The notes beneath the pieces were generated by a model. The model did not search any database and had not been told where the DNA came from. It saw only the letters and a program-made list of their open reading frames with translations. A stretch of DNA of 52,140 nt, from the NCBI GenBank assembly GCA_964367055.1, contig CAYIWD010000001.1, forward strand, positions 1 to 52,140. Direction: 5' to 3'. Shown here one piece after another: positions 1-52,140 of the stretch. The stretch comes from an uncultured Candidatus Saccharibacteria bacterium. Lineage in GTDB: Bacteria > Patescibacteriota > Minisyncoccia > UBA6257 > UBA9933. The position numbers and the translations under genes were made by a program. Positions within the stretch are counted from its first letter, which is position 1. Each line of letters starts with the position of its first letter.

Positions 1-68
1 AAAGAAAATTTTTCATTTGAAATCTTTCGTAAAAAACAAGAAATAATTCTTAAAAAAATCTCAATATT

Positions 69-1589
69 ATGAAGATTCTTTTGGTTAGGCCATATTATTA
101 TATAGATAAAGAGGACTGCCCCTATATTTTTAGGGAGCCATTGGGTTTGGAATATTTGAAAAGTTACGCCGGAGACGAAGCTGATATAGAAATATTTGAT
201 ATGCTGGGAATTTATTGGAATATATATAAAGAAATTGAAGGTAACTCCAATTTAATGAAAATAGGAGGCGATATCAAAGATTTATTTTCTAAAATTGAAC
301 AAGGCAAGCCTGATGTCATAGGTATTACTTCAATGTTTTTAACCGAAAAGGAATTGTTGTTGAATTTAACTAAAGCCATAAAAACTAATTATCCGCAAAT
401 TAAAATAATTGTTGGCGGTCCGCACCCGAGCTGTCTCGGCAAAGAGCTTTTAAATATTAATCCTTATATTGATATTTTGGTTATTGGCGAAGGTGAAGAA
501 ACCCTTAAAGAATTAATTAGGAAAAAATTTGAAAATCTGCCCGGAATTCAGGGAATAATTTTTAAAGACAAGCGTAGCGGCAAAATAATTGAAACCGATG
601 GGAGATGTCCGGTTGATATTAATTCCATTCCTTTTCCGGCCCGGGACGCCGTGCCTTATAAAAATTACAATAAAACTGTTAAGTATTCGGCTTTGCGGAC
701 GAGATTGGGACAAAAAACCGCTTTGTCTTTAATGAATTTGATTTCTAATACTCCAATTGACGATTTAATGGACAAGCTTGTTAATCCCTTAATGAAGAAA
801 TTCGGCCACACTCCAAACAGTTTTCCTTCAGCCGCTATACTTACTAGCCGGAGCTGTCCAAATCGCTGTACTTTTTGCGCCATTCGCAGGGTTTGGAGCG
901 ATATATACAGGATGCGTTCAGCTGAAGATGTAATTAATGAAATAAAACTATTGGTTGAAAAATACCATATCAGGCACTTGGCGATTCAGGATGATAATTT
1001 TACTGTTTCAAAAGACAGGACTATTAAAATTTGTAAAGCCATAATTGAAAGCAAATTTAATATCACTATGGAAGCTTCAAGCGGAATTTATATTCCATCT
1101 CTCGATGAAGAAGTTTTAACCTGGCTTAAAAAAGCGGGTTTGAACTTTATGTATTTAGGAGTTGAATCAGGTAGCCAAAATACTTTGACGAATATCATTA
1201 AAAAAAGATTAGATTTAAAAAAAGTTGATGAAGTAATTGATATCGCGAGGGCAATCGGTATTAAAACCGGCGGATATTTCATTATCGGCTTCCCGGGCGA
1301 GACGCTAAGCGATATGAAAGCAACTATTGATTACGCGTTAAATAGCAAATTGGATATGACGCGGCTGTATCTGCTTCAACCGTTTCCGGGCTCGGAAATG
1401 TATGAAACCTGCGTTAAAAACGGATATTTAACAAGCGATTACGATTACGCCGAAACAAAAATTTTCAAAGAAAAATTTTATATTAAAACTCCTGATTTTA
1501 AGCCGGAGCAAGTTGAGGCATTAGTTCGTGAAGGCAGGCAAGCGCTTTTTAAAGCCGGTAAACTATCCAGCGGATTTTTTAATAAATAA
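69..1589 (+). CDS. Cobalamin-binding (class B) radical SAM enzyme
   Basis: N-terminal B12-domain-like segment (IIVGGPHPS, VIGEGEE) followed by the radical SAM cluster motif SRSCPNRCTFCAI (CxxxCxxC). 506 aa. Confidence 0.85.
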   Translation: MKILLVRPYYYIDKEDCPYIFREPLGLEYLKSYAGDEADIEIFDMLGIYWNIYKEIEGNSNLMKIGGDIKDLFSKIEQGKPDVIGITSMFLTEKELLLNLTKAIKTNYPQIKIIVGGPHPSCLGKELLNINPYIDILVIGEGEETLKELIRKKFENLPGIQGIIFKDKRSGKIIETDGRCPVDINSIPFPARDAVPYKNYNKTVKYSALRTRLGQKTALSLMNLISNTPIDDLMDKLVNPLMKKFGHTPNSFPSAAILTSRSCPNRCTFCAIRRVWSDIYRMRSAEDVINEIKLLVEKYHIRHLAIQDDNFTVSKDRTIKICKAIIESKFNITMEASSGIYIPSLDEEVLTWLKKAGLNFMYLGVESGSQNTLTNIIKKRLDLKKVDEVIDIARAIGIKTGGYFIIGFPGETLSDMKATIDYALNSKLDMTRLYLLQPFPGSEMYETCVKNGYLTSDYDYAETKIFKEKFYIKTPDFKPEQVEALVREGRQALFKAGKLSSGFFNK

Positions 1590-1609
1590 CGACTTGCGAT
1601 GTCGTTATT
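1585..1609. repeat. Hairpin repeat copy 1 (AATAACGAC-ttgcgat-GTCGTTATT), overlaps stop codon of upstream gene
   Basis: 9-bp perfect stem with 7-nt loop, read directly. Same TAACGAC/GTCGTTA core as the copies at 1776 and 2311. Confidence 0.7.
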
Positions 1610-1630
1610 ATTGATTTAGACTGAGATTAT

Positions 1631-2313
1631 ATGGATTTAGTTCATACATTAAGCAGGGGAGTGGATAAGCGAGATATTTTTATTGACGAACAGGATTATT
1701 TTAGGTTTGTGCATGATTTGTTTGAATTTAACGATCAAGAAAGTGCGGATAATATTTTTATTTTTTCCATAAAATTAAATCTAACGACATCGCAAGTCGT
1801 TATATTACGAAAGAGAGGAAGCCGAGAAAGTTTTTGGTTACCATTCATGCGTTTTGTTTGATGAATAATCATTATCATTTATTATTGAGCCCCAGAATCG
1901 ATAATGGTATCACCCAATTTATGAAAAAGATTAATATAGGATATGCAAAATATTTTAACTCGAAATATCAGCGAAAAGGCACTTTATTTGAGGGGCGCTA
2001 TAAATCGGTAATAGTTAAAGATGAGTCCCATTTTATCCACTTGCCTTATTATATTCATTTTAATCCGTTGGATTTTAAATTTTCAGGTTGGCGCAAGCGC
2101 GAATTAAAGAATTATAGGGCGGCGTTAAAATTTTTAGATAATTATCGTTGGTCAAGTCATTTGGATTACCTCGGCAATAATAATTTTCCGTCGGTTACCC
2201 AAAGGAATTTTTTAATGGAATTTTTCGGCGGGCCAAAAGGATATAAAAATTCTATAAAGCAATGGCTTAGAGAAATAGAATTAGAAAATATTCAAGATAT
2301 GAGTTTAGAATAA
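1631..2313 (+). pseudogene. IS200/IS605-type Y1 HUH transposase / RAYT-like gene, split into two frames (1631-1861 and 1834-2313)
   Basis: HUH motif in HAFCLMNNHYHLLL. N-terminal RGVDKRDIF and C-terminal YRWSSHLDY are typical of COG1943-type transposase-like proteins. The frame changes from 2 to 1 around the internal hairpin repeat at 1776-1807. Confidence 0.75.
1776..1807. repeat. Hairpin repeat copy 2 (32 nt, taaatcTAACGACatcgcaaGTCGTTAtatta) inside the transposase-like gene
   Basis: Both flanks and the stem are identical to the copy at 2311-2342. The loop is the exact reverse complement of the copy 1 loop. Length 32 is 2 mod 3. Confidence 0.7.
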
Positions 2314-2342
2314 ATCTAACGACTTACGATGTCGTTATATTA
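2311..2342. repeat. Hairpin repeat copy 3 (taaatcTAACGACttacgatGTCGTTAtatta), overlaps stop codon of transposase-like gene
   Basis: 13 + 12 nt of flank plus stem are identical to copy 2. The loop differs from the copy 1 loop by 1 nt. Confidence 0.7.
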
Positions 2343-2349
2343 TATTGAT

Positions 2350-2391
2350 AAAAAAAATTAGCCAGCAACTCGCGTAAAGCAATTGCTGGCT
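2350..2391 (-). terminator. Rho-independent terminator for the minus-strand gene 2434-3249
   Basis: Stem AGCCAGCAA (2360-2368) / TTGCTGGCT (2383-2391). On the minus strand it is followed by a T-run, the complement of the A-run at 2350-2357. Confidence 0.6.
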
Positions 2392-2433
2392 GGTTGGGGG
2401 TTGGGAGGTATCGTTTCAGCGGTGGACAATGTC

Positions 2434-3249
2434 TCATCCGCAGCCGAGATCGTCTTTGCCTAGGATTCCTATTAGTCCTCTTACCCAGAGTGGCTCATCC
2501 TTCTCCTCATTTTTGCCCTCATTTTCTAGTGCTTTGAGAGTAGTGTCAAATTGCTTGAGTAATTTGACACGTTTGTCCCAGGGAATTTGGAAGAACCGTT
2601 TCATCACTTCGTGCGTCTTGAGCGGTGTGCGAAACATTGGATCGTCGGTCCGATGGGGCGGCTCAATGACTACCACATCAGTCGCTGTGGTGTCGCTATA
2701 AAACATGTCATCAGCGACGAAAAACCACTGCTGACCGGCCGAGATTTCTCCATGCTCTTTTGCGGCAATTTGCGCCATCATCGCTCGCGCGATTTGGCTG
2801 CCGCAGGAAACCATAAAAATTCTGGTTATACCCGCTTCAGAAAAAAGGCGGGTTGCTTCTACAATTTCCTCGGCCGTGTTGTTAACGATACGACCGACCT
2901 CGGCGACATCATTCTCTCCGTAGAAGATAGTACAATCGTATTGTGTACGACCAGGCCGTCCGTGTTTCCTGTTCCGTAATTCTTCAAATTCCATTAATCG
3001 CTGAGCGTGTTTGAAAAAATATCTTTTTGTAAAGCCGATTTCATCAGGATTATTCTTACCAGGAATACAGCCATTTCCCAGCACGAGTAATGAAACAGTA
3101 TCGGGCTTGATAAGTTCTTCATCTGAAGTTATTTTCACCGCCATCGGTAAGCTGCCCATCTTATTCGGCGGCTCACCCCACATCAATCTTTCCCACTCTG
3201 GAAGGGGCAAATTTATGTCTCTTCCGCAAACAAAGATTCCTGTCTTCAT
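2434..3249 (-). CDS. Hypothetical protein, possibly DUF218/YdcF-like; higher-GC gene
   Basis: 271-aa ORF. LLVLGNG ... NNTAEEIVEATRLFSEAGITRIFMVSCGSQIARAM resembles the DUF218 core. A 100-nt hand count (2701-2800) gives 53% GC against about 33% nearby. Confidence 0.45.
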   Translation of the reverse strand: MKTGIFVCGRDINLPLPEWERLMWGEPPNKMGSLPMAVKITSDEELIKPDTVSLLVLGNGCIPGKNNPDEIGFTKRYFFKHAQRLMEFEELRNRKHGRPGRTQYDCTIFYGENDVAEVGRIVNNTAEEIVEATRLFSEAGITRIFMVSCGSQIARAMMAQIAAKEHGEISAGQQWFFVADDMFYSDTTATDVVVIEPPHRTDDPMFRTPLKTHEVMKRFFQIPWDKRVKLLKQFDTTLKALENEGKNEEKDEPLWVRGLIGILGKDDLGCG

Positions 3250-3373
3250 TCCCGTATCCTCCTCTCTTATTCGATTTGATTTTTTACAAGTTTCTACTTC
3301 TATTATAGCATACTTAATTAAAATGTCAAATCAGAATTAGCGTTTTTTAAAAACTAAAAACTTTCAATATTTG

Positions 3374-3423
3374 GGAAGTCGGATGTCCTGATATTGCGTT
3401 AATATTTGGGACATCCGACTTCC
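3374..3423. repeat. Perfect 15-bp inverted repeat GGAAGTCGGATGTCC / GGACATCCGACTTCC with 20-nt spacer
   Basis: Read directly. Both arms are preceded by the direct repeat AATATTTGGGA. It lies in the divergent intergenic region between 3249 (-) and 3486 (+). Confidence 0.6.
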
Positions 3424-3485
3424 TGTAATTGAATTTTTCCATAAATCTTGATTTTTTTAGCTGACTGGTTTATTATGATTTTCTG

Positions 3486-4853
3486 ATGGCTATTTCTCAA
3501 AAATACGAAACAAAATACTCAATTTATAAACTGGAGTTATCCAAGGGTAAGGTTTTTATTACAAGAACCGTTAAAGGCACTGGCGCGGTGAGTAATTTTT
3601 TTTATTACACTTTTATTGATAAAAACGGCAACGCCACAACTAAAAGAATTGATAAAAATATCGGGCAAAAAATAATTAAAACCTGCCTCAAAGACGATAA
3701 TATCAGTTCGGCTTTGATGGTAGTGGAAAAAGGAAAAATCAACAAAGTAAAAAATAAAGCTATAAACTTTGAAGATAAAAGCCAATCAGAATATCTTTTC
3801 ACTTCAACCGGCGACAAATTTGTTTATCATAAAAATTCTCTGGATGCTTTTAGAAATAAGACTGGCAAGACAATTATTTCTACCCACATCAGTCCAGAAG
3901 GAACATGTAATTTAAGATGCCCTTATTGTTCTGTGGCTTATCGTAACAGCTTTGGCAATAGAATTAAATTAAGTGTAATTAAAAAATACGTTAATACTCT
4001 TAAAAAATATGGCCTTAAAGCCGTGATTTTAACCGGCGGCGGCGAACCAACTCTTTATCCTCAAATTAACGAACTAATTGAATTTATTCACGATAAAGCT
4101 GGCTTGGAGTTAGCTTTAATTACTAATGGCACTGCGCTAACGAGAATCGCTCCTAAAAACAGAACCAAATTTAAATGGCTAAGAGTTTCTGTAAACTTAT
4201 TTGACGGCTGGGAGAAAAAAATAAATATTCCCAAGGAATTTATCAATACTAAAACAACCATTGGCTTTAGCCATATTTACACGTTGGAGCATAATTACGG
4301 CGATAAAAAAATTGATTATAAGGAAGTTCTCGCCAAAATTATTAAGCTGATGGATAAATTTAATGCCCAGTATTTGCGTTTGCTTCCGAATTGTCTGATT
4401 AAGGGCGATAAATTCAATTACCAGCATATAGGACTGGATAGACTGATTGCGTCTTTCAAAGACAAAAGAATTTTTCACCAGTTAAAAATTCACCAGACAC
4501 CTGATTTTAAACTCTGTTACCAGTCGTATTTCAGGCCATACCTATCGGAAGAAAAAAATCCTTGGAATAATAAGCCCGGCACGGTTTTCCCCTGCGATTC
4601 CATAGTTTTGAATTCCTCGGTTAAAAAATTTTTGGATAAATACGCGGTCTGTAGCCCGGAAAAAATAGGCGAGTATTTGGACAAAAAAATTAAACAAAGA
4701 TTTAAGCCAGGGATTGATTGCAAGGGGTGTGTTTTTGTCAGAAATAATAAAATAATTGAGCATTTAGTAAATTGCAACACGCAGAAATACGAAAATTATT
4801 TCAAAAATTCTGAAGGTAGAAAAATTAATAATTTGCACAAAAATTTTGTATGA
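3486..4853 (+). CDS. Radical SAM enzyme (no B12 domain) with an N-terminal extension of about 130 aa of unknown function
   Basis: GTCNLRCPYCSV cluster motif followed by ILTGGGEPTLYP. C-terminal Cys residues are present (CDS..., CKGC). Confidence 0.8.
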   Translation: MAISQKYETKYSIYKLELSKGKVFITRTVKGTGAVSNFFYYTFIDKNGNATTKRIDKNIGQKIIKTCLKDDNISSALMVVEKGKINKVKNKAINFEDKSQSEYLFTSTGDKFVYHKNSLDAFRNKTGKTIISTHISPEGTCNLRCPYCSVAYRNSFGNRIKLSVIKKYVNTLKKYGLKAVILTGGGEPTLYPQINELIEFIHDKAGLELALITNGTALTRIAPKNRTKFKWLRVSVNLFDGWEKKINIPKEFINTKTTIGFSHIYTLEHNYGDKKIDYKEVLAKIIKLMDKFNAQYLRLLPNCLIKGDKFNYQHIGLDRLIASFKDKRIFHQLKIHQTPDFKLCYQSYFRPYLSEEKNPWNNKPGTVFPCDSIVLNSSVKKFLDKYAVCSPEKIGEYLDKKIKQRFKPGIDCKGCVFVRNNKIIEHLVNCNTQKYENYFKNSEGRKINNLHKNFV

Positions 4854-6349
4854 AGCCAATCACGACAATTTTAGTAGTAAATAATGAAGAGCATATAGTC
4901 AGAAGATGTTTAGAGAGTATAAAACCTATAAGCTCAGAAATAATTGTGATTCACGACGGAAAATGCGCTGATAAATCATTAAAAATCGCTTCTGAATTTA
5001 CAGAAAAAGTTTTTGAAAGGAAAAAATATTATTGTCCTGAGCCGCACTTAGTTGACGCTCTGTATATGGCGCATCACGATTGGATATTGCGTTTGGATGC
5101 CGACGAATATTTATCGCCAGATTTAATAGAGCATATTTTGCGACTTGATTTAGAAAAAGAACCTTATACTCATTTTAAAGCTAATTGGCGGGAACACATG
5201 GTTGAGCAAGCCAAGCATCCGACAAAAATTCTTTTATTTAACAGAAACCATAGCTTAAGCATCGGCATTCCGCATCGGGCAGTGGAAGTTTCAGGAGAGG
5301 GTCTACTTTTAGACGGCTACTTAGAGCACACGCCTTTACATGCTAATTTTGGTTTTAAAGAAATGCTTCTAAAAAAATTAAAGCCGTTTGCCAAGGTGGA
5401 TGCGGCTTTAAGATATGCCAATCCAGTTAAAATTTATTCATTGAATGGCGAAAATAAATTGCCTAAAAAAATTCTTTTGAGAAATAAGTATCCGCTCATT
5501 ACCGCGCCATTTTTTGCTTTCCGCGTTTATTTTAAAACATTAAAAGAACTAATAAAAAGCCGGAATTGGTTTGCATTTAAAAGAGTCCTTGCGGTGGCGC
5601 ACGCCCATTTAATTGAGCAATTTTTGTTGTCTTATTACATGTATCAAGAAAAGAAAAATTTAAAAAACAAATATTTAATAACCAGCGCTGATAATGATTA
5701 TGATGAAGAATATTATGAAAGAGGACTTTTGAGCGGTAAATCATTATATTCAAATTATCGCTGGATGCCGGAATTAACCATTAGGAGCGCCTATTTTATG
5801 GCCAAAGATTTGCCCATTGAAGAAGGAGCGAAGATTTTAGATTTCGGTTGCGCCAAAGGATATTTTGTCAGAGCTTTGCGTTTCCTAAATTTTGAGGCTT
5901 ATGGAGTTGATATTTCCGATTACGCCATCTCTAAAGCTGAAAAGGATGTGATTAAGCACTGCAAGTTGATTAAACATATTTCAGACCTCAAAAAAATATT
6001 TAATGTCAAATTCGACTGGGTTATTGCCAAAGACGTTTTTGAACACATGCCGGAAAAGCAACTGTCGGAAAACCTAAAAGAGCTCGCGTCAATTACTAAA
6101 AAAATGTTTGTTGTGGTTCCTTTGGGGATTGATGATATTAGCGGCAACTTTGTCGTCCCTGATTATAATAAAGAAATCACTCATGTGACGGCCAGAACGG
6201 ATAAGTGGTGGAAAAGCTTTTTTAAAAAAAATAATTTTTCCGTTGAAAAAGTGAGTTTTAATTTCAGGTTTTGCAAGCACAATTGGACCTCTGTTTGGCC
6301 CAGAGGCAACGGCTTTTATATTCTAAAAAGCAGGCACCCCAAAAAATGA
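4850..6349 (+). CDS. Bifunctional GT2 glycosyltransferase / class I SAM methyltransferase fusion
   Basis: N-terminal half: ILVVNNEEHIVRRCLESI ... DADEY (GT2-like). C-terminal half: ILDFGCAKGYFVRAL ... AYGVDIS (SAM motif I). ATGA overlap with the upstream gene. Confidence 0.75.
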   Translation: MKPITTILVVNNEEHIVRRCLESIKPISSEIIVIHDGKCADKSLKIASEFTEKVFERKKYYCPEPHLVDALYMAHHDWILRLDADEYLSPDLIEHILRLDLEKEPYTHFKANWREHMVEQAKHPTKILLFNRNHSLSIGIPHRAVEVSGEGLLLDGYLEHTPLHANFGFKEMLLKKLKPFAKVDAALRYANPVKIYSLNGENKLPKKILLRNKYPLITAPFFAFRVYFKTLKELIKSRNWFAFKRVLAVAHAHLIEQFLLSYYMYQEKKNLKNKYLITSADNDYDEEYYERGLLSGKSLYSNYRWMPELTIRSAYFMAKDLPIEEGAKILDFGCAKGYFVRALRFLNFEAYGVDISDYAISKAEKDVIKHCKLIKHISDLKKIFNVKFDWVIAKDVFEHMPEKQLSENLKELASITKKMFVVVPLGIDDISGNFVVPDYNKEITHVTARTDKWWKSFFKKNNFSVEKVSFNFRFCKHNWTSVWPRGNGFYILKSRHPKK

Positions 6350-7815
6350 AAAAAATTCTTCTTATTTCAATTTTAAAAAACAGCCATCGTAATTTGAGCT
6401 GTCTGGCTTTATTTTCGTTTTTGCGCTCAAAAAATTTTGACGTGAATTTGCTTTTTTTGCCCAAAGAAAAAGAATATCAGGAAAAAATCGTAGGCCGTTT
6501 TCTTAAATCAAAAAATTTTTCCGTCGTCGGCATTTCGGTGATGACTGACAACTTTTATCTTGCCGGCAGGCTGAGCAAAAACATTAAAAAATTCCTGCCC
6601 CGCGCTCATATTATTTGGGGCGGCATTCACCCGACACTCGAAGCAAAAGAATGCCTCGCCTTTGCAAACAGCGTTTGCGTAGGCGAAGGAGAAATTAGTT
6701 TTTTGTCTTTAATCAAAAAAGTTTTTAAAAATGAAGATTATTCTTCTTTGCCTGGAATTGGGACGAAAAGTTCTAATGGTTGTTTTATAGTAAATCCTCC
6801 TCCGCCCCTAATTAACAACCTCGACTCCTTGCCATATATTAAATATGATTGGAGCCGTTTTTATATTGCTGATGCCAAAGGACTTCGCCATTTTGACGCA
6901 AAAGAATATGATAAGTATTCAAATTATAACGGCGAGGATTACACAATAATGACCTCAAGAGGCTGTCCTTTCAGTTGCGCTTATTGCTGTAATTCATTTA
7001 TAAACGAACTTTATCATATGAGGGGCCGCATCAGACGCCAGAGCGTTAATCATGTTATTAAAGAAATTAAACTCGCCAGGCAGACTATGAATAATATCCA
7101 GTTTATTAATTTTAACGACGACCAATTTTTGACCGATAAAAAATGGAAAGATGAATTTTGCAGAAAATATAAAAAGGAAATTAATCTCCCCTTTATTGTC
7201 CGGCTTTGCCCGGGCACTTTTGATGAAAATGACGTAAAGAAACTGAAGAAAGCTGGGATGATGTTTGCAACGGTTGGTATTCAGTCAGGCAGCGAAAGGA
7301 CGAACAGGGATATTTTTAAACGGAGATTTGATAGGAACGCGATTATAGAAGCGTCTCACATTTTCAGTAGAAACGGCATCCATCCATTTTATGATGTTAT
7401 TATTCGTAATGATTTAGAGAATGACTCTGACAGAAAAAAGACAATTGAACTTTTGCTTGAGCTGGAAAAGCCGTTCGCTTTTAATTTTTTCGCTTTAACG
7501 GCGTTTCCCAAAACTCAGCTTGAACAGATTTATAAAAAAAGGGGAATAAAGCCGAGAATAAATCCTTACAGTAAAAAAAGTTATTCTGATTACGACGAAA
7601 AAGATTTTTATTTTCAGCTCGCTTATGTAATCGGTTTTACGTCAAACAACATCTGCCGTTATTTTTCAAATCACTCAAAGGATAAATCTGTTCGCCGCGT
7701 GTTAAATAGCTATTATAACGCGATGAAAGATAGGAAAAATAAAGTTACTGAATCCCAGCAAACGATTCAATCCAATCCAAAAAGCCATCAGACCGTTGGG
7801 GAGGCAAGAGGATAA
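6346..7815 (+). CDS. Cobalamin-binding (class B) radical SAM enzyme
   Basis: IIWGGIHPT and VGEGE B12-domain features. MTSRGCPFSCAYCCN cluster motif. The ATG at 6346 overlaps the upstream stop (ATGA), so the track start at 6271 is probably an artefactual extension. Confidence 0.85.
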   Translation: MKKILLISILKNSHRNLSCLALFSFLRSKNFDVNLLFLPKEKEYQEKIVGRFLKSKNFSVVGISVMTDNFYLAGRLSKNIKKFLPRAHIIWGGIHPTLEAKECLAFANSVCVGEGEISFLSLIKKVFKNEDYSSLPGIGTKSSNGCFIVNPPPPLINNLDSLPYIKYDWSRFYIADAKGLRHFDAKEYDKYSNYNGEDYTIMTSRGCPFSCAYCCNSFINELYHMRGRIRRQSVNHVIKEIKLARQTMNNIQFINFNDDQFLTDKKWKDEFCRKYKKEINLPFIVRLCPGTFDENDVKKLKKAGMMFATVGIQSGSERTNRDIFKRRFDRNAIIEASHIFSRNGIHPFYDVIIRNDLENDSDRKKTIELLLELEKPFAFNFFALTAFPKTQLEQIYKKRGIKPRINPYSKKSYSDYDEKDFYFQLAYVIGFTSNNICRYFSNHSKDKSVRRVLNSYYNAMKDRKNKVTESQQTIQSNPKSHQTVGEARG

Positions 7816-7824
7816 AATAAATAT

Positions 7825-9309
7825 ATGGAAAAACAAAAAACAATTTGTCTTATTAGTCCGCCCTCCGTTTTTCTATTAAACGAGAGAGTTTTTATGAGTT
7901 TAGGGATTTTAAAAATCGCCGCAGTTTTAGAATTATATAATTATCATATTCATTTTTTGGATTTAGCCGGAGTGGAAAATTTCACTGACGTTATTCATCA
8001 TTATCTTAATTCGTCTGAAACCACAATTTTTGGAATTACGGCAACGACTCCGCAAATGCCGGCTGTTACAAAAATCGTTGATGTTATCAAGAAAACAAAA
8101 CCAGCTATCAAGATTATTTTAGGCGGTCCTCATGCTACTCTAATAAACGCCGCAAGAAGAAACGAAGAATCTAAAGGTATTGTTGGCCGAGCAACTAAGT
8201 CATTTGAAGATTTAAAGAAGATGTTTGACGTTGTTGTCAGCGGAGATGGAGAAGAAGCGGTTTTTGAAGCTCTTAAAATAGACGCGCCAAAACTAATTGA
8301 CGCCGACCATATCAAATCAAGATTTTTTTTAAATAATTCAAAGCTTGATGCCAGTCCTTTTCCGGCGCGGCATTTAATTGACGTAAACAGCTATCATTAT
8401 GCGATTGACGGAGAAAAAGCTTTAAGTTTAATTGCTCAGTTGGGCTGTCCTTATGGTTGCGGTTTTTGCGGAGGCAGGAATTCGCCTTCTTTTCGGAAAA
8501 TTCGCGTCAAGTCAGTCAACAGAATAATTGAAGAAATTGAATTACTTTATAAAACCTATGGCGTAAAAGGCTATATGTTTTACGATGATGAGCTTAATAT
8601 TAATCCGGCTGTTCTGGCTGAATTAATGGTGGCGATTATTAATCTTCAGGAAAAATTAGGAGTGCAGTTTAAATTAAGAGGATTTATCAGGGCAAATTTA
8701 TTTGACAAAGAGCAGGCGAAATTAATGTACCAAGCCGGATTCAGATGGCTGTTGGTTGGCTTGGAATCTGGTTCGCCAAAAATTTTAAAAACAATGAATA
8801 AGCGATCAACCAGAGAACAAAATACCCGCTGTCTTGAAATTGCAAGACGCAATGGCCTTAAAGTAAAGGCTTTGATGTCAGTCGGCCATCCTGGCGAATC
8901 GGAAAAGACGCTAAGGGAAACCCATCAATGGCTTTTGGAGGTAAAGCCTGACGATTTTGATGCCACTATTATTACGGTTTACCCAGGAACTCCTTATTAT
9001 GATGAAGCGGTTCCTCATCAGACAAAAAAGGGGATCTGGACTTACACTTATGAAAATGAGAATTTGCATAGCGAAGAGATTGATTATCAAATAGTTGCTG
9101 ACTATTATAAAGGCAATCCGGATGGAGGTTATAAATCTTATGTTTTTACGGATTATCTGACTGCCGAAGAAATTGTTAAATGGCGAGATTTTGTTGAAAG
9201 GGATGTCAGAGAAAAACTTAACATTCCTTTTTATCCTTCGGTCTTAGCAAAACGCTATGAGCATTCTATGGGTATGGGCTTACCCTCGCATATTTTAAAA
9301 ATAAATTAA
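7825..9309 (+). CDS. Cobalamin-binding (class B) radical SAM enzyme
   Basis: IILGGPHAT and SGDGEE. AQLGCPYGCGFCGG cluster motif. Confidence 0.85.
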   Translation: MEKQKTICLISPPSVFLLNERVFMSLGILKIAAVLELYNYHIHFLDLAGVENFTDVIHHYLNSSETTIFGITATTPQMPAVTKIVDVIKKTKPAIKIILGGPHATLINAARRNEESKGIVGRATKSFEDLKKMFDVVVSGDGEEAVFEALKIDAPKLIDADHIKSRFFLNNSKLDASPFPARHLIDVNSYHYAIDGEKALSLIAQLGCPYGCGFCGGRNSPSFRKIRVKSVNRIIEEIELLYKTYGVKGYMFYDDELNINPAVLAELMVAIINLQEKLGVQFKLRGFIRANLFDKEQAKLMYQAGFRWLLVGLESGSPKILKTMNKRSTREQNTRCLEIARRNGLKVKALMSVGHPGESEKTLRETHQWLLEVKPDDFDATIITVYPGTPYYDEAVPHQTKKGIWTYTYENENLHSEEIDYQIVADYYKGNPDGGYKSYVFTDYLTAEEIVKWRDFVERDVREKLNIPFYPSVLAKRYEHSMGMGLPSHILKIN

Positions 9310-9316
9310 ATAAATA

Positions 9317-10348
9317 ATGAAAATTGTATTAATTTCTAATTCAGTAAAAGAAGGAATGGCGGGAAGCTATTCAAGGGGTTTTTTAGAGTTGAACGAGAAG
9401 GCGGAAATTATTGATGACGACAAACTTTATAAAGAAAGCGTTTTTTTAGCGAGAAATAAATATCTTCATCATTTATTTTGGCGTTTTTTAGCCTCTTTTT
9501 TCCAGAAAAGATTAATTGAGCGTATTGTCAGCGAAAAGCCGGATTTAATTTTTATTTTCAAGGGCTGGCTGGTAAAACCAAAAACCATGCTAGAAATAAA
9601 AAAAGAGTTGCCCAGCGTTAAGCTTTTCAATCTTAACACCGACAATCCGTTTAATACTTGGCATCACAGCAATTCTAACTCTTGGATAATAAAATCAATT
9701 CCTTTATACGACGCTTATTTTACCTGGGGCAAATTTCTAGTTGAGCCAATCTTAAAAGCAGGCGCCAAGAGAGCGGGGTATCTGGCTTGCGGATACGACT
9801 CTTATCTTCATCATCCGGTAAGTATTAACGAAAAAGAAAAAGAATTTTACGGCTCTGATATTGCTTTTATCGGAAGCTGGGATGAGGAACGCGAGGTGTG
9901 GCTTGAATATCTTAAAGATTATGATTTAAAAATTTGGGGAAACGCATGGCAAAAAGCTCCAAAATTAAAAAAAAATTGGCAAAGAAGAGCGGTTTCCAGT
10001 GAAGAATTTTCTAAAGTTTGCAGCGCTTCGAAAATTGTTATAAACGTTTTGAGAAAACAAAATATGCCTGCTCACAATATGAGGACGTTTGAAGTGCCGG
10101 CTTGCAAAGGATTTATGTTATCTACGAGAACCGAAGAACAAAAAGGATTTTTTAAAGAAGCCGAAGAAGCTGATTATTTTTCTAACCCAGAAGAATTAAA
10201 GGAGAAAATAGATTTTTATCTTAAAAACAATGAATTAAGACAGAAAATTGCCGCCGCTGGTTATAAAAGATTATTAAATTCTAATTATAGTTATACGGAT
10301 AGAGCTAAAGAAGTTATTGAAATTTATAAAAATATTAAAAATGATTAA
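9317..10348 (+). CDS. CgeB-family / DUF3880-type glycosyltransferase-like protein
   Basis: C-terminal region NVLRKQNMPAHNMRTFEVPACKGFMLS ... IAAAGYKRL resembles CgeB/YkvP-type GT1-like proteins. Recalled from memory, not searched. Confidence 0.5.
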   Translation: MKIVLISNSVKEGMAGSYSRGFLELNEKAEIIDDDKLYKESVFLARNKYLHHLFWRFLASFFQKRLIERIVSEKPDLIFIFKGWLVKPKTMLEIKKELPSVKLFNLNTDNPFNTWHHSNSNSWIIKSIPLYDAYFTWGKFLVEPILKAGAKRAGYLACGYDSYLHHPVSINEKEKEFYGSDIAFIGSWDEEREVWLEYLKDYDLKIWGNAWQKAPKLKKNWQRRAVSSEEFSKVCSASKIVINVLRKQNMPAHNMRTFEVPACKGFMLSTRTEEQKGFFKEAEEADYFSNPEELKEKIDFYLKNNELRQKIAAAGYKRLLNSNYSYTDRAKEVIEIYKNIKND

Positions 10349-12521
10349 TACTAAAAAAAGTGTTTCGATAATTATACCTTCTTACAACAGAAAAAATTTG
10401 CTGCAGGAAAGTTTGGAAGCAATTAAAAAACAGAAATTTAACGGTTTTTTAGAAGTTATCGTAATAGATGATAATTCTTCGGATGGCACAATTGAAATGT
10501 TAAAACAAAAGGCGGCGGCCAAAAACAAATTTATTTTTAAGTATTTCGAATCGCCGCACTTAGGTCCAGCCAGGGCTCGCAATTTGGGTATCAGCTATTC
10601 AAAAGGCGAGATTTTGATATTTTTAGACGACGATAGTGTGGTTCAAAATAGCGACTATGTTCAAAAAATGGTTGAAAGTTTTAAAGAAAAAGATACGGGA
10701 ATCGTTGCTGGAAAAACATTAGATTTTTATTCGGGGATTTTAAAATTAATCAGAGCCGGCGATCCGCCGGAACTTGATTTTAATAATCCCTCAAAACTTA
10801 AAGAAGCAGAGGGAGTACCCACTAAAAATGCGGCTTTTTTAAGAGAAGCAGTTGCTACTGTCGGAGGATTTAATCCATCTTTCAACTTTTTAAGCGAAGA
10901 TACCGATTTATGCATCAGAATCATAAATTCGGGTTATAAATTAGTGTTTAACGAAAAGGCTTTGGTTTACCATTACCCGACCGCCGATTTCATAAGCTAT
11001 ATTAAAAAATCATATTCAATCGGTTTTTCTCACGGAGTATTTCATTTTTTCCATCCCAATAAAAGTCCAAGAATTTCTTTATTTAAAATTATCATATTTC
11101 CAATATTAGCCGGACGAAAGTTTATTAAGAAAATAAAAATATGTTTTGCTAAAAAATTATTTAGTCAGGCAGCCATAAAGGAAATCAGCTTAATGTTTTT
11201 TTGGATTAGCGCTAATTATTGCGCCACGTCTTTTGGCGAAGTTGATTATTTAATTAAAAGAATTTTTGTTTCAATAAACCCCGTTAGAAATTGTAGCAGA
11301 ATATTAAGCCCCGCTGGGATTATTCAAGAAAATAACACAGTCGCAGCCGAGCCGTGGGCCATTATTTCTAACGGGGTAAAAATAAAATTAAAGATGGTAA
11401 AAGGCTTAGGCCATTATTTTTTGGAATTGATAAAATATTTTATCAAGACGACGTTTCTGCCGATTAGAAGAACTTTTATTCTTTATTTGACTAATAAGTG
11501 TAATCATCGTTGCCAACATTGCTTTTTTTCTGAAAGCATCAATAAAAACATTCAAGAACTTTCTTTGGCGGATTTGAAGAAAATTGCCGAAAATTATTTT
11601 CACTATACCAATACAAAAAAGTTTTTAGCCAAAAGCATTTGGCAGGGATTTACCGGCGGAGAACCCTTTTTAAGAAATGATTTGTTAAAAATAGTTTCGC
11701 TTTTTAAAGACTCGGGAGTTGAAAATTTTCAGATAAATACAAACGGTATGTTAACTGAGAAAATTTTGAGTTTCAGTCGGGAAATGTTAAAACAAAATAC
11801 CCCTTTTAAAATTATTATTAGTATTGATGGCCTAGAAAAAACCCACGACAAAATCAGAAACACGCCGGGCGCTTTTCAAAACGCGATTAATACGATCAAA
11901 AAATTGAAAAGTATTGGAATAGAAGCGGGTACGATAATGACTATTAATAAATTGAATTATAAAGAAATACCGGATGTGGTAAGATTTCTTAATGGTAATT
12001 TCAATATTGAACCAGGCTTGCATCTAATTAGAGGCGTTAGCCAGTCAGATGCTCCGATGGAATTTATGAATATAGCCGACCCCTTGGAGAAAAATATCTT
12101 GATTACAAAAGATATTATTCCGGAATTAAGAGATATCTTATTTAAAACCTATTTAGCAAAAGCAATTGAAAATCCCCTTAAGACAGTTGAGTTGGCGAGA
12201 AAATTTACTTATCTTGAATGCCATTTGGATATTTTAGAAAAAGGAAAAAGATTATTTAAATGTGTGGCTGGTAAGTCAATCGGAGTAATTTATCAAAACG
12301 GCGATGTGGCGCTTTGTGAATTTTATAAGCCCATTGGGAATCTGAAAAATGTTGACTTTGACCTATCGACTCTTTGGCACAATAAAGAGGCCGAAAAACA
12401 AAGGAGTTATATTAAAAAATGCTTTTGCCATCATGATTGTTTCATTAATACTGAATACAATTTCAGATTCATGAGACGGCTGGCAAGTAATGTCAACAAA
12501 TTCATAAAATTTTATGGCTAA
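10341..12521 (+). CDS. Apparent fusion: GT2 glycosyltransferase (N-terminal) + radical SAM/SPASM enzyme (C-terminal), bridged by a palindromic insert
   Basis: VSIIIPSYNRKNLL ... VIVIDDNSSDGT (GT2). YLTNKCNHRCQHCFF and GGEPFLR (radical SAM). C-terminal CVAGKS...GDVALCEF ... CFCHHDC (SPASM-like). The linker is encoded by the inverted-repeat element at 11278-11377. An internal ATG at 11394 could start a separate radical SAM protein. Confidence 0.7.
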   Translation: MINTKKSVSIIIPSYNRKNLLQESLEAIKKQKFNGFLEVIVIDDNSSDGTIEMLKQKAAAKNKFIFKYFESPHLGPARARNLGISYSKGEILIFLDDDSVVQNSDYVQKMVESFKEKDTGIVAGKTLDFYSGILKLIRAGDPPELDFNNPSKLKEAEGVPTKNAAFLREAVATVGGFNPSFNFLSEDTDLCIRIINSGYKLVFNEKALVYHYPTADFISYIKKSYSIGFSHGVFHFFHPNKSPRISLFKIIIFPILAGRKFIKKIKICFAKKLFSQAAIKEISLMFFWISANYCATSFGEVDYLIKRIFVSINPVRNCSRILSPAGIIQENNTVAAEPWAIISNGVKIKLKMVKGLGHYFLELIKYFIKTTFLPIRRTFILYLTNKCNHRCQHCFFSESINKNIQELSLADLKKIAENYFHYTNTKKFLAKSIWQGFTGGEPFLRNDLLKIVSLFKDSGVENFQINTNGMLTEKILSFSREMLKQNTPFKIIISIDGLEKTHDKIRNTPGAFQNAINTIKKLKSIGIEAGTIMTINKLNYKEIPDVVRFLNGNFNIEPGLHLIRGVSQSDAPMEFMNIADPLEKNILITKDIIPELRDILFKTYLAKAIENPLKTVELARKFTYLECHLDILEKGKRLFKCVAGKSIGVIYQNGDVALCEFYKPIGNLKNVDFDLSTLWHNKEAEKQRSYIKKCFCHHDCFINTEYNFRFMRRLASNVNKFIKFYG
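11278..11377. mobile_element. 100-nt palindromic-ended element (ACCCCGTTAGAAAT ... ATTTCTAACGGGGT) inside a coding region
   Basis: Perfect 14-bp terminal inverted repeat. Its ends and subterminal sequence (AGCAGAAT..GCCCC) are shared with the intergenic copy at 49649-49754. Confidence 0.6.
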
Positions 12522-13230
12522 AATTTCTTCTTTTATATCTTTTATTTTCGGTATTAGTCGCCACAAAAAACTTATTGTGTTTATATTTTTAATAATTGGA
12601 TTAACTATTGTTTTTTATTTAAGAAAAATAAATTATTTGACCCCCGAAAACATCACCACCCTTCTTAAATTGCATCCGTTTCTGTCTCCTTTTTTATTTA
12701 TACTATTTTACGCTTTAATGATAATTTTTCTTTTTCCAACGCTGCCGATGAATCTCGCCGCTGGTTTTCTTTTCGGATGGTTTTGGGGCGGAATCATTAC
12801 AATTTTGGGAGCTTCTTTGGGTGCTTCAGCCTCTTTTATTATTGCAAGGTATTTGGCGTCAGATTATTTAAATAAAAAATTTAAAGGAAAATTTTTCCTT
12901 TCATTGCAGGAAGAAATTCAGAAAAAGAATTGGAAAGTAGTGGCTTTTACCAGAATTAACCCGATTTTTCCTTCCGGCTTGCTTAATTATATTTTCGGTT
13001 TGACAACTATCCCCTTTAATAATTATTTCTGGGCAACCATACTTTTTGTGTTGCCGCCGGTATTTTTATTTTCTTTTATCGGAGATTCTATCGGCGGTTT
13101 TGTTTTAAAAGGTGGTTCATATAATCTTGTCAGAAATATTTTTATAATTTCTTTTATCGCAACTTCTTTAGTTATTTTACAATTCATCGCAAAAAAGTAT
13201 AAAGTGTTTTACCGGCGAACAAATACATAA
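12514..13230 (+). CDS. TVP38/TMEM64 (DedA-related) family membrane protein
   Basis: Multi-TM protein with LFPTLPMNLAAGFLFGWFWGGIITILGASLGASASFIIARYL, typical of the family. Confidence 0.75.
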   Translation: MAKISSFISFIFGISRHKKLIVFIFLIIGLTIVFYLRKINYLTPENITTLLKLHPFLSPFLFILFYALMIIFLFPTLPMNLAAGFLFGWFWGGIITILGASLGASASFIIARYLASDYLNKKFKGKFFLSLQEEIQKKNWKVVAFTRINPIFPSGLLNYIFGLTTIPFNNYFWATILFVLPPVFLFSFIGDSIGGFVLKGGSYNLVRNIFIISFIATSLVILQFIAKKYKVFYRRTNT

Positions 13231-14978
13231 TAATCAGGCGAATGTGTTAAATTCTCATTTATTGTAAGACCCCTAAATAGAGTAGATTTTGCTTTCTGTT
13301 CGTAAGATAGTCTCTGGGAGAAAAATATTTTTAGGATTGTTTTTGAATTTAGGTCAGGAAAAAAGAGGGGGCTGGTTGTTTGGAAAATCAATTTGTAATC
13401 TTTATTTAAAGATTGAAGATATTCGTTATCAACATTATTTTTTTCGCTTAAGGCCTCAATGATTAAATAGTCGCCGGACGATATTTTATCCGGTTTATCC
13501 GTTTTAAAAATACTAAAAGGCAAAGATGTTTCAGGAGATTTTGACGATAAAAGGGGAGAAGGATTTACGGTTAATAGATCTGATTTAAGGTCAAATTGTT
13601 GGCTTGAAAGTCCTTTAAATTGGAGGAACTCTCCTAAAATAAAATAAATTTCTTTATCGCCGTTTCTGCCGGAATTATCAATAAAAATATTAGCCTTCCC
13701 ATAAGGATGATTAGCTTTTATGTCTTGAATCAAAAAATTCAACGTTTTATCAAAATTAATCGGCAGATATTTATTAAAGGTGAGGTAGTGAATTCCGGAA
13801 GGTAAAACATTTAAAATTAGCATTGCTGCGGTTACAGCCAGAGCAATTTTCCATATTAACTTTTTTTGTTCGTTGGCACCGAAAAATAAAACAAATAAAG
13901 GCGGCAGAGCAAAGATATAAGCCGGCAATAAATAGCGAGGTAGAGGGATATTCAGTACAAAAAGCCCTATTATGTATATGGAAGCGGTTATAAGCATTGA
14001 GTCGTATAAGGGGTGCAATTTTTCATGCTTAAATAGCGCTTTAAATAATCGCCAGATGACAAAGGGTATAAGAATTAAAATAAGAACCGGGTCGCCGAAA
14101 AAAGCACAACTGATAAAATTCTTTATAAATACAATTATAGAACTATATGGAGTGAAGCCGACAATATTCGGATTTTTGTGCAGATAGACAACGAAATAAT
14201 AGATAAGAATATAAATGAGAGAGCTTAAAAATAATAGAGCATCAAAAATTTTCATCCCCACACCAAACGAATCCATATTTCGTTTAGCGTCAGGGGCATT
14301 AGTGTTCGTTATGGTGTGGGGGTTTATTTTTTTGCCCGTTGTTCTCCAAGAAATAAGAAAATGAATAAAAGCGAAAGCGCCAATAGCGATAAATACGGTT
14401 TCTCTGTAATATGAAGCAATATTAGCCGCAATTAATCCTCCAATGAGATAAACTATTTTTTGGTTTTTTAGATATGTTAAATAACACAAAATAAAAATTG
14501 CCAAGAAAAATATTACATCCCTTTCGTTTAACTGTAATCGGAACCACGACATAGTAAATCCCGGAGTTAAAGATATCAGAATTGGAGTAAGATATATGAG
14601 AAATTTATTAGAAGTGAATTGTTTTAATATTTTTATAAGTAAAATCATCAGCACAACAAATTGAATTGCGTGAATAAGATAATATAAGATTGCTGACGGC
14701 GATTTTGATAAAAGGCCCACTAGATTGTATTCCATCGCCGCGAGCGGAACAAAACGGCCGCCTAAAATAGCATTATAATAATAATAAGGAAAATTCGCGC
14801 TGTAATACAAAATTGGTTTGCCGACCTGAAGGGTTTTTAAAAATATAAAATCATCGGTTGGGCCTAAGGCGGGACCGATTAATAAAATAAGGGCATAACC
14901 CATAACAAAAAACCCAAAAAATATAATTAAATAATTTTGCCGTAAATACTGCTTCATTTGAATAATTATACTATGCAT
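13209..14978 (-). CDS. Large polytopic membrane protein, probable GT-C-type (ArnT/PMT-like) glycosyltransferase
   Basis: 589 aa. About 400 aa of hydrophobic helices are followed by a soluble C-terminal domain. The call rests on architecture and glycan-cluster context only. Its 3' end overlaps the convergent gene by 22 nt. Confidence 0.45.
   Translation of the reverse strand: MHSIIIQMKQYLRQNYLIIFFGFFVMGYALILLIGPALGPTDDFIFLKTLQVGKPILYYSANFPYYYYNAILGGRFVPLAAMEYNLVGLLSKSPSAILYYLIHAIQFVVLMILLIKILKQFTSNKFLIYLTPILISLTPGFTMSWFRLQLNERDVIFFLAIFILCYLTYLKNQKIVYLIGGLIAANIASYYRETVFIAIGAFAFIHFLISWRTTGKKINPHTITNTNAPDAKRNMDSFGVGMKIFDALLFLSSLIYILIYYFVVYLHKNPNIVGFTPYSSIIVFIKNFISCAFFGDPVLILILIPFVIWRLFKALFKHEKLHPLYDSMLITASIYIIGLFVLNIPLPRYLLPAYIFALPPLFVLFFGANEQKKLIWKIALAVTAAMLILNVLPSGIHYLTFNKYLPINFDKTLNFLIQDIKANHPYGKANIFIDNSGRNGDKEIYFILGEFLQFKGLSSQQFDLKSDLLTVNPSPLLSSKSPETSLPFSIFKTDKPDKISSGDYLIIEALSEKNNVDNEYLQSLNKDYKLIFQTTSPLFFPDLNSKTILKIFFSQRLSYEQKAKSTLFRGLTINENLTHSPDYYVFVRR
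14266..14331. repeat. 66-nt imperfect inverted repeat embedded in-frame in the membrane protein gene
   Basis: CCCCACACCAAACGAA (14266-14281) pairs with TTCGTTaTGGTGTGGGG (14315-14331): 16 bp with one bulge. It encodes the hydrophilic segment NPHTITNTNAPDAKRNMDSFGVG. Confidence 0.5.
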
Positions 14979-15011
14979 AATATAATATTTAAACAGATAA
15001 TTTTATAGGAT

Positions 15012-15926
15012 ATGGAAAAATCTGAAAAAATTTATGTTGCTGGACCAAAAGGAATGATAGGTTCAGCCATAGAAAGGGTTTTAAAAATTCAGGGTTATAT
15101 AAATATCATCCTTAGAAACGAGAAGCAGCTTAATTTATTGGACAATAAAGCGGTGGCTGATTTTTTTAATTCCGAAAAGCCGGATTATGTATTTTTGCCA
15201 AGTTATAAAAGTGGCAGTATCCAGGAAAATATTAATCATCCGGCTGAATTTATTTACGAAAATTTGGTTGTTCAAAATAATATCATTCATAACGCTTATC
15301 TAAGTAGGGTCAAAAAGCTTTTATTTATTGGTGCTTCTTGCGTTTACCCTAAAAATTCAGTTCAGCCGATAAAAGAAGAATATTTACTAAAAGGCGAATT
15401 AGAGCCGACTAGTGAACCTTACGCGATAGCGAAAATCGCTGGCATCAAGACGTGTCAGGCTTACAATAAGCAACATGCTACGAAATTTATTTCAATTGTG
15501 CCTGCCACCATCTATGGGCTAGATGATGAGTTCAGTCCGGATAAATCACACGTTCTTTCGGCAATGATTCGGAAATTTCACGAGGCTAAAATTAATAATC
15601 AAAAGGAAGTGGTATTGTGGGGGACTGGTACCCCACGGCGTGAATTTTTATATGTTGATGATTTGGCTAATGCCTGCTTTTTTATTGTAAATAATAATAT
15701 TAGCTTTGATTTAATTAATGTCGGCAGCGGGATAGATATTACGATTAAAGAATTAGCAGAAAAAGTTAAAACTATTATTGGTTTTGGCGGAGAAATCAAA
15801 TGGGATAATTCAAAACCAGACGGCGCGAAACAAAAATTATTAGATGTTAGCCGTCTTCATTCGCTTGGTTGGAAGCATAAAATTGAACTGGAACAGGGGC
15901 TAAAAACAACTTATTTGACCAGGTGA
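15012..15926 (+). CDS. fcl: GDP-L-fucose synthase-like 3,5-epimerase/4-reductase (Fcl/ColC family)
   Basis: Collinear similarity to E. coli Fcl recalled from memory: [92 protein letters not shown]. Confidence 0.8.
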
Positions 15927-15963
15927 TAATTTTCTGCTATGATAAACGTTAGAAATAGAAATC

Positions 15964-17763
15964 ATGATTGTTTCCGAATACATAGCCGATTTTTTAGCCA
16001 AAAAAGGAATTAAAGACGTATTTTTTGTTGAGGGCTCAGCAGCTGCTAGTTTGGTGGCAATGGTGGCTGAAAATAAAAAACTCAAATATTATTGTCCCCT
16101 TCATGAACAAGCCGGCGCTTTTATGGTTGACGGATATTTTAAGGTCTCTCGGAAATTAGCGTCGATGATGGCGACTTCCGGTCCCGGCGGCGAAAATCTT
16201 TTAAATGGCATAGCGGCCAGTTATTATGATTCTTGTCCAGCTTTTTATTTTACCGGTCAAATTAATTCCCGCTTTATGAAGCCCAATAATTTAGTGAGGC
16301 AATGGGGTTTTCAGGAAAATGATATTGTTTCAATGGCTAAGCCGATTACCAAATACGCTAAACTGATTGATAGGGCCGAAGATATTTGTTTTGAATTGGA
16401 AAAGGCATATTCCCTAGCCACGTCAGGCCGGCCCGGTCCGGTGCTTTTGGATATTCCAATGGATGTTCAAAGAATGAAAGTTCCGCAAAAAATGAAGCAC
16501 TATGTTGCTGAGCCGTTAAAATGTGAAATTAATAAAATCTCATCATTAATTTCTTTACTTAAAAAATCCAAGCGACCGGCAATTCTTTTGGGTGGCGGTG
16601 TCTGGTTAGCTGACGCTGTTAAAGAAGCCAAAGAATTAGCCAGAGTATTAAAAAGAGTGCCGTTTTTTGTGACTTGGAATATGATTGATTATTACGACCC
16701 GAAATTTTTCGGCGGAAAAGTCGGGACTTTCGGCGGCGATGGAAGAAATTTCGGAATCCAAAATTGCGACCTTCTTTTAGGCATCGGGTCACGTATTCCG
16801 GGAAGAATTACCGGCGGAGTGGTAGAATCATTTGCTAGAGGTGCAAGAAAAATAATTGTTGACATAGATAAATACGAACTTAAATACAGCCCGTTTAAAA
16901 GAAGTAGGGGTGATATTAATATTTCTTGCGACGCAAAAATTTTTATTAAGGAATTAATAGGCCGTTTGAAGCGTTCTGATTTTAAAAAACAAAATAAAAT
17001 TGACCCGTCTTGGCTTAAAAGAGTAATAGATTGGCGGCTTAAATATCGGGTGGTAAGAAACGAATACTTCAAACAAAAAAACAGCGTCAACCCTTATGTT
17101 TTCGTAAAAGTTCTTTCAGATATGATGAAACAGGGAGATATTTTAGTGCATGAGGCAGGAGGTAATTGTGTGGTGACTTCCCAGGCCTTTGAGCCAAAAC
17201 CAAATCAAAGAGTTTTCAGCAATAACGGTAATTCTTCTTTGGGTTATGCCTTGCCTGCGGCAATCGGAGCCGCGGTTGCAAGTAATCATAAAGTTAACTG
17301 CATAGTTGGCGACGGAGGAATAAATTTTAACATTCAGGAATTTCAAACTCTCAAACATTATCAATTTCCCGTAAAAGTGTTTATTTTTAATAATCGCGTC
17401 TTTGGTATCACCAAAGCATACCGAGACACGCATTTTAAATCAGAATACGCCGGAGTTGATGCAAAACACGGCTTGTCTTTTCCTGACTTTATTAAAGTGG
17501 CTAAGGCGTATAAACTTAAAGCGATTAAAATTAAAAATCATAAAGAATTAAAGAAAAAATTAAAGTATGTGCTCGGTTTAAACGAACCAGTTATTTGCGA
17601 TATTAATATGATCGGTTTTTATGATTATCAGCCAAAACTCGGCTGGGGCACACCCATAGAAGACCAATATCCGTTTTTGCCAAGAGATGAATTTAGAAAG
17701 AATATGCTAATTGAGCCGTGGAGGGGCTGGGAAAATCCAATGTACCCAGGACCAATAAAATGA
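15964..17763 (+). CDS. Thiamine-diphosphate enzyme, acetolactate synthase large-subunit-like (YerE-like candidate)
   Basis: 599 aa. HEQAGAFMVDGY, TSGPGGENLLNGIA, SGRPGPVLLDIPMDV, GDGGINFNIQEFQT (ThDP-binding GDG motif). Confidence 0.8.
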   Translation: MIVSEYIADFLAKKGIKDVFFVEGSAAASLVAMVAENKKLKYYCPLHEQAGAFMVDGYFKVSRKLASMMATSGPGGENLLNGIAASYYDSCPAFYFTGQINSRFMKPNNLVRQWGFQENDIVSMAKPITKYAKLIDRAEDICFELEKAYSLATSGRPGPVLLDIPMDVQRMKVPQKMKHYVAEPLKCEINKISSLISLLKKSKRPAILLGGGVWLADAVKEAKELARVLKRVPFFVTWNMIDYYDPKFFGGKVGTFGGDGRNFGIQNCDLLLGIGSRIPGRITGGVVESFARGARKIIVDIDKYELKYSPFKRSRGDINISCDAKIFIKELIGRLKRSDFKKQNKIDPSWLKRVIDWRLKYRVVRNEYFKQKNSVNPYVFVKVLSDMMKQGDILVHEAGGNCVVTSQAFEPKPNQRVFSNNGNSSLGYALPAAIGAAVASNHKVNCIVGDGGINFNIQEFQTLKHYQFPVKVFIFNNRVFGITKAYRDTHFKSEYAGVDAKHGLSFPDFIKVAKAYKLKAIKIKNHKELKKKLKYVLGLNEPVICDINMIGFYDYQPKLGWGTPIEDQYPFLPRDEFRKNMLIEPWRGWENPMYPGPIK

Positions 17764-18470
17764 AATTCACTCTCTTTATTCCTACGTTAAACGAGGTTGA
17801 GGGCGTTAAAGCGATAATGCCCAAAATTAAAAAAGAATGGGTTGATGAAATTATAATTGTTGACGGCCATTCTACTGACGGCACAAAAGAATATTTAGAA
17901 AGTCATGGGTATAAGGTAATTACCCAGACACTGCCAAGAACTATGGGCGCTTGGTGGGAAGGATTTCAAGCAGCCAAGGGCGACGTCATTATTCCTTTCA
18001 GCCCCGATGGCAATTCAATTCCTGAAAAAATTCCTGAACTGGTTGAAAAAATGAAACAAGGATATGATATGGTGATTGTTTCGCGGTATAAAGATAAAGC
18101 CAAAAGCGATGACGACGATTTTCTAAGTAGTTTAGCAAATCATTTAATTACCAAATTAATTAATATTTTATTTAGAGCCGATTATACGGATACATTGGTT
18201 ATGTATCGGGCTTTTAAAAAAGAACTTTTAGGGAAGCTTGATTTGCATCAAAATACAGGAAAAGAGTTTAATTATTATAAAGTTGGATTGTACGAAATAT
18301 TATTATCCATTCGTTGCGCAAAACATAAATTGAAATTTACTGAAATTTCAGGCGATGAGCCGGAAAGAATAGGTGGAAGTAAAATCAGCCGAGCCCACCC
18401 AAACACAATAGCAAAAGCGTATAACGGATTACTGATGATTTTTAACGTTTTCAAGGAATTTTTAATATGA
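17760..18470 (+). CDS. GT2 glycosyltransferase (polyprenyl-phosphate sugar transferase-like)
   Basis: FTLFIPTLNE ... IIIVDGHSTDGT ... SPDGN. The ATG at 17760 overlaps the upstream stop (ATGA). Confidence 0.75.
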   Translation: MKFTLFIPTLNEVEGVKAIMPKIKKEWVDEIIIVDGHSTDGTKEYLESHGYKVITQTLPRTMGAWWEGFQAAKGDVIIPFSPDGNSIPEKIPELVEKMKQGYDMVIVSRYKDKAKSDDDDFLSSLANHLITKLINILFRADYTDTLVMYRAFKKELLGKLDLHQNTGKEFNYYKVGLYEILLSIRCAKHKLKFTEISGDEPERIGGSKISRAHPNTIAKAYNGLLMIFNVFKEFLI

Positions 18471-19363
18471 AAATTTCATTTAAAAAAACTCCTTGCGCTA
18501 TTTGCGAAGTTGAAAATTATAAGATGAAATATGAAGAATCCATTGATTATAATAAAATCGATGTTTCGCCAAGGCATATTCCTTCTAAAAGTCATTACAG
18601 AATAGTAGAATGCAATAAGTGCGGTTTAATATATTCAAATCCGATATTCAGCGATGATTACATTATAAAATTATATAATAACAGCTCTTTTATAAATGAA
18701 ATCCAGGTGGAATTTATGGCTGAAGATTATTTAGGCCAGTTAAAGAAAGCCAGTTCATTTATTAAACAAAAAAATAATTTACTGGAAATAGGTTGCGGCA
18801 ACGGCTGTTTTTTAAAAAAAGCCAAAGATTTTGGGTTTAAGAATGTATACGGCGTAGAGCCAAGCAAAAACGCATTTGAGCAAGCGGATGAAGAAATAAA
18901 AGGAAATATTATTAACGATGTTTTTAGGGGTGGACTTTATAAAGACAACTTTTTTGACCTGGCTTGCGTTATACAGGTAATTGACCACGTTATAGATCCG
19001 AATGATATTTTAAGGAATATTTATAAAGTAATAAAAGAAAATGGTTATATTTTAATAATAAGTCATAATGTCAGATTTTTTCTAACTAAAATATTAGGCG
19101 AAAAATCTCCGATGTATGATATCGGACACATTTATCTTTTTGACAAAATTACCATAAGAAAATTGCTTGCCAAGCACGGCTTTCAGGTTGTTTATGTCAA
19201 AAATATAACGAGCCGTTATACGATAGGTCATATTTTGAAATTATTTCCCTTCCCTGATTTTGTTAAACATTTTCTGATAGATGCAGCGGTTAAATTAAGC
19301 ATTGAGCATAAAAAAATAAAAATTATGGGTGGGAATATGGTTGCGTTTGCTAAAAAAATATAA
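18467..19363 (+). CDS. Class I SAM-dependent methyltransferase with N-terminal Cys4 zinc-ribbon
   Basis: CAIC...CNKCG, then LLEIGCGNGCFLKKA (motif I). Confidence 0.75.
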   Translation: MKISFKKTPCAICEVENYKMKYEESIDYNKIDVSPRHIPSKSHYRIVECNKCGLIYSNPIFSDDYIIKLYNNSSFINEIQVEFMAEDYLGQLKKASSFIKQKNNLLEIGCGNGCFLKKAKDFGFKNVYGVEPSKNAFEQADEEIKGNIINDVFRGGLYKDNFFDLACVIQVIDHVIDPNDILRNIYKVIKENGYILIISHNVRFFLTKILGEKSPMYDIGHIYLFDKITIRKLLAKHGFQVVYVKNITSRYTIGHILKLFPFPDFVKHFLIDAAVKLSIEHKKIKIMGGNMVAFAKKI

Positions 19364-19386
19364 GAAATTATTAAATTCAAGAATTT

Positions 19387-20823
19387 ATGAAAATTTTATT
19401 TATTTTTCCAAATTGGACTTCGGTTTTCGGCAACTTCTCGCGAATTGCAAAAAAGGCTTCATCTTTCCCGCCCCTGAATCTTTCGCTTCTGGCAGCCATC
19501 GCCGAAAAAGACGGTCACGCTGTTCAAATTATTGATGCGGAACTGGAATCTTTGTCAAATGAACATATATTAGAAAGGGTAAAGAATATTTCTCCTGATA
19601 TTATAGGCTTTACAGCCACATCGCCTATGTTTTCAAAAGTAGTTGATTCAGCCAATAAGATAAAAGAAAATTTTGATATACCAATTATAGTAGGCGGGCC
19701 GCATGCCACCATAGTCAAAGAAAAGGCGTTTGAAGATTGTTTTGATTTTTTATTTATTGGCGAAGCTGATAAAACATTCCATCTTTTCTTGGAGAAATTT
19801 CAAAAAGGCGGAGATTTTTCTTCTGTCCCCGGGCTGCTTATCAAGAAGAATAACGAAATTTTATTTACAGGAGATCCAGAGCCGATTACGGATTTAGATA
19901 AAATTCCTTTTCCTGTAAGGCGCTTGTTAAAAGTTGAAGAATATAAGGTGGGCACATTAAGAGGGGAAAAAGTATATACTTCGATTATGTTTTCCCGCGG
20001 TTGCCCTTTCAGTTGTATCTATTGCAGCATAAAGGTTTTTGGCAACAAAGTAAGAAGGAGAACAGTCAATAATTTGGTCGCCGAAATTGAGTCCGTTGTC
20101 AAAGATTTTAATATCAGGCATTTCTTTTTTATAGACGATGTTTTAACCCTTGATAGAAATTATATTTTAAACTTTTGCGATGAAATTGATAAACGTAAAA
20201 TAAAAATTACTTTTGAAGGAAGCACGCGGGCAAATTTAGTTGATGATGAATTGATAAAACGTTTAGCTCAGTGTGGACTTATAAGAATTAGTTTTGGGTT
20301 AGAGACCGCTGACCCGGAAATTCGCAGAATTATAAAAAAGGGAGTTCCTTTGGAGAGTTATGTGGAAGCGAATAAACTTACAAATAAATACGGTATAGAG
20401 ACAATTAATTCGGTAATGTTGGGTTTGCCAGGAGAAACTTATGAAACCATAAAAAGAACTATTTCTTTCCTTCGTAAAAGCAAAGAAATTCAGCACGCCA
20501 CATACGGCATTGCCATGCCTTATCCAGGAACGGAGTTTTTTGAGATGGCGAAAAGACAAGAGTACGGCTTAAAACTTCATACCGAAGACTTTTCAAAATA
20601 TCAAAGGTATGAATCTGCGGTATTATCCGTTAATAATATCACTCCTGAAGAATTTATCCGTCTTCAAAAAATTGGATTGCTTAAAATTTATTTAGTTCCG
20701 TGGAGGATTTACCCCACGATAAAAAGATTTGGTATACGTGCTTTGATATCTCCTCTATTTGTAAGTTTAAAAATTTTTATTAAAAATCTTTTTTCTCATA
20801 AAAAGAGTAATTTAATATTATGA
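19387..20823 (+). CDS. Cobalamin-binding (class B) radical SAM enzyme
   Basis: IIVGGPHAT and IGEADK. MFSRGCPFSCIYCSI cluster motif. Confidence 0.85.
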   Translation: MKILFIFPNWTSVFGNFSRIAKKASSFPPLNLSLLAAIAEKDGHAVQIIDAELESLSNEHILERVKNISPDIIGFTATSPMFSKVVDSANKIKENFDIPIIVGGPHATIVKEKAFEDCFDFLFIGEADKTFHLFLEKFQKGGDFSSVPGLLIKKNNEILFTGDPEPITDLDKIPFPVRRLLKVEEYKVGTLRGEKVYTSIMFSRGCPFSCIYCSIKVFGNKVRRRTVNNLVAEIESVVKDFNIRHFFFIDDVLTLDRNYILNFCDEIDKRKIKITFEGSTRANLVDDELIKRLAQCGLIRISFGLETADPEIRRIIKKGVPLESYVEANKLTNKYGIETINSVMLGLPGETYETIKRTISFLRKSKEIQHATYGIAMPYPGTEFFEMAKRQEYGLKLHTEDFSKYQRYESAVLSVNNITPEEFIRLQKIGLLKIYLVPWRIYPTIKRFGIRALISPLFVSLKIFIKNLFSHKKSNLIL

Positions 20824-21986
20824 TAAAATACTATTTGGCTGAAGATACAATTGATAAACAAGACATTAACGCCTTAATTGAGTGGCTAAAGACGTATCCG
20901 CGTTTAACCAAGGGTCCTTTAACTCCGATTTTTGAAAAAAAATGGAGCGATTGGCTGGGGCGAAAATATTCGGTATTTTGTAATTCCGGTTCATCGGCAG
21001 ATCTTTTGATGTATTACACGCTTTTGATTTCGGGTATTTTGAAAAATAAAAAAATCATTGTGCCGTCTGTGGGTTGGACAACAACAGTTTCTCCAGCCAT
21101 TCAATTCGGATTTGAGCCGATAATGTGCGAAGCTGATAAAGAAACTTTTGGTCTTGATTTAAATTATTTAGAAGAACTCTTAAAAAAACATAATCCTTCA
21201 ACGGTGATAATGGTTCAGGTTTTGGGCGTGCCGCATAAAATGGATGAATTAATGGCTTTGAAAGAAAAATACGGGTTTATTTTATTGGAAGACGCTTGCG
21301 CGGCCATGGGCTCAAGTTATAAAGGCAGGCGTGTCGGCACTTTCGGCGATATGAGCGCTTTTTCTCTGTATTTTGGCCATCAGATTTCTACGATTGAAGG
21401 TGGGTTAGTTTCAACAGATAATAAATTATTCAATAATATTCTTTTAATGCTTCGAAGCCATGGCTGGGGCAAGGATTTAGATAAAGAAACTCAAGAAGAA
21501 TTTATAAAAAAATACAATATTGATGATTTTCATTCGCCTTTTGTTTTTTACGAGCCAGGATTTAATCTTCGCCCAACCGACCTAAACGCTTTCTTGGGTA
21601 TTCGCCAAGTTGATAAAATGGAGTGGTTGATTAAAAGAAGAAGCGAAAATCACGCTATATACAAAAAAAATCTTAGCGAAGTTTTTTATATTCAAAAAAC
21701 TGAACCGGATTCGATAATTTGCAGTATTTCTTTTGGGGCCTTGGCTAAAGATATTGAGGAGCGCAGAAGGATTATTAAAGCGCTTGAAGACAATAGTATT
21801 GAAACCAGAATTTTTTCCGCGGGCAATTTGGGTCTTCACCCATTTTGGATTAACCGTTATGGGAAAAAGTCATTTCCTGTGGCTGACAGAATCCATTGGT
21901 CTGGGTTTTTCTTGCCCAATAATCCATCATTAAAACCAGAAGACATTGAATTTATTTCTAAAGTGGTGTTAGATAGTATAAAATAA
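20820..21986 (+). CDS. DegT/DnrJ/EryC1 fold, ColD-like PMP-dependent NDP-4-keto-6-deoxyhexose 3-dehydratase
   Basis: 388 aa. NSGSSADLLM. The active-site region SLYFGHQISTIEGG has His where aminotransferases carry the PLP lysine, as in ColD and RfbH. RSHGWGKDL and PGFNLRPTDLNA resemble ColD as recalled. Confidence 0.65.
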   Translation: MIKYYLAEDTIDKQDINALIEWLKTYPRLTKGPLTPIFEKKWSDWLGRKYSVFCNSGSSADLLMYYTLLISGILKNKKIIVPSVGWTTTVSPAIQFGFEPIMCEADKETFGLDLNYLEELLKKHNPSTVIMVQVLGVPHKMDELMALKEKYGFILLEDACAAMGSSYKGRRVGTFGDMSAFSLYFGHQISTIEGGLVSTDNKLFNNILLMLRSHGWGKDLDKETQEEFIKKYNIDDFHSPFVFYEPGFNLRPTDLNAFLGIRQVDKMEWLIKRRSENHAIYKKNLSEVFYIQKTEPDSIICSISFGALAKDIEERRRIIKALEDNSIETRIFSAGNLGLHPFWINRYGKKSFPVADRIHWSGFFLPNNPSLKPEDIEFISKVVLDSIK

Positions 21987-22137
21987 TATGCCCAGTAACA
22001 TTACTTCGATGACCTTGTTTTTCTGAAAAACAAGGTAAATGAGTAAGCTGGGTAAAATTAATAAAATTATTAAACAAAACTTTATCTAATAACTCAATTT
22101 ATTGAGTTATTAAGTCGAAGTAATGTCACTGGGTATG
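21987..22137. mobile_element. Family-1 start-codon insertion A (ORF-less, 143 bp between TATG copies)
   Basis: TATG|CCCAGTA ... CACTGGG|TATG. 22-bp arms at 21988-22009 and 22115-22136 with 2 mismatches. Internal perfect hairpins at 22012-22036 and 22087-22112. The right TATG supplies the ATG of the downstream gene. Confidence 0.6.
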
Positions 22138-23070
22138 GCAAAAATATTAATTACCGGCGCCGCCGGATACATCGGCTCAATTTTAACTCCAGAACTTTTG
22201 CGTCAAGGCCACGAAGTTATTGCTATTGATAATTTTATGTATGGCCAGCCCTCTCTTTTAGATTGTTGTCACTATAAAACATTAAAGGTGGTGCGCGGCG
22301 ATAGCAGAGATAAAAATTTAATTTCTCAATACATCAAAGACGTTGACTTTATTATTCCTTTGGCTTGTATTGTTGGAGCGCCGGCTTGCGATAGAGATCC
22401 AGAAGCGGCTCAAAGTACTAATTTTGGGGCGATTAAAACAATTTTGGAGCTTCGCCAACCCAACCAGAAAATCATCTTTCCCAATACAAACAGCGGTTAT
22501 GGTATAGGTCAGAAAGATATTCATTGCGATGAGAACACTGCGCTTAATCCGATTTCTTTATACGGCAAACTAAAGGTAGAAGCAGAAAAGGCAATTCTTG
22601 AATCGGGGAACGCTATTGTTTTCCGCCTAGCCACGGTGTTTGGCATCAGCCCTCGGATGCGCTTGGATTTATTGGTTAACGACTTTGTTTATCGGGCAGT
22701 TAATGACCGCTTTATCGTGCTTTTTGAAGCGCATTTTAAAAGAAATTATATTCATATTCGGGATGTGGCCCGGGCTTTTATTTATGCTATGAATAATTTT
22801 GAAAAGATGAAAAATGAAGCGTATAACATTGGTTTAAGTGACGCCAATTTATCTAAATGGGAATTATGCGAAGAAATAAAAAAACAACTGCCGAATTTTT
22901 ATTTTGTGGAAGCAAAAATCGGCGAAGATATAGACAAAAGAGATTATATTGTTTCTAATAAGAAAATTGAAAAAACCGGATTTAAACCAACTGTTTCACT
23001 TCAAGAAGGAATCACTGAATTAATAAAGGGTTATCAGATTGTCAAAAGAAATAATTTCGCCAATATTTAA
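22135..23070 (+). CDS. NAD-dependent sugar epimerase/dehydratase (extended SDR)
   Basis: MAKILITGAAGYIGS Rossmann motif and YGKLK catalytic YxxxK. The ATG at 22135 is preferred over the track start at 22123, which lies inside the repeat arm. Confidence 0.75.
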   Translation: MAKILITGAAGYIGSILTPELLRQGHEVIAIDNFMYGQPSLLDCCHYKTLKVVRGDSRDKNLISQYIKDVDFIIPLACIVGAPACDRDPEAAQSTNFGAIKTILELRQPNQKIIFPNTNSGYGIGQKDIHCDENTALNPISLYGKLKVEAEKAILESGNAIVFRLATVFGISPRMRLDLLVNDFVYRAVNDRFIVLFEAHFKRNYIHIRDVARAFIYAMNNFEKMKNEAYNIGLSDANLSKWELCEEIKKQLPNFYFVEAKIGEDIDKRDYIVSNKKIEKTGFKPTVSLQEGITELIKGYQIVKRNNFANI

Positions 23071-23075
23071 AATTT

Positions 23076-24563
23076 ATGGAAAATTTAGACGCACTTTTTG
23101 TTGTGCCGGGCGGCAGTAATAAGAAAATATTCCAAGGATTGACAGATTTAACAGCAATTGAACCACCAGCTTACGCTGGTTTATTTGTTAATCATTTACG
23201 AAATAGGGGATTCAATGTGAATATTATTGATGCTCCAGCCAGCGGATTAAGCCCGGAAGAAGTTGCTGATGAGGTAGTTAAAATCAATCCGCGTTTGGTG
23301 ATTATGGTGGTATATGGCCATCAGCCGTCAGCTTCTACTCAGAATATGCCGATAGCTGGAGAAACCTGCAAACAAATAAAGGTCAGAAATAAAAATATTA
23401 AAATTATAATGACCGGCACTCACCCGACATCTCTTCCAAGTAGAACACTTAGAGAAGAGGCAATTGATTTTGTTTGCGAAGGCGAAGGGCCAATGACTTT
23501 TATTTCTTTGCTTCGGGTTTTAAAGTCTGGCGGAGATTTGAGCAAGGTACCGGGTTTATGGTATTTAGAAAAAGGTGTTATAAAATCAAACGCGCCGGCA
23601 AAGTTAATTACTGATTTGGATAAGGAATTTTCCGGCATTTGCTGGGATTTGTTACTAATGGATAAATATCGGGCGCATAATTGGCATTGTTTTGGAGACA
23701 TTGAACATAGAAGTCCCTATGCCGCTATTCACACATCTTTCGGCTGTCCTTTTGGCTGTATTTATTGTTGTATTAACGCTCCGTTTGGCAAGCCGTCTTA
23801 TCGGATGTTTAGCCCTGATTATGTGATTAAGGAAATTGATATTTTGGTTAATAAATATGGAGTAAAGAATCTTAAATTTATTGATGAATTATTTGTTTTA
23901 AATGAGGACCATGTTGTAGAAATTTGCAATAGGATTATTGATAGAGGTTATGATTTGAATATTTGGGCTTATGCGAGAGTTGATACCACTGATGAAAAAC
24001 TTTTAGAAAAACTCCGTAAAGCCGGAATTAAATGGCTGGCATTAGGTATTGAATCAGGCAGTAAGCATGTGAGAGACGGCACCATTAAAAAAAGATTTGC
24101 CAATACCGACATTATTGATGTGGTTGAAAAAATTAAAAAAGCCGGCATCTATATCGGCGCCAATTATATTTTTGGCTTGCCCGACGATACTTTGGAAACA
24201 ATGCGGGAAACTCTTGATATGGCGCAGGAGATTAATGCCGAGTGGGCGAATTTTTATTGCGCTATGGCTTATCCTGGCTCACCATTATATAAAATTGCTA
24301 AAGAAAAAGGTTTGCCTTTACCAGATGATCCTAGCGGTCCGGGCTGGATTGGTTATTCTCAACACGCTTATGAAACTTTGCCCTTGCCCACCGAGACGCT
24401 TTCCGCGGCTGAAGTTTTGCGTTTCCGCGATAACGCTTTTAATACTTATTTTTCGAGCCCAGTTTATCTTGATATGATTAACAAGAAATTCGGCGAAAAA
24501 GCCGTTGAACATATTAAGCAAATGCTTTCTATTAAGTTGCGGAGAAAATTACTGGGAGAATAA
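23076..24563 (+). CDS. Cobalamin-binding (class B) radical SAM enzyme
   Basis: IIMTGTHPTS and CEGEGP. HTSFGCPFGCIYCCI cluster motif. Confidence 0.85.
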   Translation: MENLDALFVVPGGSNKKIFQGLTDLTAIEPPAYAGLFVNHLRNRGFNVNIIDAPASGLSPEEVADEVVKINPRLVIMVVYGHQPSASTQNMPIAGETCKQIKVRNKNIKIIMTGTHPTSLPSRTLREEAIDFVCEGEGPMTFISLLRVLKSGGDLSKVPGLWYLEKGVIKSNAPAKLITDLDKEFSGICWDLLLMDKYRAHNWHCFGDIEHRSPYAAIHTSFGCPFGCIYCCINAPFGKPSYRMFSPDYVIKEIDILVNKYGVKNLKFIDELFVLNEDHVVEICNRIIDRGYDLNIWAYARVDTTDEKLLEKLRKAGIKWLALGIESGSKHVRDGTIKKRFANTDIIDVVEKIKKAGIYIGANYIFGLPDDTLETMRETLDMAQEINAEWANFYCAMAYPGSPLYKIAKEKGLPLPDDPSGPGWIGYSQHAYETLPLPTETLSAAEVLRFRDNAFNTYFSSPVYLDMINKKFGEKAVEHIKQMLSIKLRRKLLGE

Positions 24564-24599
24564 ACTGAGAGGCAGAGTTTTCGGATTAAGAGTAATATA

Positions 24600-24637
24600 G
24601 GAGCGTAGTCAACAAAATACGCTCCTTTTTATTTTTT
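24600..24637 (+). terminator. Rho-independent terminator
   Basis: GGAGCGTA-(10 nt)-TACGCTCC followed by TTTTTATTTTTT, 36 nt after the stop at 24563. Confidence 0.75.
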
Positions 24638-24638
24638 A

Positions 24639-24667
24639 TTGACATTCAATTGTTGATTATGTAAATA
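24639..24667 (+). promoter_or_regulatory. Sigma70-like promoter TTGACA-17 nt-TAAATA
   Basis: Read directly. The -10 element ends 8 nt before the ATG at 24675, the left TATG copy of element B. Confidence 0.45.
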
Positions 24668-24673
24668 TACTAT

Positions 24674-24826
24674 TATGCCCAGTAGTGAGCCCGTGATAAA
24701 TTCAATTCCCAATTTGTCGGGTTTAGTGCTGGGGCAAAGATAGTCTATAAAGCAATAATTTAGTGATCCCAAAAAGCAATGAGTTAAATTAGACAAATTG
24801 CTATCGCGGATCTACTACTGGGTATG
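24674..24826. mobile_element. Family-1 start-codon insertion B (ORF-less, 145 bp between TATG copies)
   Basis: TATG|CCCAGTAGT ... ACTACTGGG|TATG. Internal hairpin at 24690-24721. The right TATG supplies the ATG of the GHMP kinase gene. Confidence 0.6.
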
Positions 24827-25822
24827 GTTATTACTCGAACCCCTTTTAGAATCTCATTTTTTGGCGGCGGCACGGATTATCCGGCTTGGTTTGAAAATTA
24901 CGGCAAAGGCGCGGTGCTTTCCACTGCGATTGATAAACACTGCTATCTTACCTGCCGATATTTGCCGCCATTTTTTGATTTCAAAACGCGAGTTGTTTGG
25001 TCAAAAATAGAAAACGTAAAAAATCACGACGAAATTGAACACTCTTCAGTGCGGGAAACTTTAAAATTTTTAAATATCCAAAAAGGATTAGAAATTCATC
25101 ACGCCGGAGATTTGCCGGCTCGTTCTGGCATGGGGACCAACTCTTCTTTTACCGTTGGTTTATTAAACGCCTTACATGCTTTAAACGGCAAGATGGTAAA
25201 TAAAAAACAATTGGCGTTAGACGCTATTCATGTAGACCAGGAAAGATTGAAAGAAAATGTTGGCTGTCAGGATCATGTGGCCGCGGCTTTCGGCGGTTTT
25301 AATAAAATTGAGTTTGGCGGCTCTGACAAAATAGCTGTTCAACCAATAGTTTTAAATTCAAAAAGATTTAATTCTTTTCAGGATCATTTAATGCTTTTTT
25401 TTACGGGTATAGTGAGGAACGCTTCGGATGTGGCGGCTGAGCAGATAAAAAATACTCACCAGAAAACACAGGAATTAAAAACTATGCTCCAAATGGTAGA
25501 TGAAGCAATTAAAATTTTAAGCGGAAATTATCCGCTTGATGACTTTGGCAAATTATTGAATGAAAGTTGGAAAATCAAACGAAGTTTGACTTCTCAGGTT
25601 AGTAATTCGGATATTGATGAAATTTATGAGACGGGCGTAAAAAATGGCGCTTTGGGAGGAAAACTTTTAGGCGCTGGCGGCGGAGGATTTATTCTATTCT
25701 TCGTTAAGCCGGAGCTACAGAGAAGGGTAAAAGAAGCGTTAAAAAATTTACTTTATGTTCCGTTTAGGTTTGAAAATTCTGGCAGTCAAATAATTTATTA
25801 CGCGCCGAACTACGCTTTTTAA
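24824..25822 (+). CDS. hddA: GHMP kinase, D-glycero-alpha-D-manno-heptose 7-phosphate kinase-like
   Basis: MVITRTPFRISFFGGGTDYPAW N-terminus, PARSGMGTNSSF (GHMP motif II) and GAGGGGF near the C-terminus. Confidence 0.75.
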   Translation: MVITRTPFRISFFGGGTDYPAWFENYGKGAVLSTAIDKHCYLTCRYLPPFFDFKTRVVWSKIENVKNHDEIEHSSVRETLKFLNIQKGLEIHHAGDLPARSGMGTNSSFTVGLLNALHALNGKMVNKKQLALDAIHVDQERLKENVGCQDHVAAAFGGFNKIEFGGSDKIAVQPIVLNSKRFNSFQDHLMLFFTGIVRNASDVAAEQIKNTHQKTQELKTMLQMVDEAIKILSGNYPLDDFGKLLNESWKIKRSLTSQVSNSDIDEIYETGVKNGALGGKLLGAGGGGFILFFVKPELQRRVKEALKNLLYVPFRFENSGSQIIYYAPNYAF

Positions 25823-25827
25823 AAATA

Positions 25828-27105
25828 ATGAGAGCCTTTTTTCTTGACAGGGACGGCGTCATTACAGAAGACGTCGCCTTTAAAAAAGTTGACCGGTTGA
25901 AAATATTACCAAATGTAGCGGCTGCTATAAAAAAACTTAACTCTTTAGGGTTGGTGATTATCGTAACTAACCGGCCGGATATCGCGAGGGGTGTTTTTAC
26001 CGAAGATGAGATAATTGTCTTGCATGAAAAAATGAAAGTTGAGCTGGAAGCTGACGGCGCCAAAATTAACGCTATTTATTATTGCCCCCATCACCCCGAG
26101 AGAAATCATTCTGACATTACTCCAGAACTTTTAAAATATCGGATTGATTGCGATTGCCGGAAGCCGAAAACCGGCATGCTTAAACAAGCAGCCAAGGATT
26201 TTAAGCTTGATTTTAAAAAATGTTTTATTATCGGCGACTCTATAAGAGATATTCAAGCTGGCGTTAACGCAGGAATTAAGACTATTGCTTTAAAAGCCGG
26301 CTACGAAGGGAGTAATAAAAAATTTGAAGCGGTACCTGATTTTATCGCCGCAGACATAGACGAAGCAGCTGATTTAATTGAAATGAATTTAAAAGTAAAA
26401 GCATTGATTTTGGCTGGCGGCCGAGGCGAGCGGATGAGACCCTTGACTGATAAAATACCGAAACCAATGCTAAGTGTTGCCGGAAAACCGATTATCTGGC
26501 ATCAGATAGAATTACTAAAAAAGCATGGCATCACGAAAATTGTCATTGCCGGTCATTATCTTTTTGATATAATTAAGAAATATTTTGGTTCTGGCGAAAA
26601 ATTCGGAGTGGAAATAGAGTATTCTGACGAAGCAGTTCTTATGGGGACCGGTGGCGCCATAAAGAACGCAGAAGCGTTCTTGAAAGATGTAGAGAATTTT
26701 ATTGTTTTAAGCGGCGATGTGATGGCAGAAATTGATGCTAAAAAAATTTTTCAATTTCATAAAAATAAAAAAGCTCTCGCCACCCTTGTTTTAAGGCACA
26801 GCGACCACCCTTATGACAGCGATGTTGTGAAAATTGATTCTGATTTTCGGGTGAAAAAATTTATCGGTCGTGGTCAAAAAGATTTGGATACAGCCATTAC
26901 TAGCATTTACGCTTTTAGAAATGATATTTTTAATTTTATTCCCAAAGAATTTTGTAATATCGAAAAAGACGTTATTAGTCGGATTCATGATTCTGAAGAT
27001 ATCTATGGCTATCTGACTGGTGATTATATAAAAGACATAGGCACGCTTGAGCGATATGAAAACGCCAAAAAATATTATGAAAAACAAAAAAATGTTTCGT
27101 TTTAG
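25828..27105 (+). CDS. Fusion of D,D-heptose 1,7-bisphosphate phosphatase (GmhB-like HAD) and sugar-1-phosphate nucleotidyltransferase (HddC-like)
   Basis: FLDRDGVI and CDCRKPKTGM, GDSIRDI (GmhB-type HAD with Zn Cys motif). Then ALILAGGRGERMRPLTDKIPKPML (nucleotidyltransferase signature). Confidence 0.75.
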   Translation: MRAFFLDRDGVITEDVAFKKVDRLKILPNVAAAIKKLNSLGLVIIVTNRPDIARGVFTEDEIIVLHEKMKVELEADGAKINAIYYCPHHPERNHSDITPELLKYRIDCDCRKPKTGMLKQAAKDFKLDFKKCFIIGDSIRDIQAGVNAGIKTIALKAGYEGSNKKFEAVPDFIAADIDEAADLIEMNLKVKALILAGGRGERMRPLTDKIPKPMLSVAGKPIIWHQIELLKKHGITKIVIAGHYLFDIIKKYFGSGEKFGVEIEYSDEAVLMGTGGAIKNAEAFLKDVENFIVLSGDVMAEIDAKKIFQFHKNKKALATLVLRHSDHPYDSDVVKIDSDFRVKKFIGRGQKDLDTAITSIYAFRNDIFNFIPKEFCNIEKDVISRIHDSEDIYGYLTGDYIKDIGTLERYENAKKYYEKQKNVSF

Positions 27106-28267
27106 CCCGCAAGCCGAGAAGCTTAAAGGCGAAGCCGCCTATACGGTTTTAGCCAGAGTTCAGGAATTGGAAAAAATGGGCAAAAAAATCATCCATTTGG
27201 AAATTGGTCAGCCTGATTTTGACACGCCTAAAATAATTTGCGATGAGGCAATTAAGGCAATTAAAGAGGGCAAAACAAAATATACTGCCCCTTTGGGAAT
27301 TTTTGAGTTACGTTCCGCTGTGGCTAACTATCTTAGTAAAAAAAGAGGTGTGAAAATCTCCCCGCAGATGGTGGGTATTATGCCTAGCGCAAAAATAGCT
27401 CTTTATCTTGCGATGACAGCGCTACTTAAACCGGGCGACGAAGTAATTTACCCTGATCCTGGCTTTCCCACTTACGTAAATATAGCGGAGTTTTTAGGCT
27501 GTGAGCCCAAACCAGTGCCTTTAGTAGAAAAAAATAATTTTAATTTTGACTTAGACGTTTTTTCCAGCCTGCTTAGTTCAAAAACAAAATTAATAATTTT
27601 GAATTCGCCTAATAACCCGACGGGCAGTGTCATCCCTCAAAAAAATCTTAAAATTATCAGCGATTTAATAAAAAAATATAATTGTTGGGTTCTATCAGAT
27701 GAGATATATTCCGAACTTCTTTATGACAAGTGTAAATATCCAAGCATTTATAGCATAAAAGGAATGCCGGAGCGGACATTATTAGTTCACGGCTTTTCCA
27801 AAACATATTCAATGACTGGCTGGCGTTTGGGTTATTTAATTTTTCCTAAAAAATTTGAATTAGTAGTAGACAATTTATCAGTTAATTCCTTTGCCTGTGC
27901 CGCTGATTTTACTCAGTACGCCGGAATAATGGCTATAAACAAAGCCGAAAAACCAGCCCAAAAAATGGTTCAAGAATTTGAAAAAAGAAGGAATTTTATA
28001 GTGAGTGCGCTAAATGAAATTCCTGGCATCAGTTGCCAGATGCCCAAAGGCGCTTTTTATGTTTTTCCCAATATTAAATCATTTGGTTTAAATTCTCAAA
28101 AAATGGCTGATTATTTATTGGATAAAGCTGGCGTGGCGCTTTTGCCAGGCACCGCTTTCGGCAAATACGGAGAGGGTTATTTAAGAGTTTCTTATGCCAA
28201 TTCAATTGAAAATATTGCTAAGGCAATAAGTAAAATTAAAGAAGCGCTTAAAAAATTGCGATCTTAA
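27092..28267 (+). CDS. Class I/II PLP-dependent aminotransferase (aspartate aminotransferase-like)
   Basis: NSPNNPTG and GFSKTYSMTGWRLGY (PLP lysine motif). The start is uncertain: 27047, 27077 or 27092. Confidence 0.75.
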   Translation: MFRFSPQAEKLKGEAAYTVLARVQELEKMGKKIIHLEIGQPDFDTPKIICDEAIKAIKEGKTKYTAPLGIFELRSAVANYLSKKRGVKISPQMVGIMPSAKIALYLAMTALLKPGDEVIYPDPGFPTYVNIAEFLGCEPKPVPLVEKNNFNFDLDVFSSLLSSKTKLIILNSPNNPTGSVIPQKNLKIISDLIKKYNCWVLSDEIYSELLYDKCKYPSIYSIKGMPERTLLVHGFSKTYSMTGWRLGYLIFPKKFELVVDNLSVNSFACAADFTQYAGIMAINKAEKPAQKMVQEFEKRRNFIVSALNEIPGISCQMPKGAFYVFPNIKSFGLNSQKMADYLLDKAGVALLPGTAFGKYGEGYLRVSYANSIENIAKAISKIKEALKKLRS

Positions 28268-28281
28268 AAATGCGTTCCGTA

Positions 28282-28310
28282 TTTACTTTTGGCCATAGTT
28301 GGTTTAATAT
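28282..28310 (+). promoter_or_regulatory. Promoter-like TTTACT-17 nt-TAATAT (copy 1 of a duplicated upstream block of about 50 nt)
   Basis: The block TTTACTTT..CCATAGTyGGTTTAATATArAAAATAT is repeated at 49754-49802. It lies 23 nt upstream of the ATG at 28333. Confidence 0.45.
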
Positions 28311-28332
28311 AAAAAATATCTAAAATAAACAT

Positions 28333-29097
28333 ATGAAAACAATAATTCTTTGTGGCGGCCAGGGTACAAGGATGAAGGAAGAAACCGAGTTTAAGCCAAA
28401 ACCTCTGGTTTTAATCGGCGGCAAGCCGATTTTATGGCATATAATGAAAATTTACAGCCATTACGGGTTTAACGACTTTATTCTGGCATTGGGTTATAAG
28501 GGTGAAATGATAAAACAATATTTTATGAATTGGCGGAGTTTAGTAAATGATTTTACCCTGGATACCAAAAATCACGAGATTGCCTTTCACAACAACGGAT
28601 GTGATGATTTTAAAATTACTTTTGCCGATACTGGCGTGGAAACAGCTCATGGGGAACGCGTTTTAAAATTAAAAGATTACGTTAAAGATGACGTTTTTAT
28701 GGTTACTTATGGGGATGGCGTTTCTAATATCGATATTTCGAAATTGGTGGATTTTCACAAAAAAAAGGGGGTAATAGCGACTATTACCGGCGTGCATCCG
28801 ACATCGCGTTGGGGCATAGTCAATATTGATAAAGATGATTTGATAAAAGATTTTAGTCAGAAACCGGATTATTATGGTTATGTTAATGGCGGTTTTATGG
28901 TTTTAAACAAAGAAATCTTTGACTATATAAAGCCTAGCGATATGATAGAGAAATCTTTACTGCGACTTATCCCGGAAAAACAGTTAGCTATGTATCGTCA
29001 CGATGACTTTTGGTTCGGGATGGATACCTATCGCGAGGTGCTTATACTTAACGAGCTGTGGCAGAATAATCCCAAGTGGAAAATATGGGAAAATTGA
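28333..29097 (+). CDS. rfbF: Glucose-1-phosphate cytidylyltransferase
   Basis: MKTIILCGGQGTRMKEETEFKPKPLVLIGGKPILWHIMKIYSHYGFNDFILALGYKG is the canonical RfbF/DdhA N-terminus. Confidence 0.85.
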   Translation: MKTIILCGGQGTRMKEETEFKPKPLVLIGGKPILWHIMKIYSHYGFNDFILALGYKGEMIKQYFMNWRSLVNDFTLDTKNHEIAFHNNGCDDFKITFADTGVETAHGERVLKLKDYVKDDVFMVTYGDGVSNIDISKLVDFHKKKGVIATITGVHPTSRWGIVNIDKDDLIKDFSQKPDYYGYVNGGFMVLNKEIFDYIKPSDMIEKSLLRLIPEKQLAMYRHDDFWFGMDTYREVLILNELWQNNPKWKIWEN

Positions 29098-30026
29098 AAA
29101 CAAAAAATATTTTAGTGACAGGAGGAGCCGGCTTTATCGGTTCTCATTTAGTAGATAAATTGATAGTGCAGGGGCATAAAGTTGTGGTTTTAGATAACTT
29201 ATCCAGCGGTAGGAGAGAAAATATAAACCCCAAGGCAAAATTTTACAAAATGGATGTTAGGAACAAAAAGGTTTCTGATATTTTTAAAAAAGAAAAAATA
29301 AGAGCTGTTTTCCATTTGGCGGCGCAGCCAATTATTGACAAGGCGTATGAAAGCCCATTTGAGGCGATAGAAACGAATATTATTGGTACGGCGAATATAT
29401 TGGAAGCATGTAGGCAAAAAGGCGATTTGGAATCTATCGTTGTTGTTTCTTCTGACAAGGCCTACGGCAAGGCAAAAAAATTACCTTATAAAGAAGATTT
29501 TCCGCTGAGAGGCGACCATCCTTATGACGCATCAAAGTCGGCTGCCGACTTAATCGCTCAAACTTATTTTTCCACTTACGGCCTGCCTATCGTGATAACC
29601 AGATTCAGCAATGTTTTCGGTCCTCGGGATTTTAATTTTTCAAGAATTATACCGGGAGCTTTAGAGGCGCTTATAAAAAATAAAGAGCTTTTAATAAGAA
29701 GCGATGGAAAAATGATAAGAGAATATACTTATGTTAAAGATATAGTTAATGGTTGTATAAAATTATTCCAGAAAATAAAAAGCGTTAAAGGAGAAGCTTT
29801 TAATTTCGGCAGCAAAAATATTTTCAGCGTTTTGGACGTTCTTAAAAAAATAGAGAAAATTCTGGGAATAAAAATTAAATATAAGATATTGAACATCGCC
29901 AAAAATGAAATACCGAAGCAATATCTTGACTGGGGTAAGGCAAAAACAAAATTAAATTGGAAACCGAAAATAAGTTTCGAAGAAGGAATAAAAGAATCAT
30001 TTAATTGGTATAGAAAATATATATGA
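29085..30026 (+). CDS. Extended SDR, CDP-glucose 4,6-dehydratase-like
   Basis: VTGGAGFIGSHL. FHLAAQPII, SSDKAYG and PYDASKSAAD resemble the RfbG motifs FHMAAQP, TSDKCY and PYSNSK. Follows rfbF. It is shorter than classical RfbG, so the specificity is tentative. Confidence 0.6.
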   Translation: MGKLKTKNILVTGGAGFIGSHLVDKLIVQGHKVVVLDNLSSGRRENINPKAKFYKMDVRNKKVSDIFKKEKIRAVFHLAAQPIIDKAYESPFEAIETNIIGTANILEACRQKGDLESIVVVSSDKAYGKAKKLPYKEDFPLRGDHPYDASKSAADLIAQTYFSTYGLPIVITRFSNVFGPRDFNFSRIIPGALEALIKNKELLIRSDGKMIREYTYVKDIVNGCIKLFQKIKSVKGEAFNFGSKNIFSVLDVLKKIEKILGIKIKYKILNIAKNEIPKQYLDWGKAKTKLNWKPKISFEEGIKESFNWYRKYI

Positions 30027-30517
30027 ATATTGCGGATGCTATAGCAATTCTTGATAAAGAAGTTATAAATCCTCAAATAGGTTTGCCTGATGAGGTATTT
30101 TATTTTATCAGTAGAATAACTCCATTAGTGAATGTTGACTTGTTAATAAAAGATGAAAATGGACGCACGCTTTTGTCCTGGAGAGATGAGAAATATACGG
30201 GGGAAGGGTGGCATTTGCCGGGTGGGATTGTTAGGTTTAAAGAAACCTTAGAAACAAGGGTAAAAAAGGTAGCGGAATCTGAAATAGGCGCGGAAGTTAA
30301 ATTTGACCCCAATCCTATCGCAGTAAATCAAATAATTAATAAAGAACAGAAAATTAGGGGCCATTTTATTTCAATCTTGTATAAATGTTCGTTGCCAGCC
30401 GCTTTTGTTCCGGAAAATAAAGGAATTTTTAATACTGACCCAGGGTATCTTACCTGGCATGATACTTGTCCTAATAATCTGTTGAAATTTCATGAGATTT
30501 ACAGGAAGTTTTTATAA
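30023..30517 (+). CDS. NUDIX hydrolase, GDP-mannose mannosyl hydrolase (WcaH/Gmm)-like
   Basis: GWHLPGGIVRFKETLETRVKKVAESEIG resembles the Gmm Nudix region WFVPGGRVQKDETLE...ELG as recalled. Confidence 0.6.
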   Translation: MNIADAIAILDKEVINPQIGLPDEVFYFISRITPLVNVDLLIKDENGRTLLSWRDEKYTGEGWHLPGGIVRFKETLETRVKKVAESEIGAEVKFDPNPIAVNQIINKEQKIRGHFISILYKCSLPAAFVPENKGIFNTDPGYLTWHDTCPNNLLKFHEIYRKFL

Positions 30518-30522
30518 ATAAA

Positions 30523-32313
30523 ATGAGAGTAGCTGATTATATTTTTAAGTATTTAGCCGATTATGGGATCAGGCATGTTTTTCTTGTAGTTGGCGGCGGG
30601 GCAATGCATTTGAATGACGCGTTAAAAAAAGAAAAGCGAATTAAATATGTCTGTCATCATCACGAGCAGGCTGCGGCAATTGCCGCTGAGGGGTATGCCA
30701 GAGCATCGGGAAATTTGGCAGTTGTTAGCGTAACATCTGGCCCTGGAGGAACTAATGCTTTGACAGGAGTTATCGGCCAATGGCTTGATTCTGTTCCAGT
30801 ATTATATTTGTCCGGTCAAGTAAAATTTGAAACAACGATTGCCTCTGCTCCTAATAGCGGTTTACGCCAAATAGGCGATCAGGAAATTAACATAGTAGAT
30901 ATTGTGAGGCCCGTGACCAAATACGCGAAGATGATAACTGATCCGGAAAGCATAAAATCAGAATTAGAAAAGGCGATTCATTTTGCTGTTTCGGGAAGGC
31001 CGGGCCCGGTATGGTTGGATATTCCGTTAGATGTTCAAGGAGCATTAATTGAAGAAGAGAATTTGAAAAGCGAGAATACGAATAATATTCCACTTGCGGT
31101 AGAAGATAGGGTAATCTCTGTGGTTATTGAAGAGTTGCAAAAAGCCAAGAGGCCTCTGCTTATTGCCGGTCATGGTATTAGAATTTCAAAAGCTAAAAAA
31201 CAATTTTTGGAATTAGTTGGTTTGTTAAATATTCCTGTCGTTACAACGTTTAATGGGTTTGATTTAATTGCTTCTGACGCTGATAACTTTATTGGTAGGA
31301 TAGGAACCCTTGGAAGCCGCGCTGGCAATTTTGCCTTGCAAAACGCTGACCTTGTTGTTTGTCTGGGAACCAGAAACAATATCAGGCAGATTAGCTACAA
31401 CTGGAGCTCATTTGCGAGCCGCGCGAAAAAAATCATTATTGATATTGATGATGCTGAACTGCATAAAAAGACCGTTAAAGGCGACGTTTTGGTTCATTCT
31501 GACGCAAAAATTTTTATAACCAAGCTCTTGGAAAAAATTCCTAAGGGTTTTAAGGTTGATGAAATATGGCTGGAATGGTGTTTGGCGCGCAAGAAAAAAT
31601 ACCCCGTTGTTTTAAATGAATATAAAATCCCGAATGAAAATTCGGTTCACCCTTATTATTTTATTGAAGAATTGACAACAGCATTGAATAATAATGCTAT
31701 TGTGGTTGCGGGAAACGGAACAGCCTGCGTCGCTTTATTTCAAGCCGGTATTGTCAAGGCGGGACAGCGAATTTTTTGGAATTCTGGTTGCGCGGCAATG
31801 GGATATGATTTGCCTGCGTCTATAGGCGCTGCTTTGGCAGGGAATCGGGACGTAATCTGCATCGCGGGAGACGGCAGCATTCAGATGAATCTTCAGGAAC
31901 TGCAAACTGTGAGGCATAATAATTTGCCAATAAAAATATTTATTTTGAATAATCAAGGCTATCATTCCATCAAAGAAACCCAGACAAATTATTTTAATGG
32001 TGATTTTATCGGCTGTAATAAAGATTGCGGCGTTTCTTTCCCGGACAATTCCAAACTCGCAGATTTATATGGTTTGAAATATTTTAAAATCGATTCCACT
32101 TCGAAAATGAGGCAGGTGATTAATGATGTTTTATTTAATCCGGGAGCGGTATTGTGCGAAGTTGTTTTAGGCGATTATATTTTTGCCCCAAAATTGTCAT
32201 CAAAAAAAGAATCTGATGGCCGTATAATATCAAATCCGTTAGAGGACCTTTCTCCGCTTCTTCCGCGGGATGAATTTAAAGAGAATATAATTTCCTCTGA
32301 CGACTTGCTTTAA
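30523..32313 (+). CDS. Thiamine-diphosphate enzyme, acetolactate synthase large-subunit-like (second YerE-like candidate)
   Basis: 596 aa. HEQAAAIAAEGY, TSGPGGTNALTGV, SGRPGPVWLDIPLDV, GDGSIQMNLQELQT. Confidence 0.8.
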   Translation: MRVADYIFKYLADYGIRHVFLVVGGGAMHLNDALKKEKRIKYVCHHHEQAAAIAAEGYARASGNLAVVSVTSGPGGTNALTGVIGQWLDSVPVLYLSGQVKFETTIASAPNSGLRQIGDQEINIVDIVRPVTKYAKMITDPESIKSELEKAIHFAVSGRPGPVWLDIPLDVQGALIEEENLKSENTNNIPLAVEDRVISVVIEELQKAKRPLLIAGHGIRISKAKKQFLELVGLLNIPVVTTFNGFDLIASDADNFIGRIGTLGSRAGNFALQNADLVVCLGTRNNIRQISYNWSSFASRAKKIIIDIDDAELHKKTVKGDVLVHSDAKIFITKLLEKIPKGFKVDEIWLEWCLARKKKYPVVLNEYKIPNENSVHPYYFIEELTTALNNNAIVVAGNGTACVALFQAGIVKAGQRIFWNSGCAAMGYDLPASIGAALAGNRDVICIAGDGSIQMNLQELQTVRHNNLPIKIFILNNQGYHSIKETQTNYFNGDFIGCNKDCGVSFPDNSKLADLYGLKYFKIDSTSKMRQVINDVLFNPGAVLCEVVLGDYIFAPKLSSKKESDGRIISNPLEDLSPLLPRDEFKENIISSDDLL

Positions 32314-32379
32314 ATTGGTAATTATTGTATTATCACGCCAGAAAAACTTTGAAAAAAGAAAAAGAAAGGGGTGATAGAA

Positions 32380-33159
32380 ATGGCGATAAAAGCTGTTATT
32401 TTTGATTTGGATGGGACTCTCTTCCTCGGCGATAAGGCCATAGAGGGAGCCGTAGAGACCATTACTGTTCTTGAACGAGATGGTTATCGGGTTTTTTACC
32501 TTACAAACAATTCGGGAAAGAGTTGGCAGAGTATAATCAACAAACTGGTTCGCCTTGGCTTTGCAGCGCACGCGCGTAATACGTATTGCGGTTCGTATGC
32601 CATTGCCGCCTATTTGACGGAAAACAATCTTGTATCCGTTTTTGCGGTTGGTAGCGATGGTTTGCTGGCTGATTTGATGCGTTGGAATCTGAAGGTACTT
32701 TGGTCTTCTAATGTGGCTGCGGTAGTTGTAGGTCTCGATCTAGATTTCTCTTACAGCAAAATAACGACGGCCTTGAGGGCGATACACAATGGCGCCAAAT
32801 TGGTGGTTGCCAATGTGGACGCAAACTATCCAGCAGGCGACGGCGAAATACTACCCGGCTGCGGTGCCATGGTAGGCGCGATTGTCGGCGCGACAGGTCA
32901 TGCCCCAGATTTTCATGTCGGAAAGCCCAATGCTTATATGCTAGAGTTACTTTGCAAAGAGCACGGACTTTCACCAGACGAAATCTGCGTTGTAGGAGAT
33001 GTGCCCGAAAGCGATATTGCGATGGCTGATAATTTCGGGTGTCAAGGAATACTCTTTGACCCCGAAGATGTCTATACGACATTTTCGGGTGCTAAGGTGA
33101 AATGGTTGTTTGAGATTATTCCATTACTCAAAAATCAAGAAAGGAGGACAAGGAGATGA
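32380..33159 (+). CDS. HAD-IIA family phosphatase (NagD-like)
   Basis: VIFDLDGTLFLG, TNNS, GKPN, VGDVPESDI. ATG at 32380 preceded by AAAGGGG. Visibly higher GC. Confidence 0.7.
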   Translation: MAIKAVIFDLDGTLFLGDKAIEGAVETITVLERDGYRVFYLTNNSGKSWQSIINKLVRLGFAAHARNTYCGSYAIAAYLTENNLVSVFAVGSDGLLADLMRWNLKVLWSSNVAAVVVGLDLDFSYSKITTALRAIHNGAKLVVANVDANYPAGDGEILPGCGAMVGAIVGATGHAPDFHVGKPNAYMLELLCKEHGLSPDEICVVGDVPESDIAMADNFGCQGILFDPEDVYTTFSGAKVKWLFEIIPLLKNQERRTRR

Positions 33160-33950
33160 ACGTTTTAGAGTACGAAATGGTAGAGGTACTGAAGTCGCTA
33201 AAAAACGATTTCGGCGTGTTTGAAATCAAGGCCGAATTTGAGGCCGAGGGAACCCGCATGGAAGAGATGATGCGGCTCAAAGACGTGACCACCTTTGTGG
33301 GGCTGCCCATCATTCTCAAGATCGGCGGAGTGGAGGCAGTCACTGATATTTACAACGCCTTGGCCATCGGCGTGAAAGGAATTATCGCGCCAATGGCGGA
33401 AACACCGTTCGCGCTGTCCAAGTGGTTCGGTACCATCAGGAACATGGTTCCGCCGGACAATGCCAAAGACATCCAGTTTGCGGTGAATTTCGAAACGATT
33501 ACGACTTACCGCAACATCGATGCTATGTTGGCGTTGCCTGATGTCTCGCTGCTCACAGGCGTGACCGTCGGTAGGGTTGATTTGACCGCTTCTATGGGTC
33601 TGGGCAGAGATGCCATCAATACCTCACAGGAAGTATATGATGTATGTGAGTCTATGATGAGAAAGATTAAGGCCAAGGGATTGAAAACCGGCCTGGGCGG
33701 CGGCATTTCCAAAGAAACGCTTCCTATCATAACCAGATTGGAGGAGGCGAATCTTCTGGATAAATTCGAAACCCGCAAGGTCGTGTTCCCCGGCAACGCT
33801 TGGAAGTATGGGGAAGCGGCTATTTTGAAAGCGGTGGAATTCGAGCTGCTCTGGTTAAAGAGCAAGCGCCGGTACTACTCGCGCGTTAAGGCAGAGGACG
33901 AACACAGGATCGCTATGCTCGAGAAACGGTTGGGGCTGCCTCAGTCCTAA
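33156..33950 (+). CDS. HpcH/HpaI-type aldolase / citrate-lyase-beta-like TIM-barrel protein (tentative)
   Basis: IIAPMAETPFAL and FETI...GRVDLTASMGL resemble the PMVET and GxxDL motifs of the family. A 100-nt hand count (33301-33400) gives 55% GC. Confidence 0.45.
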   Translation: MNVLEYEMVEVLKSLKNDFGVFEIKAEFEAEGTRMEEMMRLKDVTTFVGLPIILKIGGVEAVTDIYNALAIGVKGIIAPMAETPFALSKWFGTIRNMVPPDNAKDIQFAVNFETITTYRNIDAMLALPDVSLLTGVTVGRVDLTASMGLGRDAINTSQEVYDVCESMMRKIKAKGLKTGLGGGISKETLPIITRLEEANLLDKFETRKVVFPGNAWKYGEAAILKAVEFELLWLKSKRRYYSRVKAEDEHRIAMLEKRLGLPQS

Positions 33951-33985
33951 TCTGCGCAGAACATTGGACGGCTGATGAAGCCGAA

Positions 33986-34017
33986 GGCCCGGTTTAGCTT
34001 AACCGGGCCCTTTTTTT
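33986..34017 (+). terminator. Strong rho-independent terminator
   Basis: GGCCCGGTT-tagctt-AACCGGGCC followed by C and TTTTTTT. Confidence 0.8.
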
Positions 34018-34021
34018 ACAA

Positions 34022-34050
34022 TTGACTTTCTCGTCAACATAGCATAAATT
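34022..34050 (+). promoter_or_regulatory. Sigma70-like promoter TTGACT-17 nt-TAAATT
   Basis: Read directly. The -10 element ends 12 nt before the ATG at 34062, giving a very short leader. Confidence 0.4.
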
Positions 34051-34061
34051 GTTATATACTT

Positions 34062-35567
34062 ATGAATGTTTTATTGGTTTTTCCGTTTTCAATTATAGAA
34101 TGGAATAATAAATACGAAGAACCGCGTATTCCCCTTAATATTACATATTTAGGTTCTTCAGCGCGCAAGGCTGGACACAATGTGAATCTTGTGGATTTGA
34201 GGGTAGAACAGCAAAAACGTAAGTTTAGGGTGTCTGATTCATTTGAGTGTGATGATGTCAGGTTTCTCACAAAAATTATGGAAGATAAAATTGTTGAGAA
34301 TAATACTGATATTGTGGGAATTAATTGTTTATACTCCGGATTGTTCCCAGTAGTGGCACATTTAGCAAAACATATAAAGTTATTAAACTCAAAAATTAAG
34401 GTTGTGATAGGCGGGATACATCCTACGATATATGCAAAGGAGATTTTAAATCAATACAAAGATAGTATTGATTATGTAGTTATTGGTGAAGGTGAGAGTT
34501 CTTTTGTCGAATTGCTTAACTGTTTAGCTGCTAATGATTTGCCAGGAATGTCTTATATTGGTGGATTGGGATATTTTAAAAATAACCAAGTAGTTATTAA
34601 TCCGAAAAGTAATTATATAGAAAATTTGGATGAGCTGCCGTTCCCGGCAGTGGATTTGTTAAATATCGCAGATTATTACATTGATACAAGCGGTTGGCAT
34701 AGCCCAAAAGGCTTTGCGATTAAAACTCCCGTGCCGATTATCACAAGCAGGTCGTGCCCAAACATGTGCAATTTTTGCAGCATGCATTTTGTTCATGGCA
34801 AAAAAATTCGTTACCGGTCTGCAGAGAATGCGATAGAAGAAATGAAAATGTATATAAATAACTATGGGCTAAACTATTTTAATATAACCGATGATAATTT
34901 AACGATTAACAAAGAAAGAGTAATTAAGCTTATGAATTTAATCGTAAAAGAAAAATTAAACATACAATTCTCAACAGAAAATGGGGTTTACGTAAATACC
35001 CTAGATGAAGAAGTTCTAGACGCTATGTCAAGAGCAGGTCTTGTGCGGTTGCACCTGGCGTTTGAAACCGGCTCGGATTATATAAGAACTAAAGTAATTG
35101 GAAAAAACTTATTTAATAAAAAGATAGATGAGCTAAAACATATTCTCATAAAGGATAAGTATAACCATATATATTTATATGGGTATTTTGTAATTGGATT
35201 CCCTGAAGAGACCGAGGAAACATTAAATGAGACGTATCAATTACTAACTTCTTTTCCGCTTGATAATTATTCCTTGTTTTATGCAACACCGTTTCCAGGC
35301 ACAAGATTGTACAATCAATGCTTAAAAGAGAGGCTTTTTACGGAAAAGTATTTTTATGACACTGATTTGCTAGTTAAGCAGGTGAATGTGGGACAAATGG
35401 TCAAAGGGCTTCCTTATATCAAGCCTTATAATTTAGAATTGTCGCAACTTATTGAATTCAAGGAAAAAGCATTGAACTATTTAAAGAAGAAAAGATCTAA
35501 TTCATTAGTGCCTATGAGTAGCCCTCTTAGATTCAATAAAACCACAACCTTTAATGATAAAAATTAG
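34062..35567 (+). CDS. Cobalamin-binding (class B) radical SAM enzyme
   Basis: VVIGGIHPT and IGEGES. ITSRSCPNMCNFCSM cluster motif. Confidence 0.85.
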   Translation: MNVLLVFPFSIIEWNNKYEEPRIPLNITYLGSSARKAGHNVNLVDLRVEQQKRKFRVSDSFECDDVRFLTKIMEDKIVENNTDIVGINCLYSGLFPVVAHLAKHIKLLNSKIKVVIGGIHPTIYAKEILNQYKDSIDYVVIGEGESSFVELLNCLAANDLPGMSYIGGLGYFKNNQVVINPKSNYIENLDELPFPAVDLLNIADYYIDTSGWHSPKGFAIKTPVPIITSRSCPNMCNFCSMHFVHGKKIRYRSAENAIEEMKMYINNYGLNYFNITDDNLTINKERVIKLMNLIVKEKLNIQFSTENGVYVNTLDEEVLDAMSRAGLVRLHLAFETGSDYIRTKVIGKNLFNKKIDELKHILIKDKYNHIYLYGYFVIGFPEETEETLNETYQLLTSFPLDNYSLFYATPFPGTRLYNQCLKERLFTEKYFYDTDLLVKQVNVGQMVKGLPYIKPYNLELSQLIEFKEKALNYLKKKRSNSLVPMSSPLRFNKTTTFNDKN

Positions 35568-35576
35568 CGATATATT

Positions 35577-36713
35577 ATGAATCCTACTAATTGCCGTTTG
35601 TGCAACTGTCAGTTGTTTCCAAATCCTTTATTGCAATTAAATGGGATGCCAAAAGCTGCTCAATATTTTCCGCAAGAAGATGATTTCAAGAAAGACAAGG
35701 GGATAACTTTTAAGATATACCAATGTTCTGCTTGCGGTTTAGTTCAGCTAAATATAGAACCTGTGGACTATTTCAGAGAAGTAATTACTGCCGCGTCATT
35801 TTCTGAGAAAACAAGATTATCTAGATTAAACCAAATGAAAGAATTTGTTAGTAAATTTAGGTTGCGAGGAAAAAAAGTTTTAGAGATCGGCAGCGGTAAG
35901 GGCGATATGCTGGATGTTTTGGAAGAGGTGGGTTTAAGGGCAGTTGGAATTGAAGCTTCATCAAAATCAGTAAAGATTGGGCAATCCGCCGGCAGAAAAA
36001 TGATCAATGGTTATATCGGAGATATAAATAAAATAAATGGCTATCCATTTGATGCCTTTGTTTCATTAAATTACCTCGAACATTTGCCCGAACCAGGCCG
36101 TATTATCAAAAACATATATGACAACACGACCGCTAATGCCGTAGGGTTTGTAACTGTTCCCAATTTGGATTATTTATTGGAAACGCGGTGTTTTTATGAA
36201 TTTGTTGCCGACCATCTTTCATATTTCACCAAAAAAACATTGGCATATGCTTTTGAAAAAAATGGTTTTGAGGTATTAGAGTGTTATGCAATTAATGAGA
36301 ATAATGATATCGCGGCAGTAGTGAAAAAGAAAGAAGCTCTGGATATTTCCGGACACTTCAATGAAGTTGAAGAACTTATTAAAAATTTACAACAGATTGT
36401 AGCTGACTACGAATCACAAAATAAAAAAGTAGCTGTTTGGGGCGCAGGCCACAGAACGCTTGCATTGTTAGCGCTGAGCAAAGTCAAAAATATTGAATAT
36501 GTGATAGACTCGGCAAAGTTTAAGCAAGGAAGATTTACCCCTATTTTGCATTTGAATATAGTGCCTCCAGAGCATTTGAAGGAGAAAAGGGTTAATTTGG
36601 TGATGGTTATGGTGCCGGGGCTTTACTCAAGCGAAGTGCTGAAGTCGCTAAATAATATGAATTTAGGCATAGATATTGCGGTGCTTCGCGATAATAAAAT
36701 AGAAAAATTATGA
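35577..36713 (+). CDS. NDP-sugar C-methyltransferase-like protein (Zn-ribbon + class I MTase + C-terminal C-methyltransferase domain architecture)
   Basis: CRLC...CSACG zinc ribbon. VLEIGSGKGDMLDVL motif I. The C-terminal Rossmann-like segment (VAVWGAGHRT) matches TylC3/NovU-type sugar 3-C-methyltransferases as recalled. Confidence 0.65.
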   Translation: MNPTNCRLCNCQLFPNPLLQLNGMPKAAQYFPQEDDFKKDKGITFKIYQCSACGLVQLNIEPVDYFREVITAASFSEKTRLSRLNQMKEFVSKFRLRGKKVLEIGSGKGDMLDVLEEVGLRAVGIEASSKSVKIGQSAGRKMINGYIGDINKINGYPFDAFVSLNYLEHLPEPGRIIKNIYDNTTANAVGFVTVPNLDYLLETRCFYEFVADHLSYFTKKTLAYAFEKNGFEVLECYAINENNDIAAVVKKKEALDISGHFNEVEELIKNLQQIVADYESQNKKVAVWGAGHRTLALLALSKVKNIEYVIDSAKFKQGRFTPILHLNIVPPEHLKEKRVNLVMVMVPGLYSSEVLKSLNNMNLGIDIAVLRDNKIEKL

Positions 36714-37705
36714 AAGCAAAAATTATTGCCAGAGTTTTTAACTCAGAAAAAACACAGTTAGAAAATGTGATACCATTAGACACGCCTTATTCGGTGCATA
36801 TTGATATATGTAGCGTATGCAACTTTAAGTGCAGTTTTTGTTTTCAATCAAATCCTGAAGCTATGAAGAGTAAGGGTTATAAATACGGTTTTATGAGTTT
36901 GGATTTATTTAAAAAGATAACAGATGACCTTACGCAATTTAAACATAAGATAAGAAAAGTTAAAATTGGCTTACACGGCGAGCCAACACTACACCCCGAA
37001 TTGCCAAAGATGATAAGTTATATGAAATCAAAGAATGTTACGGAAATCATTGAATTATTTACAAATGCGTCATTATTAAATCCTAAATTAAATAAGGAAA
37101 TAATTGACGCCGGGCTTGATAGAGTAAATATGTCGATTGAAGGATTAACTTCTGAAAAATATAAAGAAGTTACAGGGGCTACTGTCGATATGAAAAAATT
37201 TATTGAAAATATAAAAAATTTATATGAAATTAGAAAAGACTGCAAAATTTATATAAAAGTTGTTGATATCAATTTTAGCCAGGAAGATAAAGATAAATTT
37301 TACAATATGTTTGGGAATATTTGCGATGAAATGTTTGTTGAGCATGTTGTGCCTCAATGGGCAGAAATAAATAAATTTGATGTTGATACGACGGGCATGT
37401 ATGGTCAAAAAGTTGACAGATATAAGGAGGTTTGTCCATTTCCATTTATGTATTTGCACTTTAATTTTGACGGGACAACAAGTCCTTGTACTCTTGACTG
37501 GGGAAAACAAGTGTTAATTGGCGATGTCAGCAAAGAAAGTGCTGTGGAAATATGGCAAGGGAAGAAACTTAAATATCTGCAGATAAAAATGTTGGAAAAA
37601 AAGCGGGATGGCATTCCTTTTTGTAATAAATGTCTTGCTCCAGTGGTCTGTTGTTTGGAAAACTTAGATGATCATACTGAAATACTGTTAAAAAAAATAA
37701 AATGA
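36710..37705 (+). CDS. Radical SAM enzyme with SPASM/twitch-type C-terminal Cys cluster
   Basis: ICSVCNFKCSFCFQ and GLHGEPTLHP. C-terminal CPFPF...SPCTLDW...CNKCLAPVVCC. Confidence 0.8.
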   Translation: MKAKIIARVFNSEKTQLENVIPLDTPYSVHIDICSVCNFKCSFCFQSNPEAMKSKGYKYGFMSLDLFKKITDDLTQFKHKIRKVKIGLHGEPTLHPELPKMISYMKSKNVTEIIELFTNASLLNPKLNKEIIDAGLDRVNMSIEGLTSEKYKEVTGATVDMKKFIENIKNLYEIRKDCKIYIKVVDINFSQEDKDKFYNMFGNICDEMFVEHVVPQWAEINKFDVDTTGMYGQKVDRYKEVCPFPFMYLHFNFDGTTSPCTLDWGKQVLIGDVSKESAVEIWQGKKLKYLQIKMLEKKRDGIPFCNKCLAPVVCCLENLDDHTEILLKKIK

Positions 37706-38553
37706 AAATATTTATTACAGGAACAAATGGGTTTATCGGTCGGAATTTAAAAGAGTATTTTCAAGACAGATATAGTGGCACATATTGCCCAAAACGCCAA
37801 GAACTTAATTTATTAGATTCCTTGGCTGTTAACGATTATCTAAAAAAATATGAATTTGATATAGTTATTAATTGCGCGATTACTACTGCCTCTGTTGAAG
37901 AGAATCTGAAAATGTATTTTAATATTGAAAGACGTTCACGGTCGTTTGGGAAGATGATCAACCTGGGATCGGGTTCGGAATATGACTTAAATAACTATAT
38001 TCCTAAAATGGAAGAGGAATATTTTGGTAAACACATACCGTCAGATATTTATGGATTTTCAAAATATGTAATTGCTAAAGATATAGAAAAAGAACATAGA
38101 AATATAATTAATCTTCGGCTCTTTGGTATTTACGGTAAATACGAGAACTACAAACGCAGGTTTATTTCGAACAACATTTGCAGGGTTTTGTGCAATTTAA
38201 ACATATCAATAAACAGGAATATGTTCCTTGATTATTTATATATTGTTGATTTTTTAAAAATAGTAGAAATGTTTGTTAAAAAAGATACAAAACAGCGAAC
38301 CTATAATATTTGTACAGGGAAAAGTGTCGATCTTATTACGCTGGCTGAAATCATTAAAGAGGTAGACGGAAAAGGGTTGCCGATAATCATAAAACAAGAT
38401 GGATTAAATTCGGAATATTCCGGCGATAATACGCTTTTCTTACAGGAATTTGGAGAATTTAACTTTACTCAACACAAAAAAGCTATAAGCGAGCTATATT
38501 ATTGGTATAAAGATACAAGCGGGTTAATGTTCGATGCAAAAGATTTCGTTTAG
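37702..38553 (+). CDS. NAD(P)-dependent sugar epimerase/reductase (SDR)
   Basis: MKIFITGTNGFIGRNL and YGFSKYV (YxxxK). Paralogous to the next gene (RLFGIYGKYENYKRRFISN vs RIFGIYGKYEDYRYKFISN). Confidence 0.7.
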   Translation: MKIFITGTNGFIGRNLKEYFQDRYSGTYCPKRQELNLLDSLAVNDYLKKYEFDIVINCAITTASVEENLKMYFNIERRSRSFGKMINLGSGSEYDLNNYIPKMEEEYFGKHIPSDIYGFSKYVIAKDIEKEHRNIINLRLFGIYGKYENYKRRFISNNICRVLCNLNISINRNMFLDYLYIVDFLKIVEMFVKKDTKQRTYNICTGKSVDLITLAEIIKEVDGKGLPIIIKQDGLNSEYSGDNTLFLQEFGEFNFTQHKKAISELYYWYKDTSGLMFDAKDFV

Positions 38554-38585
38554 GCAATTCTATACAGGATAAAATTCAAATATTT

Positions 38586-39527
38586 ATGAATATTTTAATA
38601 ACTGGATCAGAAGGCTTTATTGGTCGTAATTTGGCGGAGTTATTTTTAAATAAAAAATATTCTGTGTTATTTCCCACAGTAAACGAGTTAGAACTTACTG
38701 ATTCTGGTGCCGTAGAAAAATATTTTAAAAATAATTCAATTGAAACTATTGTGCATTGCGCAACGGTATTAAGAGATGGCACTAACTATCCTGTGGACAC
38801 ATGCGAAAAGAATTTGCGCATGTTCTTCAATCTTCAAAAGTATATGACTCCATCTATGAAAATGATAAATTTAGGCAGTGGTTCCGAGTATGCAAGAGCA
38901 TATTGGCGCAAGAAAATGCCTGAGGAGTATTTTGATGAACATATTCCGGAAGACAGCCATAGTTATGCAAAATACTTGATATCGAAATATATTAAAGAGG
39001 TAAACAATGAGAACCTAATTTGTTTGAGAATATTCGGTATATATGGTAAATATGAAGATTACAGGTATAAATTTATATCTAATGCAATAGTTAAAAATCT
39101 GCTTAATATGCCTATTATTATCAACCAAAATGTTATTTATGATTATATATACATTAATGACTTTTTCAAAATAGTAGAGTATTTTGTTAATAATAAGACA
39201 AAAAACAGGATATTTAATGTTACTCCAACTGGATCAATAGATTTATTGACTATTGCAAACTTGATTAATAAAGTAAGTGAAAGTAAAAGCGAAATACGTG
39301 TATTAAATGAAGGAATTGGAGTTGAATATTCAGGGGACAACAGTAAGCTTATGTCGGAGATGGGGGATTTTCCGTTTATTTCACCAGAGGCGGCAATAGC
39401 AGACCTGTTCAAATATTATAAAAGCATAAAAGACAAATTAGATGTAAGTAATATCAAACAAGATGCATATTTGGAATATGCGAAAAAATTGCATACCAAT
39501 TATTTTAATAAAAAAAATGAGAAATAG
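38586..39527 (+). CDS. NAD(P)-dependent sugar epimerase/reductase (SDR), tandem paralogue
   Basis: MNILITGSEGFIGRNL and YAKYLISK. Collinear with the preceding gene. Confidence 0.7.
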   Translation: MNILITGSEGFIGRNLAELFLNKKYSVLFPTVNELELTDSGAVEKYFKNNSIETIVHCATVLRDGTNYPVDTCEKNLRMFFNLQKYMTPSMKMINLGSGSEYARAYWRKKMPEEYFDEHIPEDSHSYAKYLISKYIKEVNNENLICLRIFGIYGKYEDYRYKFISNAIVKNLLNMPIIINQNVIYDYIYINDFFKIVEYFVNNKTKNRIFNVTPTGSIDLLTIANLINKVSESKSEIRVLNEGIGVEYSGDNSKLMSEMGDFPFISPEAAIADLFKYYKSIKDKLDVSNIKQDAYLEYAKKLHTNYFNKKNEK

Positions 39528-40605
39528 GATAATAGAGTCGGATTTAAAATATATTACTGATGAAAAGTTGGATTGGGAAGCATTTAAAGATAAAACTATT
39601 CTTATCTCAGGCGCGGCCGGTTTTCTGCCGGCCTATATGGTTGAAACATTTCTTTATCTTAATGAAACAAGAAAATTCAATATAAAAGTTATTGGATTGG
39701 TTCGTAATCTTGAAAAAGCACGCGCAAGATTCATCCATTACGATGGCAGCAAAGAGTTGCAATTTATCTCTCAAGACGTGTGCGATAAAATTAAAATAGA
39801 TGAAAATATTGACTATATAATTCATGCTGCCAGCCATGCTACGCCTAAATATTTTCAAGCAGATCCTGTCGGTACACTTTCGCCAAATGTGATTGGAACA
39901 GCCAACTTATTAAATTTAGCCGTAGGGAAAAAAGTTGATAATTTCTTGTTTTTTAGCACCAGTGGCGTGCATGGATATGTTGATCAGTCTTGTTATCCGA
40001 TAAAAGAAGATTGTTATGGATCCTTGGATCCATTAGATCTGTCTTCATGTTATTTGGAAAGCAAAAGAATGGGAGAAAATATGTGTGTGGCATGGATGCA
40101 TCAATATGGGGTTCCTGTAAAAATTGTTCGTCCGGCAACAACGTATGGGCCGGGTTTAAAATTAGATGATGGTCGTTCTTTTGCCGATTTTATTTCAAAT
40201 ATAGTAAATTATCACGACATTGAAATTTTTAGTGATGGCAAGGCATTGCGAAACTTTTGTTACTTAGCAGATGCTACTCTTGGTTTTTTTACTGTTATAT
40301 TGAAGGGGAAAACCGGGGAAGCATATAATGTTGCTACCGACTATGAAATCAGTATTATTGACTTAGCAAAGCTGCTTGTGGAAAAAGTGTTTCCTGAACG
40401 CAACTTAAAAGTTGTAATGAAAACAGATATTTCAAAAAATTATTTAAGGATAAATTTTTCGCGCACAGCAGTTGATATTACTAAATTAAAAGCATTGGGC
40501 TGGAAGCTTAACTTTCCCATAGAAGAAGGCTTTAAAAGAACGGTCGAAAGCTATGGTGAAAATAAGACAGTCCAAAATAAGTTTTTAAATACCATTCCCA
40601 CATAA
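39517..40605 (+). CDS. NAD-dependent epimerase/dehydratase (extended SDR, decarboxylase/dehydratase-like)
   Basis: ILISGAAGFLPAYM, HAASHATP, YLESKRMGE (YxxxK). The ATG at 39517 is preferred to the track start at 39463. Confidence 0.7.
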   Translation: MRNRIIESDLKYITDEKLDWEAFKDKTILISGAAGFLPAYMVETFLYLNETRKFNIKVIGLVRNLEKARARFIHYDGSKELQFISQDVCDKIKIDENIDYIIHAASHATPKYFQADPVGTLSPNVIGTANLLNLAVGKKVDNFLFFSTSGVHGYVDQSCYPIKEDCYGSLDPLDLSSCYLESKRMGENMCVAWMHQYGVPVKIVRPATTYGPGLKLDDGRSFADFISNIVNYHDIEIFSDGKALRNFCYLADATLGFFTVILKGKTGEAYNVATDYEISIIDLAKLLVEKVFPERNLKVVMKTDISKNYLRINFSRTAVDITKLKALGWKLNFPIEEGFKRTVESYGENKTVQNKFLNTIPT

Positions 40606-40630
40606 TTTTAAAGGTTAATAACTTTTTCTA

Positions 40631-42301
40631 ATGAAACAATATACTTCTATTTTATTAATGAAGCTTCCGTATTGTACGCATCCTGACGCTAAACAAGATA
40701 ATGATTATAGAACAAAGGCGCCTTTTAGGCCCTTACCGTCATTAGCCCTTGCTTCGTTATATTCTTTTTTTGAAAAATACAGGACATGCGAATATAAACT
40801 TCAGGCTGTGGATTTAAACATTGAGGCATATTCTGCTTCAAGCATTCCCATTAATATTGCGCAATATCAGAATTCACTGGCTAAGTACATCCGGGAAAGC
40901 ATCTACGATGTATTGGCATTATCGGTTACGTTTATTTTTAACGCAAGATGGGTCCAAGAAGCAGTAGAATTATCGAGAAAATTTCATCCGCAAGCAAAAA
41001 TTATTGTTGGCGGGGGATACCCCACGCTTTTACCCGAGCGGGTATTGCAAAAACATGATGTTGATGATGTCGTCGTCGGAGAAGGAGAAGCTACTTTTTT
41101 GCATATCATAAATAAATATAACAATTATACGGATAAGAGTTTAGAAGAACATTTTCCTTTTGGAGGATATGCGATCAGAGATTCAAGCGGACATATCCAA
41201 ATGTTTCCCCAAAGAAATTATTTTTTGGATATGCGCGACCTTCCTCCGCCTCGTTGGGATTGCTTAAATGTAGAAAAGTATTTCGCAAATAGCGGCGATA
41301 TGACATTACCAATTGAGGCCAGCAGGGGGTGTCCATATAATTGTTCTTTTTGCAGCACATTTATTTCTTGGGGAAGAAAAATTAGATATAAACCGGTGGA
41401 TAATTTTGTTCAGGAAGTTTACGATGTTAAACAAAAATATCCCAATGTAAACCTTTCCGTTGTGGATGATAATATGACATTTTCCAAAGAATGGATAACA
41501 CAGTGCCTAACTCAAATAATATCCAGAAATTTAACGCATACCTTAACACCCGGCGGTTTCTCTGTAAAACACCTCGATGAAGAAGTAATAGATTTATGGA
41601 TTAAAGCCGGCTGTGAAAGATTTCATATCGCAGTTGAAACAGGATCGCCGGAGATGCAGAAACATATTCGCAAAAATATTGATTTGGAAAAAGTAAGACA
41701 ATTGGTTAGTATTTTTAGAAAAAAGAATGTGTCGTTTAATATTTTATGGATGGTTGGCTTCCCCGGCGAAACATTAAAACAGATACAAGAAACATTTGCA
41801 TTGGTGCGGGAATTGCGGGCTTTTTTAAACCAATTTTCAATCGTTTTGCCCTATCCTCAAACTGAGCTGTTTAATCAAGCAAAAGAGCAGGACCTTTTGG
41901 CATTTGATGAAGAGAACCTTGAAAATTACGATCGTCGAAAAGCGGATTGCGTAAAATCAAACGAGTGGGACCACAAACAGCTTTTGGAAATGATATATGA
42001 TATTAATATTGAAACTAATTTTCTTAATAATCCCTTCCTTGAGACTGCTGAAAAGATGGATTATTTTTTAGCCTATCTTGAGAATCTTCTTATAAAATTA
42101 CCTGACCACGTTATTGCTCATATTGTGGTTGGATATATTCAAAAAAAGAAAAATAATAATGATAAGCGCAATTTTCATTATAATAGGGGATTATCGCTTT
42201 TGCGCGATGACACTTTATCTTGTACTTTTAAAAAATATCTTAAATGGGATCACGAGATTATAAAAGATTTTAACAGCTTTCATCAGAGTAATGAAAGTTG
42301 A
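40631..42301 (+). CDS. Cobalamin-binding (class B) radical SAM enzyme
   Basis: IIVGGGYPT and VGEGEA. EASRGCPYNCSFCST cluster motif. Confidence 0.85.
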   Translation: MKQYTSILLMKLPYCTHPDAKQDNDYRTKAPFRPLPSLALASLYSFFEKYRTCEYKLQAVDLNIEAYSASSIPINIAQYQNSLAKYIRESIYDVLALSVTFIFNARWVQEAVELSRKFHPQAKIIVGGGYPTLLPERVLQKHDVDDVVVGEGEATFLHIINKYNNYTDKSLEEHFPFGGYAIRDSSGHIQMFPQRNYFLDMRDLPPPRWDCLNVEKYFANSGDMTLPIEASRGCPYNCSFCSTFISWGRKIRYKPVDNFVQEVYDVKQKYPNVNLSVVDDNMTFSKEWITQCLTQIISRNLTHTLTPGGFSVKHLDEEVIDLWIKAGCERFHIAVETGSPEMQKHIRKNIDLEKVRQLVSIFRKKNVSFNILWMVGFPGETLKQIQETFALVRELRAFLNQFSIVLPYPQTELFNQAKEQDLLAFDEENLENYDRRKADCVKSNEWDHKQLLEMIYDINIETNFLNNPFLETAEKMDYFLAYLENLLIKLPDHVIAHIVVGYIQKKKNNNDKRNFHYNRGLSLLRDDTLSCTFKKYLKWDHEIIKDFNSFHQSNES

Positions 42302-42309
42302 TATTACAT

Positions 42310-43230
42310 ATGAAATTACAAGATTTATACAATCACTATTTGTCCGGCAAGCTGGAGAAGCACAAATATATTAATATAATGCATAAAAAGCATCAGATTT
42401 TGTTTGATTATTCTGATTATCTGAAAGAAACCGATGTGAAATCAATAACCATTGGTAATGGTTTTATCTATCTGACGGTTAAGGGCAGTAATATAAAATT
42501 ATTAGTGGACAGATTTGACAGCCGGTTTATCCCAATTGAGATGCTGAATTTCCACTCGATTGACGCGCGGGAAAGAAAACTGCTTTTTAATATAGCTTCT
42601 TTGTGCCGGACAATTTTTGATATTGGGGCAAACATTGGCTGGTATTCGCTAAACTTCAGCCAGCTGCCCAAAGTGGAAAAAATTTATGCGTTTGAACCGA
42701 TTCCTTATACTTACAATTATTTAAAAAAACATCTCCAAATTAATAAGAGTCATCATGTTTCCGCTTTTAATTTTGGCTTTTCTGATGCGGCGGGCGAAAA
42801 AACGTTTTACTGGACAAAAAATGAAACAGGCAGCGCTTCAATGGTCAATATTCAAAAACGTCATAAGATAAATAAAATCAAATGTAAAATTAGCACTATA
42901 GATAAATTTATGAAAAATCGGCGTAAGGCAATTGACTTAATAAAATGCGATGTTGAAGGAGCGGAGTTATTTGTTTTTAGGGGCGCCATTAAAACATTAA
43001 AACGATGTAGGCCAATCATATTTACGGAAATGCTAAGAAAATGGTCTAAAAAGTTCGGTTATCATCCAGATGATATAATTAATTTGCTGTCGGGCTTAGG
43101 TTATCGTTGCTACGGCTACATTAATAATAAAATTAAAAGAATTGATTATGTTTCCCCCGAATTGGAGACTACTAATTTTTTCTTTTTTCATGAAGCAAAA
43201 CATAAAAAAATAATTAAAAGCTTAAAATAA
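42310..43230 (+). CDS. FkbM-family methyltransferase
   Basis: IFDIGANIGWYSL ... YAFEPIPYTY ... IDLIKCDVEGAE is typical of FkbM-domain methyltransferases. Confidence 0.75.
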   Translation: MKLQDLYNHYLSGKLEKHKYINIMHKKHQILFDYSDYLKETDVKSITIGNGFIYLTVKGSNIKLLVDRFDSRFIPIEMLNFHSIDARERKLLFNIASLCRTIFDIGANIGWYSLNFSQLPKVEKIYAFEPIPYTYNYLKKHLQINKSHHVSAFNFGFSDAAGEKTFYWTKNETGSASMVNIQKRHKINKIKCKISTIDKFMKNRRKAIDLIKCDVEGAELFVFRGAIKTLKRCRPIIFTEMLRKWSKKFGYHPDDIINLLSGLGYRCYGYINNKIKRIDYVSPELETTNFFFFHEAKHKKIIKSLK

Positions 43231-43312
43231 AAAAGGAGGGAATATGGCAGAAAACATTTCTGTTGGATCCGCCAGTCACTACCGCCGTCTTTCCTGATAA
43301 CAATTTTTTCAT
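43214..43312 (-). pseudogene. Remnant of a short-chain dehydrogenase gene (N-terminal 16 codons only)
   Basis: Minus strand: GGAGG, 6 nt, then ATG MKKLLSGKTAVVTGGS (classical SDR TGxxxGxG start). It then degenerates and stops after 32 codons, running into the 3' end of the convergent FkbM gene. Confidence 0.35.
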
Positions 43313-43420
43313 ATCAAACCTCCTTTTTCATATTTTGTTTTGGTGTGCTAATCGCTTTGTATCATCTATTTAATAAGATGTCAAGTCTTGATTTATCTCG
43401 ACTTTTAATTTACGCTAAAA

Positions 43421-44731
43421 ATGTCTATGAATGATGATTTAAAAAATAACCTGATTCAGGAATTTAAAAACAGATTTCCGTCAAAAAAATTTGTTCCTGG
43501 CGAATCTCCAATACCGGTTTCCGGTAAAGTTTTTAACGAAAAAGAAATATTAAAAATGACAGAGGCAGTTTTAGATGGTCATTGGACTGACGGCAAATAT
43601 GCCAAGGAATTTGAAGAAAAATTAGCTGAATTTTTTGGCTTAAAATTTTGTTCGCTTGTTAATTCCGGCTCTTCTGCTAATTTATTGGCTTTAACTGTCC
43701 TAACTTCTTTTAGAATTCCCGAAGAAAAACGGCTTAAAAAAGGCGACGAGGTGATAACCACAGCTGCTAGTTTTCCTACTACTATAAATCCGATTATTCA
43801 AAATGGTTTAGTACCTGTGTTTGTTAATGTTGAATTGGGGAGCTACAATGCGACACTGGAAAATGTCAAAAACGCCGTTTCAGACAAAACAAAAGCCGTT
43901 TTTATGGCTCACACTTTAGGTAATCCTTATGAGGTTGAAGAACTTAAAGAATTTTGCGAGCAAAATAATCTTTGGCTGATTGAAGATAACTCTGATAGCT
44001 TAGGTTCAAAATATAACGGAAAATTCACCGGCACCTTTGGGCATTTATCAACTTTGAGTTTTTATCCGGCGCATCATATTACAACGGGAGAAGGCGGCGC
44101 GATTTTAACGGATGATCCCTCGCTTAATAAAATTGTCCGTTCTTTGCGCGATTGGGGCCGGGACTGCTGGTGTCCGACTGGTCAAGATAATACTTGTAAA
44201 AAGAGATTTGATTGGCAATTGGGTGATTTGCCGCACGGCTATGACCACAAATATATTTACAGCGAAATCGGCTATAATTTGAAAATTACGGATATTCAAG
44301 CTGCTCTTGGCTCAGCTCAATTTGATAAATTAGCCGGATTTATTCAGAAACGGAAAGAAAATTTTAATTATTTATATACAGCATTTAAAGAATTTGAGGA
44401 TGATTTTATTTTGCCTGTTTGGGACAAAAAAGCAGACCCGAGCTGGTTTGGTTTTCTGTTAACCATTAAAAATACCGCTAAATTTAAAAGAAATGATTTA
44501 TTGAAGTTTTTAAATAACAGAAAAATCGGCACTAGATTACTTTTCGCCGGAAATATCACTCGTCAGCCATATTTTAAAAATTATAAGATAGATTATCGTA
44601 TTTCTGGAGAACTTAAAAATACAGATGAAATTATGAATAATTGTTTTTGGATTGGCGTTTACCCGGGTTTAAACAAAGAAATGCTGGATTATATAATTAA
44701 ATCTTTCAAAGAATTTTTCCCCCACTCTTAA
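43421..44731 (+). CDS. rfbH: CDP-6-deoxy-D-xylo-4-hexulose 3-dehydrase (E1, RfbH/DdhC)
   Basis: NSGSSANLLA. SFYPAHHITTGEGG, with His replacing the PLP Lys. RDWGRDCWCPTGQDNTCKKRF is the Cys-rich Fe-S segment characteristic of RfbH. Confidence 0.85.
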   Translation: MSMNDDLKNNLIQEFKNRFPSKKFVPGESPIPVSGKVFNEKEILKMTEAVLDGHWTDGKYAKEFEEKLAEFFGLKFCSLVNSGSSANLLALTVLTSFRIPEEKRLKKGDEVITTAASFPTTINPIIQNGLVPVFVNVELGSYNATLENVKNAVSDKTKAVFMAHTLGNPYEVEELKEFCEQNNLWLIEDNSDSLGSKYNGKFTGTFGHLSTLSFYPAHHITTGEGGAILTDDPSLNKIVRSLRDWGRDCWCPTGQDNTCKKRFDWQLGDLPHGYDHKYIYSEIGYNLKITDIQAALGSAQFDKLAGFIQKRKENFNYLYTAFKEFEDDFILPVWDKKADPSWFGFLLTIKNTAKFKRNDLLKFLNNRKIGTRLLFAGNITRQPYFKNYKIDYRISGELKNTDEIMNNCFWIGVYPGLNKEMLDYIIKSFKEFFPHS

Positions 44732-45011
44732 AGCATCTGATTATGTTTTTCTGTGTCTATTTGTTAAAATTAAAATTGGACGGTAGCTTTTATACCGGTT
44801 TTGCTGAGAACATCAGGGAAAGGTTGGAAAAACATAAACAGGGGCTAGTAATATCGACTAAGAATTTAAGACCTATGGAATTGGTATATTTTGAAGGATA
44901 TAAATCAAAAAGGGACGCGTTGGTAAGAGAAAAAAGACTAAAGCAGTTTAAAAAGGATATGCTTTCCTAAAGCGTAGACTTTCTGACTCTTTATTGCTTT
45001 AAGAGTGAGGG
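44719..45011. mobile_element. GIY-YIG cassette D bracketed by a 17-bp inverted repeat
   Basis: CCCCCACTCTTAAAGCA (44719-44735, includes the last codons and stop of rfbH) vs TGCTTTAAGAGTGAGGG (44995-45011, ends 1 nt before the ATG at 45012). 16/17 complementary. Confidence 0.5.
44743..44970 (+). CDS. Small GIY-YIG (URI-domain) nuclease family protein
   Basis: 75 aa. CVYLLK...GSFYTGFAENIRERLEKH...REKRLK matches the GIY / YIG / R / E pattern of COG2827-type proteins. Confidence 0.75.
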   Translation: MFFCVYLLKLKLDGSFYTGFAENIRERLEKHKQGLVISTKNLRPMELVYFEGYKSKRDALVREKRLKQFKKDMLS

Positions 45012-45959
45012 ATGAATAATAAAATTATATTATCTATTGGTGTTATTACTTATAATCAGCCCAAAGAATTAAGGCGGCTTATGCTAAGCGTTTTGCCGCA
45101 AATAGAGCCCGGAGTAGAAATTGTGATCAACGATAATAGTGATAACTTGGAAAGTGAATCAATAATTAGGAATGAATTTAATAGTCCTTATGTGCGTTAT
45201 TTTAAGAACAAAATTAATGTTGGGTCTGAAGGGAATATTCTTTTAGCAACCGAGCGATCATTGGGAAAATACGTTTGGTGGCTCGGTGATGATGAACTAA
45301 AGCCGGGCGCGATAGCTCATGTTCTATCTATTATAAAAAATAACCCTGAAATATCGCTGATTTGGATAAATTTTGAAGTTAATGGCTTATTAGCTCGGCC
45401 CTTAATTCAAGATAAATTTTTTAAAGATAGAAATCAGGTGGTTGAAGAAATTTCAAACGAGTTGGGATTTGTTTCTTCCATTATTTTTAAAAAAGAAAAG
45501 ATTATTAACATCAGTAAAGAAGACAAAGATCAATTTATCGGTTCTGATTTCATAAATCTTTATTTGGTAATGCATATTCTTAGCCAGGATGGAAAATTTT
45601 ATTATGTTGGGCATCCTTATGTTATTTGCTATCCGAGACCGGCTGAAAAGCATCCTTATGGCGGATTTGAAGTTTTCGGAATCAATTTTTATCGGATAGT
45701 TAAAAATTTTGAAGCTAAATTTGACAAAAAATCCATAAAAAAAATGCTAGCGAAGAATTTCGGTTATGTTTGGCGGGGAATTTTAGTCTGTTGGTTAAAG
45801 GGTTACGACACGCCAAAAGGCAAGTTCAAAACAATGTTTAGACTTTATTGGAATTTTCCGGAATTTTGGATAGCTGGGCCGCTTTTTTTAATGCCTAAAT
45901 TTATAACCAAATTTATTTATTTTATCTACAAAAAAGTGTTAAAACGTAAATATACATGA
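45012..45959 (+). CDS. GT2 glycosyltransferase
   Basis: LSIGVITYNQPKELRRLMLSV ... VINDNSDN ... GDDE. Confidence 0.7.
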   Translation: MNNKIILSIGVITYNQPKELRRLMLSVLPQIEPGVEIVINDNSDNLESESIIRNEFNSPYVRYFKNKINVGSEGNILLATERSLGKYVWWLGDDELKPGAIAHVLSIIKNNPEISLIWINFEVNGLLARPLIQDKFFKDRNQVVEEISNELGFVSSIIFKKEKIINISKEDKDQFIGSDFINLYLVMHILSQDGKFYYVGHPYVICYPRPAEKHPYGGFEVFGINFYRIVKNFEAKFDKKSIKKMLAKNFGYVWRGILVCWLKGYDTPKGKFKTMFRLYWNFPEFWIAGPLFLMPKFITKFIYFIYKKVLKRKYT

Positions 45960-46717
45960 CTAATGTTTTGGTAAAATTAATCGGTTATCCGGCGACGATT
46001 TTACACGGCGATGCGGCTGTTTTTGACAGATATAAATGGCTTAAAAAACATCTTAAATCTGGCCCACTGCGTACTCTTGACGCTGGCTGCGGCTCTGGCG
46101 CTTTTACGATGTATGCGGCAAAAATCGGAAATGAAGCAATAGGAATTTCTTTTGATAAGGGAAATAATGAAAAGGCGGTTAAAAGAGCAAGAATTTTAAA
46201 TATTTCCAATGTCAGTTTTATTGACGGAGATTTAAGAAAATTAGATGAAATATCCGAATCCTTGGGAAAATTTGACCAGATTATTTGTTTTGAAACAATT
46301 GAACATATTTTAGACGACAAAAAATTGATAAAAGATTTTTTTAGTTTGCTAAATCCGAGAGGAAAGCTACTTTTAACGACTCCCTATAAATTTTATAAGT
46401 CCCTTTACGGCGATGATAAAGATAAAATATCAACTTTTGAGGACGGCGGCCATGTCAGATATGGATACACGCATAAGGAAATGTCTGATTCATTGGAAAA
46501 ATCAGGTTTTGAAATTGAAGCAAAAGAATATATCACCGGCTTTTTGTCTCAGCAGCTTATTAATTTGCAAAGAATTCTCGCTGAAATAAATTCAAAACTA
46601 GCTTGGATTATTGTTTTTCCCCTAAGGATATTTCAATTTTTTGACCCGTTGATTAGCAAAATTATTAATTACCCGTATCTTTCAATTGGGGTGGTCGCGG
46701 TAAAAAAAATAGCTTAA
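45956..46717 (+). CDS. Class I SAM-dependent methyltransferase
   Basis: TLDAGCGSGAFTMYAA motif I and ICFETIEHI. No DNA-methyltransferase DPPY or PC motifs seen. Confidence 0.75.
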   Translation: MTNVLVKLIGYPATILHGDAAVFDRYKWLKKHLKSGPLRTLDAGCGSGAFTMYAAKIGNEAIGISFDKGNNEKAVKRARILNISNVSFIDGDLRKLDEISESLGKFDQIICFETIEHILDDKKLIKDFFSLLNPRGKLLLTTPYKFYKSLYGDDKDKISTFEDGGHVRYGYTHKEMSDSLEKSGFEIEAKEYITGFLSQQLINLQRILAEINSKLAWIIVFPLRIFQFFDPLISKIINYPYLSIGVVAVKKIA

Positions 46718-46727
46718 TTAAAATTAT

Positions 46728-47046
46728 TATGCCCAGTATGAGAATTTCAAAATGGCATTATGTTTATGTATTATTAAGTCAGAAGGATGATGAATTTTAT
46801 ATTGGCTATACCCAAAATCTAAGAAAAAGAATCGATGAACATAATGCCCCAAAAAATTTTTCAACTAAATCAAGAATTCCCCTGACTTTGATTTATACTG
46901 ATGCATGTCTAAATAAAGAAGATGCTCAAAGAAGAGAAAGATATCTTAAAACTACGCAAGGTCGAAGATTTCTTAAATTAAGATTGAGGAAGTTTCTACA
47001 AAATGGTAATTGAAAAATTTAATTTGAAATTCCTCTACTGGGTATG
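46728..47046. mobile_element. Family-1 start-codon insertion C carrying a GIY-YIG ORF (311 bp between TATG copies)
   Basis: TATG|CCCAGTA ... TACTGGG|TATG. Arms ATGCCCAGTAtGAG-AATTTCAAA vs the reverse complement of the right end, ATaCCCAGTA-GAGgAATTTCAAA. The left ATG is the start of the GIY-YIG ORF and the right ATG is the start of the GT4 gene. Confidence 0.6.
46729..47013 (+). CDS. Small GIY-YIG (URI-domain) nuclease family protein
   Basis: 94 aa. HYVYVLLSQKDDEFYIGYTQNLRKRIDEHN ... RRERYLK. Confidence 0.8.
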   Translation: MPSMRISKWHYVYVLLSQKDDEFYIGYTQNLRKRIDEHNAPKNFSTKSRIPLTLIYTDACLNKEDAQRRERYLKTTQGRRFLKLRLRKFLQNGN

Positions 47047-48183
47047 GATATTATTATTTCTGTTGGCGCAAAATTTCACGCTTTTAATCTGGCTCAACAA
47101 CTTTTAAAGAGAGGATATTTAAAGCGTTTAATTACTTCTTATCCCAAATTTGAGACGGCTAAATACGGCATACCCAAAAGTAAGGTGCGGTCTATAATTA
47201 TTAAAGAAATTTTATTCAGGGGATGGAATAAACTGCCGGGATTTTTAAAAAGAATTTTTGATTTGCAGTTTTTTATTTTTGAATTATTTGATAAATTGGC
47301 TTCTCGAAAAATCTTGAAATCGGATATTTTTGTCGGCTGGTCCTGTTTTTCACTTCGCTCCTTAAGAAAAGCCCAAAAAATGGGTGCGATAACCATTATT
47401 GAAAGGGGCAGTTCGCACATTGTTTATCAAGATGAAATTTTAAGAGAAGAATACGGCCGGTTTGGCGCTAAAATTGCGCCGACGCCAAAAAAAATAATTG
47501 CCAAAGAATTAAAAGAATATGCCGAAGCTGATTACATTTCCATTCCTTCTTCTTTTGTTAAAAGAAGTTTTTTAGAGTATGGCGTAGATGAAAAAAAACT
47601 TATTCAAGTTCCTTACGGAGTGGACTTATCTAATTTTCGACAGATTCCCAAAACTGATAATGTTTTTCGCGTAATTTTTGCAGGCGGGATGAGCTTGAGA
47701 AAGGGGGTTCATTATTTGCTTCAAGCGTTTTCAGAATTAAAATTGCCGAATTCAGAATTGATGCTTATTGGCGGTATGAATGATGAGATTATGCCATTTT
47801 TTAAAAAATACGAAGGCAGTTATAAATATGTCGGGCACGTTGACCAAAAAGAATTATACAAATATTATTCTCAAGGGTCGGTTTTTGCGATAATGTCTAT
47901 TGAAGAGGGATTGGCCTTGGTTCAACCCCAGGCAATGGCTTGCGGTTTGCCTATTATCTGTACGACTAATACCGGCGGAGAAGATATAGTCAGAAATAAT
48001 ATTGATGGTTTTGTTATTCCTATTAGAGACATTGAAGCGCTAAAAGAAAAATTAATTTATCTTTACAAAAATCCGGAAATTCTTAAAACTATGAGTCAAT
48101 CTGCCAAAGAGCGCGTAAAAAATGATTTTACTTGGGATAAATATGGAGAAAAAATTATTGAAGCGTATAAACGATTATTATGA
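47044..48183 (+). CDS. GT4-family (GT-B) glycosyltransferase
   Basis: C-terminal EEGLALVQPQAMACGLPIICTTNTGGEDIV is the E-x7-E type GT4 signature region. Confidence 0.8.
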   Translation: MDIIISVGAKFHAFNLAQQLLKRGYLKRLITSYPKFETAKYGIPKSKVRSIIIKEILFRGWNKLPGFLKRIFDLQFFIFELFDKLASRKILKSDIFVGWSCFSLRSLRKAQKMGAITIIERGSSHIVYQDEILREEYGRFGAKIAPTPKKIIAKELKEYAEADYISIPSSFVKRSFLEYGVDEKKLIQVPYGVDLSNFRQIPKTDNVFRVIFAGGMSLRKGVHYLLQAFSELKLPNSELMLIGGMNDEIMPFFKKYEGSYKYVGHVDQKELYKYYSQGSVFAIMSIEEGLALVQPQAMACGLPIICTTNTGGEDIVRNNIDGFVIPIRDIEALKEKLIYLYKNPEILKTMSQSAKERVKNDFTWDKYGEKIIEAYKRLL

Positions 48184-49640
48184 TACAACGTTTAAAAGAA
48201 CTTATATTCAAAAATAAAACGTCCCGTCAAACAATGGCGAAAAACGTCTTTTGGCTGGCTATCGGACAATTTGGGAGCAGGTTAATTAGGTCGGCGATTA
48301 CTATTTATTCGGCGAGGCTTCTTGGCGCTTCTGAATACGGCATATTTTCTTACGCTTTGGGCATCGCGTCATTTTTTACGATTTTTTCTGATATCGGCAC
48401 AAGCGTTATCTTAACAAGAGAAGTCGCTAAAGAGCCGGAAAAAGAAAAAAATTATTTCGCGACTATTTTTGCGATTAGAACATTTTTGCTTATTTTTACG
48501 GCCGTGCTGCTAATCGCGGTTGCTCCGAGATTTATTAAAATTGAAAAAGCAGCGTACCTTATGCCGTTTGTTGCTTTGTTTACCATATTAGAGGGCTTTC
48601 GCGACGTTGCTTACGCCTTTTTTAAGGGCAAGGAGAAAATGGAACTTGAGGCAATTGTCACCTCCGCGGTTAATTTTGCGGTAACTGTTTTTGGATTTAT
48701 CGCGCTATCTATATCGCCAATGTCAGCGACTCTGCTTAAAGTTTATATCGCTGGGTCTCTTATTGGATTTTTTATGACCGTTTATCTTTTACGCGAGGAA
48801 TACCGCGGCATAATAAAATATTTTTCAAAAAAGTTAATTGGTCCAATAACCAAGGCTGCTTGGCCGATGGCGGCTGGCGGTCTTGTCGGCGCTTTTATGT
48901 CTAATGTAGACATATTAATGCTGGGTTGGTGGCGCACTGCGTCAGAAATCGGATTTTATTCTGTTGGGCAAAAAATTGTCGGTATGCTCTATATTATTGG
49001 CGGGTTAATGCCGACGGCGATATATCCCGCTGTTTCCCGTATTATTCATGAAAACGACAAAGAAAGAATAAGCAGCATTCTGTCAAAAACAATGATTATT
49101 GTTTTAATGGCGGCAGTGCCATTTTCAATTGGCGGCATTATTTTAGGAGACCAAATTATTAGATTGGTATTCGGCATTAATTATATAAATGCAGTGCCTG
49201 TGTTTAGGATTATGATTTTGTCGCTAATGGCAATATACCCCTTTTCCGTTCTTAATATCGCGATTCTTGGTTTTAATAAACAATCAAAATTATTTTGGTA
49301 TTCAATCATCGCTACCATAACGAATATAGTTTTAAACGCAGTTTTAATTCCTCCTTACGGAATAGAAGGCGCGGCGGCGGCGACGTTATTCGCTAATTCC
49401 CTGAATGTGTTTTTCCTTTGGCGCTCGGTAAAGAAACTAAATAATTTTATAATTTTGCCGGACCTGAAAAAGATATTTATTGGCGTGATTGGAATGGCGG
49501 TTATGGCGATATTTCTTAAGTACCTCGGAGTAATGCTTGTAGTAAACATTGTTATTTCCGGCGCTTTTTACTTCTTTATGTTATACGCGCTTAAAGAGAG
49601 AAATTTTAAAGAGTTATTGTCCTTGCTTCATATTTCATAA
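48180..49640 (+). CDS. Wzx-like oligosaccharide flippase (MOP superfamily polysaccharide biosynthesis protein)
   Basis: 486 aa with about 12-14 hydrophobic helices. N-terminal KNVFWLAIGQFGSRLIRSAITIYSARLLGASEYGIFSYAL is typical of the family. Confidence 0.75.
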   Translation: MIQRLKELIFKNKTSRQTMAKNVFWLAIGQFGSRLIRSAITIYSARLLGASEYGIFSYALGIASFFTIFSDIGTSVILTREVAKEPEKEKNYFATIFAIRTFLLIFTAVLLIAVAPRFIKIEKAAYLMPFVALFTILEGFRDVAYAFFKGKEKMELEAIVTSAVNFAVTVFGFIALSISPMSATLLKVYIAGSLIGFFMTVYLLREEYRGIIKYFSKKLIGPITKAAWPMAAGGLVGAFMSNVDILMLGWWRTASEIGFYSVGQKIVGMLYIIGGLMPTAIYPAVSRIIHENDKERISSILSKTMIIVLMAAVPFSIGGIILGDQIIRLVFGINYINAVPVFRIMILSLMAIYPFSVLNIAILGFNKQSKLFWYSIIATITNIVLNAVLIPPYGIEGAAAATLFANSLNVFFLWRSVKKLNNFIILPDLKKIFIGVIGMAVMAIFLKYLGVMLVVNIVISGAFYFFMLYALKERNFKELLSLLHIS

Positions 49641-49648
49641 CGTGGTTT

Positions 49649-49754
49649 ACCCCGTTAGAAGCAGAATGCCCCACGGTCTTGCCGCGAGGATGAATGCTTA
49701 AAAATAAATTAGTAAGCACGGGGTTTAATGCCCAGTGTGAGCTTCTAACGGGGT
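49649..49754. repeat. Intergenic copy of the ACCCCGTTAGAA palindromic element (E), containing a family-1 left-end motif
   Basis: Perfect 14-bp inverted repeat ACCCCGTTAGAAGC (49649-49662) / GCTTCTAACGGGGT (49741-49754). The interior shares AGCAGAAT..GCCCC with the copy at 11278. ATGCCCAGTGTGAGC at 49728 resembles the left end of element B. Confidence 0.6.
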
Positions 49755-49782
49755 TTACTTTCAACCATAGTCGGTTTAATAT
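49754..49782 (+). promoter_or_regulatory. Promoter-like TTTACT-17 nt-TAATAT (copy 2 of duplicated upstream block)
   Basis: Same hexamers and spacing as 28282-28310. 18 nt upstream of the ATG at 49800. Confidence 0.45.
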
Positions 49783-49799
49783 AGAAAATATAAATAAAT

Positions 49800-50711
49800 A
49801 TGAAAATTTTACTTACTGGCGGCGCGGGCTTTATCGGGAGTCATGTTGTTGATGCCTATATTAAAGCTGGCCACAAAGTTGTCGTTATAGACAATCTGGC
49901 AAGCGGTTTTAAGAAAAATTTAAACCCTAAGGCGAAATTTTATAAAATTGACATCAGAAATTACAAGGCCTTGGAAAAAATCATAAAAAAAGAAAAACCT
50001 CAAATTATCAGCCACCACGCCGCTGTTTCTGAAGTCGTAAAATCCATAAAAGACCCGAATTTAACCTATCAAGTAAACATCTTAGGGACAATAAATATTT
50101 TATTAGTCGGCGCGAGCGTTGGCGTTAAAAAAATAATTTTCGCTTCAAGCGCCGGAACAATTTATGGAAACGCCAAAAAATTGCCGGCTAAAGAAGATTC
50201 GCCTCTAAGTCCTTTGTCGCCCTATGCTATTTCCAAAATTGTCGGAGAAGAATTTGTTGAATTTTACGCCAAAATTTATAGTTTTGATTATTTAATACTG
50301 CGATACGCTAATGTTTACGGGCCCAGGCAAAACCCAAGAGGGGAAGCAGGGGTTATCGCTATTTTTACCGATTTAATGAAAAGAAATATGAGGCCGAAGA
50401 TTTTTGGCAATGGGAATAAAACGCGCGATTATATCTACATTGATGATATTACGGGAGCAAATACTTTTGGATTAAAAAGAGGTAAAAACGAAATTTTGAA
50501 TATTGGCAGCGGAAAAGAAATTTCTGACCGAAAAGTTTTTAATACCTTAGCTCAAGCAATTAATTTTAAAAGGCCGCCAATTTATGCGCCGTTTCGAAAA
50601 GGCGAAGTTTATCGGATTTATTCCGACTGCTCCCGCGCCAGAAAAATTCTTGGCTGGCAAACGAAAATAAATTTTGAACAAGGAATCAAAAAATATCTCA
50701 ATAATCTGTAA
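49800..50711 (+). CDS. NAD-dependent epimerase (UDP-glucose 4-epimerase/GalE-like SDR)
   Basis: MKILLTGGAGFIGSHVVD, ASSAGTIYG, PYAISKIVGE (YxxxK). The N-terminal 50 aa are closely parallel to the gene at 29085. Confidence 0.7.
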   Translation: MKILLTGGAGFIGSHVVDAYIKAGHKVVVIDNLASGFKKNLNPKAKFYKIDIRNYKALEKIIKKEKPQIISHHAAVSEVVKSIKDPNLTYQVNILGTINILLVGASVGVKKIIFASSAGTIYGNAKKLPAKEDSPLSPLSPYAISKIVGEEFVEFYAKIYSFDYLILRYANVYGPRQNPRGEAGVIAIFTDLMKRNMRPKIFGNGNKTRDYIYIDDITGANTFGLKRGKNEILNIGSGKEISDRKVFNTLAQAINFKRPPIYAPFRKGEVYRIYSDCSRARKILGWQTKINFEQGIKKYLNNL

Positions 50712-50729
50712 TAAAATCTGTAATAATAT

Positions 50730-51761
50730 TTAAAACCAATTACTTTCATGAAAACAAGCGCCGCAAACAGGGTGAAGATGGCGTTTATTTTCCAGATGTA
50801 ATTTTCGAAGATTTTCTAATGGCTTCCCATTGAATATCTCAAGTAAATTCTGAGAATTTACATCTCCTACAATTAATTTTCTTTTATCGCCGTCATCGCA
50901 GCAAGGTGCCACTCGGCCATCATAATAAATATAAACGTTTCCCCAGAGTTGCTTGCACGGCGAACACCAGATATTCTTTTTATGGATTTTTCCCAAAACA
51001 CCTATATTTTCAACAGATTGAGTGCCAACCCTATCCCACAAGTCGGCAGTTATAATCGCGTCTACCCCTTTCTGTTTTTGCCAAAATTTTACAAAATCAT
51101 TCATATCTTTTTTATTCAAGTGTAATTTTACAGTAGAAATCGAAACATATAAATCATGCTGGTGAAAGATTTCTTTTAAAGATAGAAAATCGATTATATT
51201 CTTATATGCGACATCTCTTTTTAGCCCAACCATTACAGCCTCATATGTCTCGGGTTTGTATCCGCAAACAGAAAAGTTTATGCTTTTTAATCCTCCCAAT
51301 TTAAACAAAATCTTTGCCTTTGATTTATCAAGCAAAGAACCATTAGTAAAAAATCCATAATTCATATTATATTTTCTTAAAAAACGTATCCTTTCAAATA
51401 TAAACGGATCCATAAACGGTTCGCCATATACGTTTAACCCCACATCTTTTATGCCAAGCGAATGGCACTCTTTGATTATTTTCTTAAACAAATCCATCTT
51501 CATTATCCCTGTTAATTGCTTGTAGGCATGGGCACACATAACGCATTTGGAATTGCAATTCAAACTCGTTTCTATAGAAACGCCATAATTACTGCGTGAA
51601 TATTTCAAGACATAATTTTGCGCCGCTTTTAACGTGTAAGATTTATAAAATCTATTTTTCCGTAAAACTGAAAGAGTGGTTTTAAACGCATCCATCAGTC
51701 GCGGCCTTCGTAAGGCGAATTTTACTAATTGATTTCTGATTTGCATTTTTTGTTTTATCAA
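50730..51761 (-). CDS. Radical SAM enzyme with SPASM domain
   Basis: ETSLNCNSKCVMCAH and YGEPFMDP. C-terminal CSPCKQLW...DGRVAPCCDD...HPVCGACFH. Confidence 0.8.
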   Translation of the reverse strand: MIKQKMQIRNQLVKFALRRPRLMDAFKTTLSVLRKNRFYKSYTLKAAQNYVLKYSRSNYGVSIETSLNCNSKCVMCAHAYKQLTGIMKMDLFKKIIKECHSLGIKDVGLNVYGEPFMDPFIFERIRFLRKYNMNYGFFTNGSLLDKSKAKILFKLGGLKSINFSVCGYKPETYEAVMVGLKRDVAYKNIIDFLSLKEIFHQHDLYVSISTVKLHLNKKDMNDFVKFWQKQKGVDAIITADLWDRVGTQSVENIGVLGKIHKKNIWCSPCKQLWGNVYIYYDGRVAPCCDDGDKRKLIVGDVNSQNLLEIFNGKPLENLRKLHLENKRHLHPVCGACFHESNWF

Positions 51762-51823
51762 TTTTATCCGATTTTTGATATTCTATAGCATCCGCCCAAA
51801 GGATTCAAGATTTATAAAATTAT

Positions 51824-51831
51824 TGTATAAT
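51824..51831 (+). promoter_or_regulatory. Extended -10 element TGTATAAT
   Basis: Ends 6 nt before the ATG at 51838, which is compatible with a leaderless or near-leaderless transcript. The -35 element is weak (TTCAAG, 16-nt spacer). Confidence 0.35.
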
Positions 51832-51837
51832 TAAAAT

Positions 51838-52140
51838 ATGAAAATTCTTCACCTAGTCCAATGCTATACTCCGGCTTACCGCTACGGCGGGCCGATTAAA
51901 AGCGTCCATGAGCTTAATAAGTGGCTGGTAAGAAGGGGGATTGAAGTTGCGGTTTATACCACCAATATTGACGGGCCTTATAAATTAGATGTGCCGCTTA
52001 ATCAAGAAGTAATTATTGACGGTGTAAAAGTTTATTATTTTCCAATAACTTTTCGGCCCTGGCAGTATTCCTTTTCCCTGCATCGGGCTTTGGCTAAAAA
52101 CTTAAAGTATTTTGATGCGGTTCACATTACCTCGGTTTTT
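51838..52140 (+). CDS. GT4-family glycosyltransferase, 5' partial (runs off window)
   Basis: Open frame from the ATG at 51838 to the window end. MKILHLVQCYTPAYRYGGPIKSVHELNKWLVRRGIEVAVYTT is a typical GT4 N-terminal domain. Confidence 0.65.
   Translation, partial: MKILHLVQCYTPAYRYGGPIKSVHELNKWLVRRGIEVAVYTTNIDGPYKLDVPLNQEVIIDGVKVYYFPITFRPWQYSFSLHRALAKNLKYFDAVHITSVF

Follow-up and report, generated by a model that had tools for sequence, protein, structure and literature searches.

Gene content of the window

The window, i.e. the whole 52,140-nt stretch that was analysed, carries about 43 genes, 11 of which encode radical SAM enzymes (rSAMs; Table 1). These make up about one quarter of the genes and 31% of the DNA (binomial P = 6.5e-10 for 11 in 43 genes, with an assumed background of 2%). 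As proposed in a first-pass annotation of the reading frames, seven are B12-domain enzymes, three are of the SPASM/twitch type, including one joined to a GT2 glycosyltransferase, and the remaining one, at 3486, is a plain rSAM. PF02310 (43-74 bits against a cut-off of 32.1) as well as PF04055 (62-99 bits against 29.5) matched all seven B12-rSAMs, and each of the 11 enzymes carries exactly one CX3CX2C motif. Pairwise identity among the seven is 23-31%, in agreement with the divergence noted at first. The N-terminal motifs ascribed to all seven were recovered only in part, xGGxH[PA][TS] in five and GEGE in four; a motif scan found DxHxxG in none of them. The SPASM domain scored above cut-off in two of the three SPASM-like proteins and just below it in the fusion (19.8 versus 21.5 bits), and all three have fewer cysteines than the full 7-Cys SPASM motif.

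Table 1. Features of the window, with the domain evidence for each (scores in bits)
Feature	Position	Strand	Evidence
B12-rSAM 1, 506 aa	69..1589	+	PF02310 64.6, PF04055 94.2; CPNRCTFC at residue 263
Plain rSAM, 455 aa	3486..4853	+	PF04055 56.7; CNLRCPYC at residue 141
GT2-SAM methyltransferase fusion	4850..6349	+	PF00535, PF13489
B12-rSAM 2, 489 aa	6346..7815	+	PF02310 51.5, PF04055 62.4; CPFSCAYC at residue 207
B12-rSAM 3, 494 aa	7825..9309	+	PF02310 43, PF04055 86.2
GT1-like glycosyltransferase (backbone)	9317..10348	+	PF13524 111
GT2-rSAM-SPASM-like fusion, 726 aa	10341..12521	+	PF00535 108.7, PF04055 74.5, SPASM 19.8
DedA/VTT membrane protein	12514..13230	+	PF09335 89.8
Polytopic membrane protein, GT-C-like by topology only	13209..14957	-	Topology
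SDR, GDP-L-fucose-synthase-like	15012..15926	+	NF047922 424.7 (cut-off 500)
TPP enzyme a, acetolactate-synthase/YerE-like	15964..17763	+	All three TPP domains
Small GT2 (GT2 b), polyprenyl-phosphate glycosyltransferase-like	17760..18470	+	PF00535
SAM methyltransferase a	18467..19363	+	PF13489 86
B12-rSAM 4, 478 aa	19387..20823	+	PF02310 66, PF04055 99
DegT-type sugar aminotransferase a	20820..21986	+	PF01041 224.9
SDR b	22123..23070	+	PF01370
B12-rSAM 5, 495 aa	23076..24563	+	PF02310 55.7, PF04055 75.4
GHMP sugar kinase, HddA-like	24824..25822	+	GHMP N and C domains
GmhB-like HAD phosphatase-sugar-1-P nucleotidyltransferase fusion	25828..27105	+	GmhB 158.7 (cut-off 178), PF00483 131
Class I/II (AspAT-like) aminotransferase	27056..28267	+	PF00155 230.6
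Glucose-1-phosphate cytidylyltransferase-like	28333..29097	+	TIGR02623 285.6 (cut-off 300.25)
NDP-hexose 4,6-dehydratase	29085..30026	+	PF16363 211
NUDIX hydrolase	30023..30517	+	PF00293
TPP enzyme b, ALS/YerE-like, core	30523..32313	+	Three TPP domains
HAD-IIA phosphatase	32371..33159	+	TIGR01460 120 (cut-off 100)
HpcH/HpaI-aldolase-like, distant, core	33156..33950	+	PF03328 21.8 (cut-off 25)
B12-rSAM 6, 501 aa, accessory	34062..35567	+	PF02310 74, PF04055 67.9
TylC3-type NDP-sugar C-methyltransferase, core	35577..36713	+	PF08421, PF13489, PF08484
BtrN-like rSAM with SPASM/twitch domain (SPASM a), 331 aa, core	36710..37705	+	PF04055 67, PF13186 42
SDR c, RmlD-like, core	37702..38553	+	PF01370, PF04321
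SDR d	38586..39527	+	PF01370
SDR e	39463..40605	+	PF01370 from residue 46
B12-rSAM 7, 556 aa, between SDR e and FkbM	40631..42301	+	PF02310 54.2, PF04055 84.7
FkbM-family methyltransferase	42298..43230	+	PF05050 84.4
RfbH/E1, CDP-6-deoxy-4-hexulose 3-dehydrase	43421..44731	+	NF011936 673.6 (cut-off 423)
GT2 glycosyltransferase c	45012..45959	+	PF00535
SAM methyltransferase b (backbone)	45956..46717	+	PF13489
GT4 glycosyltransferase (backbone)	47044..48183	+	PF00534 95.6
Wzx-type flippase	48180..49640	+	PF01943 113
SDR f, GalE-like epimerase	49800..50711	+	PF01370 203; GalE 196 (cut-off 262)
rSAM with SPASM/twitch domain b (SPASM b), 338 aa	50730..51746	-	PF13186 49.7, PF04055 43.4
GT4, 5' part, continues beyond window	51838..52140	+	Full gene L007 7451-8617, GT4 Pfam families

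Overlaps of 4-8 nt directly couple seven of the 11 rSAM genes to glycosyltransferase, methyltransferase, SDR or DegT neighbours, and an eighth, B12-rSAM 1, overlaps by 4 nt the stop of a GT4 gene just upstream of the window (L003 6480-7592 and 7589-9109 for the GT4 and the rSAM, respectively). The GT2-methyltransferase gene shares 4 nt with the rSAM gene on either side, its start overlapping the stop of the plain rSAM, and SPASM a shares 4 nt with both of its neighbours. The stop/start overlaps first described are real, and so are the eight glycosyltransferases (six clear, a membrane protein that is GT-C-like and, at the 3' end, a GT4 only partly inside the window), the five SAM methyltransferase domains and the Wzx flippase.

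No curated NCBIfam cut-off (lipid, tetrapyrrole, RiPP) was reached by any of the 10 rSAMs scanned, and the GT2-rSAM fusion gave equally low scores with curated families. The best matches were to RiPP, hopanoid, bacteriochlorophyll and P-methylase families, all far below cut-off, for instance PhpK for B12-rSAM 3 (141 bits, cut-off 600). The glycan reading survived this comparison. In the PDB, the plain rSAM gave only weak matches (GDGT-MAS, viperin, MoaA), and BtrN was the sole match of SPASM b (E = 2e-8).

Backbone and cassettes

Comparison with related loci shows the island to be a mosaic in which a CPR-specific backbone is combined with two cassettes of wide conservation. The backbone comprises the GT1-like protein, the GT2-rSAM fusion, DedA, the GT-C-like membrane protein, a GT2, a GT4, a methyltransferase and Wzx. 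The fusion had first been read as a SPASM-like rSAM split over frames 10341 and 11394; the rSAM assignment holds, and the protein is a single polypeptide whose architecture is confirmed by full-length orthologues (51-64% identity, identical architecture), the named ones being from Wolfebacteria or Patescibacteria. CPR relatives keep it together with the GT1-like neighbour, which lies directly upstream in loci L094 and L095 (55-57% identity), and with the membrane protein (42-47% in the same loci). The latter, without Pfam or NCBIfam match, has at least nine hydrophobic segments followed by a soluble C-terminus of about 190 aa, and a TDD motif after TM1. L095 also carries orthologues of methyltransferase b (67%) and the backbone GT4 (64%), and the GDP-L-fucose-synthase-like SDR has a 52% orthologue in L091.

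Cassette 1 (15964-27105), as judged by its gene content, may be a heptose-like or aminosugar module containing B12-rSAMs 4 and 5. It is common to Omnitrophota, Planctomycetota and archaea, with synteny in Omnitrophota L091, Sedimentisphaerales L092, Methanoperedens L093, archaeon L012 and Planctomycetaceae L011. Orthologues are 51-71% identical for B12-rSAM 4, 53% for B12-rSAM 5 (archaeal loci L012 and L093), 40-72% for methyltransferase a and about 50% for the small GT2 (L011, L091, L092). In L091-L093, SDR b, the most conserved partner, reaches 66-73% and the GHMP kinase 57-67%. Methyltransferase a adjoins the B12-rSAM 4 orthologue in L092 (72%) and L011 (40%). In L093 the B12-rSAM 5 orthologue is flanked by SDR b and the GHMP kinase, the arrangement also seen in the window; in L012 it is next to the B12-rSAM 4 orthologue. 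B12-rSAM 4 has more than 1400 homologues, with 55-71% identity in Omnitrophota, Planctomycetota, Elusimicrobia, KSB1 and Methanoperedens. In CPR locus L094, the DegT aminotransferase has an 80% orthologue that is part of a fusion with an SDR. TPP enzyme a, below cut-off for every ALS model, has a 43% orthologue in L012, and L091-L093 carry E1 alpha/beta-type TPP genes within the cassette. L093 additionally holds SIS, HAD, NTP-transferase, transaldolase and Wzm/Wzt-like ABC genes. The class I/II aminotransferase scored below cut-off for all NCBIfam models.

Cassette 2 (28333-44731) is best described as a putative CDP-3,6-dideoxyhexose, yersiniose-like module with a BtrN-like rSAM in its core. 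Among the 19 metagenome loci with cassette 2 that span 12 kb or more, SDR c was present in 19, the C-methyltransferase in 18, TPP enzyme b in 17 and the HpcH-like gene in 15, at GC contents from 0.25 to 0.55. Further orthologues were found for the NUDIX hydrolase (41-70%), SDR d (53-68%) and SDR e (48-78%) in cassette-2 loci, and for the cytidylyltransferase-like gene (42-50%) in L012, L098, L100, L102 and L129. SDR e probably starts later than 39463. The SPASM a family profile matched BtrN with E = 1.3e-19, C-terminal domain included, and the family counts 585 cluster representatives at E <= 1e-30; the HpcH-like profile matched PDB HpcH/HpaI aldolases with E = 3e-4. The HAD-IIA phosphatase gene sits in a local GC rise (0.47-0.51).

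B12-rSAMs 6 and 7 sit in cassette 2 as variable insertions. Orthologues of B12-rSAM 6 (70-75%) in L100, L101, L102 and L142 have the same C-methyltransferase or SDR genes as neighbours. No orthologue of B12-rSAM 7 was found in the loci examined; SDR e directly abuts FkbM in L101, and a different B12-rSAM fills this slot in L129. Likewise, no syntenic orthologues of B12-rSAMs 1, 2 and 3, the plain rSAM or SPASM b were recovered in the compared loci, and it is only their position in the island that suggests a glycan role for them. The neighbourhood is not random and its glycan context is conserved, two cassettes with four rSAMs being syntenic across phyla and domains.

Candidate pathways and rSAM chemistry

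The first reading, that no substrate could be assigned, was too cautious. RfbH (674 bits) passes its cut-off of 423, which marks the route as one to a CDP-3,6-dideoxyhexose, and a module for heptose-type activation can be recognised as well. In cassette 2, CDP-glucose would be converted by the 4,6-dehydratase (below cut-off for both CDP- and dTDP-type models) and RfbH/E1 to a 4-keto-3,6-dideoxyhexose. This could then be branched and decorated by the YerE-like TPP enzyme, the HpcH-like aldolase and the TylC3-type C-methyltransferase. Further decoration would come from the BtrN-like rSAM, which probably oxidises a sugar hydroxyl by radical chemistry, from three SDRs and from the FkbM methyltransferase. 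In cassette 1, the GHMP kinase (HddA model 148.8 bits, cut-off 600) and the GmhB-like phosphatase/nucleotidyltransferase may activate a heptose-like sugar, to be reworked by SDR b, the DegT aminotransferase, the TPP enzyme (two-carbon addition), the methyltransferase and B12-rSAMs 4 and 5. The small GT2, whose PDB matches are DPMS (1.5e-11), ArnC (3.4e-7) and GtrB-type enzymes (2e-5), would probably hand the product to polyprenyl phosphate. Domain searches of the window detected neither an initiating phosphoglycosyltransferase nor an E3 reductase (AscD) or GmhA isomerase, which leaves both textbook sugar routes incomplete within it.

The B12-rSAMs could act by C-methylation, as in GenK/GenD1, or, together with an SDR partner as in AprD4/AprD3, by radical deoxygenation. 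An AF2 model of B12-rSAM 4 (pLDDT 87.8) gave full-length fold matches to all solved B12-domain rSAMs (TsrM, AprD4, MgmA, CysS, OxsB, TokK). The best TM-score (0.74-0.77) was obtained with AprD4, a sugar-acting radical diol dehydratase. Since AprD4 is the top match and the SPASM-type rSAMs resemble the dehydrogenase BtrN, deoxygenation or oxidation seems as plausible as methylation. These closest solved relatives both work on aminoglycoside sugars. The B12-rSAMs may use cobalamin, and the host may, as first suggested, depend on scavenging it. The Hainich study names cobalamin as one of the vitamin pathways that most of its Patescibacteria MAGs do not lack (PMC8672522).

Host, extent and related arrays

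Three replicate assemblies and a Logan assembly each yielded the window sequence independently, and RfbH is intact across the join of two replicate contigs. Flanking contigs support a Parcubacteria-type CPR host from anoxic Hainich groundwater. The flank L007 overlaps the window over 7,753 nt with one mismatch and carries a DUF5671 gene whose named homologues are Patescibacteria only, which, with the relatives of the GT2-rSAM fusion in Wolfebacteria/Patescibacteria, bears out the CPR host guessed at first. In well H43, dissolved oxygen is 0 mg/L and Paceibacteria dominate the 0.1 um fraction (PMC8672522). The glycan gene stretch extends over about 62 kb in total, with a Wzy_C protein immediately upstream of the window and two further rSAMs a few kb downstream.

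Taken together, these results suggest that most of a surface-glycan island of about 62 kb lies within the window, and that its rSAMs most likely tailor nucleotide-activated or polyprenyl-linked sugars. The evidence from domains, operon coupling and synteny supports such a tailoring role well. The exceptional density first claimed was overstated: other uncultured lineages have equal or denser B12-rSAM arrays beside small GT2, GT4 or Wzx genes, so the theme is widespread, though seemingly undescribed. By BLAST comparison, some such arrays, e.g. Bathyarchaeota locus L054, have scant recognisable glycan context. The rSAMs of the island are built into sugar-pathway cassettes that many uncultured microbes also carry, a sign of radical chemistry, as yet uncharacterised, on sugars of the cell surface.

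Radical SAM complement of the island

Pfam scans of the 43 ORFs confirmed the radical SAM (rSAM) inventory of the first-pass annotation, that is, seven enzymes with a B12-type domain (B12-rSAM 1 to 7), three SPASM-type proteins, one of which is fused to a GT2 glycosyltransferase, and one plain enzyme. These genes make up 31% of the window DNA, and 11 among 43 corresponds to P = 6.5e-10 under an assumed background of 2%. Each of the 11 proteins carries exactly one CX3CX2C motif. Both PF02310 and PF04055 scored above the Pfam gathering thresholds in 7/7 B12-domain enzymes (PF02310 at 43-74 bits, cut-off 32.1), while a motif search found DxHxxG in none of the seven B12 domains; this absence would be expected for base-off/His-off binding, though no sequence signature is decisive for cobalamin use. 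The paralogues are as strongly diverged as first described, with pairwise identities of 23-31%. The overlapping stop and start codons noted at the same time are overlaps of 4-8 nt, coupling rSAM genes to glycosyltransferase (GT), methyltransferase (MT), SDR and DegT genes; B12-rSAM 1 is coupled in the same way, its start overlapping the stop codon of the GT4 gene that directly precedes the window.

Membership in families with known non-glycan roles, an objection raised in the first-pass annotation, was not observed: 0/10 rSAMs scanned reached any curated NCBIfam cut-off. The characterised B12-rSAM families tested were BchE, HpnJ, HpnR, PhpK, Sden_1168 P-methylase, ApyD, MCR glutamine methylase, ladderane lipid rSAM, BzaD, AprD4, KedN5 and TsrM. 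The closest approach was that of B12-rSAM 6 to the Sden_1168 P-methylase model (209.9 bits versus 575), the others being further below, and the rSAM half of the GT2-rSAM fusion was likewise far under the cut-offs. For five of the rSAMs, a glycan role is suggested by local context in the island only.

SPASM a and SPASM b matched the SPASM domain PF13186 at 42 and 49.7 bits (cut-off 21.5), the fusion falling just under at 19.8 bits. The full seven-cysteine SPASM motif, with two auxiliary clusters, was absent from all three, each having 5-6 C-terminal cysteines. The profile instead aligns to the twitch domain, with its single cluster, of BtrN, a radical SAM dehydrogenase of the butirosin pathway. 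The SPASM a family, uncharacterised and counting 585 representatives at E <= 1e-30, matched BtrN with E = 1.3e-19 as a profile, C-terminal auxiliary-cluster domain included; for SPASM b, BtrN was the sole PDB match. The window proteins are nevertheless longer (~330 aa, compared to 269-270 aa for BtrN chains) and SPASM a, in contrast to BtrN, lies within a CDP-sugar cassette, where a C-methyltransferase and an SDR flank it.

Coordinates and content of features in the window, its flanking contigs and a CPR relative
Feature	Contig	Coordinates	Content
B12-rSAM 1	window	69-1589	
76-aa ORF and IS200-like Y1 transposase fragment	window	1631-2313	fragment of 150 aa, profile positions 49-119 only
Opposite-strand ORF	window	2434-3249(-)	271 aa
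Plain rSAM	window	3486-4853	
B12-rSAM 2	window	6346-7815	
B12-rSAM 3	window	7825-9309	
GT2-rSAM fusion	window	10341-12521	726 aa
GDP-fucose-synthase-like SDR	window	15012-15926	
Cassette 1	window	15964-27105	in this order: TPP a, GT2 b, MT a, B12-rSAM 4, DegT, SDR b, B12-rSAM 5, GHMP kinase, HAD/nucleotidyltransferase
TPP enzyme of cassette 1	window	15964-17763	
B12-rSAM 4	window	19387-20823	
B12-rSAM 5	window	23076-24563	
AspAT-like class I/II aminotransferase	window	27056-28267	
Cassette 2	window	28333-44731	in this order: cytidylyltransferase, 4,6-dehydratase, NUDIX, TPP b, HAD, HpcH-like, B12-rSAM 6, TylC3-type C-MT, SPASM a, three SDRs, B12-rSAM 7, FkbM, RfbH
Segment of raised GC	window	32600-34200	
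B12-rSAM 6	window	34062-35567	
SPASM a	window	36710-37705	
B12-rSAM 7	window	40631-42301	
GIY-YIG nuclease ORF	window	46738-47013	
SPASM b	window	50730-51746(-)	
Upstream flank	L003		Wzy_C, GMD-like double SDR, methyltransferase, aminotransferase, GT4
Wzy_C	L003	3-1352	
Double SDR	L003	2767-5007	746 aa
Downstream flank	L007		GT4, cytidylyltransferase-like gene, GT2; then small ORFs, eighth B12-rSAM, SPASM rSAM, integrase
rSAM pair	L007	13269-15743	B12-domain rSAM (482 aa), SPASM rSAM (322 aa)
GIY-YIG-like ORF among GT genes	L094	7398-7700	
DegT-SDR fusion	L094	19402-21639	745 aa

Two nucleotide-sugar cassettes

Synteny of cassette 1 extends to Omnitrophota, Sedimentisphaerales, Planctomycetaceae, Methanoperedens and a further archaeon, where the individual genes are 40-73% identical. 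The neighbourhood, whose conservation in relatives the first-pass annotation had left to be surveyed, is thus kept, both cassettes retaining synteny with sugar genes across phyla. The TPP enzyme of cassette 1 is ALS/YerE-like in the window and in the second archaeal locus, and E1 alpha/beta-like or transketolase-like in the Omnitrophota, Sedimentisphaerales and Methanoperedens loci. Such non-orthologous displacement speaks for conservation of a two-carbon step that depends on TPP. In Methanoperedens, the cassette additionally has SIS, HAD, transaldolase and transketolase genes, which recall heptose or octose activation routes. The logic is similar to that of the GDP-D-glycero-alpha-D-manno-heptose pathway, although the full GmhA/HddA/GmhB/HddC set is not found in the window: no GmhA-type SIS-domain gene is present there, and the HddA, GmhB and HddC models gave 148.8, 158.7 and 102.6 bits against cut-offs of 600, 178 and 300, respectively. 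Cassette 1 would build an NDP-activated heptose-like aminosugar modified by its two B12-rSAMs, and this sugar would then pass to polyprenyl phosphate and, via a GT-C-like protein, to an acceptor. A CPR relative encodes its orthologues of DegT a (80%) and SDR b as a single fused protein adjoining transketolase-like genes, and B12-rSAMs are missing both between and next to them.

Cassette 2 has a conserved core. In the 19 metagenome loci of at least 12 kb carrying a SPASM a orthologue, SDR c accompanies it in all 19, the C-methyltransferase in 18, TPP b in 17 and the HpcH-like gene in 15, over a GC range of 0.25 to 0.55. B12-rSAM 6 has orthologues in 4 loci (70-75% identity) and B12-rSAM 7 is an insertion: in one locus, L101, SDR e and FkbM are direct neighbours, with another B12-rSAM placed between SDR c and SDR d. 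The B12-rSAMs thus behave like variable accessories to a conserved core pathway. Seven marine and freshwater versions of the cassette (SPASM a ~50-55% identical, GC down to 0.25) have a second, longer SPASM-type rSAM (~425 aa) right after SDR c, lacking in the window.

The E1 3-dehydrase RfbH/DdhC of cassette 2 is well above its cut-off (NF011936, 673.6 bits versus 423). The G1P cytidylyltransferase model TIGR02623 gave 285.6 bits versus 300.25 and the CDP-type 4,6-dehydratase model 186.6 bits versus 278.45, the dTDP-type model scoring slightly higher; no ferredoxin-reductase-type ORF corresponding to the E3 reductase AscD/RfbI was found in the window. Together in one cassette, the cytidylyltransferase-like gene, 4,6-dehydratase, RfbH/E1, ALS-like TPP enzyme and SDR reductases resemble the CDP-3,6-dideoxyhexose/yersiniose pathway (DdhA-C/RfbF-H with YerE and YerF). 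The TPP enzyme appears YerE-like at family-level similarity only. In contrast to that pathway, the cassette also has an HpcH-like aldolase, HAD, NUDIX, a TylC3-type C-methyltransferase, FkbM, a BtrN-like rSAM and B12-rSAMs. Cassette 2 is predicted to convert CDP-glucose, through a 4-keto-3,6-dideoxy intermediate, to a C-branched, C-methylated sugar, the BtrN-like rSAM supplying a radical oxidation and the B12-rSAMs adding variable modifications.

A phosphonate pathway, with the HpcH-like gene as PEP mutase and B12-rSAM 6 as P-methylase, was considered and rejected: there was no PEP_mutase match, the HpcH/HpaI similarity is only distant, and the Sden_1168 score is far too low. The GC content rises to 0.44-0.51 over the HAD-IIA and HpcH-like genes (island ~0.35); the best DNA matches elsewhere are just 67-68% identical, so none of the retrieved loci was a recent source of this segment. 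Between the cassettes lies an AspAT-like aminotransferase (PF00155, 231 bits), unusual beside DegT-type sugar aminotransferases, with weak homologues in Bathyarchaeota B12-rSAM arrays (L043, L067).

What the B12-rSAMs do in these cassettes can be approached by comparison with enzymes of antibiotic pathways. GenK and GenD1, cobalamin-dependent class B C-methyltransferases of gentamicin biosynthesis, share the N-terminal B12-type domain and CX3CX2C radical SAM core, DegT-type aminotransferases and dehydrogenases nearby and, putatively, unactivated sugar carbons as target (PMC5461906). They modify pseudo-oligosaccharide antibiotics in actinomycetes, whereas the enzymes described here lie in nucleotide-sugar/surface-glycan cassettes of uncultured bacteria and archaea. 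The AlphaFold model of B12-rSAM 4 (pLDDT 87.8) aligned full-length with all solved B12-domain rSAMs, including TsrM, OxsB, TokK, CysS and MgmA, with top TM-scores for AprD4 (0.74/0.77), which is also its top PDB sequence match (E = 2.3e-22). AprD4 is a radical SAM diol dehydratase whose substrate is paromamine, and AprD3 is its reductase in the C3' deoxygenation of apramycin; SDR b, highly conserved and consistently adjoining B12-rSAM 4 and 5, parallels this dehydratase-reductase pairing (PMC5461906). B12-rSAM 4 is nonetheless not a member of the AprD4 family (family HMM 107 bits versus 500), and its context is an NDP-heptose-like pathway instead of paromamine. By analogy, the B12-rSAMs might methylate like GenK/GenD1, or dehydrate with an SDR partner like AprD4/AprD3.

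We tentatively propose, at somewhat less than an even chance, that both cassettes encode novel radical sugar chemistry, in which B12-rSAMs are interchangeable 'plug-in' enzymes methylating, extending or deoxygenating unactivated carbons of CDP- or GDP-sugars, the BtrN-like family performs NAD-independent sugar oxidation, and the products are branched, higher-carbon surface sugars. Alternatively, the glycan context may be right and some or all 'B12-domain' enzymes may work without cobalamin and not be methylases, acting as AprD4-like dehydratases that deoxygenate sugars with the adjacent SDR reductase, or catalyzing other radical rearrangements. AprD4 itself is not known to contain cobalamin, though it shares its fold with B12-domain rSAMs, and besides the match to AprD4 and the neighbouring SDR b, the island already has five conventional methyltransferase domains, a sugar C-methyltransferase among them. 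We consider this alternative rather unlikely, though a serious one: the AprD4 family model gave just 42-107 bits against its cut-off, all seven proteins pass the PF02310 threshold, and the cobalamin-bound TsrM, OxsB, TokK and CysS match the model nearly as well as AprD4.

Host and glycan backbone

Contigs of three replicate 'Hain_H43_01um' assemblies and of a Logan assembly, from the Hainich groundwater transect, encode proteins identical to those of the window. Dissolved oxygen in well H43 is 0 mg/L, and its 0.1 um fractions are dominated by Paceibacteria with a mean genome of ~689 kb; cobalamin is among the vitamin pathways not missing in most Patescibacteria MAGs of that study (PMC8672522). 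An Rfam scan at the gathering threshold gave no match at all in the window and both flanks, hence no cobalamin riboswitch, and no tRNAs were found.

Two of these contigs extend the island beyond the window; their overlaps with its ends measure 10,170 and 7,753 nt and contain one mismatch each. The named homologues of a DUF5671 protein in the downstream flank are all Patescibacteria, and the GT2-rSAM fusion is rare, its named relatives being Wolfebacteria or 'Patescibacteria group' (51-64% identity). The host is hence a Parcubacteria-type CPR bacterium, in line with the CPR-type host guessed in the earlier reading. A non-CPR host, such as an ultra-small Omnitrophota cell, to which conclusions on minimal CPR genomes would not apply, could be suspected from the best named homologues of B12-rSAM 4 (Omnitrophota, 71%), from a 0.1 um filter fraction that is not exclusively CPR, and from a genome-collection scan in which the best among the matches listed was 53% identical. 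We give it little credence, as the Patescibacteria-only named relatives of the DUF5671 gene and the fusion are 51-88% identical, the backbone genes are 42-80% identical to CPR loci, and the 7,753-nt overlap of flank and window holds a single mismatch.

The downstream flank carries a further pair of rSAM genes ~5 kb past the 3' end of the window, raising the local total to 13; small membrane ORFs lie between the glycan genes and this pair, which is followed by a fragment of an rve integrase. The upstream protein with two GDP-mannose-4,6-dehydratase/epimerase-type SDR domains suggests, with the GDP-fucose-synthase-like SDR of the window, a third, GDP-6-deoxyhexose route in the island.

The island is a mosaic, of which a CPR backbone forms a further part. 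CPR glycan islands L094 and L095 contain orthologues, at 42-80% identity, of the GT1-like gene, the fusion, the polytopic membrane protein, GT4, MT b and DegT a, and L176 has both the fusion and the GT1-like gene next to it. In these three islands, the ±10 kb around the fusion gene hold only one to three rSAMs. A Wzx flippase in the window (PF01943, 113 bits), Wzy_C upstream (79.6 bits), many GT2 and GT4 genes and nucleotide-sugar genes are features of Wzx/Wzy O-antigen or capsule loci. Here, however, radical SAM enzymes account for a quarter of the genes; we know of no report of such a density in characterised loci of this type, and the literature searches turned up nothing comparable. No initiating phosphoglycosyltransferase of WbaP/WecA type (Bac_transf/MraY-like family) was found in the 43 window ORFs or examined flanks, and no chain-length regulator was seen. 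The backbone would assemble the glycan and export it through Wzx and Wzy.

A second likeness is to Arn-type (ArnB/ArnC/ArnT) and GtrB/DPMS systems, since one locus combines an SDR and a DegT aminotransferase with a small DPMS/ArnC-like GT2 and a polytopic membrane protein, and a formyltransferase is added in the Methanoperedens version. GT2 b matched DPMS (1.5e-11) and ArnC (3.4e-7) in the PDB, and also GtrB-type proteins, but has no transmembrane helices, and the membrane protein, with the topology expected of GT-C and no family match, has no detectable ArnT or PMT similarity. A GT-C link through the PMT_2-like protein of the Omnitrophota locus was dismissed, this protein showing no similarity to the membrane protein of the window.

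The nearest characterised rSAM relatives (AprD4 and BtrN, and GenK/GenD1 by architecture) all act in aminoglycoside pathways, whose clusters typically include DegT, SDR and NDP-sugar genes as well, so that the island product might be a secreted aminoglycoside-like glycosylated natural product instead of a cell-surface glycan. This is improbable given the Wzx, Wzy_C, polytopic GT-C-like protein, DPMS/ArnC-like GT2 and six to eight glycosyltransferases in the locus; no 2-deoxy-scyllo-inosose synthase or other cyclitol enzyme was found among the window ORFs, and the backbone sits within ordinary glycan islands in CPR relatives. Maturation of a ribosomal peptide (RiPP) or lipid modification by the rSAMs, with the glycan genes as mere neighbours, is very improbable, for although top NCBIfam matches include ApyD (RiPP), HpnJ/HpnR (hopanoid) and the ladderane-lipid rSAM, SPASM enzymes are often peptide maturases, and a 76-aa ORF lies beside B12-rSAM 1, those matches are far under cut-offs (at best 210 bits versus 575), rSAM genes overlap sugar-enzyme genes, synteny with sugar genes is kept across phyla, and one rSAM is fused to a GT2.

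That 76-aa ORF, the sole small ORF beside an rSAM, also speaks against the RiPP reading, having no family match and abutting the IS200-like fragment, which it precedes. With the opposite-strand ORF, also devoid of a family match, the two interrupt the island between B12-rSAM 1 and the plain rSAM. The GIY-YIG nuclease ORF (59.7 bits) and its counterpart in L094 suggest a recurrent selfish element in these CPR glycan islands.

Distribution and meaning of the cassettes

The window is not alone in this pattern: B12-rSAMs also form arrays next to small GT2, GT4, Wzx, DegT or SDR genes in Woesearchaeota, Gottesmanbacteria, Saccharibacteria, Bathyarchaeota, Methanosarcinales and Pacearchaeota, as well as in an unclassified bacterium with nine in 21 kb. 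Nothing points to a recent transfer, as nucleotide identity to any retrieved locus is at most 77%. The enzyme superfamilies and the locus type are already known, and sugar-directed class B and twitch-type radical SAM enzymes are, to our knowledge, known from a few antibiotic pathways only. A full-text literature search found no description of rSAM-rich glycan islands or of either cassette; the stacking, in a single CPR island, of conserved nucleotide-sugar cassettes that contain B12-domain and BtrN-like rSAMs appears to be undescribed.

The rSAM architectures of antibiotic pathways recur in nucleotide-sugar cassettes across phyla and both prokaryotic domains. They provide syntenic enzyme targets with predictable substrates, predicted here to be CDP-4-keto-3,6-dideoxyhexose and an NDP-heptose-like sugar. 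The occurrence of different B12-rSAMs at different points of the same cassette suggests a route by which new glycan structures evolve. If the proposed chemistry is true, such sugars would be made by numerous uncultured archaea and bacteria, among them CPR, DPANN, Omnitrophota, Bathyarchaeia and marine plankton. An island of ~62 kb, compared with the ~0.7 Mb average of relatives (PMC8672522), is a very large investment in surface-glycan diversity, and this bears on host attachment, phage evasion and reliance on shared cofactors in CPR biology. Under the proposed chemistry, about a tenth of a ~0.7 Mb CPR genome would be spent on this pathway, and the surface identity of such a cell would depend on community-supplied cobalamin and anoxia.

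Follow-up and report, generated by a model that had tools for sequence, protein, structure and literature searches.

How the two halves of a GT2-radical SAM/SPASM gene came to be joined is the question raised by this locus, in which the linker between the domains is encoded by a short palindromic segment. The gene (10341..12521, forward strand) lies within the 52,140-nucleotide stretch analysed here, referred to as the window, and is called as the same 726-aa ORF in three independent assemblies of Hainich well H43. The preliminary description of the locus proposed that a 100-nt element had fused two ordinary adjacent genes. We consider below the exact boundaries of the segment, the organization of homologous genes, and the distribution of related segments in the window and in other genomes.

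The inserted segment and its host gene

The window contains the perfect 14-nt inverted repeat described previously (11278-11291 and 11364-11377), and its outer A/T is part of a 4-bp direct repeat, TAAA, present on both sides of the segment (11275..11278 and 11377..11380); the true terminal repeat is 13 nt long. The element, el1, is 98 bp (11279..11376, forward strand) with ends CCCCGTTAGAAAT...ATTTCTAACGGGG that match at 13 of 13 nt. The left terminal repeat (11279..11291) is read in the host frame as P-V-R-N and the right (11364..11376) as I-S-N-G. Together with one copy of the TAAA target-site duplication, el1 lengthens the gene by 102 nt (34 codons; NPVRNCSRILSPAGIIQENNTVAAEPWAIISNGV, residues 313-346), and only one of its six frames is open, that of the host gene. 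Because 102 nt is a whole number of codons and the PVR...SNG frame is free of stops, the host ORF remains uninterrupted and is longer by a loop of 34 residues. In the structural model the insert is coil (pLDDT <50 for 312-343) between helices 276-312 and 339-372, and the loop is predicted to be disordered, splitting one long linker helix.

The host ORF begins at ATG 10341, although an upstream TTG at 10317 would give a protein of 734 aa. Pfam matches were found to all three parts of the protein, in agreement with the domain order noted earlier: GT2 (1-231), Radical_SAM (390-558) and, weakly, SPASM (649-708). A fourth contig carries a one-residue variant of the ORF in which the insert is also present, and with the three assemblies this makes misassembly unlikely.

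Excision of 102 nt, that is el1 and one TAAA, leaves an uninterrupted 692-aa ORF reading ...FVSIKIKLKMVKG..., and the restored junction, KIKLK, aligns with the conserved LKIK-[IL]K of homologous proteins. We compared 16 homologues (27-72% identity), all of which lack the 34 residues as a clean gap. Fifteen of the 16 are GT2-radical SAM fusions. Twelve homologues with 51-64% identity (694-707 aa, 98-99% coverage) have both domains in one polypeptide, and three of the four remoter homologues (26-28% identity, 96-97% coverage) are likewise fused without the insert. The exact 692-aa excised protein, which would represent an empty-site allele, is absent from a collection of 15 billion proteins.

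These comparisons bear directly on the proposed fusion, in which a GT2 gene ending ..IKK-TAA and a radical SAM gene starting at ATG 11394 were joined by a frame-shifting insert. The underlying arithmetic is reproducible: deletion of 11278-11377 gives ...FVSIKK-stop, with an in-frame ATG 8 nt further on at 11394, and the sixteenth homologue, P0013, is a 407-aa fragment with the radical SAM part only. However, the deletion ignores the TAAA duplication and removes 100 nt instead of 102 from A+T-rich sequence, so that the stop followed by an ATG is spurious, and the real insertion shifts no frame. Searching relatives for separate genes without the segment yields fused ones instead, including every full-length homologue, and the syntenic loci L245 and L244 are fused at the DNA level too. 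At the P0013 locus (L244) one frame runs through both parts, interrupted only by a stop within the GT2 part, and this is no natural two-gene arrangement. The Met at 11394 aligns with L, A or I in the homologues, and a start at this position is therefore not conserved. We regard an ancestral pair of genes fused by the insert as refuted by the excision and the homologues.

Related elements in the window and in other genomes

The related intergenic copy noted earlier at 49649-49754 is confirmed, and this second element, el2, is 104 bp (49650..49753, reverse strand), aligns to el1 in the opposite orientation, and is flanked by TTTA duplications at 49646-49649 and 49754-49757. Internally, el2 is 62% identical to el1 and 77-79% identical to copies at two other loci (L063 and L027). 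The window has exactly four occurrences of ACCCCGTTAGAA, all of them at el1 or el2. Both elements are predicted to fold stably (-32 to -45 kcal/mol; z = -3.5 to -6.6 relative to shuffled sequence). No empty site was found for el2, as the other assemblies of the region, two of which break their contigs at el2, either retain it or end there.

The terminus is matched at over 120 genome loci, spread over many phyla, where approximately one match would be expected by chance, and 120 of these loci hold 167 copies. The family extends well beyond the two copies first noted. The copies derive from Patescibacteria, Planctomycetota, Desulfobacterota, Nitrospirota, Omnitrophota and others; at least eight phylum-level lineages have the 10-11-nt terminus in common, and the interior of el1 is 66-75% identical to copies of approximately 95 nt from other phyla. 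Copies fall into size classes of approximately 29, 78-80 and 94-106 nt. Identical 4-bp flanks are found at 95 of the 167 copies (57%, compared with 9% expected), and the target is TNNA, with T and A at the outer positions in 89%. A search of protein clusters with a duplicated profile of the translated 34-aa peptide gives matches to 593 clusters. Inverted termini, a fixed-length duplication, small size with no transposase gene of its own, and many copies dispersed over unrelated sites are features of miniature inverted-repeat elements (MITEs), and el1 is a non-autonomous transposable element of this kind.

The family is also present within other genes, including those coding for exonuclease III (Xth), IorA, a MEMO-like protein, HypD, LigA, a radical SAM protein and an FKBP isomerase. 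Each of the eight copies that lie in real genes has a frame-keeping length; all eight are in frame and are read in the same frame, ..PVR...SNG.., compared with 40% in frame among 119 others (P = 7e-4). The LigA insert falls between positions corresponding to E. coli LigA residues 160 and 167, and a homologue of the gene neighbouring the host gene has its own 47-bp copy, also in frame. The frame statistics suggest that genic insertions are probably translated through and not removed.

The suggestion in the preliminary description that el1 is a mobile palindromic element lying open within a coding gene, similar to those of Rickettsia, is borne out by these in-frame copies and duplications. That the 34 residues are instead a native functional linker, a regulatory RNA or DNA hairpin with nothing mobile about it, or an assembly artefact is extremely improbable: the segment is indeed open, stably folded and located between domains, but its absence from all homologues argues against a native linker, hundreds of homologous copies with duplications are found elsewhere, and an artefact would have had to arise in three assemblies and in the variant contig. 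A structured RNA was considered as an identity for the family and rejected, as Rfam gives no matches in the window at gathering scores and none at E <= 1 in six loci.

GIY-YIG genes between the same termini

Longer elements with the same termini contain a gene. Among 124 elements of 265-295 bp, 89 (72%) contain an ORF related to GIY-YIG nucleases (E = 1e-18 to 1e-43), the first example being that at locus L033, and these elements of approximately 280 bp consist of little beyond this gene of approximately 86 aa, which is UPF0213-like. The ORF starts immediately inward of one terminus and takes its last codons (..LTG) from the other, and its stop codon comes from the flank. The ORFs comprise 87 distinct sequences, all but two of which are 83-91 aa, with the consensus M.YvYvl.S.Kd...YtG.T.dL.kR...Hn...liYyE....DA..RE.YLK, in which the catalytic pattern is conserved (residues Y..Y.G, R, H/E and E). 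The encoded protein matches PF01541 (E = 1e-13 to 1e-16), and the nearest solved structures are the UPF0213 proteins 1zg2, which is closest, and 1ywl (BH0048, EF2693). A GIY-YIG protein has been reported among the genes transferred from Patescibacteria in a Hainich study (PMC12455944). The GIY-YIG gene near a MITE at locus L011 lacks these termini and was rejected as an ordinary UPF0213 gene.

There is no full-length element with CCCCGTTAGA termini in the 52-kb window, and the nearest full-length relatives are on other Hainich contigs of different G+C content (L168, 49%; L178, 42%; L134, 32%, the last with termini ..AGATAT). The window does contain two further inverted-repeat families around the same kind of gene. 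The second family is represented by a full-length element of 311 bp (46732..47042, forward strand) with termini CCCAGTA...TACTGGG, containing a gene for a 91-aa GIY-YIG nuclease (46738-47013), which is called with a GIY-YIG Pfam match in L246, and by two ORF-less derivatives of 143 bp (21991..22133) and 145 bp (24678..24822); all three share the CCCAGTA termini and a TATG duplication. The third-family element (293 bp, 44719..45011, forward strand) has termini CCC[C/T]CACTCTTAAAGCA and wraps a 75-aa GIY-YIG ORF, and no flank duplication is seen at this site.

A 98-bp MITE with 13-nt terminal inverted repeats has thus inserted at TAAA, duplicating it, in the inter-domain linker of a single, already fused GT2-radical SAM/SPASM gene. 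The same termini bracket both the MITEs and the GIY-YIG elements of approximately 280 bp, and we infer that the nuclease mobilises the elements. In the mechanism that we propose, the GIY-YIG nuclease, supplied in trans, would mobilise ORF-less copies; it may cut element ends and TNNA targets with a 4-nt stagger, and host repair or ligation may complete the move. We assign a probability of roughly 0.85 to the reading as a whole, namely an in-frame 98-bp MITE in a gene that was already fused, with termini shared with GIY-YIG elements and mobilisation proposed to be due to the nuclease.

Inverted termini together with a fixed-length duplication are a hallmark of DDE transposition, and both are present here. 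Movement of the MITEs by a DDE transposase, with the GIY-YIG gene as a passenger or an addiction-type cargo, is an alternative that we consider unlikely, although several features are in its favor: an IS1380/piggyBac-like enzyme would suit the CC(C) termini and the 4-bp duplication, and GIY-YIG enzymes are hydrolytic nucleases that are not known to transfer strands or to join DNA. Moreover, the interiors of the MITEs are unlike the GIY-YIG gene, so the MITEs did not arise from the longer elements by simple deletion, and many ORF-bearing copies lack identical flanks. Against this, among the first 120 loci, with 8 kb or less around each match, no pair of termini 200-4000 bp apart encloses a DDE transposase; what lies between such pairs is housekeeping genes with a separate small element on either side. 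The 72% of 265-295-bp elements with an ORF contain the GIY-YIG ORF alone, with its start and stop built into terminus and flank, and this kind of gene is found within all three of the unrelated terminus families of the window. The protein clade also correlates with terminus variant and flank behavior. Clade 1 is paired with termini of the type found in el1 (..AGAAA[C/T]) and has identical flanks in 12 of 17 elements, whereas the larger clade has them in only 11 of 68, with 25 of its elements splitting the 8-mer TTTA^TGAA, a pattern that a simple duplication model does not explain and that counts against the mechanism proposed here.

The full-length elements could also be homing endonuclease genes, copied by double-strand breakage and repair into cognate sites, with the short copies as decayed remnants. 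GIY-YIG is a classic homing-endonuclease fold, the element-encoded protein has weak NCBIfam matches to group I intron endonucleases, and some ORF-bearing copies are at conserved flanks (e.g. five with ..GATTGGATTCA). However, the short copies are scattered over many unrelated sites, among them eight genes that have nothing in common, with site-specific 4-bp duplications (e.g. CGTG, CAAG and CCCA), and homing produces neither inverted termini nor duplications; we consider this origin distinctly unlikely. The insertion sites being diverse, with site-specific duplications, an identity as homing endonuclease genes was rejected.

Comparison with known systems and implications

The family has features in common with several known systems. 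Like the Rickettsia palindromic elements (RPEs), for which we know of no mobilising enzyme, these are short palindromes lying in frame in genes that stay open, with the peptide usually gained in a tolerant surface or linker region. They differ from RPEs in having clear 4-bp duplications, defined inverted termini and candidate full-length gene-bearing relatives, and are unrelated in sequence and host, which is Rickettsia for RPEs and here Patescibacteria and many other phyla; as the host is a groundwater Patescibacteria-type genome, membership of el1 in the RPE families is very unlikely. The DDE-derived MITEs (Correia, RUP, Nezha and Coxiella QMITEs) similarly are 30-300 bp with inverted termini, a fixed-length duplication, many dispersed copies and occasional in-frame genic insertions, whereas the sampled loci here have no DDE transposase with these termini and only the GIY-YIG gene of approximately 86 aa. 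The piggyBac/IS1380 elements have CCC...GGG termini and a 4-bp duplication with outer T/A (TTAA, compared with TNNA here), but are 1.5-2.5 kb with a DDE/DDD transposase, of which none was found in the sampled loci.

The REP/REPIN-RAYT system also has a small nuclease-type gene bracketed by an inverted motif and gene-less doublets scattered as long hairpins, but RAYTs are HUH/Y1 enzymes, and REPINs have a GTAG-type motif and make no duplication, unlike the GIY-YIG genes and 4-bp duplications here. The window has one RAYT-like (Y1) ORF (1834-2313), flanked by an unrelated hairpin (1586-1617 and 1772-1803), and we rejected a REP/REPIN-RAYT identity on the basis of this difference and the duplications. 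The mycobacteriophage MPME1/2 'ultra-small mobile genetic elements' are likewise very small (approximately 440 bp), with short inverted repeats and one small ORF, in which, to our knowledge, no nuclease fold is recognised; they are confined to mycobacteriophages and lack MITE derivatives, whereas the elements here are 265-295 bp and cellular. A single GIY-YIG domain is shared with homing endonuclease genes and with UPF0213/YhbQ (Slx1-like) genes, but those lack bracketing inverted repeats with duplications and ORF-less copies. Integron attC sites were rejected, as the core motifs run the other way round (GTTAGAA 5' and TTCTAAC 3', compared with the inverse core RYYYAAC 5' and the core GTTRRRY 3' in attC) and the copies are solitary, with duplications and inside genes, unlike attC sites in cassette arrays beside an integrase.

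A literature search (terminus sequence, GIY-YIG with inverted repeats, MITE, and UPF0213/COG2827/YhbQ) returned no description of such elements. We tentatively propose, at somewhat less than even odds, that the CCCCGTTAGA elements, together with the second and third families of the window, could constitute an undescribed class of DNA transposons present in many phyla, in which a GIY-YIG nuclease of approximately 86 aa is the sole gene. No known autonomous mobile element would be smaller than these (265-295 bp), which would have their own MITEs and a 4-bp TNNA/TATG duplication and would routinely add PVR...SNG peptides to housekeeping proteins.

For the host gene, fusion by a transposon gives way to a clean, recent in-frame MITE insertion that is apparently tolerated in the linker. 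The family is a second and much broader case of Rickettsia-type palindromic elements adding peptides to proteins; DNA ligase, exonuclease III and HypD are among those affected, in lineages that are uncultivated and have tiny genomes. The element also accounts for hundreds of spurious 'hypothetical proteins' of 40-120 aa in annotations and for some contig breaks in metagenome assemblies. Testing the GIY-YIG proposal is easy, as nothing beyond a protein of 86 aa and a pair of 13-nt ends would be involved. If the nuclease does drive mobilisation, its chemistry would be a new enzymatic class beside the few known for transposases (DDE, DEDD, HUH, serine, tyrosine and Cas1), and the smallest autonomous transposon would thereby be defined.

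The palindromic element and its host gene

The gene at 10341–12521 encodes a GT2 and radical SAM/SPASM protein of 726 aa from the ATG at 10341, or of 734 aa from a TTG at 10317 (the SPASM match is weak), and contains the first of two related palindromic elements, el1. As noted in the preliminary description, there is a perfect 14-nt inverted repeat, ACCCCGTTAGAAAT at 11278–11291 with its reverse complement at 11364–11377, and a similar repeat pair bounds a second, intergenic copy (el2) at 49649–49754. El1 and el2 together account for all four exact occurrences of the 12-mer ACCCCGTTAGAA in the window, and each is predicted to fold, on either strand, much more stably than shuffled controls (-32 to -45 kcal/mol; z = -3.5 to -6.6). 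To define the boundaries, el1 and el2 were aligned with each other and then with 127 copies from other genomes. The conserved terminus begins with CCCC and is bordered on its outer side by a 4-base direct repeat, TAAA at el1 (11275–11278 and 11377–11380) and TTTA at el2. The outer A...T of the 14-nt repeat belongs to the TAAA duplication, and el1 is therefore 98 bp (11279–11376), with 13-nt ends, rather than the 100 nt first described; the insertion event comprises 98 + 4 = 102 nt, or 34 codons, in frame.

El1 had been proposed to have fused separate GT2 and radical SAM genes, which we reject. Deleting 11278–11377 does make the GT2 frame read ..FVSIKK-stop, with an in-frame ATG at 11394, but this apparent ancestral state of two genes arises spuriously when 100 nt are deleted where 102 is correct; with the element and one TAAA removed, the ORF is uninterrupted, 692 aa long, and reads ..VDYLIKRIFVSIKIKLKMVKGLG.. 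at the junction. Relatives do lack the insert, but are fused rather than separate: 12 homologues (51–64% identity, 694–707 aa, 98–99% coverage) combine GT2 and radical SAM in a single polypeptide, as do three of four more distant homologues (26–28% identity, 96–97% coverage); the match of P0019 covers only 45% of the query. The 34 residues NPVRNCSRILSPAGIIQENNTVAAEPWAIISNGV correspond to a clean gap in all other members of a 17-sequence alignment, where the restored KIKLK aligns with the homologues' LKIK-[IL]K, and the Met at 11394 lies opposite L, A, or I and is thus not a conserved start. At the DNA level, too, the gene is a fusion at the syntenic loci L245 (Wolfebacteria) and L244. The fused homologues that lack the 34 residues and the fused syntenic loci together indicate that the GT2–radical SAM fusion predates the element.

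The orthologous gene at L244 (GCA_041643275.1; L244:3188–5224) is a continuous frame with a single in-frame stop in its GT2 part (..NEYALV*HYPTS..), because of which it is called as a 196-aa GT2 protein and a 407-aa radical SAM protein (the radical-SAM-only P0013); the stop could reflect a pseudogene, a sequencing error, or recoding. Misassembly of the el1 insert is unlikely, since three assemblies, made independently of one another from Hainich groundwater well H43, have the same ORF including the insert, and another contig has a one-residue variant of it, also with the insert. Two contigs from other assemblies that match the window at ~48.2–49.7 kb (L247 and L248) stop 36–63 nt past the flippase gene, inside el2, as expected for a multi-copy repeat in short-read assembly. 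Nearly all of the window (69–51761) is occupied by one same-strand cluster, encoding B12-binding radical SAM enzymes, glycosyltransferases, methyltransferases, sugar epimerases, aminotransferases, and a flippase, and it resembles a large locus for a surface glycan or modified sugars, with an unusual abundance of radical SAM genes.

A dispersed family and its in-frame copies

Many copies exist beyond the two in the window. A pattern scan for CCCCGTTAGAA-N55-85-TTCTAACGGGG, whose 22 fixed bases give an expectation of ~1 chance match in the 596 Gb of a species-representative genome collection, returned at least 120 stretches; the matches listed include Patescibacteria (many classes), Planctomycetota, Desulfobacterota, Nitrospirota/Thermodesulfovibrionia, Omnitrophota, KSB1, Edwardsbacteria, Ratteibacteria, and Gammaproteobacteria. 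With one mismatch allowed per terminus, 167 copies are present in the listed loci. Identical 4-bp flanks are found in 95 of these (57%) versus 9% expected from flank composition, and rare duplicated tetramers (for example CGTG, CAAG, CCCA, and CTCG) are represented. The complete genome CP113000.1 is among those with copies. The duplicated site starts with T and finishes with A in 89% of cases, and the target adjoining the element terminus (CCCCGTTAGAAAT) is therefore TNNA. Copy sizes cluster at ~29, 78–80, and 94–106 nt; el1 is in the ~95-nt subfamily, with an interior 66–75% identical to copies in distant lineages, and el2 is 77–79% identical to copies in two Parcubacteria. Rfam has no match for the element. 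From its distribution, duplications, and size classes, we classify the family as a MITE.

In-frame insertion of a palindromic element thus holds for el1 and extends to other genes. Eight copies lie inside recognisable genes, those for GT2–radical SAM (el1), exonuclease III, IorA, a MEMO-like protein, HypD, NAD-dependent DNA ligase, another radical SAM protein, and an FKBP isomerase, and all eight are read in the frame in which the termini become ..PVR.. and ..SNG..; the LigA insert lies between E. coli LigA residues 160 and 167. Length plus four is divisible by three in all eight, versus 40% of 119 others (binomial P = 7e-4), and because such a constraint would not exist were the insert removed from the RNA, we infer that the genic inserts are translated. 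In an AlphaFold model of the el1 host protein, using a homologue alignment, the insert is a low-confidence coil (pLDDT <50 for 312–343) that splits an otherwise single long linker helix into 276–312 and 339–372, and both catalytic domains are well modelled.

A profile of the translated element matches 593 protein clusters, most of which are 40–120-aa 'hypothetical proteins' called across intergenic copies; a small number are genuine proteins, ribosomal protein L30 among them, suggesting terminal extension of small housekeeping proteins by the MITE. We note that P0301 and P0346 (both ribosomal protein L30, 92 aa each) and P0313 have real Pfam domains as well as a match to the translated MITE peptide.

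Two genes along from the el1 host, a membrane-protein gene (ORF 13209–14978, minus strand) contains a second in-frame palindromic insertion, a 66-bp palindrome (14256–14321; CCCCACACCA...TGGTGTGGGG) within a 24-residue segment, NPHTITNTNAPDAKRNMDSFGVGM, that is absent from all 11 aligned homologues. Its flanks are degenerate (ATAAAC/ATGAAA) and it is probably older. A homologue of this membrane protein on a Hainich H32 contig (P0037) has its own 47-bp element (L249:912–958; TCCCGTTAGAAGT...ACTTCTAACGGGA), in frame and in the same loop, reading ..WNPVRSSPAERDATSNGI.., with the first base altered symmetrically at both termini (T...A).

GIY-YIG nuclease genes between inverted termini

At the Omnitrophota locus L033, a 281-bp element has an 87-aa GIY-YIG ORF inside the same termini. 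A metagenome scan for CCCCGTTAGA-N245-275-TCTAACGGGG gave at least 120 matches, and 89 of the 124 elements among the matches listed contain a GIY-YIG ORF (E = 1e-18 to 1e-43). The ORF fills its element: the ATG is 15–25 nt inside one terminus, the other terminus encodes the last codons (..S-L-T-G), and a TAA or TGA in the flank is the stop. The 87 distinct proteins (all but two 83–91 aa; mean identity 59%) conserve the catalytic pattern and belong to PF01541, with UPF0213 proteins as the closest solved structures; 5,932 clusters at 50% identity (E <= 1e-3) make up the wider family.

The element proteins form two clades. Clade 1 elements have termini ..AGAAA[C/T], the variant of el1, and identical flanks in 12 of 17; clade 2 elements have ..AGAGAT or ..AGATA, and identical flanks in 11 of 68. 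The flanks of 25 clade 2 metagenome elements (L125–L243) are TTTA...TGAA or the reverse complement TTCA...TAAA, and these elements split the 8-mer TTTATGAA (TTTA^TGAA) but do not duplicate it, and the ORF can point either way relative to the split site. The flank adjoining the ORF end is almost always a stop codon. Full-length copies are present on contigs from the same aquifer (L134, L168, and L178), with an el1-type terminus and a clade 1 protein in L168 and L178.

Two other families in the window also enclose GIY-YIG ORFs. The first has termini CCCAGTA...TACTGGG and a TATG duplication, with one ORF-bearing copy (46732–47042, 311 bp, 91-aa GIY-YIG protein) and two ORF-less copies (21991–22133, 143 bp; 24678–24822, 145 bp), a set that parallels the link between el1 and the GIY-YIG elements. 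In all three the right-hand TATG gives the start codon of the downstream gene (ATG at 22135, 24824, and 47044), and at 46732–47042 the frame of the left-hand ATG runs into the GIY-YIG ORF (..MPSMRISKW..). Because the duplications provide an ATG each time, start codons seem to be the precise insertion sites of this element, which may borrow the translation signals of the host gene. The other family (44719–45011) has 17-nt termini, CCC[C/T]CACTCTTAAAGCA, enclosing a 75-aa GIY-YIG ORF, and no flank duplication was seen at this copy. Elsewhere in the window, a truncated Y1 transposase-like ORF (1834–2313) has sub-threshold matches to IS200-type and REP-associated tyrosine transposases, and two inverted copies of the hairpin motif ATAACGACTTGCGATGTCGTTAT lie upstream (1586–1617 and 1772–1803); 1586–2313 may be a REP/RAYT-type system, unrelated to el1.

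Mobilisation and known systems

El1 thus has inverted termini and a 4-bp duplication, is inserted in frame in a pre-existing fusion gene, and is a member of a wide family, the termini of which are associated with a GIY-YIG gene. We propose that the nuclease would act in trans on the element termini, cutting element ends and TNNA targets with a 4-nt stagger, and that host ligation or repair would finish the move. No DNA-joining activity is known for GIY-YIG enzymes, which counts against a simple nuclease model, as do the clade 2 flanks (11/68 identical, and TTTA^TGAA split in 25) and the MITE interiors, which are unlike the GIY-YIG gene. The main rival is that a conventional DDE transposase mobilises the elements, with the IS1380/piggyBac type likewise having CC(C) termini and 4-bp duplications; however, no transposase is found between terminus pairs 200–4000 bp apart in the first 120 loci listed.

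In its effect on the host gene el1 is like the Rickettsia palindromic element, and in its anatomy it is a MITE. REPIN-RAYT systems similarly have a small nuclease gene bracketed by inverted motifs and gene-less doublets scattered elsewhere, although the enzyme fold differs and the el1-type family has duplications. Mycobacteriophage MPMEs (~440 bp) are larger than the full-length GIY-YIG elements. A Hainich study places a GIY-YIG protein among the genes that other bacteria seem to have acquired from Patescibacteria (PMC12455944). Literature searches turned up no account of prokaryotic inverted-repeat elements that encode GIY-YIG nucleases. A MITE inside a gene is an already known kind of event, and it is the GIY-YIG association that could be new in kind.

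Follow-up and report, generated by a model that had tools for sequence, protein, structure and literature searches.

Short hairpin-ended elements at gene start codons of Candidate Phyla Radiation bacteria: probable GIY-YIG mini-transposons with MITE-like derivatives

Introduction

How short DNA segments with common termini come to lie exactly on the start codons of genes is the question raised by a stretch of 52,140 nucleotides from an uncultured Candidatus Saccharibacteria bacterium (hereafter the window), in which three such segments (A, B and C) occur and one of them encodes a GIY-YIG nuclease. The original prediction, made from the letters alone, was that of a mobile cassette which targets start codons and borrows the host translation start for its nuclease. 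The analysis described here indicates that A, B and C are probably copies of very small DNA transposable elements of the Candidate Phyla Radiation (CPR), a group of ultra-small bacteria, namely a GIY-YIG mini-transposon with MITE-like derivatives. No earlier description of such elements was found in the literature, and the family of tiny hairpin-ended start-codon elements is apparently undescribed.

Results and discussion

The elements of the window and their neighbourhood

Each of the three segments reads TATG-CCCAGTA...(C/T)ACTGGG-TATG in the window sequence, and their positions, their sizes and the coding content of C alone agree with the original prediction (Table 1). The motif TATGCCCAGT has three exact matches in the window, namely the A, B and C sites, the next best matches (4362 and 49727) carrying one mismatch each, and CCCAGTA occurs eight times against 2.3 expected, a count reached in none of 100 shuffles. 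The window observation is confirmed as real and lies far above chance. The right ATG had been taken for the start codon of the downstream gene in all three cases, and protein comparisons agree: in the proteins translated from 22135 and 47044 the Pfam domains start within residues 1-8, both the N- and the C-terminal domains of the GHMP-kinase protein read from 24824 are matched in Pfam, and 120 proteins homologous to the SDR (short-chain dehydrogenase/epimerase) begin M(A/S)KILITG, which fits the ATG at 22135.

Table 1. Positions of the elements, their flanking tetranucleotides and a second mini-element in the window
Feature	Positions	Strand	Description
Left TATG of A	21987-21990	+	Directly 3' of the TAA of a DegT-family aminotransferase gene (20820-21986)
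Element A	21991-22133	+	143 bp, ORF-less; arms 21991-22009 and 22115-22133
Right TATG of A	22134-22137	+	ATG 22135 is the start of an SDR/epimerase gene (22135-23070)
Left TATG of B	24674-24677	+	Downstream of a terminator-like hairpin and a TTGACA box
Element B	24678-24822	+	145 bp, ORF-less; arms 24678-24698 and 24802-24822
Right TATG of B	24823-24826	+	ATG 24824 is the start of a GHMP-kinase (hddA-like) gene (24824-25822)
Left TATG of C	46728-46731	+	GIY-YIG ORF initiates at the captured ATG 46729
Element C	46732-47042	+	311 bp, coding form, putatively autonomous; arms 46732-46751 and 47023-47042
GIY-YIG ORF of C	46729-47013	+	94 aa; stop 30 nt upstream of the host ATG
Right TATG of C	47043-47046	+	ATG 47044 is the start of a GT4 glycosyltransferase gene (47044-48183)
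Second mini-element	44720-45011	+	Unrelated arms, same logic; GIY-YIG ORF and inverted repeats

A, B and C all lie within one polysaccharide-synthesis cluster. The ATG of the left TATG of A opens a relic ORF of 12 codons (MPSNITSMTLFF); the N-terminal relic of A resembles the P0113-type GIY-YIG (MPSTTTSIMFFY), and the element has two internal hairpins (22012-22036 and 22087-22112). Upstream of B are found a terminator-like hairpin (24600-24625) with a T run and a TTGACA box (24639-24644), which suggest that B is probably at the 5' end of a transcript; a consensus scan for a promoter upstream of B called none. The 12-, 22- and 6-codon MPS... frames noted earlier do exist, but the fourth motif at 49728, which opens one of them, does not belong to the family: the stretch 49727-49742 was rejected as a truncated member, being part of a different hairpin repeat, ACCCCGTTAGAAGC...GCTTCTAACGGGGT (49649-49754), whose conserved interior has ATGCCC(A/C)G.G beside its right end in other genomes too.

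In the second mini-element, the left arm CCCCACTCTTAAAGCA gives the upstream gene its last codons and TAA stop, the GIY-YIG ORF (44743-44970) encodes 75 aa and the right arm TGCTTTAAGAGTGAGGG adjoins the ATG of a GT2 gene at 45012. This second family, which combines a GIY-YIG ORF with inverted repeats of unrelated arm sequence adjoining a host ATG, was found in two genomes.

Distribution and association with start codons

A metagenome scan with the exact motif yielded at least 120 further ORF-less copies, and at least 12 other CPR genomes or contigs have GIY-YIG homologues with the same termini ahead of different genes, whereas the exact motif at either element size had no match in 2.9 million viral contigs. 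Independent assemblies of several samples contained the same sequence. The family is widespread and abundant in CPR/Patescibacteria.

The search for end pairs bore out the association with start codons. Among the matches listed, the right ATG opens a real ORF in 102 of the 115 informative copies, with three tandem cases in addition, against 28% of all TATG sites (p = 8e-42) and about 55% of non-coding TATG sites (p = 4e-15); natural gene starts here, however, most often have the context TATG (23 of 45 genes), so that part of the association could be survivorship. A T precedes the left ATG in 106 of 114 copies among the matches listed, this base having been left free in the search pattern.

Evidence for mobility

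The copies form about 12 subfamilies and precede unrelated genes, including rplJ, murD, gap, dnaG, fpg, secA, recG, an aminoacyl-tRNA synthetase and atp genes. Near-identical interiors precede unrelated genes within subfamilies, two of them on one contig (L048), and the subfamily of B includes copies (L025, L074, L108) each preceding other genes; between subfamilies the interiors are completely different, with no common core. The arms of C recur in L004-L010, L022 and L148. Empty sites were found at orthologous junctions, as the prediction had anticipated. The site of A, filled in the window, is empty in L139-L142, the SDR gene and its neighbour being contiguous in relatives without the element; at base level the junction reads ...ataaaaTAA TATG[A]TATGgcaaaa in the window and ...ataaaaTAAtcaTATGgcaaaa in L139 (in shorter form, TATG[A]TATGgca and ...TAAtcaTATGgca). 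Further filled/empty orthologue pairs are L017 versus L015 and L015 versus L108.

The choice between a target-site duplication (TSD) and a longer inverted repeat, left undecided at first, falls to a 4-bp duplication, as rare non-ATG sites have true 4-bp duplications, AAAA in L003 and CTTG in L095. Tandem copies with one TATG in common (L022, L030, L040, L095) meet at the junction TACTGGG-TATG-CCCAGTA, and one MAG holds two GIY-YIG copies (L007, L009), one with a premature stop. The orientation of the interior relative to the host gene is the same in 81 BLAST pairs and opposite in eight, six of which involve the single inverted copy, itself away from a gene start; this near-fixed orientation points to selection on expression, for which the transposon interpretation offers no account. 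The idea of a mobile cassette with MITE-like derivatives is supported by the unrelated loci, the filled/empty orthologues and the GIY-YIG remnants in ORF-less copies considered below.

Complementary arms and covariation

The arms are complementary within each element, as had been noticed, over 22 nt in A (91%), 24 nt in B (75%) and up to 36 nt in C (72%). RNA folding z-scores are -10.1, -4.6 and -4.6 for A, B and C, respectively; for folding of single-stranded DNA they are about -9.5 on either strand of A, and -4.3 on the plus and -2.4 on the minus strand of B. Throughout the family the ends comprise a conserved 7-bp core (CCCAGTA/TACTGGG), a 3-nt mismatch and a strongly covarying helix of about 10 bp, followed by the variable interior. 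Compensatory changes in the aligned copies exceed those in shuffled controls, with 95.5% of the arm cells paired against 77.5% and 155 double-change cells against 42; covariation extends to all ten pairs of helix 2, and the core has compensatory variants of its own (CCTAGTA/TACTAGG, CCCGGTA/TACCGGG, CCCCGTA/TACGGGG). Such covariation is no proof of folding, since terminal inverted repeats recognised by a protein also have complementary arms. G-T pairs are in no excess over A-C mismatches at arm positions 14-23 of all copies (39 versus 49) and therefore do not favour pairing that is specific to RNA of the sense strand. An internal CTGGGCA motif, which could pair alternatively with the left end, occurs in 31 of 124 copies against 5.7 expected.

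The GIY-YIG protein and the ORF-less derivatives

The ORF of C, the sole ORF inside the ends, encodes a GIY-YIG domain (PF01541, E = 4e-16) with the invariant residues Y11/Y13, Y24-x-G26, R34, H38 and E70, and consists of the catalytic domain and a basic C-terminal helix alone, without a DNA-binding domain. The nearest structures are those of UPF0213 (1zg2 and 1ywl, both at E ~1e-7) and Slx1 (TM ~0.6); by sequence and fold, the protein is closest to UPF0213 and Slx1 and is a stand-alone nuclease of that type. The nearest solved relatives of the nuclease cut branched DNA. Judged from a dN/dS of about 0.15 at saturated dS, among copies in which the non-coding right arm is almost unchanged, the ORF is under purifying selection.

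Nearly all homologues open with MPS (ATG-CCC-AGT) on the captured ATG, in keeping with the proposed borrowing of the host start, and the first eight codons lie in the left arm, an arrangement kept at saturating synonymous divergence; two copies that have no flanking ATG start at an internal ATG, codon 4. Some coding copies have the nuclease stop and the host start overlapping as ATGA. Among the matches listed, ORF-less copies are far more numerous than coding ones, and several (L109, L035, L043, L088, L022 and window A) keep collinear GIY-YIG remnants, L109 being an in-frame internal deletion of the coding sequence. In at least two lineages the ORF-less copies descend from coding ones, and ORF-less subfamilies are matched by coding elements with other arm sequences (the match is between L134 and L034).

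Origin of the elements

On the interpretation as a GIY-YIG mini-transposon, insertion would duplicate 4 bp of the target, overwhelmingly (T)ATG, so that the element lies between two ATGs; the right copy would stay the start codon of the host gene and the left, in the full-length form, would start the element's sole gene. The ORF-less copies of 135-165 bp would be internal-deletion MITE-like derivatives, presumably mobilised in trans. The nuclease may recognise the folded ends (a hairpin or cruciform with the conserved core at its foot), cut at the boundary of core and flank and introduce a 4-nt staggered break at the target, the move being completed by host repair or ligation. To our knowledge GIY-YIG enzymes hydrolyse DNA and no strand transfer by them is known, hence joining would need host functions. 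The 94-residue protein offers no obvious basis for the choice of (T)ATG, which speaks against the interpretation. The location at start codons would reflect a (T)ATG target preference reinforced by selection, since only there would the host gene be left intact and the nuclease ORF be given initiation signals. In the mRNA a stem of about 24 bp would fold, looping the insert out beside the regenerated AUG, and the ATGA overlap would couple translation of the nuclease and the host gene.

It is rather unlikely that the elements move as ordinary MITEs by means of an enzyme whose gene lies outside them (a Y1 HUH enzyme, a DDE transposase, or a recombinase of the tyrosine or serine type that acts at the tandem junction sequence), with the GIY-YIG protein as a passenger or a helper in retention or homing. 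Target duplications of 4 bp are typical of DDE transposition (IS3 and IS5 families) and fit this proposal, as does the excess of ORF-less over coding copies among the matches listed; however, 883 kb of element-rich DNA contained no element of greater length with these ends. The tandem junction resembles a recombinase core site with inverted arms and an asymmetric spacer, but the AAAA and CTTG flanks are unlike the product of a recombinase with a fixed overlap. The window also holds a split IS200/RAYT-like Y1_Tnp gene (1631-2313), but this is flanked by different hairpins of its own (ACGACTTGCGATGTCGT, three copies), and IS200/IS605-type insertion yields, as far as we know, no target duplication, in contrast to the variable 4-bp duplications observed. 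A role of the nuclease beyond that of a passenger is favoured by the retention of its first eight codons as the left arm, by the descent of ORF-less copies from coding ones and by the recurrence of a GIY-YIG ORF in the second family.

A function primarily at the level of RNA appears improbable. The elements would on this view be intervening sequences with a long terminal stem that is either bypassed or processed, for instance by RNase III; they would be neutral, or regulatory leaders which the host has co-opted, and their DNA mobility would be ancient or secondary. The strong predicted RNA folds around both AUGs, the near-fixed orientation with its lone inverted copy, the better folding of B on the sense strand, the ATGA overlaps and the GIY-YIG-encoding non-intron insertions and short ORF-less ones in CPR rRNA genes (PMC11270868) would all suit such a function. 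It is opposed by the absence of any matching family in an Rfam search, the unlike subfamily interiors, the functional diversity of the host genes, the presence/absence differences between orthologues, the duplications and tandem copies, the lack of an overall G-U excess and the inconsistent end point of the ORF opened by the left ATG. Tolerance at the RNA level is compatible with the transposon explanation and probably part of it. A conserved cis-regulatory leader (riboswitch- or attenuator-like) of co-regulated genes, unrelated to GIY-YIG, or a chance or assembly artefact, is very improbable: the clustering of the three window copies among polysaccharide-synthesis genes and the enrichment of CTGGGCA favour a leader, but this reading is already contradicted by the filled/empty orthologues, those of the SDR gene included, and by host-gene diversity; the subfamilies have no common conserved interior core, independent assemblies gave the same sequence, and the absence of viral matches contrasts with the abundance in metagenomes.

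Comparison with known systems

In the same bacterial group, GIY-YIG ORFs have been described in rRNA gene insertions belonging to neither the group I nor the group II introns, at scattered sites judged inconsistent with homing, along with many uncharacterised inserts of less than 200 bp, short ORF-less ones included (Tsurumaki et al. 2024, PMC11270868). Compared by description, those lie in rRNA genes and the present elements at start codons, and the available part of that source gives no description of ends, of duplications or of hairpins. Homing endonucleases of the GIY-YIG class, whether free-standing or intron-encoded (T4 Seg proteins, I-TevI), likewise place this domain in a selfish insert between host genes, whereas the present elements have no DNA-binding domain or long cognate target, end in inverted repeats flanked by a target duplication and occupy dozens of unrelated sites rather than homing to one allele; the fold of the C protein is also nearer UPF0213 and Slx1 than I-TevI. 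UPF0213/COG2827 (YhbQ-type) proteins and Slx1 are its best sequence and fold matches, UPF0213 having the same size and single-domain build, but neither is described inside inverted-repeat-bounded mobile units, and Slx1 has a RING domain and requires Slx4.

Integron attC sites resemble the elements in the 7-nt core at both ends, the unpaired spacer, the covarying second helix, the variable centre, the size (about 60-150 bp) and the placement between genes; here, in contrast, there are no integron integrase, GTTRRRY/RYYYAAC cores or cassette arrays, and the elements are single and in housekeeping operons. With the single-strand, hairpin-dependent HUH systems (REP/RAYT, IS200/IS605 and PATE) they share a seeming primacy of structure over sequence along most of the arm, a tetranucleotide target, a strong orientation bias and swarms of small non-coding hairpins, but they contain no Y1 HUH protein, show real 4-bp duplications (AAAA, CTTG, TATG) and have two ends that pair mutually in place of separate subterminal hairpins. 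Bacterial MITEs and their parent ISs (Correia of Neisseria, RUP of pneumococcus, IS5- and IS630-derived elements) are alike in the inverted repeats at their ends, a short duplication of the target, numerous ORF-less internal-deletion copies of a coding element, intergenic location, co-transcription with neighbours and whole-element hairpin potential; in the present family, by contrast, the coding partner has just a 94-residue GIY-YIG nuclease in place of a transposase of the DDE, HUH, serine or tyrosine type, the start codon itself serves as the target, the element ORF uses the duplicated host ATG, and 7 bp of the ends are conserved while the remaining arm varies yet stays complementary.

Elements in the window

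The three elements of the window, referred to as A, B and C, all carry the ends TATG-CCCAGTA...(C/T)ACTGGG-TATG, and re-reading of the window bore out the coordinates, termini, TATG flanks and host starts given for them in the original prediction. The sequence TATGCCCAGT occurs exactly three times in the 52 kb, at the A, B and C sites, and CCCAGTA is seen 8 times where 2.3 occurrences are expected. The right ATG is the start of the host gene in 3/3 elements: in the proteins read from 22135 (SDR, short-chain dehydrogenase/epimerase) and 47044 (GT4) the Pfam domains start at residues 1-8, the GHMP-kinase protein (hddA-like) read from 24824 is matched in both its N- and C-terminal domains, and M(A/S)KILITG forms the N-terminus of 120 SDR homologues. 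Element C encodes a 94-residue GIY-YIG protein (PF01541, E = 4e-16). Coding density in the window is ~95% and 23 of its 45 genes (51%) start at TATG. The same DNA has been assembled independently from several Hainich groundwater samples, and the closest homologues of its proteins lie in Patescibacteria/CPR genomes (Paceibacterota, Colwellbacteria, Wolfebacteria and others).

Features of the window and their positions
Feature	Position	Description
Element A	21991-22133	143 bp between TATG copies; ORF-less
Element B	24678-24822	145 bp between TATG copies; ORF-less
Element C	46732-47042	311 bp between TATG copies; GIY-YIG coding
Second GIY-YIG mini-element	44720-45011	Unrelated arms CCC(C/T)CACTCTTAAAGC / GCTTTAA(G/A)AGTGAGGG
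Hairpin repeat of the CCCCGTTAGAA family	49649-49754; 11278-11377	ACCCCGTTAGAA...(~70-90 nt)...TTCTAACGGGGT
IS200/RAYT-like Y1 transposase gene with its hairpins	1586-2335	Split, 1631-1861 + 1834-2313; Y1_Tnp, E = 2e-9
REP-like hairpin ACGACTTGCGATGTCGT, three copies	1589 (+); 1784 (-); 2319 (+)	Copy at 1784 lies at the gene break

Structure of the ends

The arms reach 22 nt with 91% complementarity in A, 24 nt with 75% in B and up to 36 nt with 72% in C, with RNA folding z values against shuffled sequence of -10.1, -4.6 and -4.6, respectively; single-stranded DNA folding is likewise far above that of shuffled sequence. Comparison of 55 distinct arm sets revealed that positions 1-7 (CCCAGTA/TACTGGG) are nearly invariant and that changes in this core are two-sided (CCTAGTA/TACTAGG, CCCGGTA/TACCGGG, CCCCGTA/TACGGGG). 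Positions 8-10 are usually mismatched, often with ATA opposite ATA, and positions 11-20 form a helix with compensatory changes in all ten pairs. Paired cells amount to 95.5% against 77.5% in shuffles and double-change cells to 155 against 42, and sliding the 3' partner by 1-3 columns lowers pairing to 25-45%, so that the complementarity of the arms described in the original prediction stands well clear of shuffled controls. The elements thus possess terminal inverted repeats consisting of a 7-bp core and a 10-bp covarying helix; in this second helix, it would follow, the sequence is free and the complementarity is kept. One protein type goes with many arm sequences, and recognition of a folded structure would fit better than recognition of a sequence, although ordinary terminal inverted repeats would look paired too.

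The original prediction noted a recurrent G-T mismatch (G-U in RNA); across copies, G-T mismatches show no excess over A-C mismatches (39 vs 49 in 117 copies, among the matches listed). With a strand difference in folding confined to B, sense-strand-specific RNA pairing was rejected. In the largest superfamily (e.g. the fetched loci L012, L016, L026 and L048), both arms read ATA in the 5'-3' direction at positions 8-10, in the layout CCCAGTA-ATA-CAAC... / ...GTTG-ATA-TACTGGG, a conserved symmetric 3x3 mismatch by which the left arm is distinguishable from the right. Some ORF-less copies carry, 30-80 nt in, the reverse complement of the left end as an internal motif, CTGGG(C/T)A (in the window at 22046-22056 and 24729-24738). 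It is found, in one orientation only, in 31 of 124 copies (L011-L130, among the matches listed) against 5.7 expected, and the left end could pair with it instead of with the right arm.

Start-codon position and target duplication

Of the 115 unique informative ORF-less copies among the matches listed, 102 have an ORF of at least 60 codons starting at the right ATG, and in 3 more another element follows. By comparison, such an ORF starts at 28% of all TATG sites in these loci (p = 8e-42) and at ~55% of TATG sites outside coding sequence in the window (p = 4e-15); the association with start codons noticed in the window thus extends to the family. The stop of the upstream gene often lies 1-13 nt ahead of the left ATG (e.g. 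TAA-T-ATG), placing many copies at operon-internal junctions, and other copies are preceded by -10-like boxes. Shine-Dalgarno-like motifs are rare upstream of element sites (10/133) and a TATAAT-like box lies 6-7 nt before the ATG in several host genes (upstream flanks of L004, L005, L014, L017 and L048), which suggests that leaderless or Shine-Dalgarno-independent initiation is frequent in these genomes.

As TATG is nearly self-complementary, the window alone cannot decide between the two readings originally offered, a 4-bp target duplication or a 10-bp inverted repeat. The copies elsewhere favour the former. The coding element of L003 is flanked on both sides by AAAA and an ORF-less copy in L095 by CTTG, the latter at the 3' end of an SDR gene for which the element provides a new stop codon; and a T precedes the left ATG in 106 of 114 copies (among the matches listed), at a base unconstrained by the search pattern. 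The duplication is therefore a 4-bp target duplication of fixed length with a strong preference for (T)ATG. Its variable sequence argues against a recombinase with a fixed crossover core and against an IS200/IS605-type mechanism, which produces no target duplication; an IS200-like reading, with the left TATG as target and the right one as part of the element, is likewise ruled out by the AAAA and CTTG duplications.

Distribution of the family

A metagenome search with the pattern ATGCCCAGTA-N(115-145)-ACTGGGTATG, the wider search for motif pairs proposed with the original prediction, returned at least 120 matching ORF-less copies. The same exact motif, in ORF-less-sized and C-sized versions, gave 0 matches in 2.9 million viral contigs; the motif pair is thus not a product of chance, and carriage of the elements by phages was rejected on the same count. 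About 12 subfamilies were recognised by BLAST clustering (among the matches listed), with near-identical interiors and unrelated flanks, and in one case two members of a subfamily lie on one contig; interiors are unrelated between subfamilies.

The nuclease of C has 224 close homologues, almost all of which begin with MPS(R/M/T)RIS, corresponding to ATG-CCC-AGT, as anticipated by the suggestion that the nuclease borrows the start of the host gene; some run through the right arm and end in ...FLYWV, corresponding to TAC-TGG-GTA. The wider protein family comprises 799 representatives at 50% clustering (E <= 1e-10). The nuclease gene is bounded by the same ends in 8 genome loci, identified by a genome-collection search with a single protein query, and in 5 further contigs, and each time a different host gene begins directly behind the coding element, with ATG or occasionally GTG. 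The hosts include, by Pfam, an aminoacyl-tRNA synthetase, Fpg, SecA, RecG and a polysaccharide flippase, and others which, from their N-terminal sequences, we take to be ribosomal protein L10, MurD, GAPDH and an RNase J-like protein. Elements with the variant cores CCCCGTA/TACGGGG occur as a coding element, then CTA, then an ORF-less element (L135 2795-2970, L137 2777-2889); the fpg and secA hosts in these lineages start with a GTG composed of the last G of the element and TG, and the junction rule is hence not strictly TATG.

Evidence for mobility

Near-identical copies at unrelated loci and presence/absence polymorphism are both observed, with filled and empty orthologous genes across genomes. 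The best case is that of element A and four relatives (L139-L142), in which the synteny is equal (transketolase, DegT, SDR, radical SAM) and the SDR proteins are 85% identical. The window junction reads ...gatagtataaaaTAA-TATG[CCCAGTA...CACTGGG]TATGgcaaaaata, and that of the relatives ...gatagtataaaaTAAtcaTATGgcaaaaatt, with a single TATG (empty-site duplex ...TAATCATATGGCA...), providing the empty sites sought by the original prediction. They were found through orthologues 84-85% identical; exact-protein look-up of the window genes returned no empty sites, every contig found being the same strain and filled. One MAG carries two coding copies, one with a premature stop, and in tandem arrays (L022, L030, L040, L095), which include an ORF-less unit followed by a coding unit, a single TATG is common to adjoining units.

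BLAST pairs between copies (among the matches listed) have the same interior orientation in 81 cases and the opposite in 8, six of which involve one inverted copy away from a gene start; this pattern suggests that orientation at start codons may be kept by selection on host gene expression. The inverted copy, L015 7064-7209 (+), is the sole one among the matches listed with its interior inverted relative to the TATG flanks and belongs to the few off gene starts.

Several ORF-less copies retain collinear remnants of the nuclease gene, as expected of the MITE-like derivatives of a GIY-YIG cassette originally proposed. The copy in L109 (MPSTTTSIK...LKFLAKRLKNYY) is an in-frame internal deletion of the type of protein P0113, those in L035, L043 and L088 keep the N-terminal part of the nuclease, that in L022 keeps both ends of a C-type nuclease, and the 12-codon frame of window element A, MPSNITSMTLFF, resembles MPSTTTSIMFFY. 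In addition, the arms of a diverged coding element (L134) are those of the ORF-less subfamily of L034. Judging by these remnants, coding and ORF-less copies would stand in the classic relationship of autonomous and non-autonomous elements. The short ORF opened by the left ATG stops no more than 40 nt from the host ATG in 24 of 124 copies (among the matches listed) against 9 in a control frame; general translational coupling through this ORF was therefore rejected and holds for some subfamilies only.

The GIY-YIG protein

The ends enclose a single ORF, that of the GIY-YIG protein. Up to 3 kb, no longer element or parent IS with these ends was found in 883 kb of element-rich DNA, in which spans of more than one unit are composites of tandem copies only. 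The first eight codons of the nuclease coincide with the left arm. In L003 and L008, which are not ATG-flanked, the protein starts at an ATG at codon 4, a codon variable in ATG-flanked copies; with two such cases, a codon-4 start in the absence of an ATG flank is suggestive only. The publicly called start of the window nuclease (P0001) is the internal ATG at 46738, giving 91 aa, against 94 aa from the conserved MPS start at 46729, and other public calls continue across the right arm (..FLYWV, ..STGYGK) or carry N-terminal extensions.

Residues Y11/Y13, Y24, G26, R34, H38 and E70 are invariant across 28 homologues, as expected of a GIY-YIG catalytic domain, and its active-site residues are thus intact. 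The dN/dS ratio is ~0.15 with synonymous sites saturated, and despite this saturation the non-coding right arm has hardly changed in these copies. Among solved structures, a search by sequence returned UPF0213 proteins only (1zg2, E = 1.6e-7; 1ywl, E = 2.7e-7). For a structure model with pLDDT 79.5, the best Foldseek match was 1zg2, followed by ten Slx1 chains (probability 1.0, TM 0.57-0.63), ahead of I-TevI and UvrC. Over the whole URI domain, the protein accordingly resembles the UPF0213/Slx1 type in sequence and in predicted fold. Slx1 cuts branched DNA in a structure-specific manner. The 94 residues cover the catalytic domain and one helix, without a separate DNA-binding domain.

A second mini-element and other repeats

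In the window, the second GIY-YIG mini-element separates a DegT-family aminotransferase gene from a GT2 gene. The upstream gene ends inside the left arm, from which it takes its three final codons (P-H-S) and its stop, and the right arm adjoins the ATG of the next gene. A relative with the same arms and 69% identity lies between atpF and atpH in another genome (L145 1482-1767), where atpF likewise ends ...P-H-S-stop inside the arm. Close homologues number 11 only; the mini-element is also seen in L146 and L147. The same architecture in two families with unrelated arms speaks for a GIY-YIG gene tied to this lifestyle and against a chance passenger.

A partial motif at 49727-49742, earlier counted as a fourth member and considered as a truncated copy, proved to lie in the conserved interior of a different hairpin repeat, the CCCCGTTAGAA family, with 49 copies in ~930 kb of fetched loci (e.g. 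L003, L015, L030, L043, L044 and L096). An interior piece of this repeat, AATGCCCAGTGTGAGC, resembles the B-type left end TATGCCCAGTAGTGAGC, and the two families may be related. The copy at 11278-11377 lies in the linker of a 734-aa ORF (10317-12521) that has a GT2 domain at residues 16-233, a radical-SAM/SPASM domain at residues 390-708 and no stop between them; either the repeat has joined what were two genes, or it is translated in the manner of Rickettsia palindromic elements.

Proposed mechanism and significance

The finding is real, and comparative genomics supports its original interpretation as a mobile cassette with MITE-like derivatives. The family combines inverted repeats and a 4-bp duplication with a (T)ATG/start-codon location, an autonomous-looking form with GIY-YIG as its only gene, and deletion derivatives; from the sequences compared, it is a presumptive transposable element of the inverted-repeat/target-duplication kind with MITE derivatives. 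The nuclease would recognise the folded ends, cut at the boundary of core and flank, and make a 4-nt staggered break in the target, and the joining would be completed by host functions. The bias for start codons would arise from target preference together with selection for an intact host gene and an expressed nuclease. In the mRNA, the stem would fold and mitigate harm, and in copies whose ORF ends in ...YWV-TGA over the host ATGA, translation would be coupled.

It is possible, at somewhat less than an even chance, that these elements represent a new class of transposable elements in prokaryotes, with a minimal GIY-YIG nuclease of the Slx1/UPF0213 type as the one protein they encode. On this reading, they recognise their own folded ends, make a 4-bp duplication at start codons and use host initiation signals while regenerating the ATG, and they have given rise to large MITE swarms across the CPR and to at least one sister family with other arms. 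A categorically new, GIY-YIG-driven class of transposons is likewise put forward tentatively, the balance tilting slightly against it. If the GIY-YIG protein moves the elements, GIY-YIG would join DDE, DEDD, HUH, serine, tyrosine and Cas1 as a basis for DNA transposition, and the autonomous unit of ~311 bp would be among the smallest known. By taking the ATG and returning a copy, a selfish element would have found a new means of occupying the tight operons of ~95% coding genomes without killing its host, and initiation directly behind a 24-bp stem in low-Shine-Dalgarno or leaderless bacteria becomes a testable question. For annotation, the elements shift or extend called starts (as in the 91-aa and 94-aa calls and the read-through ORFs ending in ..FLYWV) and cause neighbouring ORFs to be fused or cut short. 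In CPR populations of groundwater they offer convenient markers at strain level, and a tiny nuclease with structure-guided cutting could serve as a tool.

Comparison with known systems

A conserved cis-regulatory leader RNA of the hosts, unrelated to the GIY-YIG gene, was raised with the original prediction as the contrary case; it is contradicted by the lack of a shared interior core, by the diversity of the host genes and by their empty orthologues. A self-splicing intron, an IStron or another known structured RNA should match a ribozyme or curated RNA family, and no such match was obtained: Rfam gave none at gathering thresholds in the whole window and nothing relevant at E <= 10 in 21900-24900, and ARAGORN found no tRNA or tmRNA in the window. 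A consensus scan found no outward-facing promoter or terminator inside A or B and did not call the suspected promoter upstream of B.

Among mobile systems, integron cassettes share with the elements the architecture of the attC ends; however, the cores differ (CCCAGTA/TACTGGG vs RYYYAAC/GTTRRRY), and whereas cassettes form arrays, the copies here stand singly in conserved operons whose neighbours are syntenic in genomes without the element. The R-box cores and arrays that, with an IntI integrase, define integrons are thus absent. The hairpin logic of REP/RAYT and IS200/IS605 is shared as well, but the elements have no Y1 domain and their 4-bp duplications vary, so that the Y1 HUH transposase, absence of duplication and fixed tetranucleotide of those systems do not apply; the window's Y1_Tnp gene (1631-2313) carries hairpins different from those of A, B and C. 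A GIY-YIG homing endonuclease has a separate DNA-binding domain and one cognate long target, in contrast to this protein, whose sites lie in front of many unrelated genes, and the gene does not qualify as a homing endonuclease gene of the usual sort.

Full-text literature searches brought up no account of an element of this kind. The nearest is a survey of CPR rRNA genes, which describes scattered non-intron GIY-YIG-encoding insertions and short ORF-less insertions and judges them inconsistent with homing (PMC11270868); these and the A/B/C family may be the same. The likest system is that of MITEs and their IS partners, which has in common with the present family the terminal inverted repeats, the target duplication and the MITE derivatives, and differs from it in that its autonomous partner has a recognised transposase (DDE, DEDD, HUH, serine or tyrosine), the place taken here by the GIY-YIG ORF.

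What the first reader, a model, noticed from the sequence alone, without database searches (positions are those of the whole stretch)
44719..45011. Second GIY-YIG gene enclosed by a 17-bp inverted repeat that joins the upstream stop codon to the downstream start codon
CCCCCACTCTTAAAGCA (44719-44735) includes the last four codons and the TAA of rfbH. Its partner TGCTTTAAGAGTGAGGG (44995-45011) ends immediately before the ATG of the GT2 gene at 45012. The two are 16/17 complementary. The 75-aa GIY-YIG ORF (44743-44970) lies entirely in the 259-nt loop.

The repeat sequence is unrelated to family 1, but the logic is the same. A small GIY-YIG gene is inserted between two operon genes. The flanking arms can pair, bringing the stop of the upstream gene next to the start of the downstream one.

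Possible roles are restoring translational coupling, insulating nuclease expression, or serving as element ends. Freestanding GIY-YIG homing endonuclease genes in phage T4 (the seg genes) are a loose precedent for intergenic GIY-YIG mobility.
Basis: partly seen in the sequence, partly recalled or inferred. Interest (0 to 1): 0.6.

Follow-up and report, generated by a model that had tools for sequence, protein, structure and literature searches.

The report
Tiny GIY-YIG mobile element at start codon
The inverted repeat marks the two ends of a 293-bp selfish DNA element whose only gene is a miniature nuclease. The element has wedged itself exactly between the stop codon of one sugar-pathway gene and the start codon of the next, and it belongs to a large family in ultra-small (CPR) bacteria that is barely described.

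Summary
CCCCCACTCTTAAAGCA (44719-44735) pairs 16/17 with 44995-45011, against 0.14 matches expected by chance.

It is not a local oddity. The same arms bound homologous GIY-YIG genes at 16 unrelated operon junctions in Patescibacteria, including atpF|atpH, infC|rpmI and rnc|smc. They also bound more than 100 gene-less 112-142-bp minis.

- **Arms:** exactly 18 bp. The outer 11 bp are fixed. The inner 7 bp are hypervariable but about 93% Watson-Crick paired.
- **Right end:** every full-length copy ends …GGG|ATG (one GTG) on a co-oriented host gene.
- **Empty sites:** deleting 44719-45011 gives rfbH …KEFL-TGA overlapping the GT2 ATG. A syntenic ortholog (L214) has this ATGA junction and no cassette. 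A second empty/filled pair (L096 versus L200/L207) shows no target duplication.
- **Window copy:** decaying, with a 1-nt deletion that truncates an 85-aa ORF whose true stop lies inside the right arm.
- **RNA stem:** arm mismatches show no G:U bias, so an mRNA-specific stem is not supported.

The closest published system is the Ssn ssDNA nucleases with flanking hairpin repeats (Chenal 2025), but the published SRM motif is absent here. The mobilising enzyme and the integration chemistry are inferred, not shown.

The parts
43421..44731 (+). Upstream host gene, DegT/DnrJ/EryC1 (RfbH-like) PLP enzyme, 436 aa. Its last 4 codons and TAA (…F-P-H-S*) are supplied by the element's left arm.
   Evidence: Pfam PF01041, E = 4.9e-94. 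The ortholog in L214 is 86% identical and ends …KEFLGNL*, whereas the window ends …KEFFPHS*.
44719..44736 (+). Left terminal inverted repeat (18 nt), CCCCCACTCTTAAAGCAT. Positions 1-11 are the family-conserved part. Positions 12-18 are the variable part that covaries with the right arm.
   Evidence: Homology to elements at other loci starts exactly at 44719.
44737..44742 (+). 6-nt leader (CTGATT) between the left arm and the nuclease ATG. No Shine-Dalgarno motif. It supplies a TGA in a second frame.
   Evidence: In L005 the upstream rpiB terminates at this TGA.
44743..44970 (+). GIY-YIG nuclease ORF, 75 aa as it stands. Catalytic Tyr6, Tyr17, Arg, His31 and Glu63 are present. It is truncated by a frameshift.
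   Evidence: PF01541, E = 2.3e-13. Alignment with 85-88-aa homologs. Closest solved relatives are UPF0213 BH0048/EF2693, SLX1 and UvrC.
44950..44954 (+). A-run that carries a 1-nt deletion relative to intact copies. This is the frameshift site.
   Evidence: Nucleotide alignment column 245. Six-frame reading. The same sequence appears in four independent assemblies.
44955..45002 (+). Ancestral C-terminal coding segment, now out of frame (GYAFLKRRLSDSLLL*). The original stop TAA at 45000-45002 lies inside the right arm.
44994..45011 (+). Right terminal inverted repeat (18 nt), TTGCTTTAAGAGTGAGGG. It ends flush against the host ATG.
   Evidence: Homology to other elements stops at 45011.
45012..45959 (+). 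Downstream host gene, family-2 glycosyltransferase, 315 aa. Its ATG is the insertion point.
   Evidence: PF00535. Orthologs are 63-65% identical in Wolfebacteria-like contigs. In L214 its ATG overlaps the rfbH TGA.
46716..47058 (+). Second, different GIY-YIG cassette (94-aa ORF 46729-47013) with its own flanking inverted repeat (…ATGCCCAGTA… / …TACTGGGTATG). The right arm again ends on the downstream ATG (47044).
   Evidence: Absent from L214.

Best explanation
Window 44719-45011 is one 293-bp copy of a miniature mobile element of Patescibacteria (CPR), and this copy is decaying. The element consists of two 18-bp terminal inverted repeats and a single gene for an approximately 85-aa single-domain GIY-YIG nuclease. 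The gene fills almost the whole interior and ends inside the right repeat.

**Shown**
- The element inserts without target duplication, immediately 5' of the ATG of a gene, in the sense orientation, typically at a stop/start junction inside an operon.
- Here it split an rfbH-TGA/ATG-GT2 'ATGA' overlap. rfbH now terminates at a TAA supplied by the left arm, giving a new tail, FPHS.
- Gene-less 112-142-bp derivatives with the same ends occupy the same kind of site.

**Inferred**
- The arms are read as a stem formed when the element is single-stranded DNA. The outer 11 bp are read by sequence. The inner 7 bp only need to pair.
- The encoded nuclease acts on this stem, by analogy with Ssn nucleases, which bind a hairpin in ssDNA and nick a few nucleotides 5' of it.
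- Rejoining and integration are left to host functions.
- The nuclease is translated by re-initiation after the upstream gene, and the host gene by re-initiation after the nuclease.
- In the window copy the frameshift and two arm mismatches suggest it is no longer autonomous.
For: 1. The same arms occur at unrelated loci. Sixteen independent full-length insertions end CCCYCACYCTT…AAGRGTGRGGG, and all are followed directly by ATG (one GTG) opening a co-oriented ORF. The contexts are rfbH|GT2, rpiB|PvlArgDC, infC|rpmI, atpF|atpH, polA|HK, rnc|smc (twice), znuA|ABC, x|rplJ, x|def and T4SS genes.
2. Homology between copies stops exactly at CCC/GGG.
3. Empty sites. The syntenic L214 has rfbH/GT2 with an ATGA overlap and no cassette. 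L096 is an empty allele of the minis in L200/L207, with exact length match and no duplication. In-silico deletion restores ATGA at 5 or more sites and TAAT|ATG at 6.
4. Gene-less minis. Of 118 distinct minis, 67 have ATG on exactly one side (about 3% expected). Of those, 62 open an ORF of at least 50 aa, and 46 sit one nucleotide after the stop of an upstream ORF of at least 50 aa.
5. Covariation. There are 38 inner heptamers among 67 minis. Own-arm pairing is 6.54 of 7, against 4.14 of 7 for arms from different elements. Pairing collapses at position 19.
6. There is no G:U excess on the sense strand.
7. The protein is a single-domain GIY-YIG with Tyr6, Tyr17 and Glu63, like SsnA Y6/Y17/E64 (PMC11893778).
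8. The type of repeat tracks protein similarity.
Against: - No transposition event, polymorphism or excision product was seen. Contigs from the source site show only the filled form.
- GIY-YIG enzymes are hydrolytic nucleases with no known strand-transfer activity, so the integration step has no known enzyme.
- The nuclease could be a passenger, with mobilisation by another enzyme.
- The published Ssn-associated SRM motif is absent, and CDD family assignment could not be tested, so the ssDNA-hairpin mechanism rests on analogy.
- Covariation could arise from copying one arm from the other rather than from selection for pairing.
- L214 differs from the predicted empty site by 9 nt (three extra codons, GNL), so it is not base-exact.
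Confidence: 0.8

Rival explanations
1. The arms function mainly as an mRNA stem. Pairing loops out the cassette, brings the rfbH stop next to the GT2 start, and makes GT2 translation depend on rfbH translation. This is translational coupling or insulation.
For: - The stem is in the minimum-free-energy and centroid folds of the transcript (z = -3.6, 0 of 100 shuffles as stable).
- The geometry fits: the stop lies in the left arm and the ATG directly follows the right arm.
- Watson-Crick complementarity is maintained, and all copies are sense-oriented in operons.
Against: - There is no preference for G:U over A:C mismatches on the transcribed strand (14 versus 17).
- The outer 11 bp are sequence-invariant across unrelated host genes, which pairing alone does not require.
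- SsnA, the closest characterised enzyme, does not bind RNA (PMC11893778).
- A ribosome terminating in the left arm must melt the stem anyway.
- This role could coexist as a side benefit.
Confidence: 0.12
2. The element is mobile but is moved in trans by another enzyme, such as an HUH/IS200-IS605-type or other transposase. The GIY-YIG gene would be a passenger or an addiction or competition module.
For: - GIY-YIG nucleases lack known strand-transfer chemistry.
- The absence of target duplication and the hairpin-like ends resemble IS200/IS605 biology.
- Earlier notes mention a HUH-like gene with its own hairpins at window 1585-2342 (unchecked).
- The interiors of the minis are unrelated to the nuclease gene.
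Against: - The nuclease is the only ORF in every full-length copy across 16 loci.
- The repeat class tracks nuclease similarity across phyla.
- The HUH-associated hairpins in the window have a different sequence.
- The right arm is embedded in the nuclease coding sequence.
Confidence: 0.15
3. It is a domesticated host Ssn-type nuclease gene with regulatory flanking hairpins. It is not mobile in its own right, as proposed for Neisseria ssnA.
For: It has an Ssn-like single-domain protein and flanking complementary repeats. Chenal et al. discuss domestication (PMC11893778).
Against: - Near-identical cassettes occur at 16 different junctions.
- Natural empty sites exist.
- The window copy is frameshifted.
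- The SRM motif is absent.
- Nested insertions occur in L018 and L021.
Confidence: 0.04
4. It is a free-standing GIY-YIG homing endonuclease gene (T4 seg/mobE-like) that spreads by cutting the cassette-free allele of the same locus, followed by recombinational repair.
For: It has an intergenic position and GIY-YIG chemistry. The rnc|smc junction is occupied in two lineages.
Against: - The protein is 85 aa with no DNA-binding domain.
- It has terminal inverted repeats.
- More than 100 gene-less copies share the same ends.
- At least 14 different target loci share only about T|ATG.
Confidence: 0.04

Closest known systems
Ssn nucleases with NTS/SRM hairpin repeats (Chenal et al., Nat Commun 2025, PMC11893778; CDD cd10448)
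   Same: - A single-domain GIY-YIG protein of about 90 aa with the same catalytic spacing (Tyr6, Tyr17, Glu63/64).
- The gene is bracketed by cognate inverted-repeat DNA.
- Many gene-less copies of the repeat occur in the genome.
- The authors note an IS-like architecture.
- The enzyme reads a stem in ssDNA partly by sequence and partly by structure, tolerates any loop, and cuts just 5' of the stem. That is what the anatomy here suggests.
   Different: - Here one stem is split around the gene (left arm…gene…right arm), instead of a self-contained hairpin of about 28 nt on each side.
- The published SRM search motif is absent (0 hits in the window and in 80 loci).
- The hosts are Patescibacteria.
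- The units are discrete with exact ends, insert at start codons and stop/start junctions, and have natural empty sites. None of this is in the paper.
- By sequence the nearest solved proteins are UPF0213, and cd10448 membership could not be tested.
Bacterial MITEs and palindromic elements (Neisseria Correia elements, Rickettsia palindromic elements, ERIC) and their parent insertion sequences (from my own knowledge)
   Same: - Short elements bounded by terminal inverted repeats.
- Co-transcribed with host genes.
- Many gene-less copies alongside a few coding 'parents'.
- Tolerated inside operons or genes.
   Different: - No target-site duplication, whereas Correia elements duplicate TA.
- The parent is only about 290 bp and encodes a GIY-YIG nuclease rather than a DDE, HUH, serine or tyrosine transposase.
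- Insertion is flush with ATG.
IS200/IS605 and REP/RAYT systems (HUH Y1 transposases acting on ssDNA hairpins; from my own knowledge and as discussed in PMC11893778)
   Same: - Hairpin-dependent, single-strand logic.
- No target duplication.
- A short specific target.
- Very small elements.
   Different: - Those use subterminal hairpins at each end and a covalent phosphotyrosine intermediate.
- Here a single stem is made from the two termini, and the enzyme is a hydrolytic nuclease.
UPF0213 / Slx1-like stand-alone GIY-YIG proteins (BH0048 1ZG2, EF2693 1YWL, B. subtilis YazA, E. coli YhbQ)
   Same: These are the best sequence matches among solved or annotated proteins, with the same size and motifs.
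   Different: They are treated as ordinary single-copy host genes of unknown function. As far as I know they have not been reported with terminal repeats or start-codon insertion.

Membership tests
Ssn nuclease / SRM system (PMC11893778) | Single-domain GIY-YIG protein of about 90-100 aa | tested here: met
   PF01541, E = 2.3e-13, covers residues 3-71 of 75. Intact relatives are 85-88 aa with no other domain.
Ssn nuclease / SRM system (PMC11893778) | Catalytic Tyr, Tyr and Glu (SsnA Y6, Y17, E64) | tested here: met
   The window protein has Y6, Y17 and E63. These positions are conserved in alignment A1 and align to the equivalent residues of 1ZG2.
Ssn nuclease / SRM system (PMC11893778) | Gene flanked by SRM hairpins matching HGTCWYN(0-2)YYVSBRHN(0-5)WNVSBRGN(0-2)RNCYNB | tested here: not met
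   0 matches in the window and 0 of 80 loci near the gene. The NTS consensus control matched.
Ssn nuclease / SRM system (PMC11893778) | Assignment to CDD cd10448 (GIY-YIG_unchar_3) or the Ssn clade | not testable with these tools
   No CDD library or SsnA sequence was available (no supplements held). NCBIfam and PHROGs gave nothing specific.
Ssn nuclease / SRM system (PMC11893778) | Site-specific cleavage of ssDNA only, next to the hairpin | not testable with these tools
   Needs biochemistry.
Insertion sequence / MITE with terminal inverted repeats | Conserved terminal inverted repeats that define the unit | tested here: met
   18-bp arms occur in 16 full-length and at least 67 oriented gene-less copies. 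Homology ends at the arms.
Insertion sequence / MITE with terminal inverted repeats | Copies at many non-homologous sites, and empty sites in relatives | tested here: met
   At least 14 different junctions. Empty sites in L214 and L096.
Insertion sequence / MITE with terminal inverted repeats | Target-site duplication | tested here: not met
   The L096 versus L200/L207 lengths match with no duplication. A 2-nt duplication model fails at the ATGA-type sites.
Insertion sequence / MITE with terminal inverted repeats | Encodes a recognised transposase class (DDE, HUH, serine or tyrosine recombinase) | tested here: not met
   The only ORF is a GIY-YIG nuclease.
Free-standing GIY-YIG homing endonuclease (T4 seg/mobE type) | GIY-YIG domain plus a C-terminal DNA-binding domain, homing to one cognate site | tested here: not met
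   The protein is 85 aa and single-domain. Sixteen copies lie at different loci.
UPF0213 (YhbQ/YazA/BH0048) | Significant sequence similarity over the whole domain | tested here: inconclusive
   1ZG2 E = 2.8e-4, 1YWL E = 0.02, YazA tblastn E = 6e-7 at 41% identity. These are the nearest, but distant.

The most novel reading that the evidence does not exclude
An 85-aa single-domain GIY-YIG nuclease may itself be the mobility enzyme of a DNA transposon of about 290 bp. To my knowledge this would be the smallest autonomous mobile element of cellular genomes, and it would use a nuclease class not known to drive bacterial transposition.

The enzyme would recognise the 18-bp stem formed by its own ends in single-stranded DNA. 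It would move without target duplication to T|ATG at stop/start junctions. The element is built to be nearly invisible to operon expression: it supplies stop codons for the upstream gene, has its own gene translated by re-initiation, and hands ribosomes on to the host ATG.
Probability: 0.4. Interest if true: 0.9.

Novelty: new variant of a known kind. Interest (0 to 1): 0.68.

Why it matters
- **A new mobile-element type.** If the nuclease moves the element, this is a new mechanistic class of prokaryotic transposon and a new lower size limit for autonomous mobile DNA.
- **Annotation.** Even without that, hundreds of 'hypothetical GIY-YIG' genes and orphan palindromes in CPR genomes are explained as one element family. 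Annotation artefacts also become explicable, for example host proteins with element-derived tails such as …PHS*.
- **Host tolerance.** It shows how reduced genomes with tightly overlapping genes tolerate insertions inside essential operons such as ATP synthase, infC-rpmI-rplT and rnc-smc.
- **Tools.** The arm design (fixed outer 11 bp, free but paired inner 7 bp) suggests a programmable, stem-dependent ssDNA nuclease of the kind Chenal et al. propose as a tool.

Tried and rejected
- **Chance repeat:** rejected.
- **Target duplication:** a 2-nt AT duplication, and models in which the element contributes part of the ATG or the TAAT, all fail. They fail at the ATGA-type sites, or against the L096 empty allele, or they fuse infC to rpmI.
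- **Integron cassette or attC:** there is no self-contained attC-like site, and the repeat encloses the gene rather than following it.
- **Population polymorphism:** Logan contigs of four runs from the source site show only the filled form at low depth. This is uninformative.
- **Exact-protein look-up:** it returned only the same strain.
- **Internal hairpin over the nuclease start codon** (44732-44751/44827-44846): the consensus fold has negligible energy (-0.89 kcal/mol), and the pairs are almost invariant because both sides encode conserved residues. This is inconclusive.
- **Minis as recent deletion derivatives:** rejected, because only the terminal 30-48 nt are shared.
- **Family-name libraries:** NCBIfam and PHROGs gave no specific family. 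Plasmid tblastn gave only YazA-like hits.
- **Literature:** seven full-text searches found no description of such elements apart from the Ssn paper.
Full report
**1. Observation**

The repeat is as described.
- 44719-44735 CCCCCACTCTTAAAGCA and 44995-45011 TGCTTTAAGAGTGAGGG are 16/17 complementary.
- They are the only two copies in the window at up to 3 mismatches. Chance expectation is 0.14, and no shuffle gave two.
- The left arm holds the last codons and the TAA (44729-44731) of a 436-aa DegT/RfbH-like gene. The right arm abuts the ATG (45012) of a GT2 gene. Between them lies a 75-aa GIY-YIG ORF (PF01541, E = 2.3e-13).
- The window has 35.7% G+C and comes from a groundwater Patescibacteria-like organism. 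Near-identical Hainich H43 contigs exist, and the GT2 homologs are labelled Wolfebacteria.

**2. The ORF is a frameshifted copy**

- Homologs (64-77% identity) are 85-88 aa and end …KKGYASLKRRLSDSLML*.
- The window has a 1-nt deletion in the A-run 44950-44954 (alignment column 245).
- The shifted frame reads GYAFLKRRLSDSLLL*, with its stop at 45000-45002 inside the right arm.
- The catalytic residues Tyr6, Tyr17, Arg, His31 and Glu63 lie upstream of the frameshift and are intact.

**3. The arms are the ends of a repeated unit**

- The homologs lie in unrelated, conserved operons on the operon strand: rpiB|PvlArgDC, infC|rpmI-rplT and atpF|atpH.
- All carry the same arms.
- A scan of one genome per species returned 80 loci. 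About 60 of 88 small GIY-YIG genes have a flank-to-flank inverted repeat with p ≤ 0.03 against shuffles.
- Two repeat classes appear, and they track protein similarity:
  - Class A occurs in Patescibacteria only and includes the window's copy.
  - Class B has arms ACCCNGTNAAATA…, occurs in many phyla, and includes the window's second cassette.
- Class A has 16 independent full-length insertions of 281-299 bp. Each reads CCCYCACYCTT+7 nt … 7 nt+AAGRGTGRGGG and is followed directly by ATG (one GTG) opening a co-oriented ORF.
- Further contexts are polA|histidine kinase, rnc|smc (twice), znuA|ABC ATPase, x|rplJ, x|def and type IV secretion genes.
- Copies align over their whole length at about 82% column identity, and homology stops exactly at CCC and GGG.

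**4. Gene-less derivatives**

- I used a pattern with no flank information, CCCTCACCCTT-N{90,120}-AAGGGTGAGGG.
- Of 118 distinct minis, 67 have ATG abutting exactly one end and none have it on both. About 3% would be expected by chance.
- Of those 67, 62 open an ORF of at least 50 aa (median 206 aa), and the opposite flank is TAAT in 41.
- In 46 of 67 the element sits one nucleotide after the stop codon of an upstream ORF of at least 50 aa.
- The remaining 51 are mostly GC-rich hairpin repeats from other organisms that share the CCCTCACCC terminus.
- Mini interiors are diverse (56 clusters among 67). They share only the terminal 30-48 nt with full-length copies.
- Minis are nested in full-length elements in L018 and L021. 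In L018 the mini sits in front of an out-of-frame ATG in the host element's leader. That suggests the target is recognised at the sequence level.

**5. Insertion geometry and empty sites**

- Deleting exactly CCC…GGG restores a stop/start ATGA overlap at the window, L010, L015, L018 and L024, and TAAT|ATG at six other sites. Models with a 2-nt duplication fail at the ATGA sites.
- For the window, removal of 44719-45011 gives …AAAGAATTTTT|ATGAAT…, that is rfbH …KEFL-TGA overlapping the GT2 ATG.
- L214 is a syntenic orthologous locus: RfbH 86%, GT2 65%, methyltransferase 77% and GT4 78% identical. It has no GIY-YIG gene and no class A or B ends. Its junction is …TTTTTAGGAAATTT[ATGA]ACG…, with RfbH ending KEFLGNL*. 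It is not base-exact because it has three extra codons.
- A second, base-exact case exists. The minis in L200 and L207 read …TAAT|element|ATGGG…, and the homologous site in L096 reads …TAAC|ATGGG… with no gap.
- So there is no target duplication. The −1 base is T in the filled sites and C in the empty one.

**6. Nature of the arms**

- Across 67 oriented minis and 15 full-length copies the paired region is exactly 18 bp.
- Positions 1-11 are fixed.
- Positions 12-18 are hypervariable (38 heptamers among 67 minis) but about 93% Watson-Crick paired. Own arms pair at 6.54 of 7 positions, against 4.14 of 7 for arms taken from different elements.
- Pairing is at chance level from position 19 inward.
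- Mismatches split 14 G:U to 17 A:C on the sense strand. There is therefore no sign of selection acting specifically on the mRNA, although the stem would also form in RNA (z = -3.6).
- This favours a DNA-level role for complementarity: a stem in ssDNA or a cruciform, or homogenisation of the two arms during movement.

**7. Consequences for the host genes (read from the sequence, function inferred)**

- At ATGA-type sites the left arm supplies an in-frame TAA or TGA at +10. This gives the upstream protein a P-H-S or P-H-P tail, which is FPHS in the window.
- The leader supplies a TGA in another frame (L005).
- The nuclease ATG follows within 25 nt and has no Shine-Dalgarno motif.
- The nuclease stop lies 5-11 nt before the host ATG.
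- This arrangement would keep ribosomes coupled in series. In the window the frameshift moves the nuclease stop to 41 nt before the GT2 ATG.

**8. Comparison with what is known**

- Full-text searches found no description of such elements.
- The one relevant paper is Chenal et al. 2025 (PMC11893778):
  - Ssn proteins (cd10448) are single-domain GIY-YIG nucleases of about 94 aa.
  - They bind a hairpin repeat (NTS/SRM) only as ssDNA and cut a few nucleotides 5' of it.
  - They tolerate any loop and even a split stem.
  - 42% of their genes are flanked by SRMs on both sides.
  - The authors remark that this looks like an insertion sequence.
  - The paper does not mention start codons, operons, minis, excision or Patescibacteria.
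- The published SRM motif is absent here, while the control sequence matched.
- The geometry also differs: one stem is split around the gene.
- By sequence the nearest solved proteins are UPF0213 BH0048 and EF2693, followed by SLX1 and UvrC.
- Earlier notes of this scan describe similar elements in other CPR genomes. I used them only as leads. Several propose a target duplication, which my two empty sites do not support for this subfamily.

**9. Verdict**

- The finding is real and is not a local regulatory device. It is a decaying copy of a start-codon-abutting, inverted-repeat-bounded GIY-YIG element.
- **Shown:** the unit, its exact ends, its multiplicity, the covariation of its arms, its empty sites and its site preference.
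- **Inferred:** that the encoded nuclease mobilises it through an ssDNA stem, how integration occurs, and how translation passes through the element.

Noticed in passing
window 46716-47058: A second GIY-YIG cassette of a different repeat class (94-aa ORF 46729-47013). Its arms are …TATGCCCAGTA… and …TACTGGGTATG, and the right arm again ends on the downstream ATG (47044, GT4). The syntenic locus L214 lacks it. There, the GT4 homolog is the C-terminal part (residues 266-644) of a 644-aa methyltransferase-GT fusion.
   Followed up: partly
window 44732-44751 / 44827-44846: A local inverted repeat pairs the nuclease leader and start codon (CTGATTATGTTTTTC) with the codons for the conserved E-K-H-N-Q motif (GAAAAACATAA…). 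It is present in most class-A copies, but both sides are constrained by coding, so there is almost no covariation and the consensus energy is only -0.89 kcal/mol. Whether it sequesters the start codon is undecided.
   Followed up: partly
L100, L102, L118, L123, L144, L158 and others: GC-rich organisms carry long hairpin repeats with the same CCCTCACCCTT…AAGGGTGAGGG termini. In these the palindrome continues both inward (…CCCTCTCCCC…) and outward (GGC/GCC), and they are not next to an ATG. They may be a related palindromic repeat family in other phyla.
   Followed up: no
L022 1479-1764 and L025 1508-1788: The rnc|smc junction is occupied by full-length class-A elements in two different CPR lineages. 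Their inner arm sequences differ, and in L025 the host start is GTG. This is either an old inherited insertion or repeated use of the same site.
   Followed up: no
L018 1349-1770; L021 1493-1910: Nested insertions. A 126-bp mini lies inside the leader of a full-length element, in front of an out-of-frame ATG. A 130-bp mini is joined to the truncated right arm of another full-length element.
   Followed up: partly
L116 (3 minis in 13.7 kb); contig Ga0076053_15 (L096, L107, L151, L154: at least 5 minis in 635 kb): Several gene-less copies occur per genome, each at a different gene start. This gives a sense of copy number in CPR genomes.
   Followed up: no
window 44719-44731; L010 2982-2994; L015, L018, L024 left arms: Host proteins upstream of ATGA-type insertions acquire a 3-4-residue tail encoded by the element (P-H-S* or P-H-P*). 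All five such sites have an inner arm beginning AA or GA, which creates the in-frame stop.
   Followed up: partly
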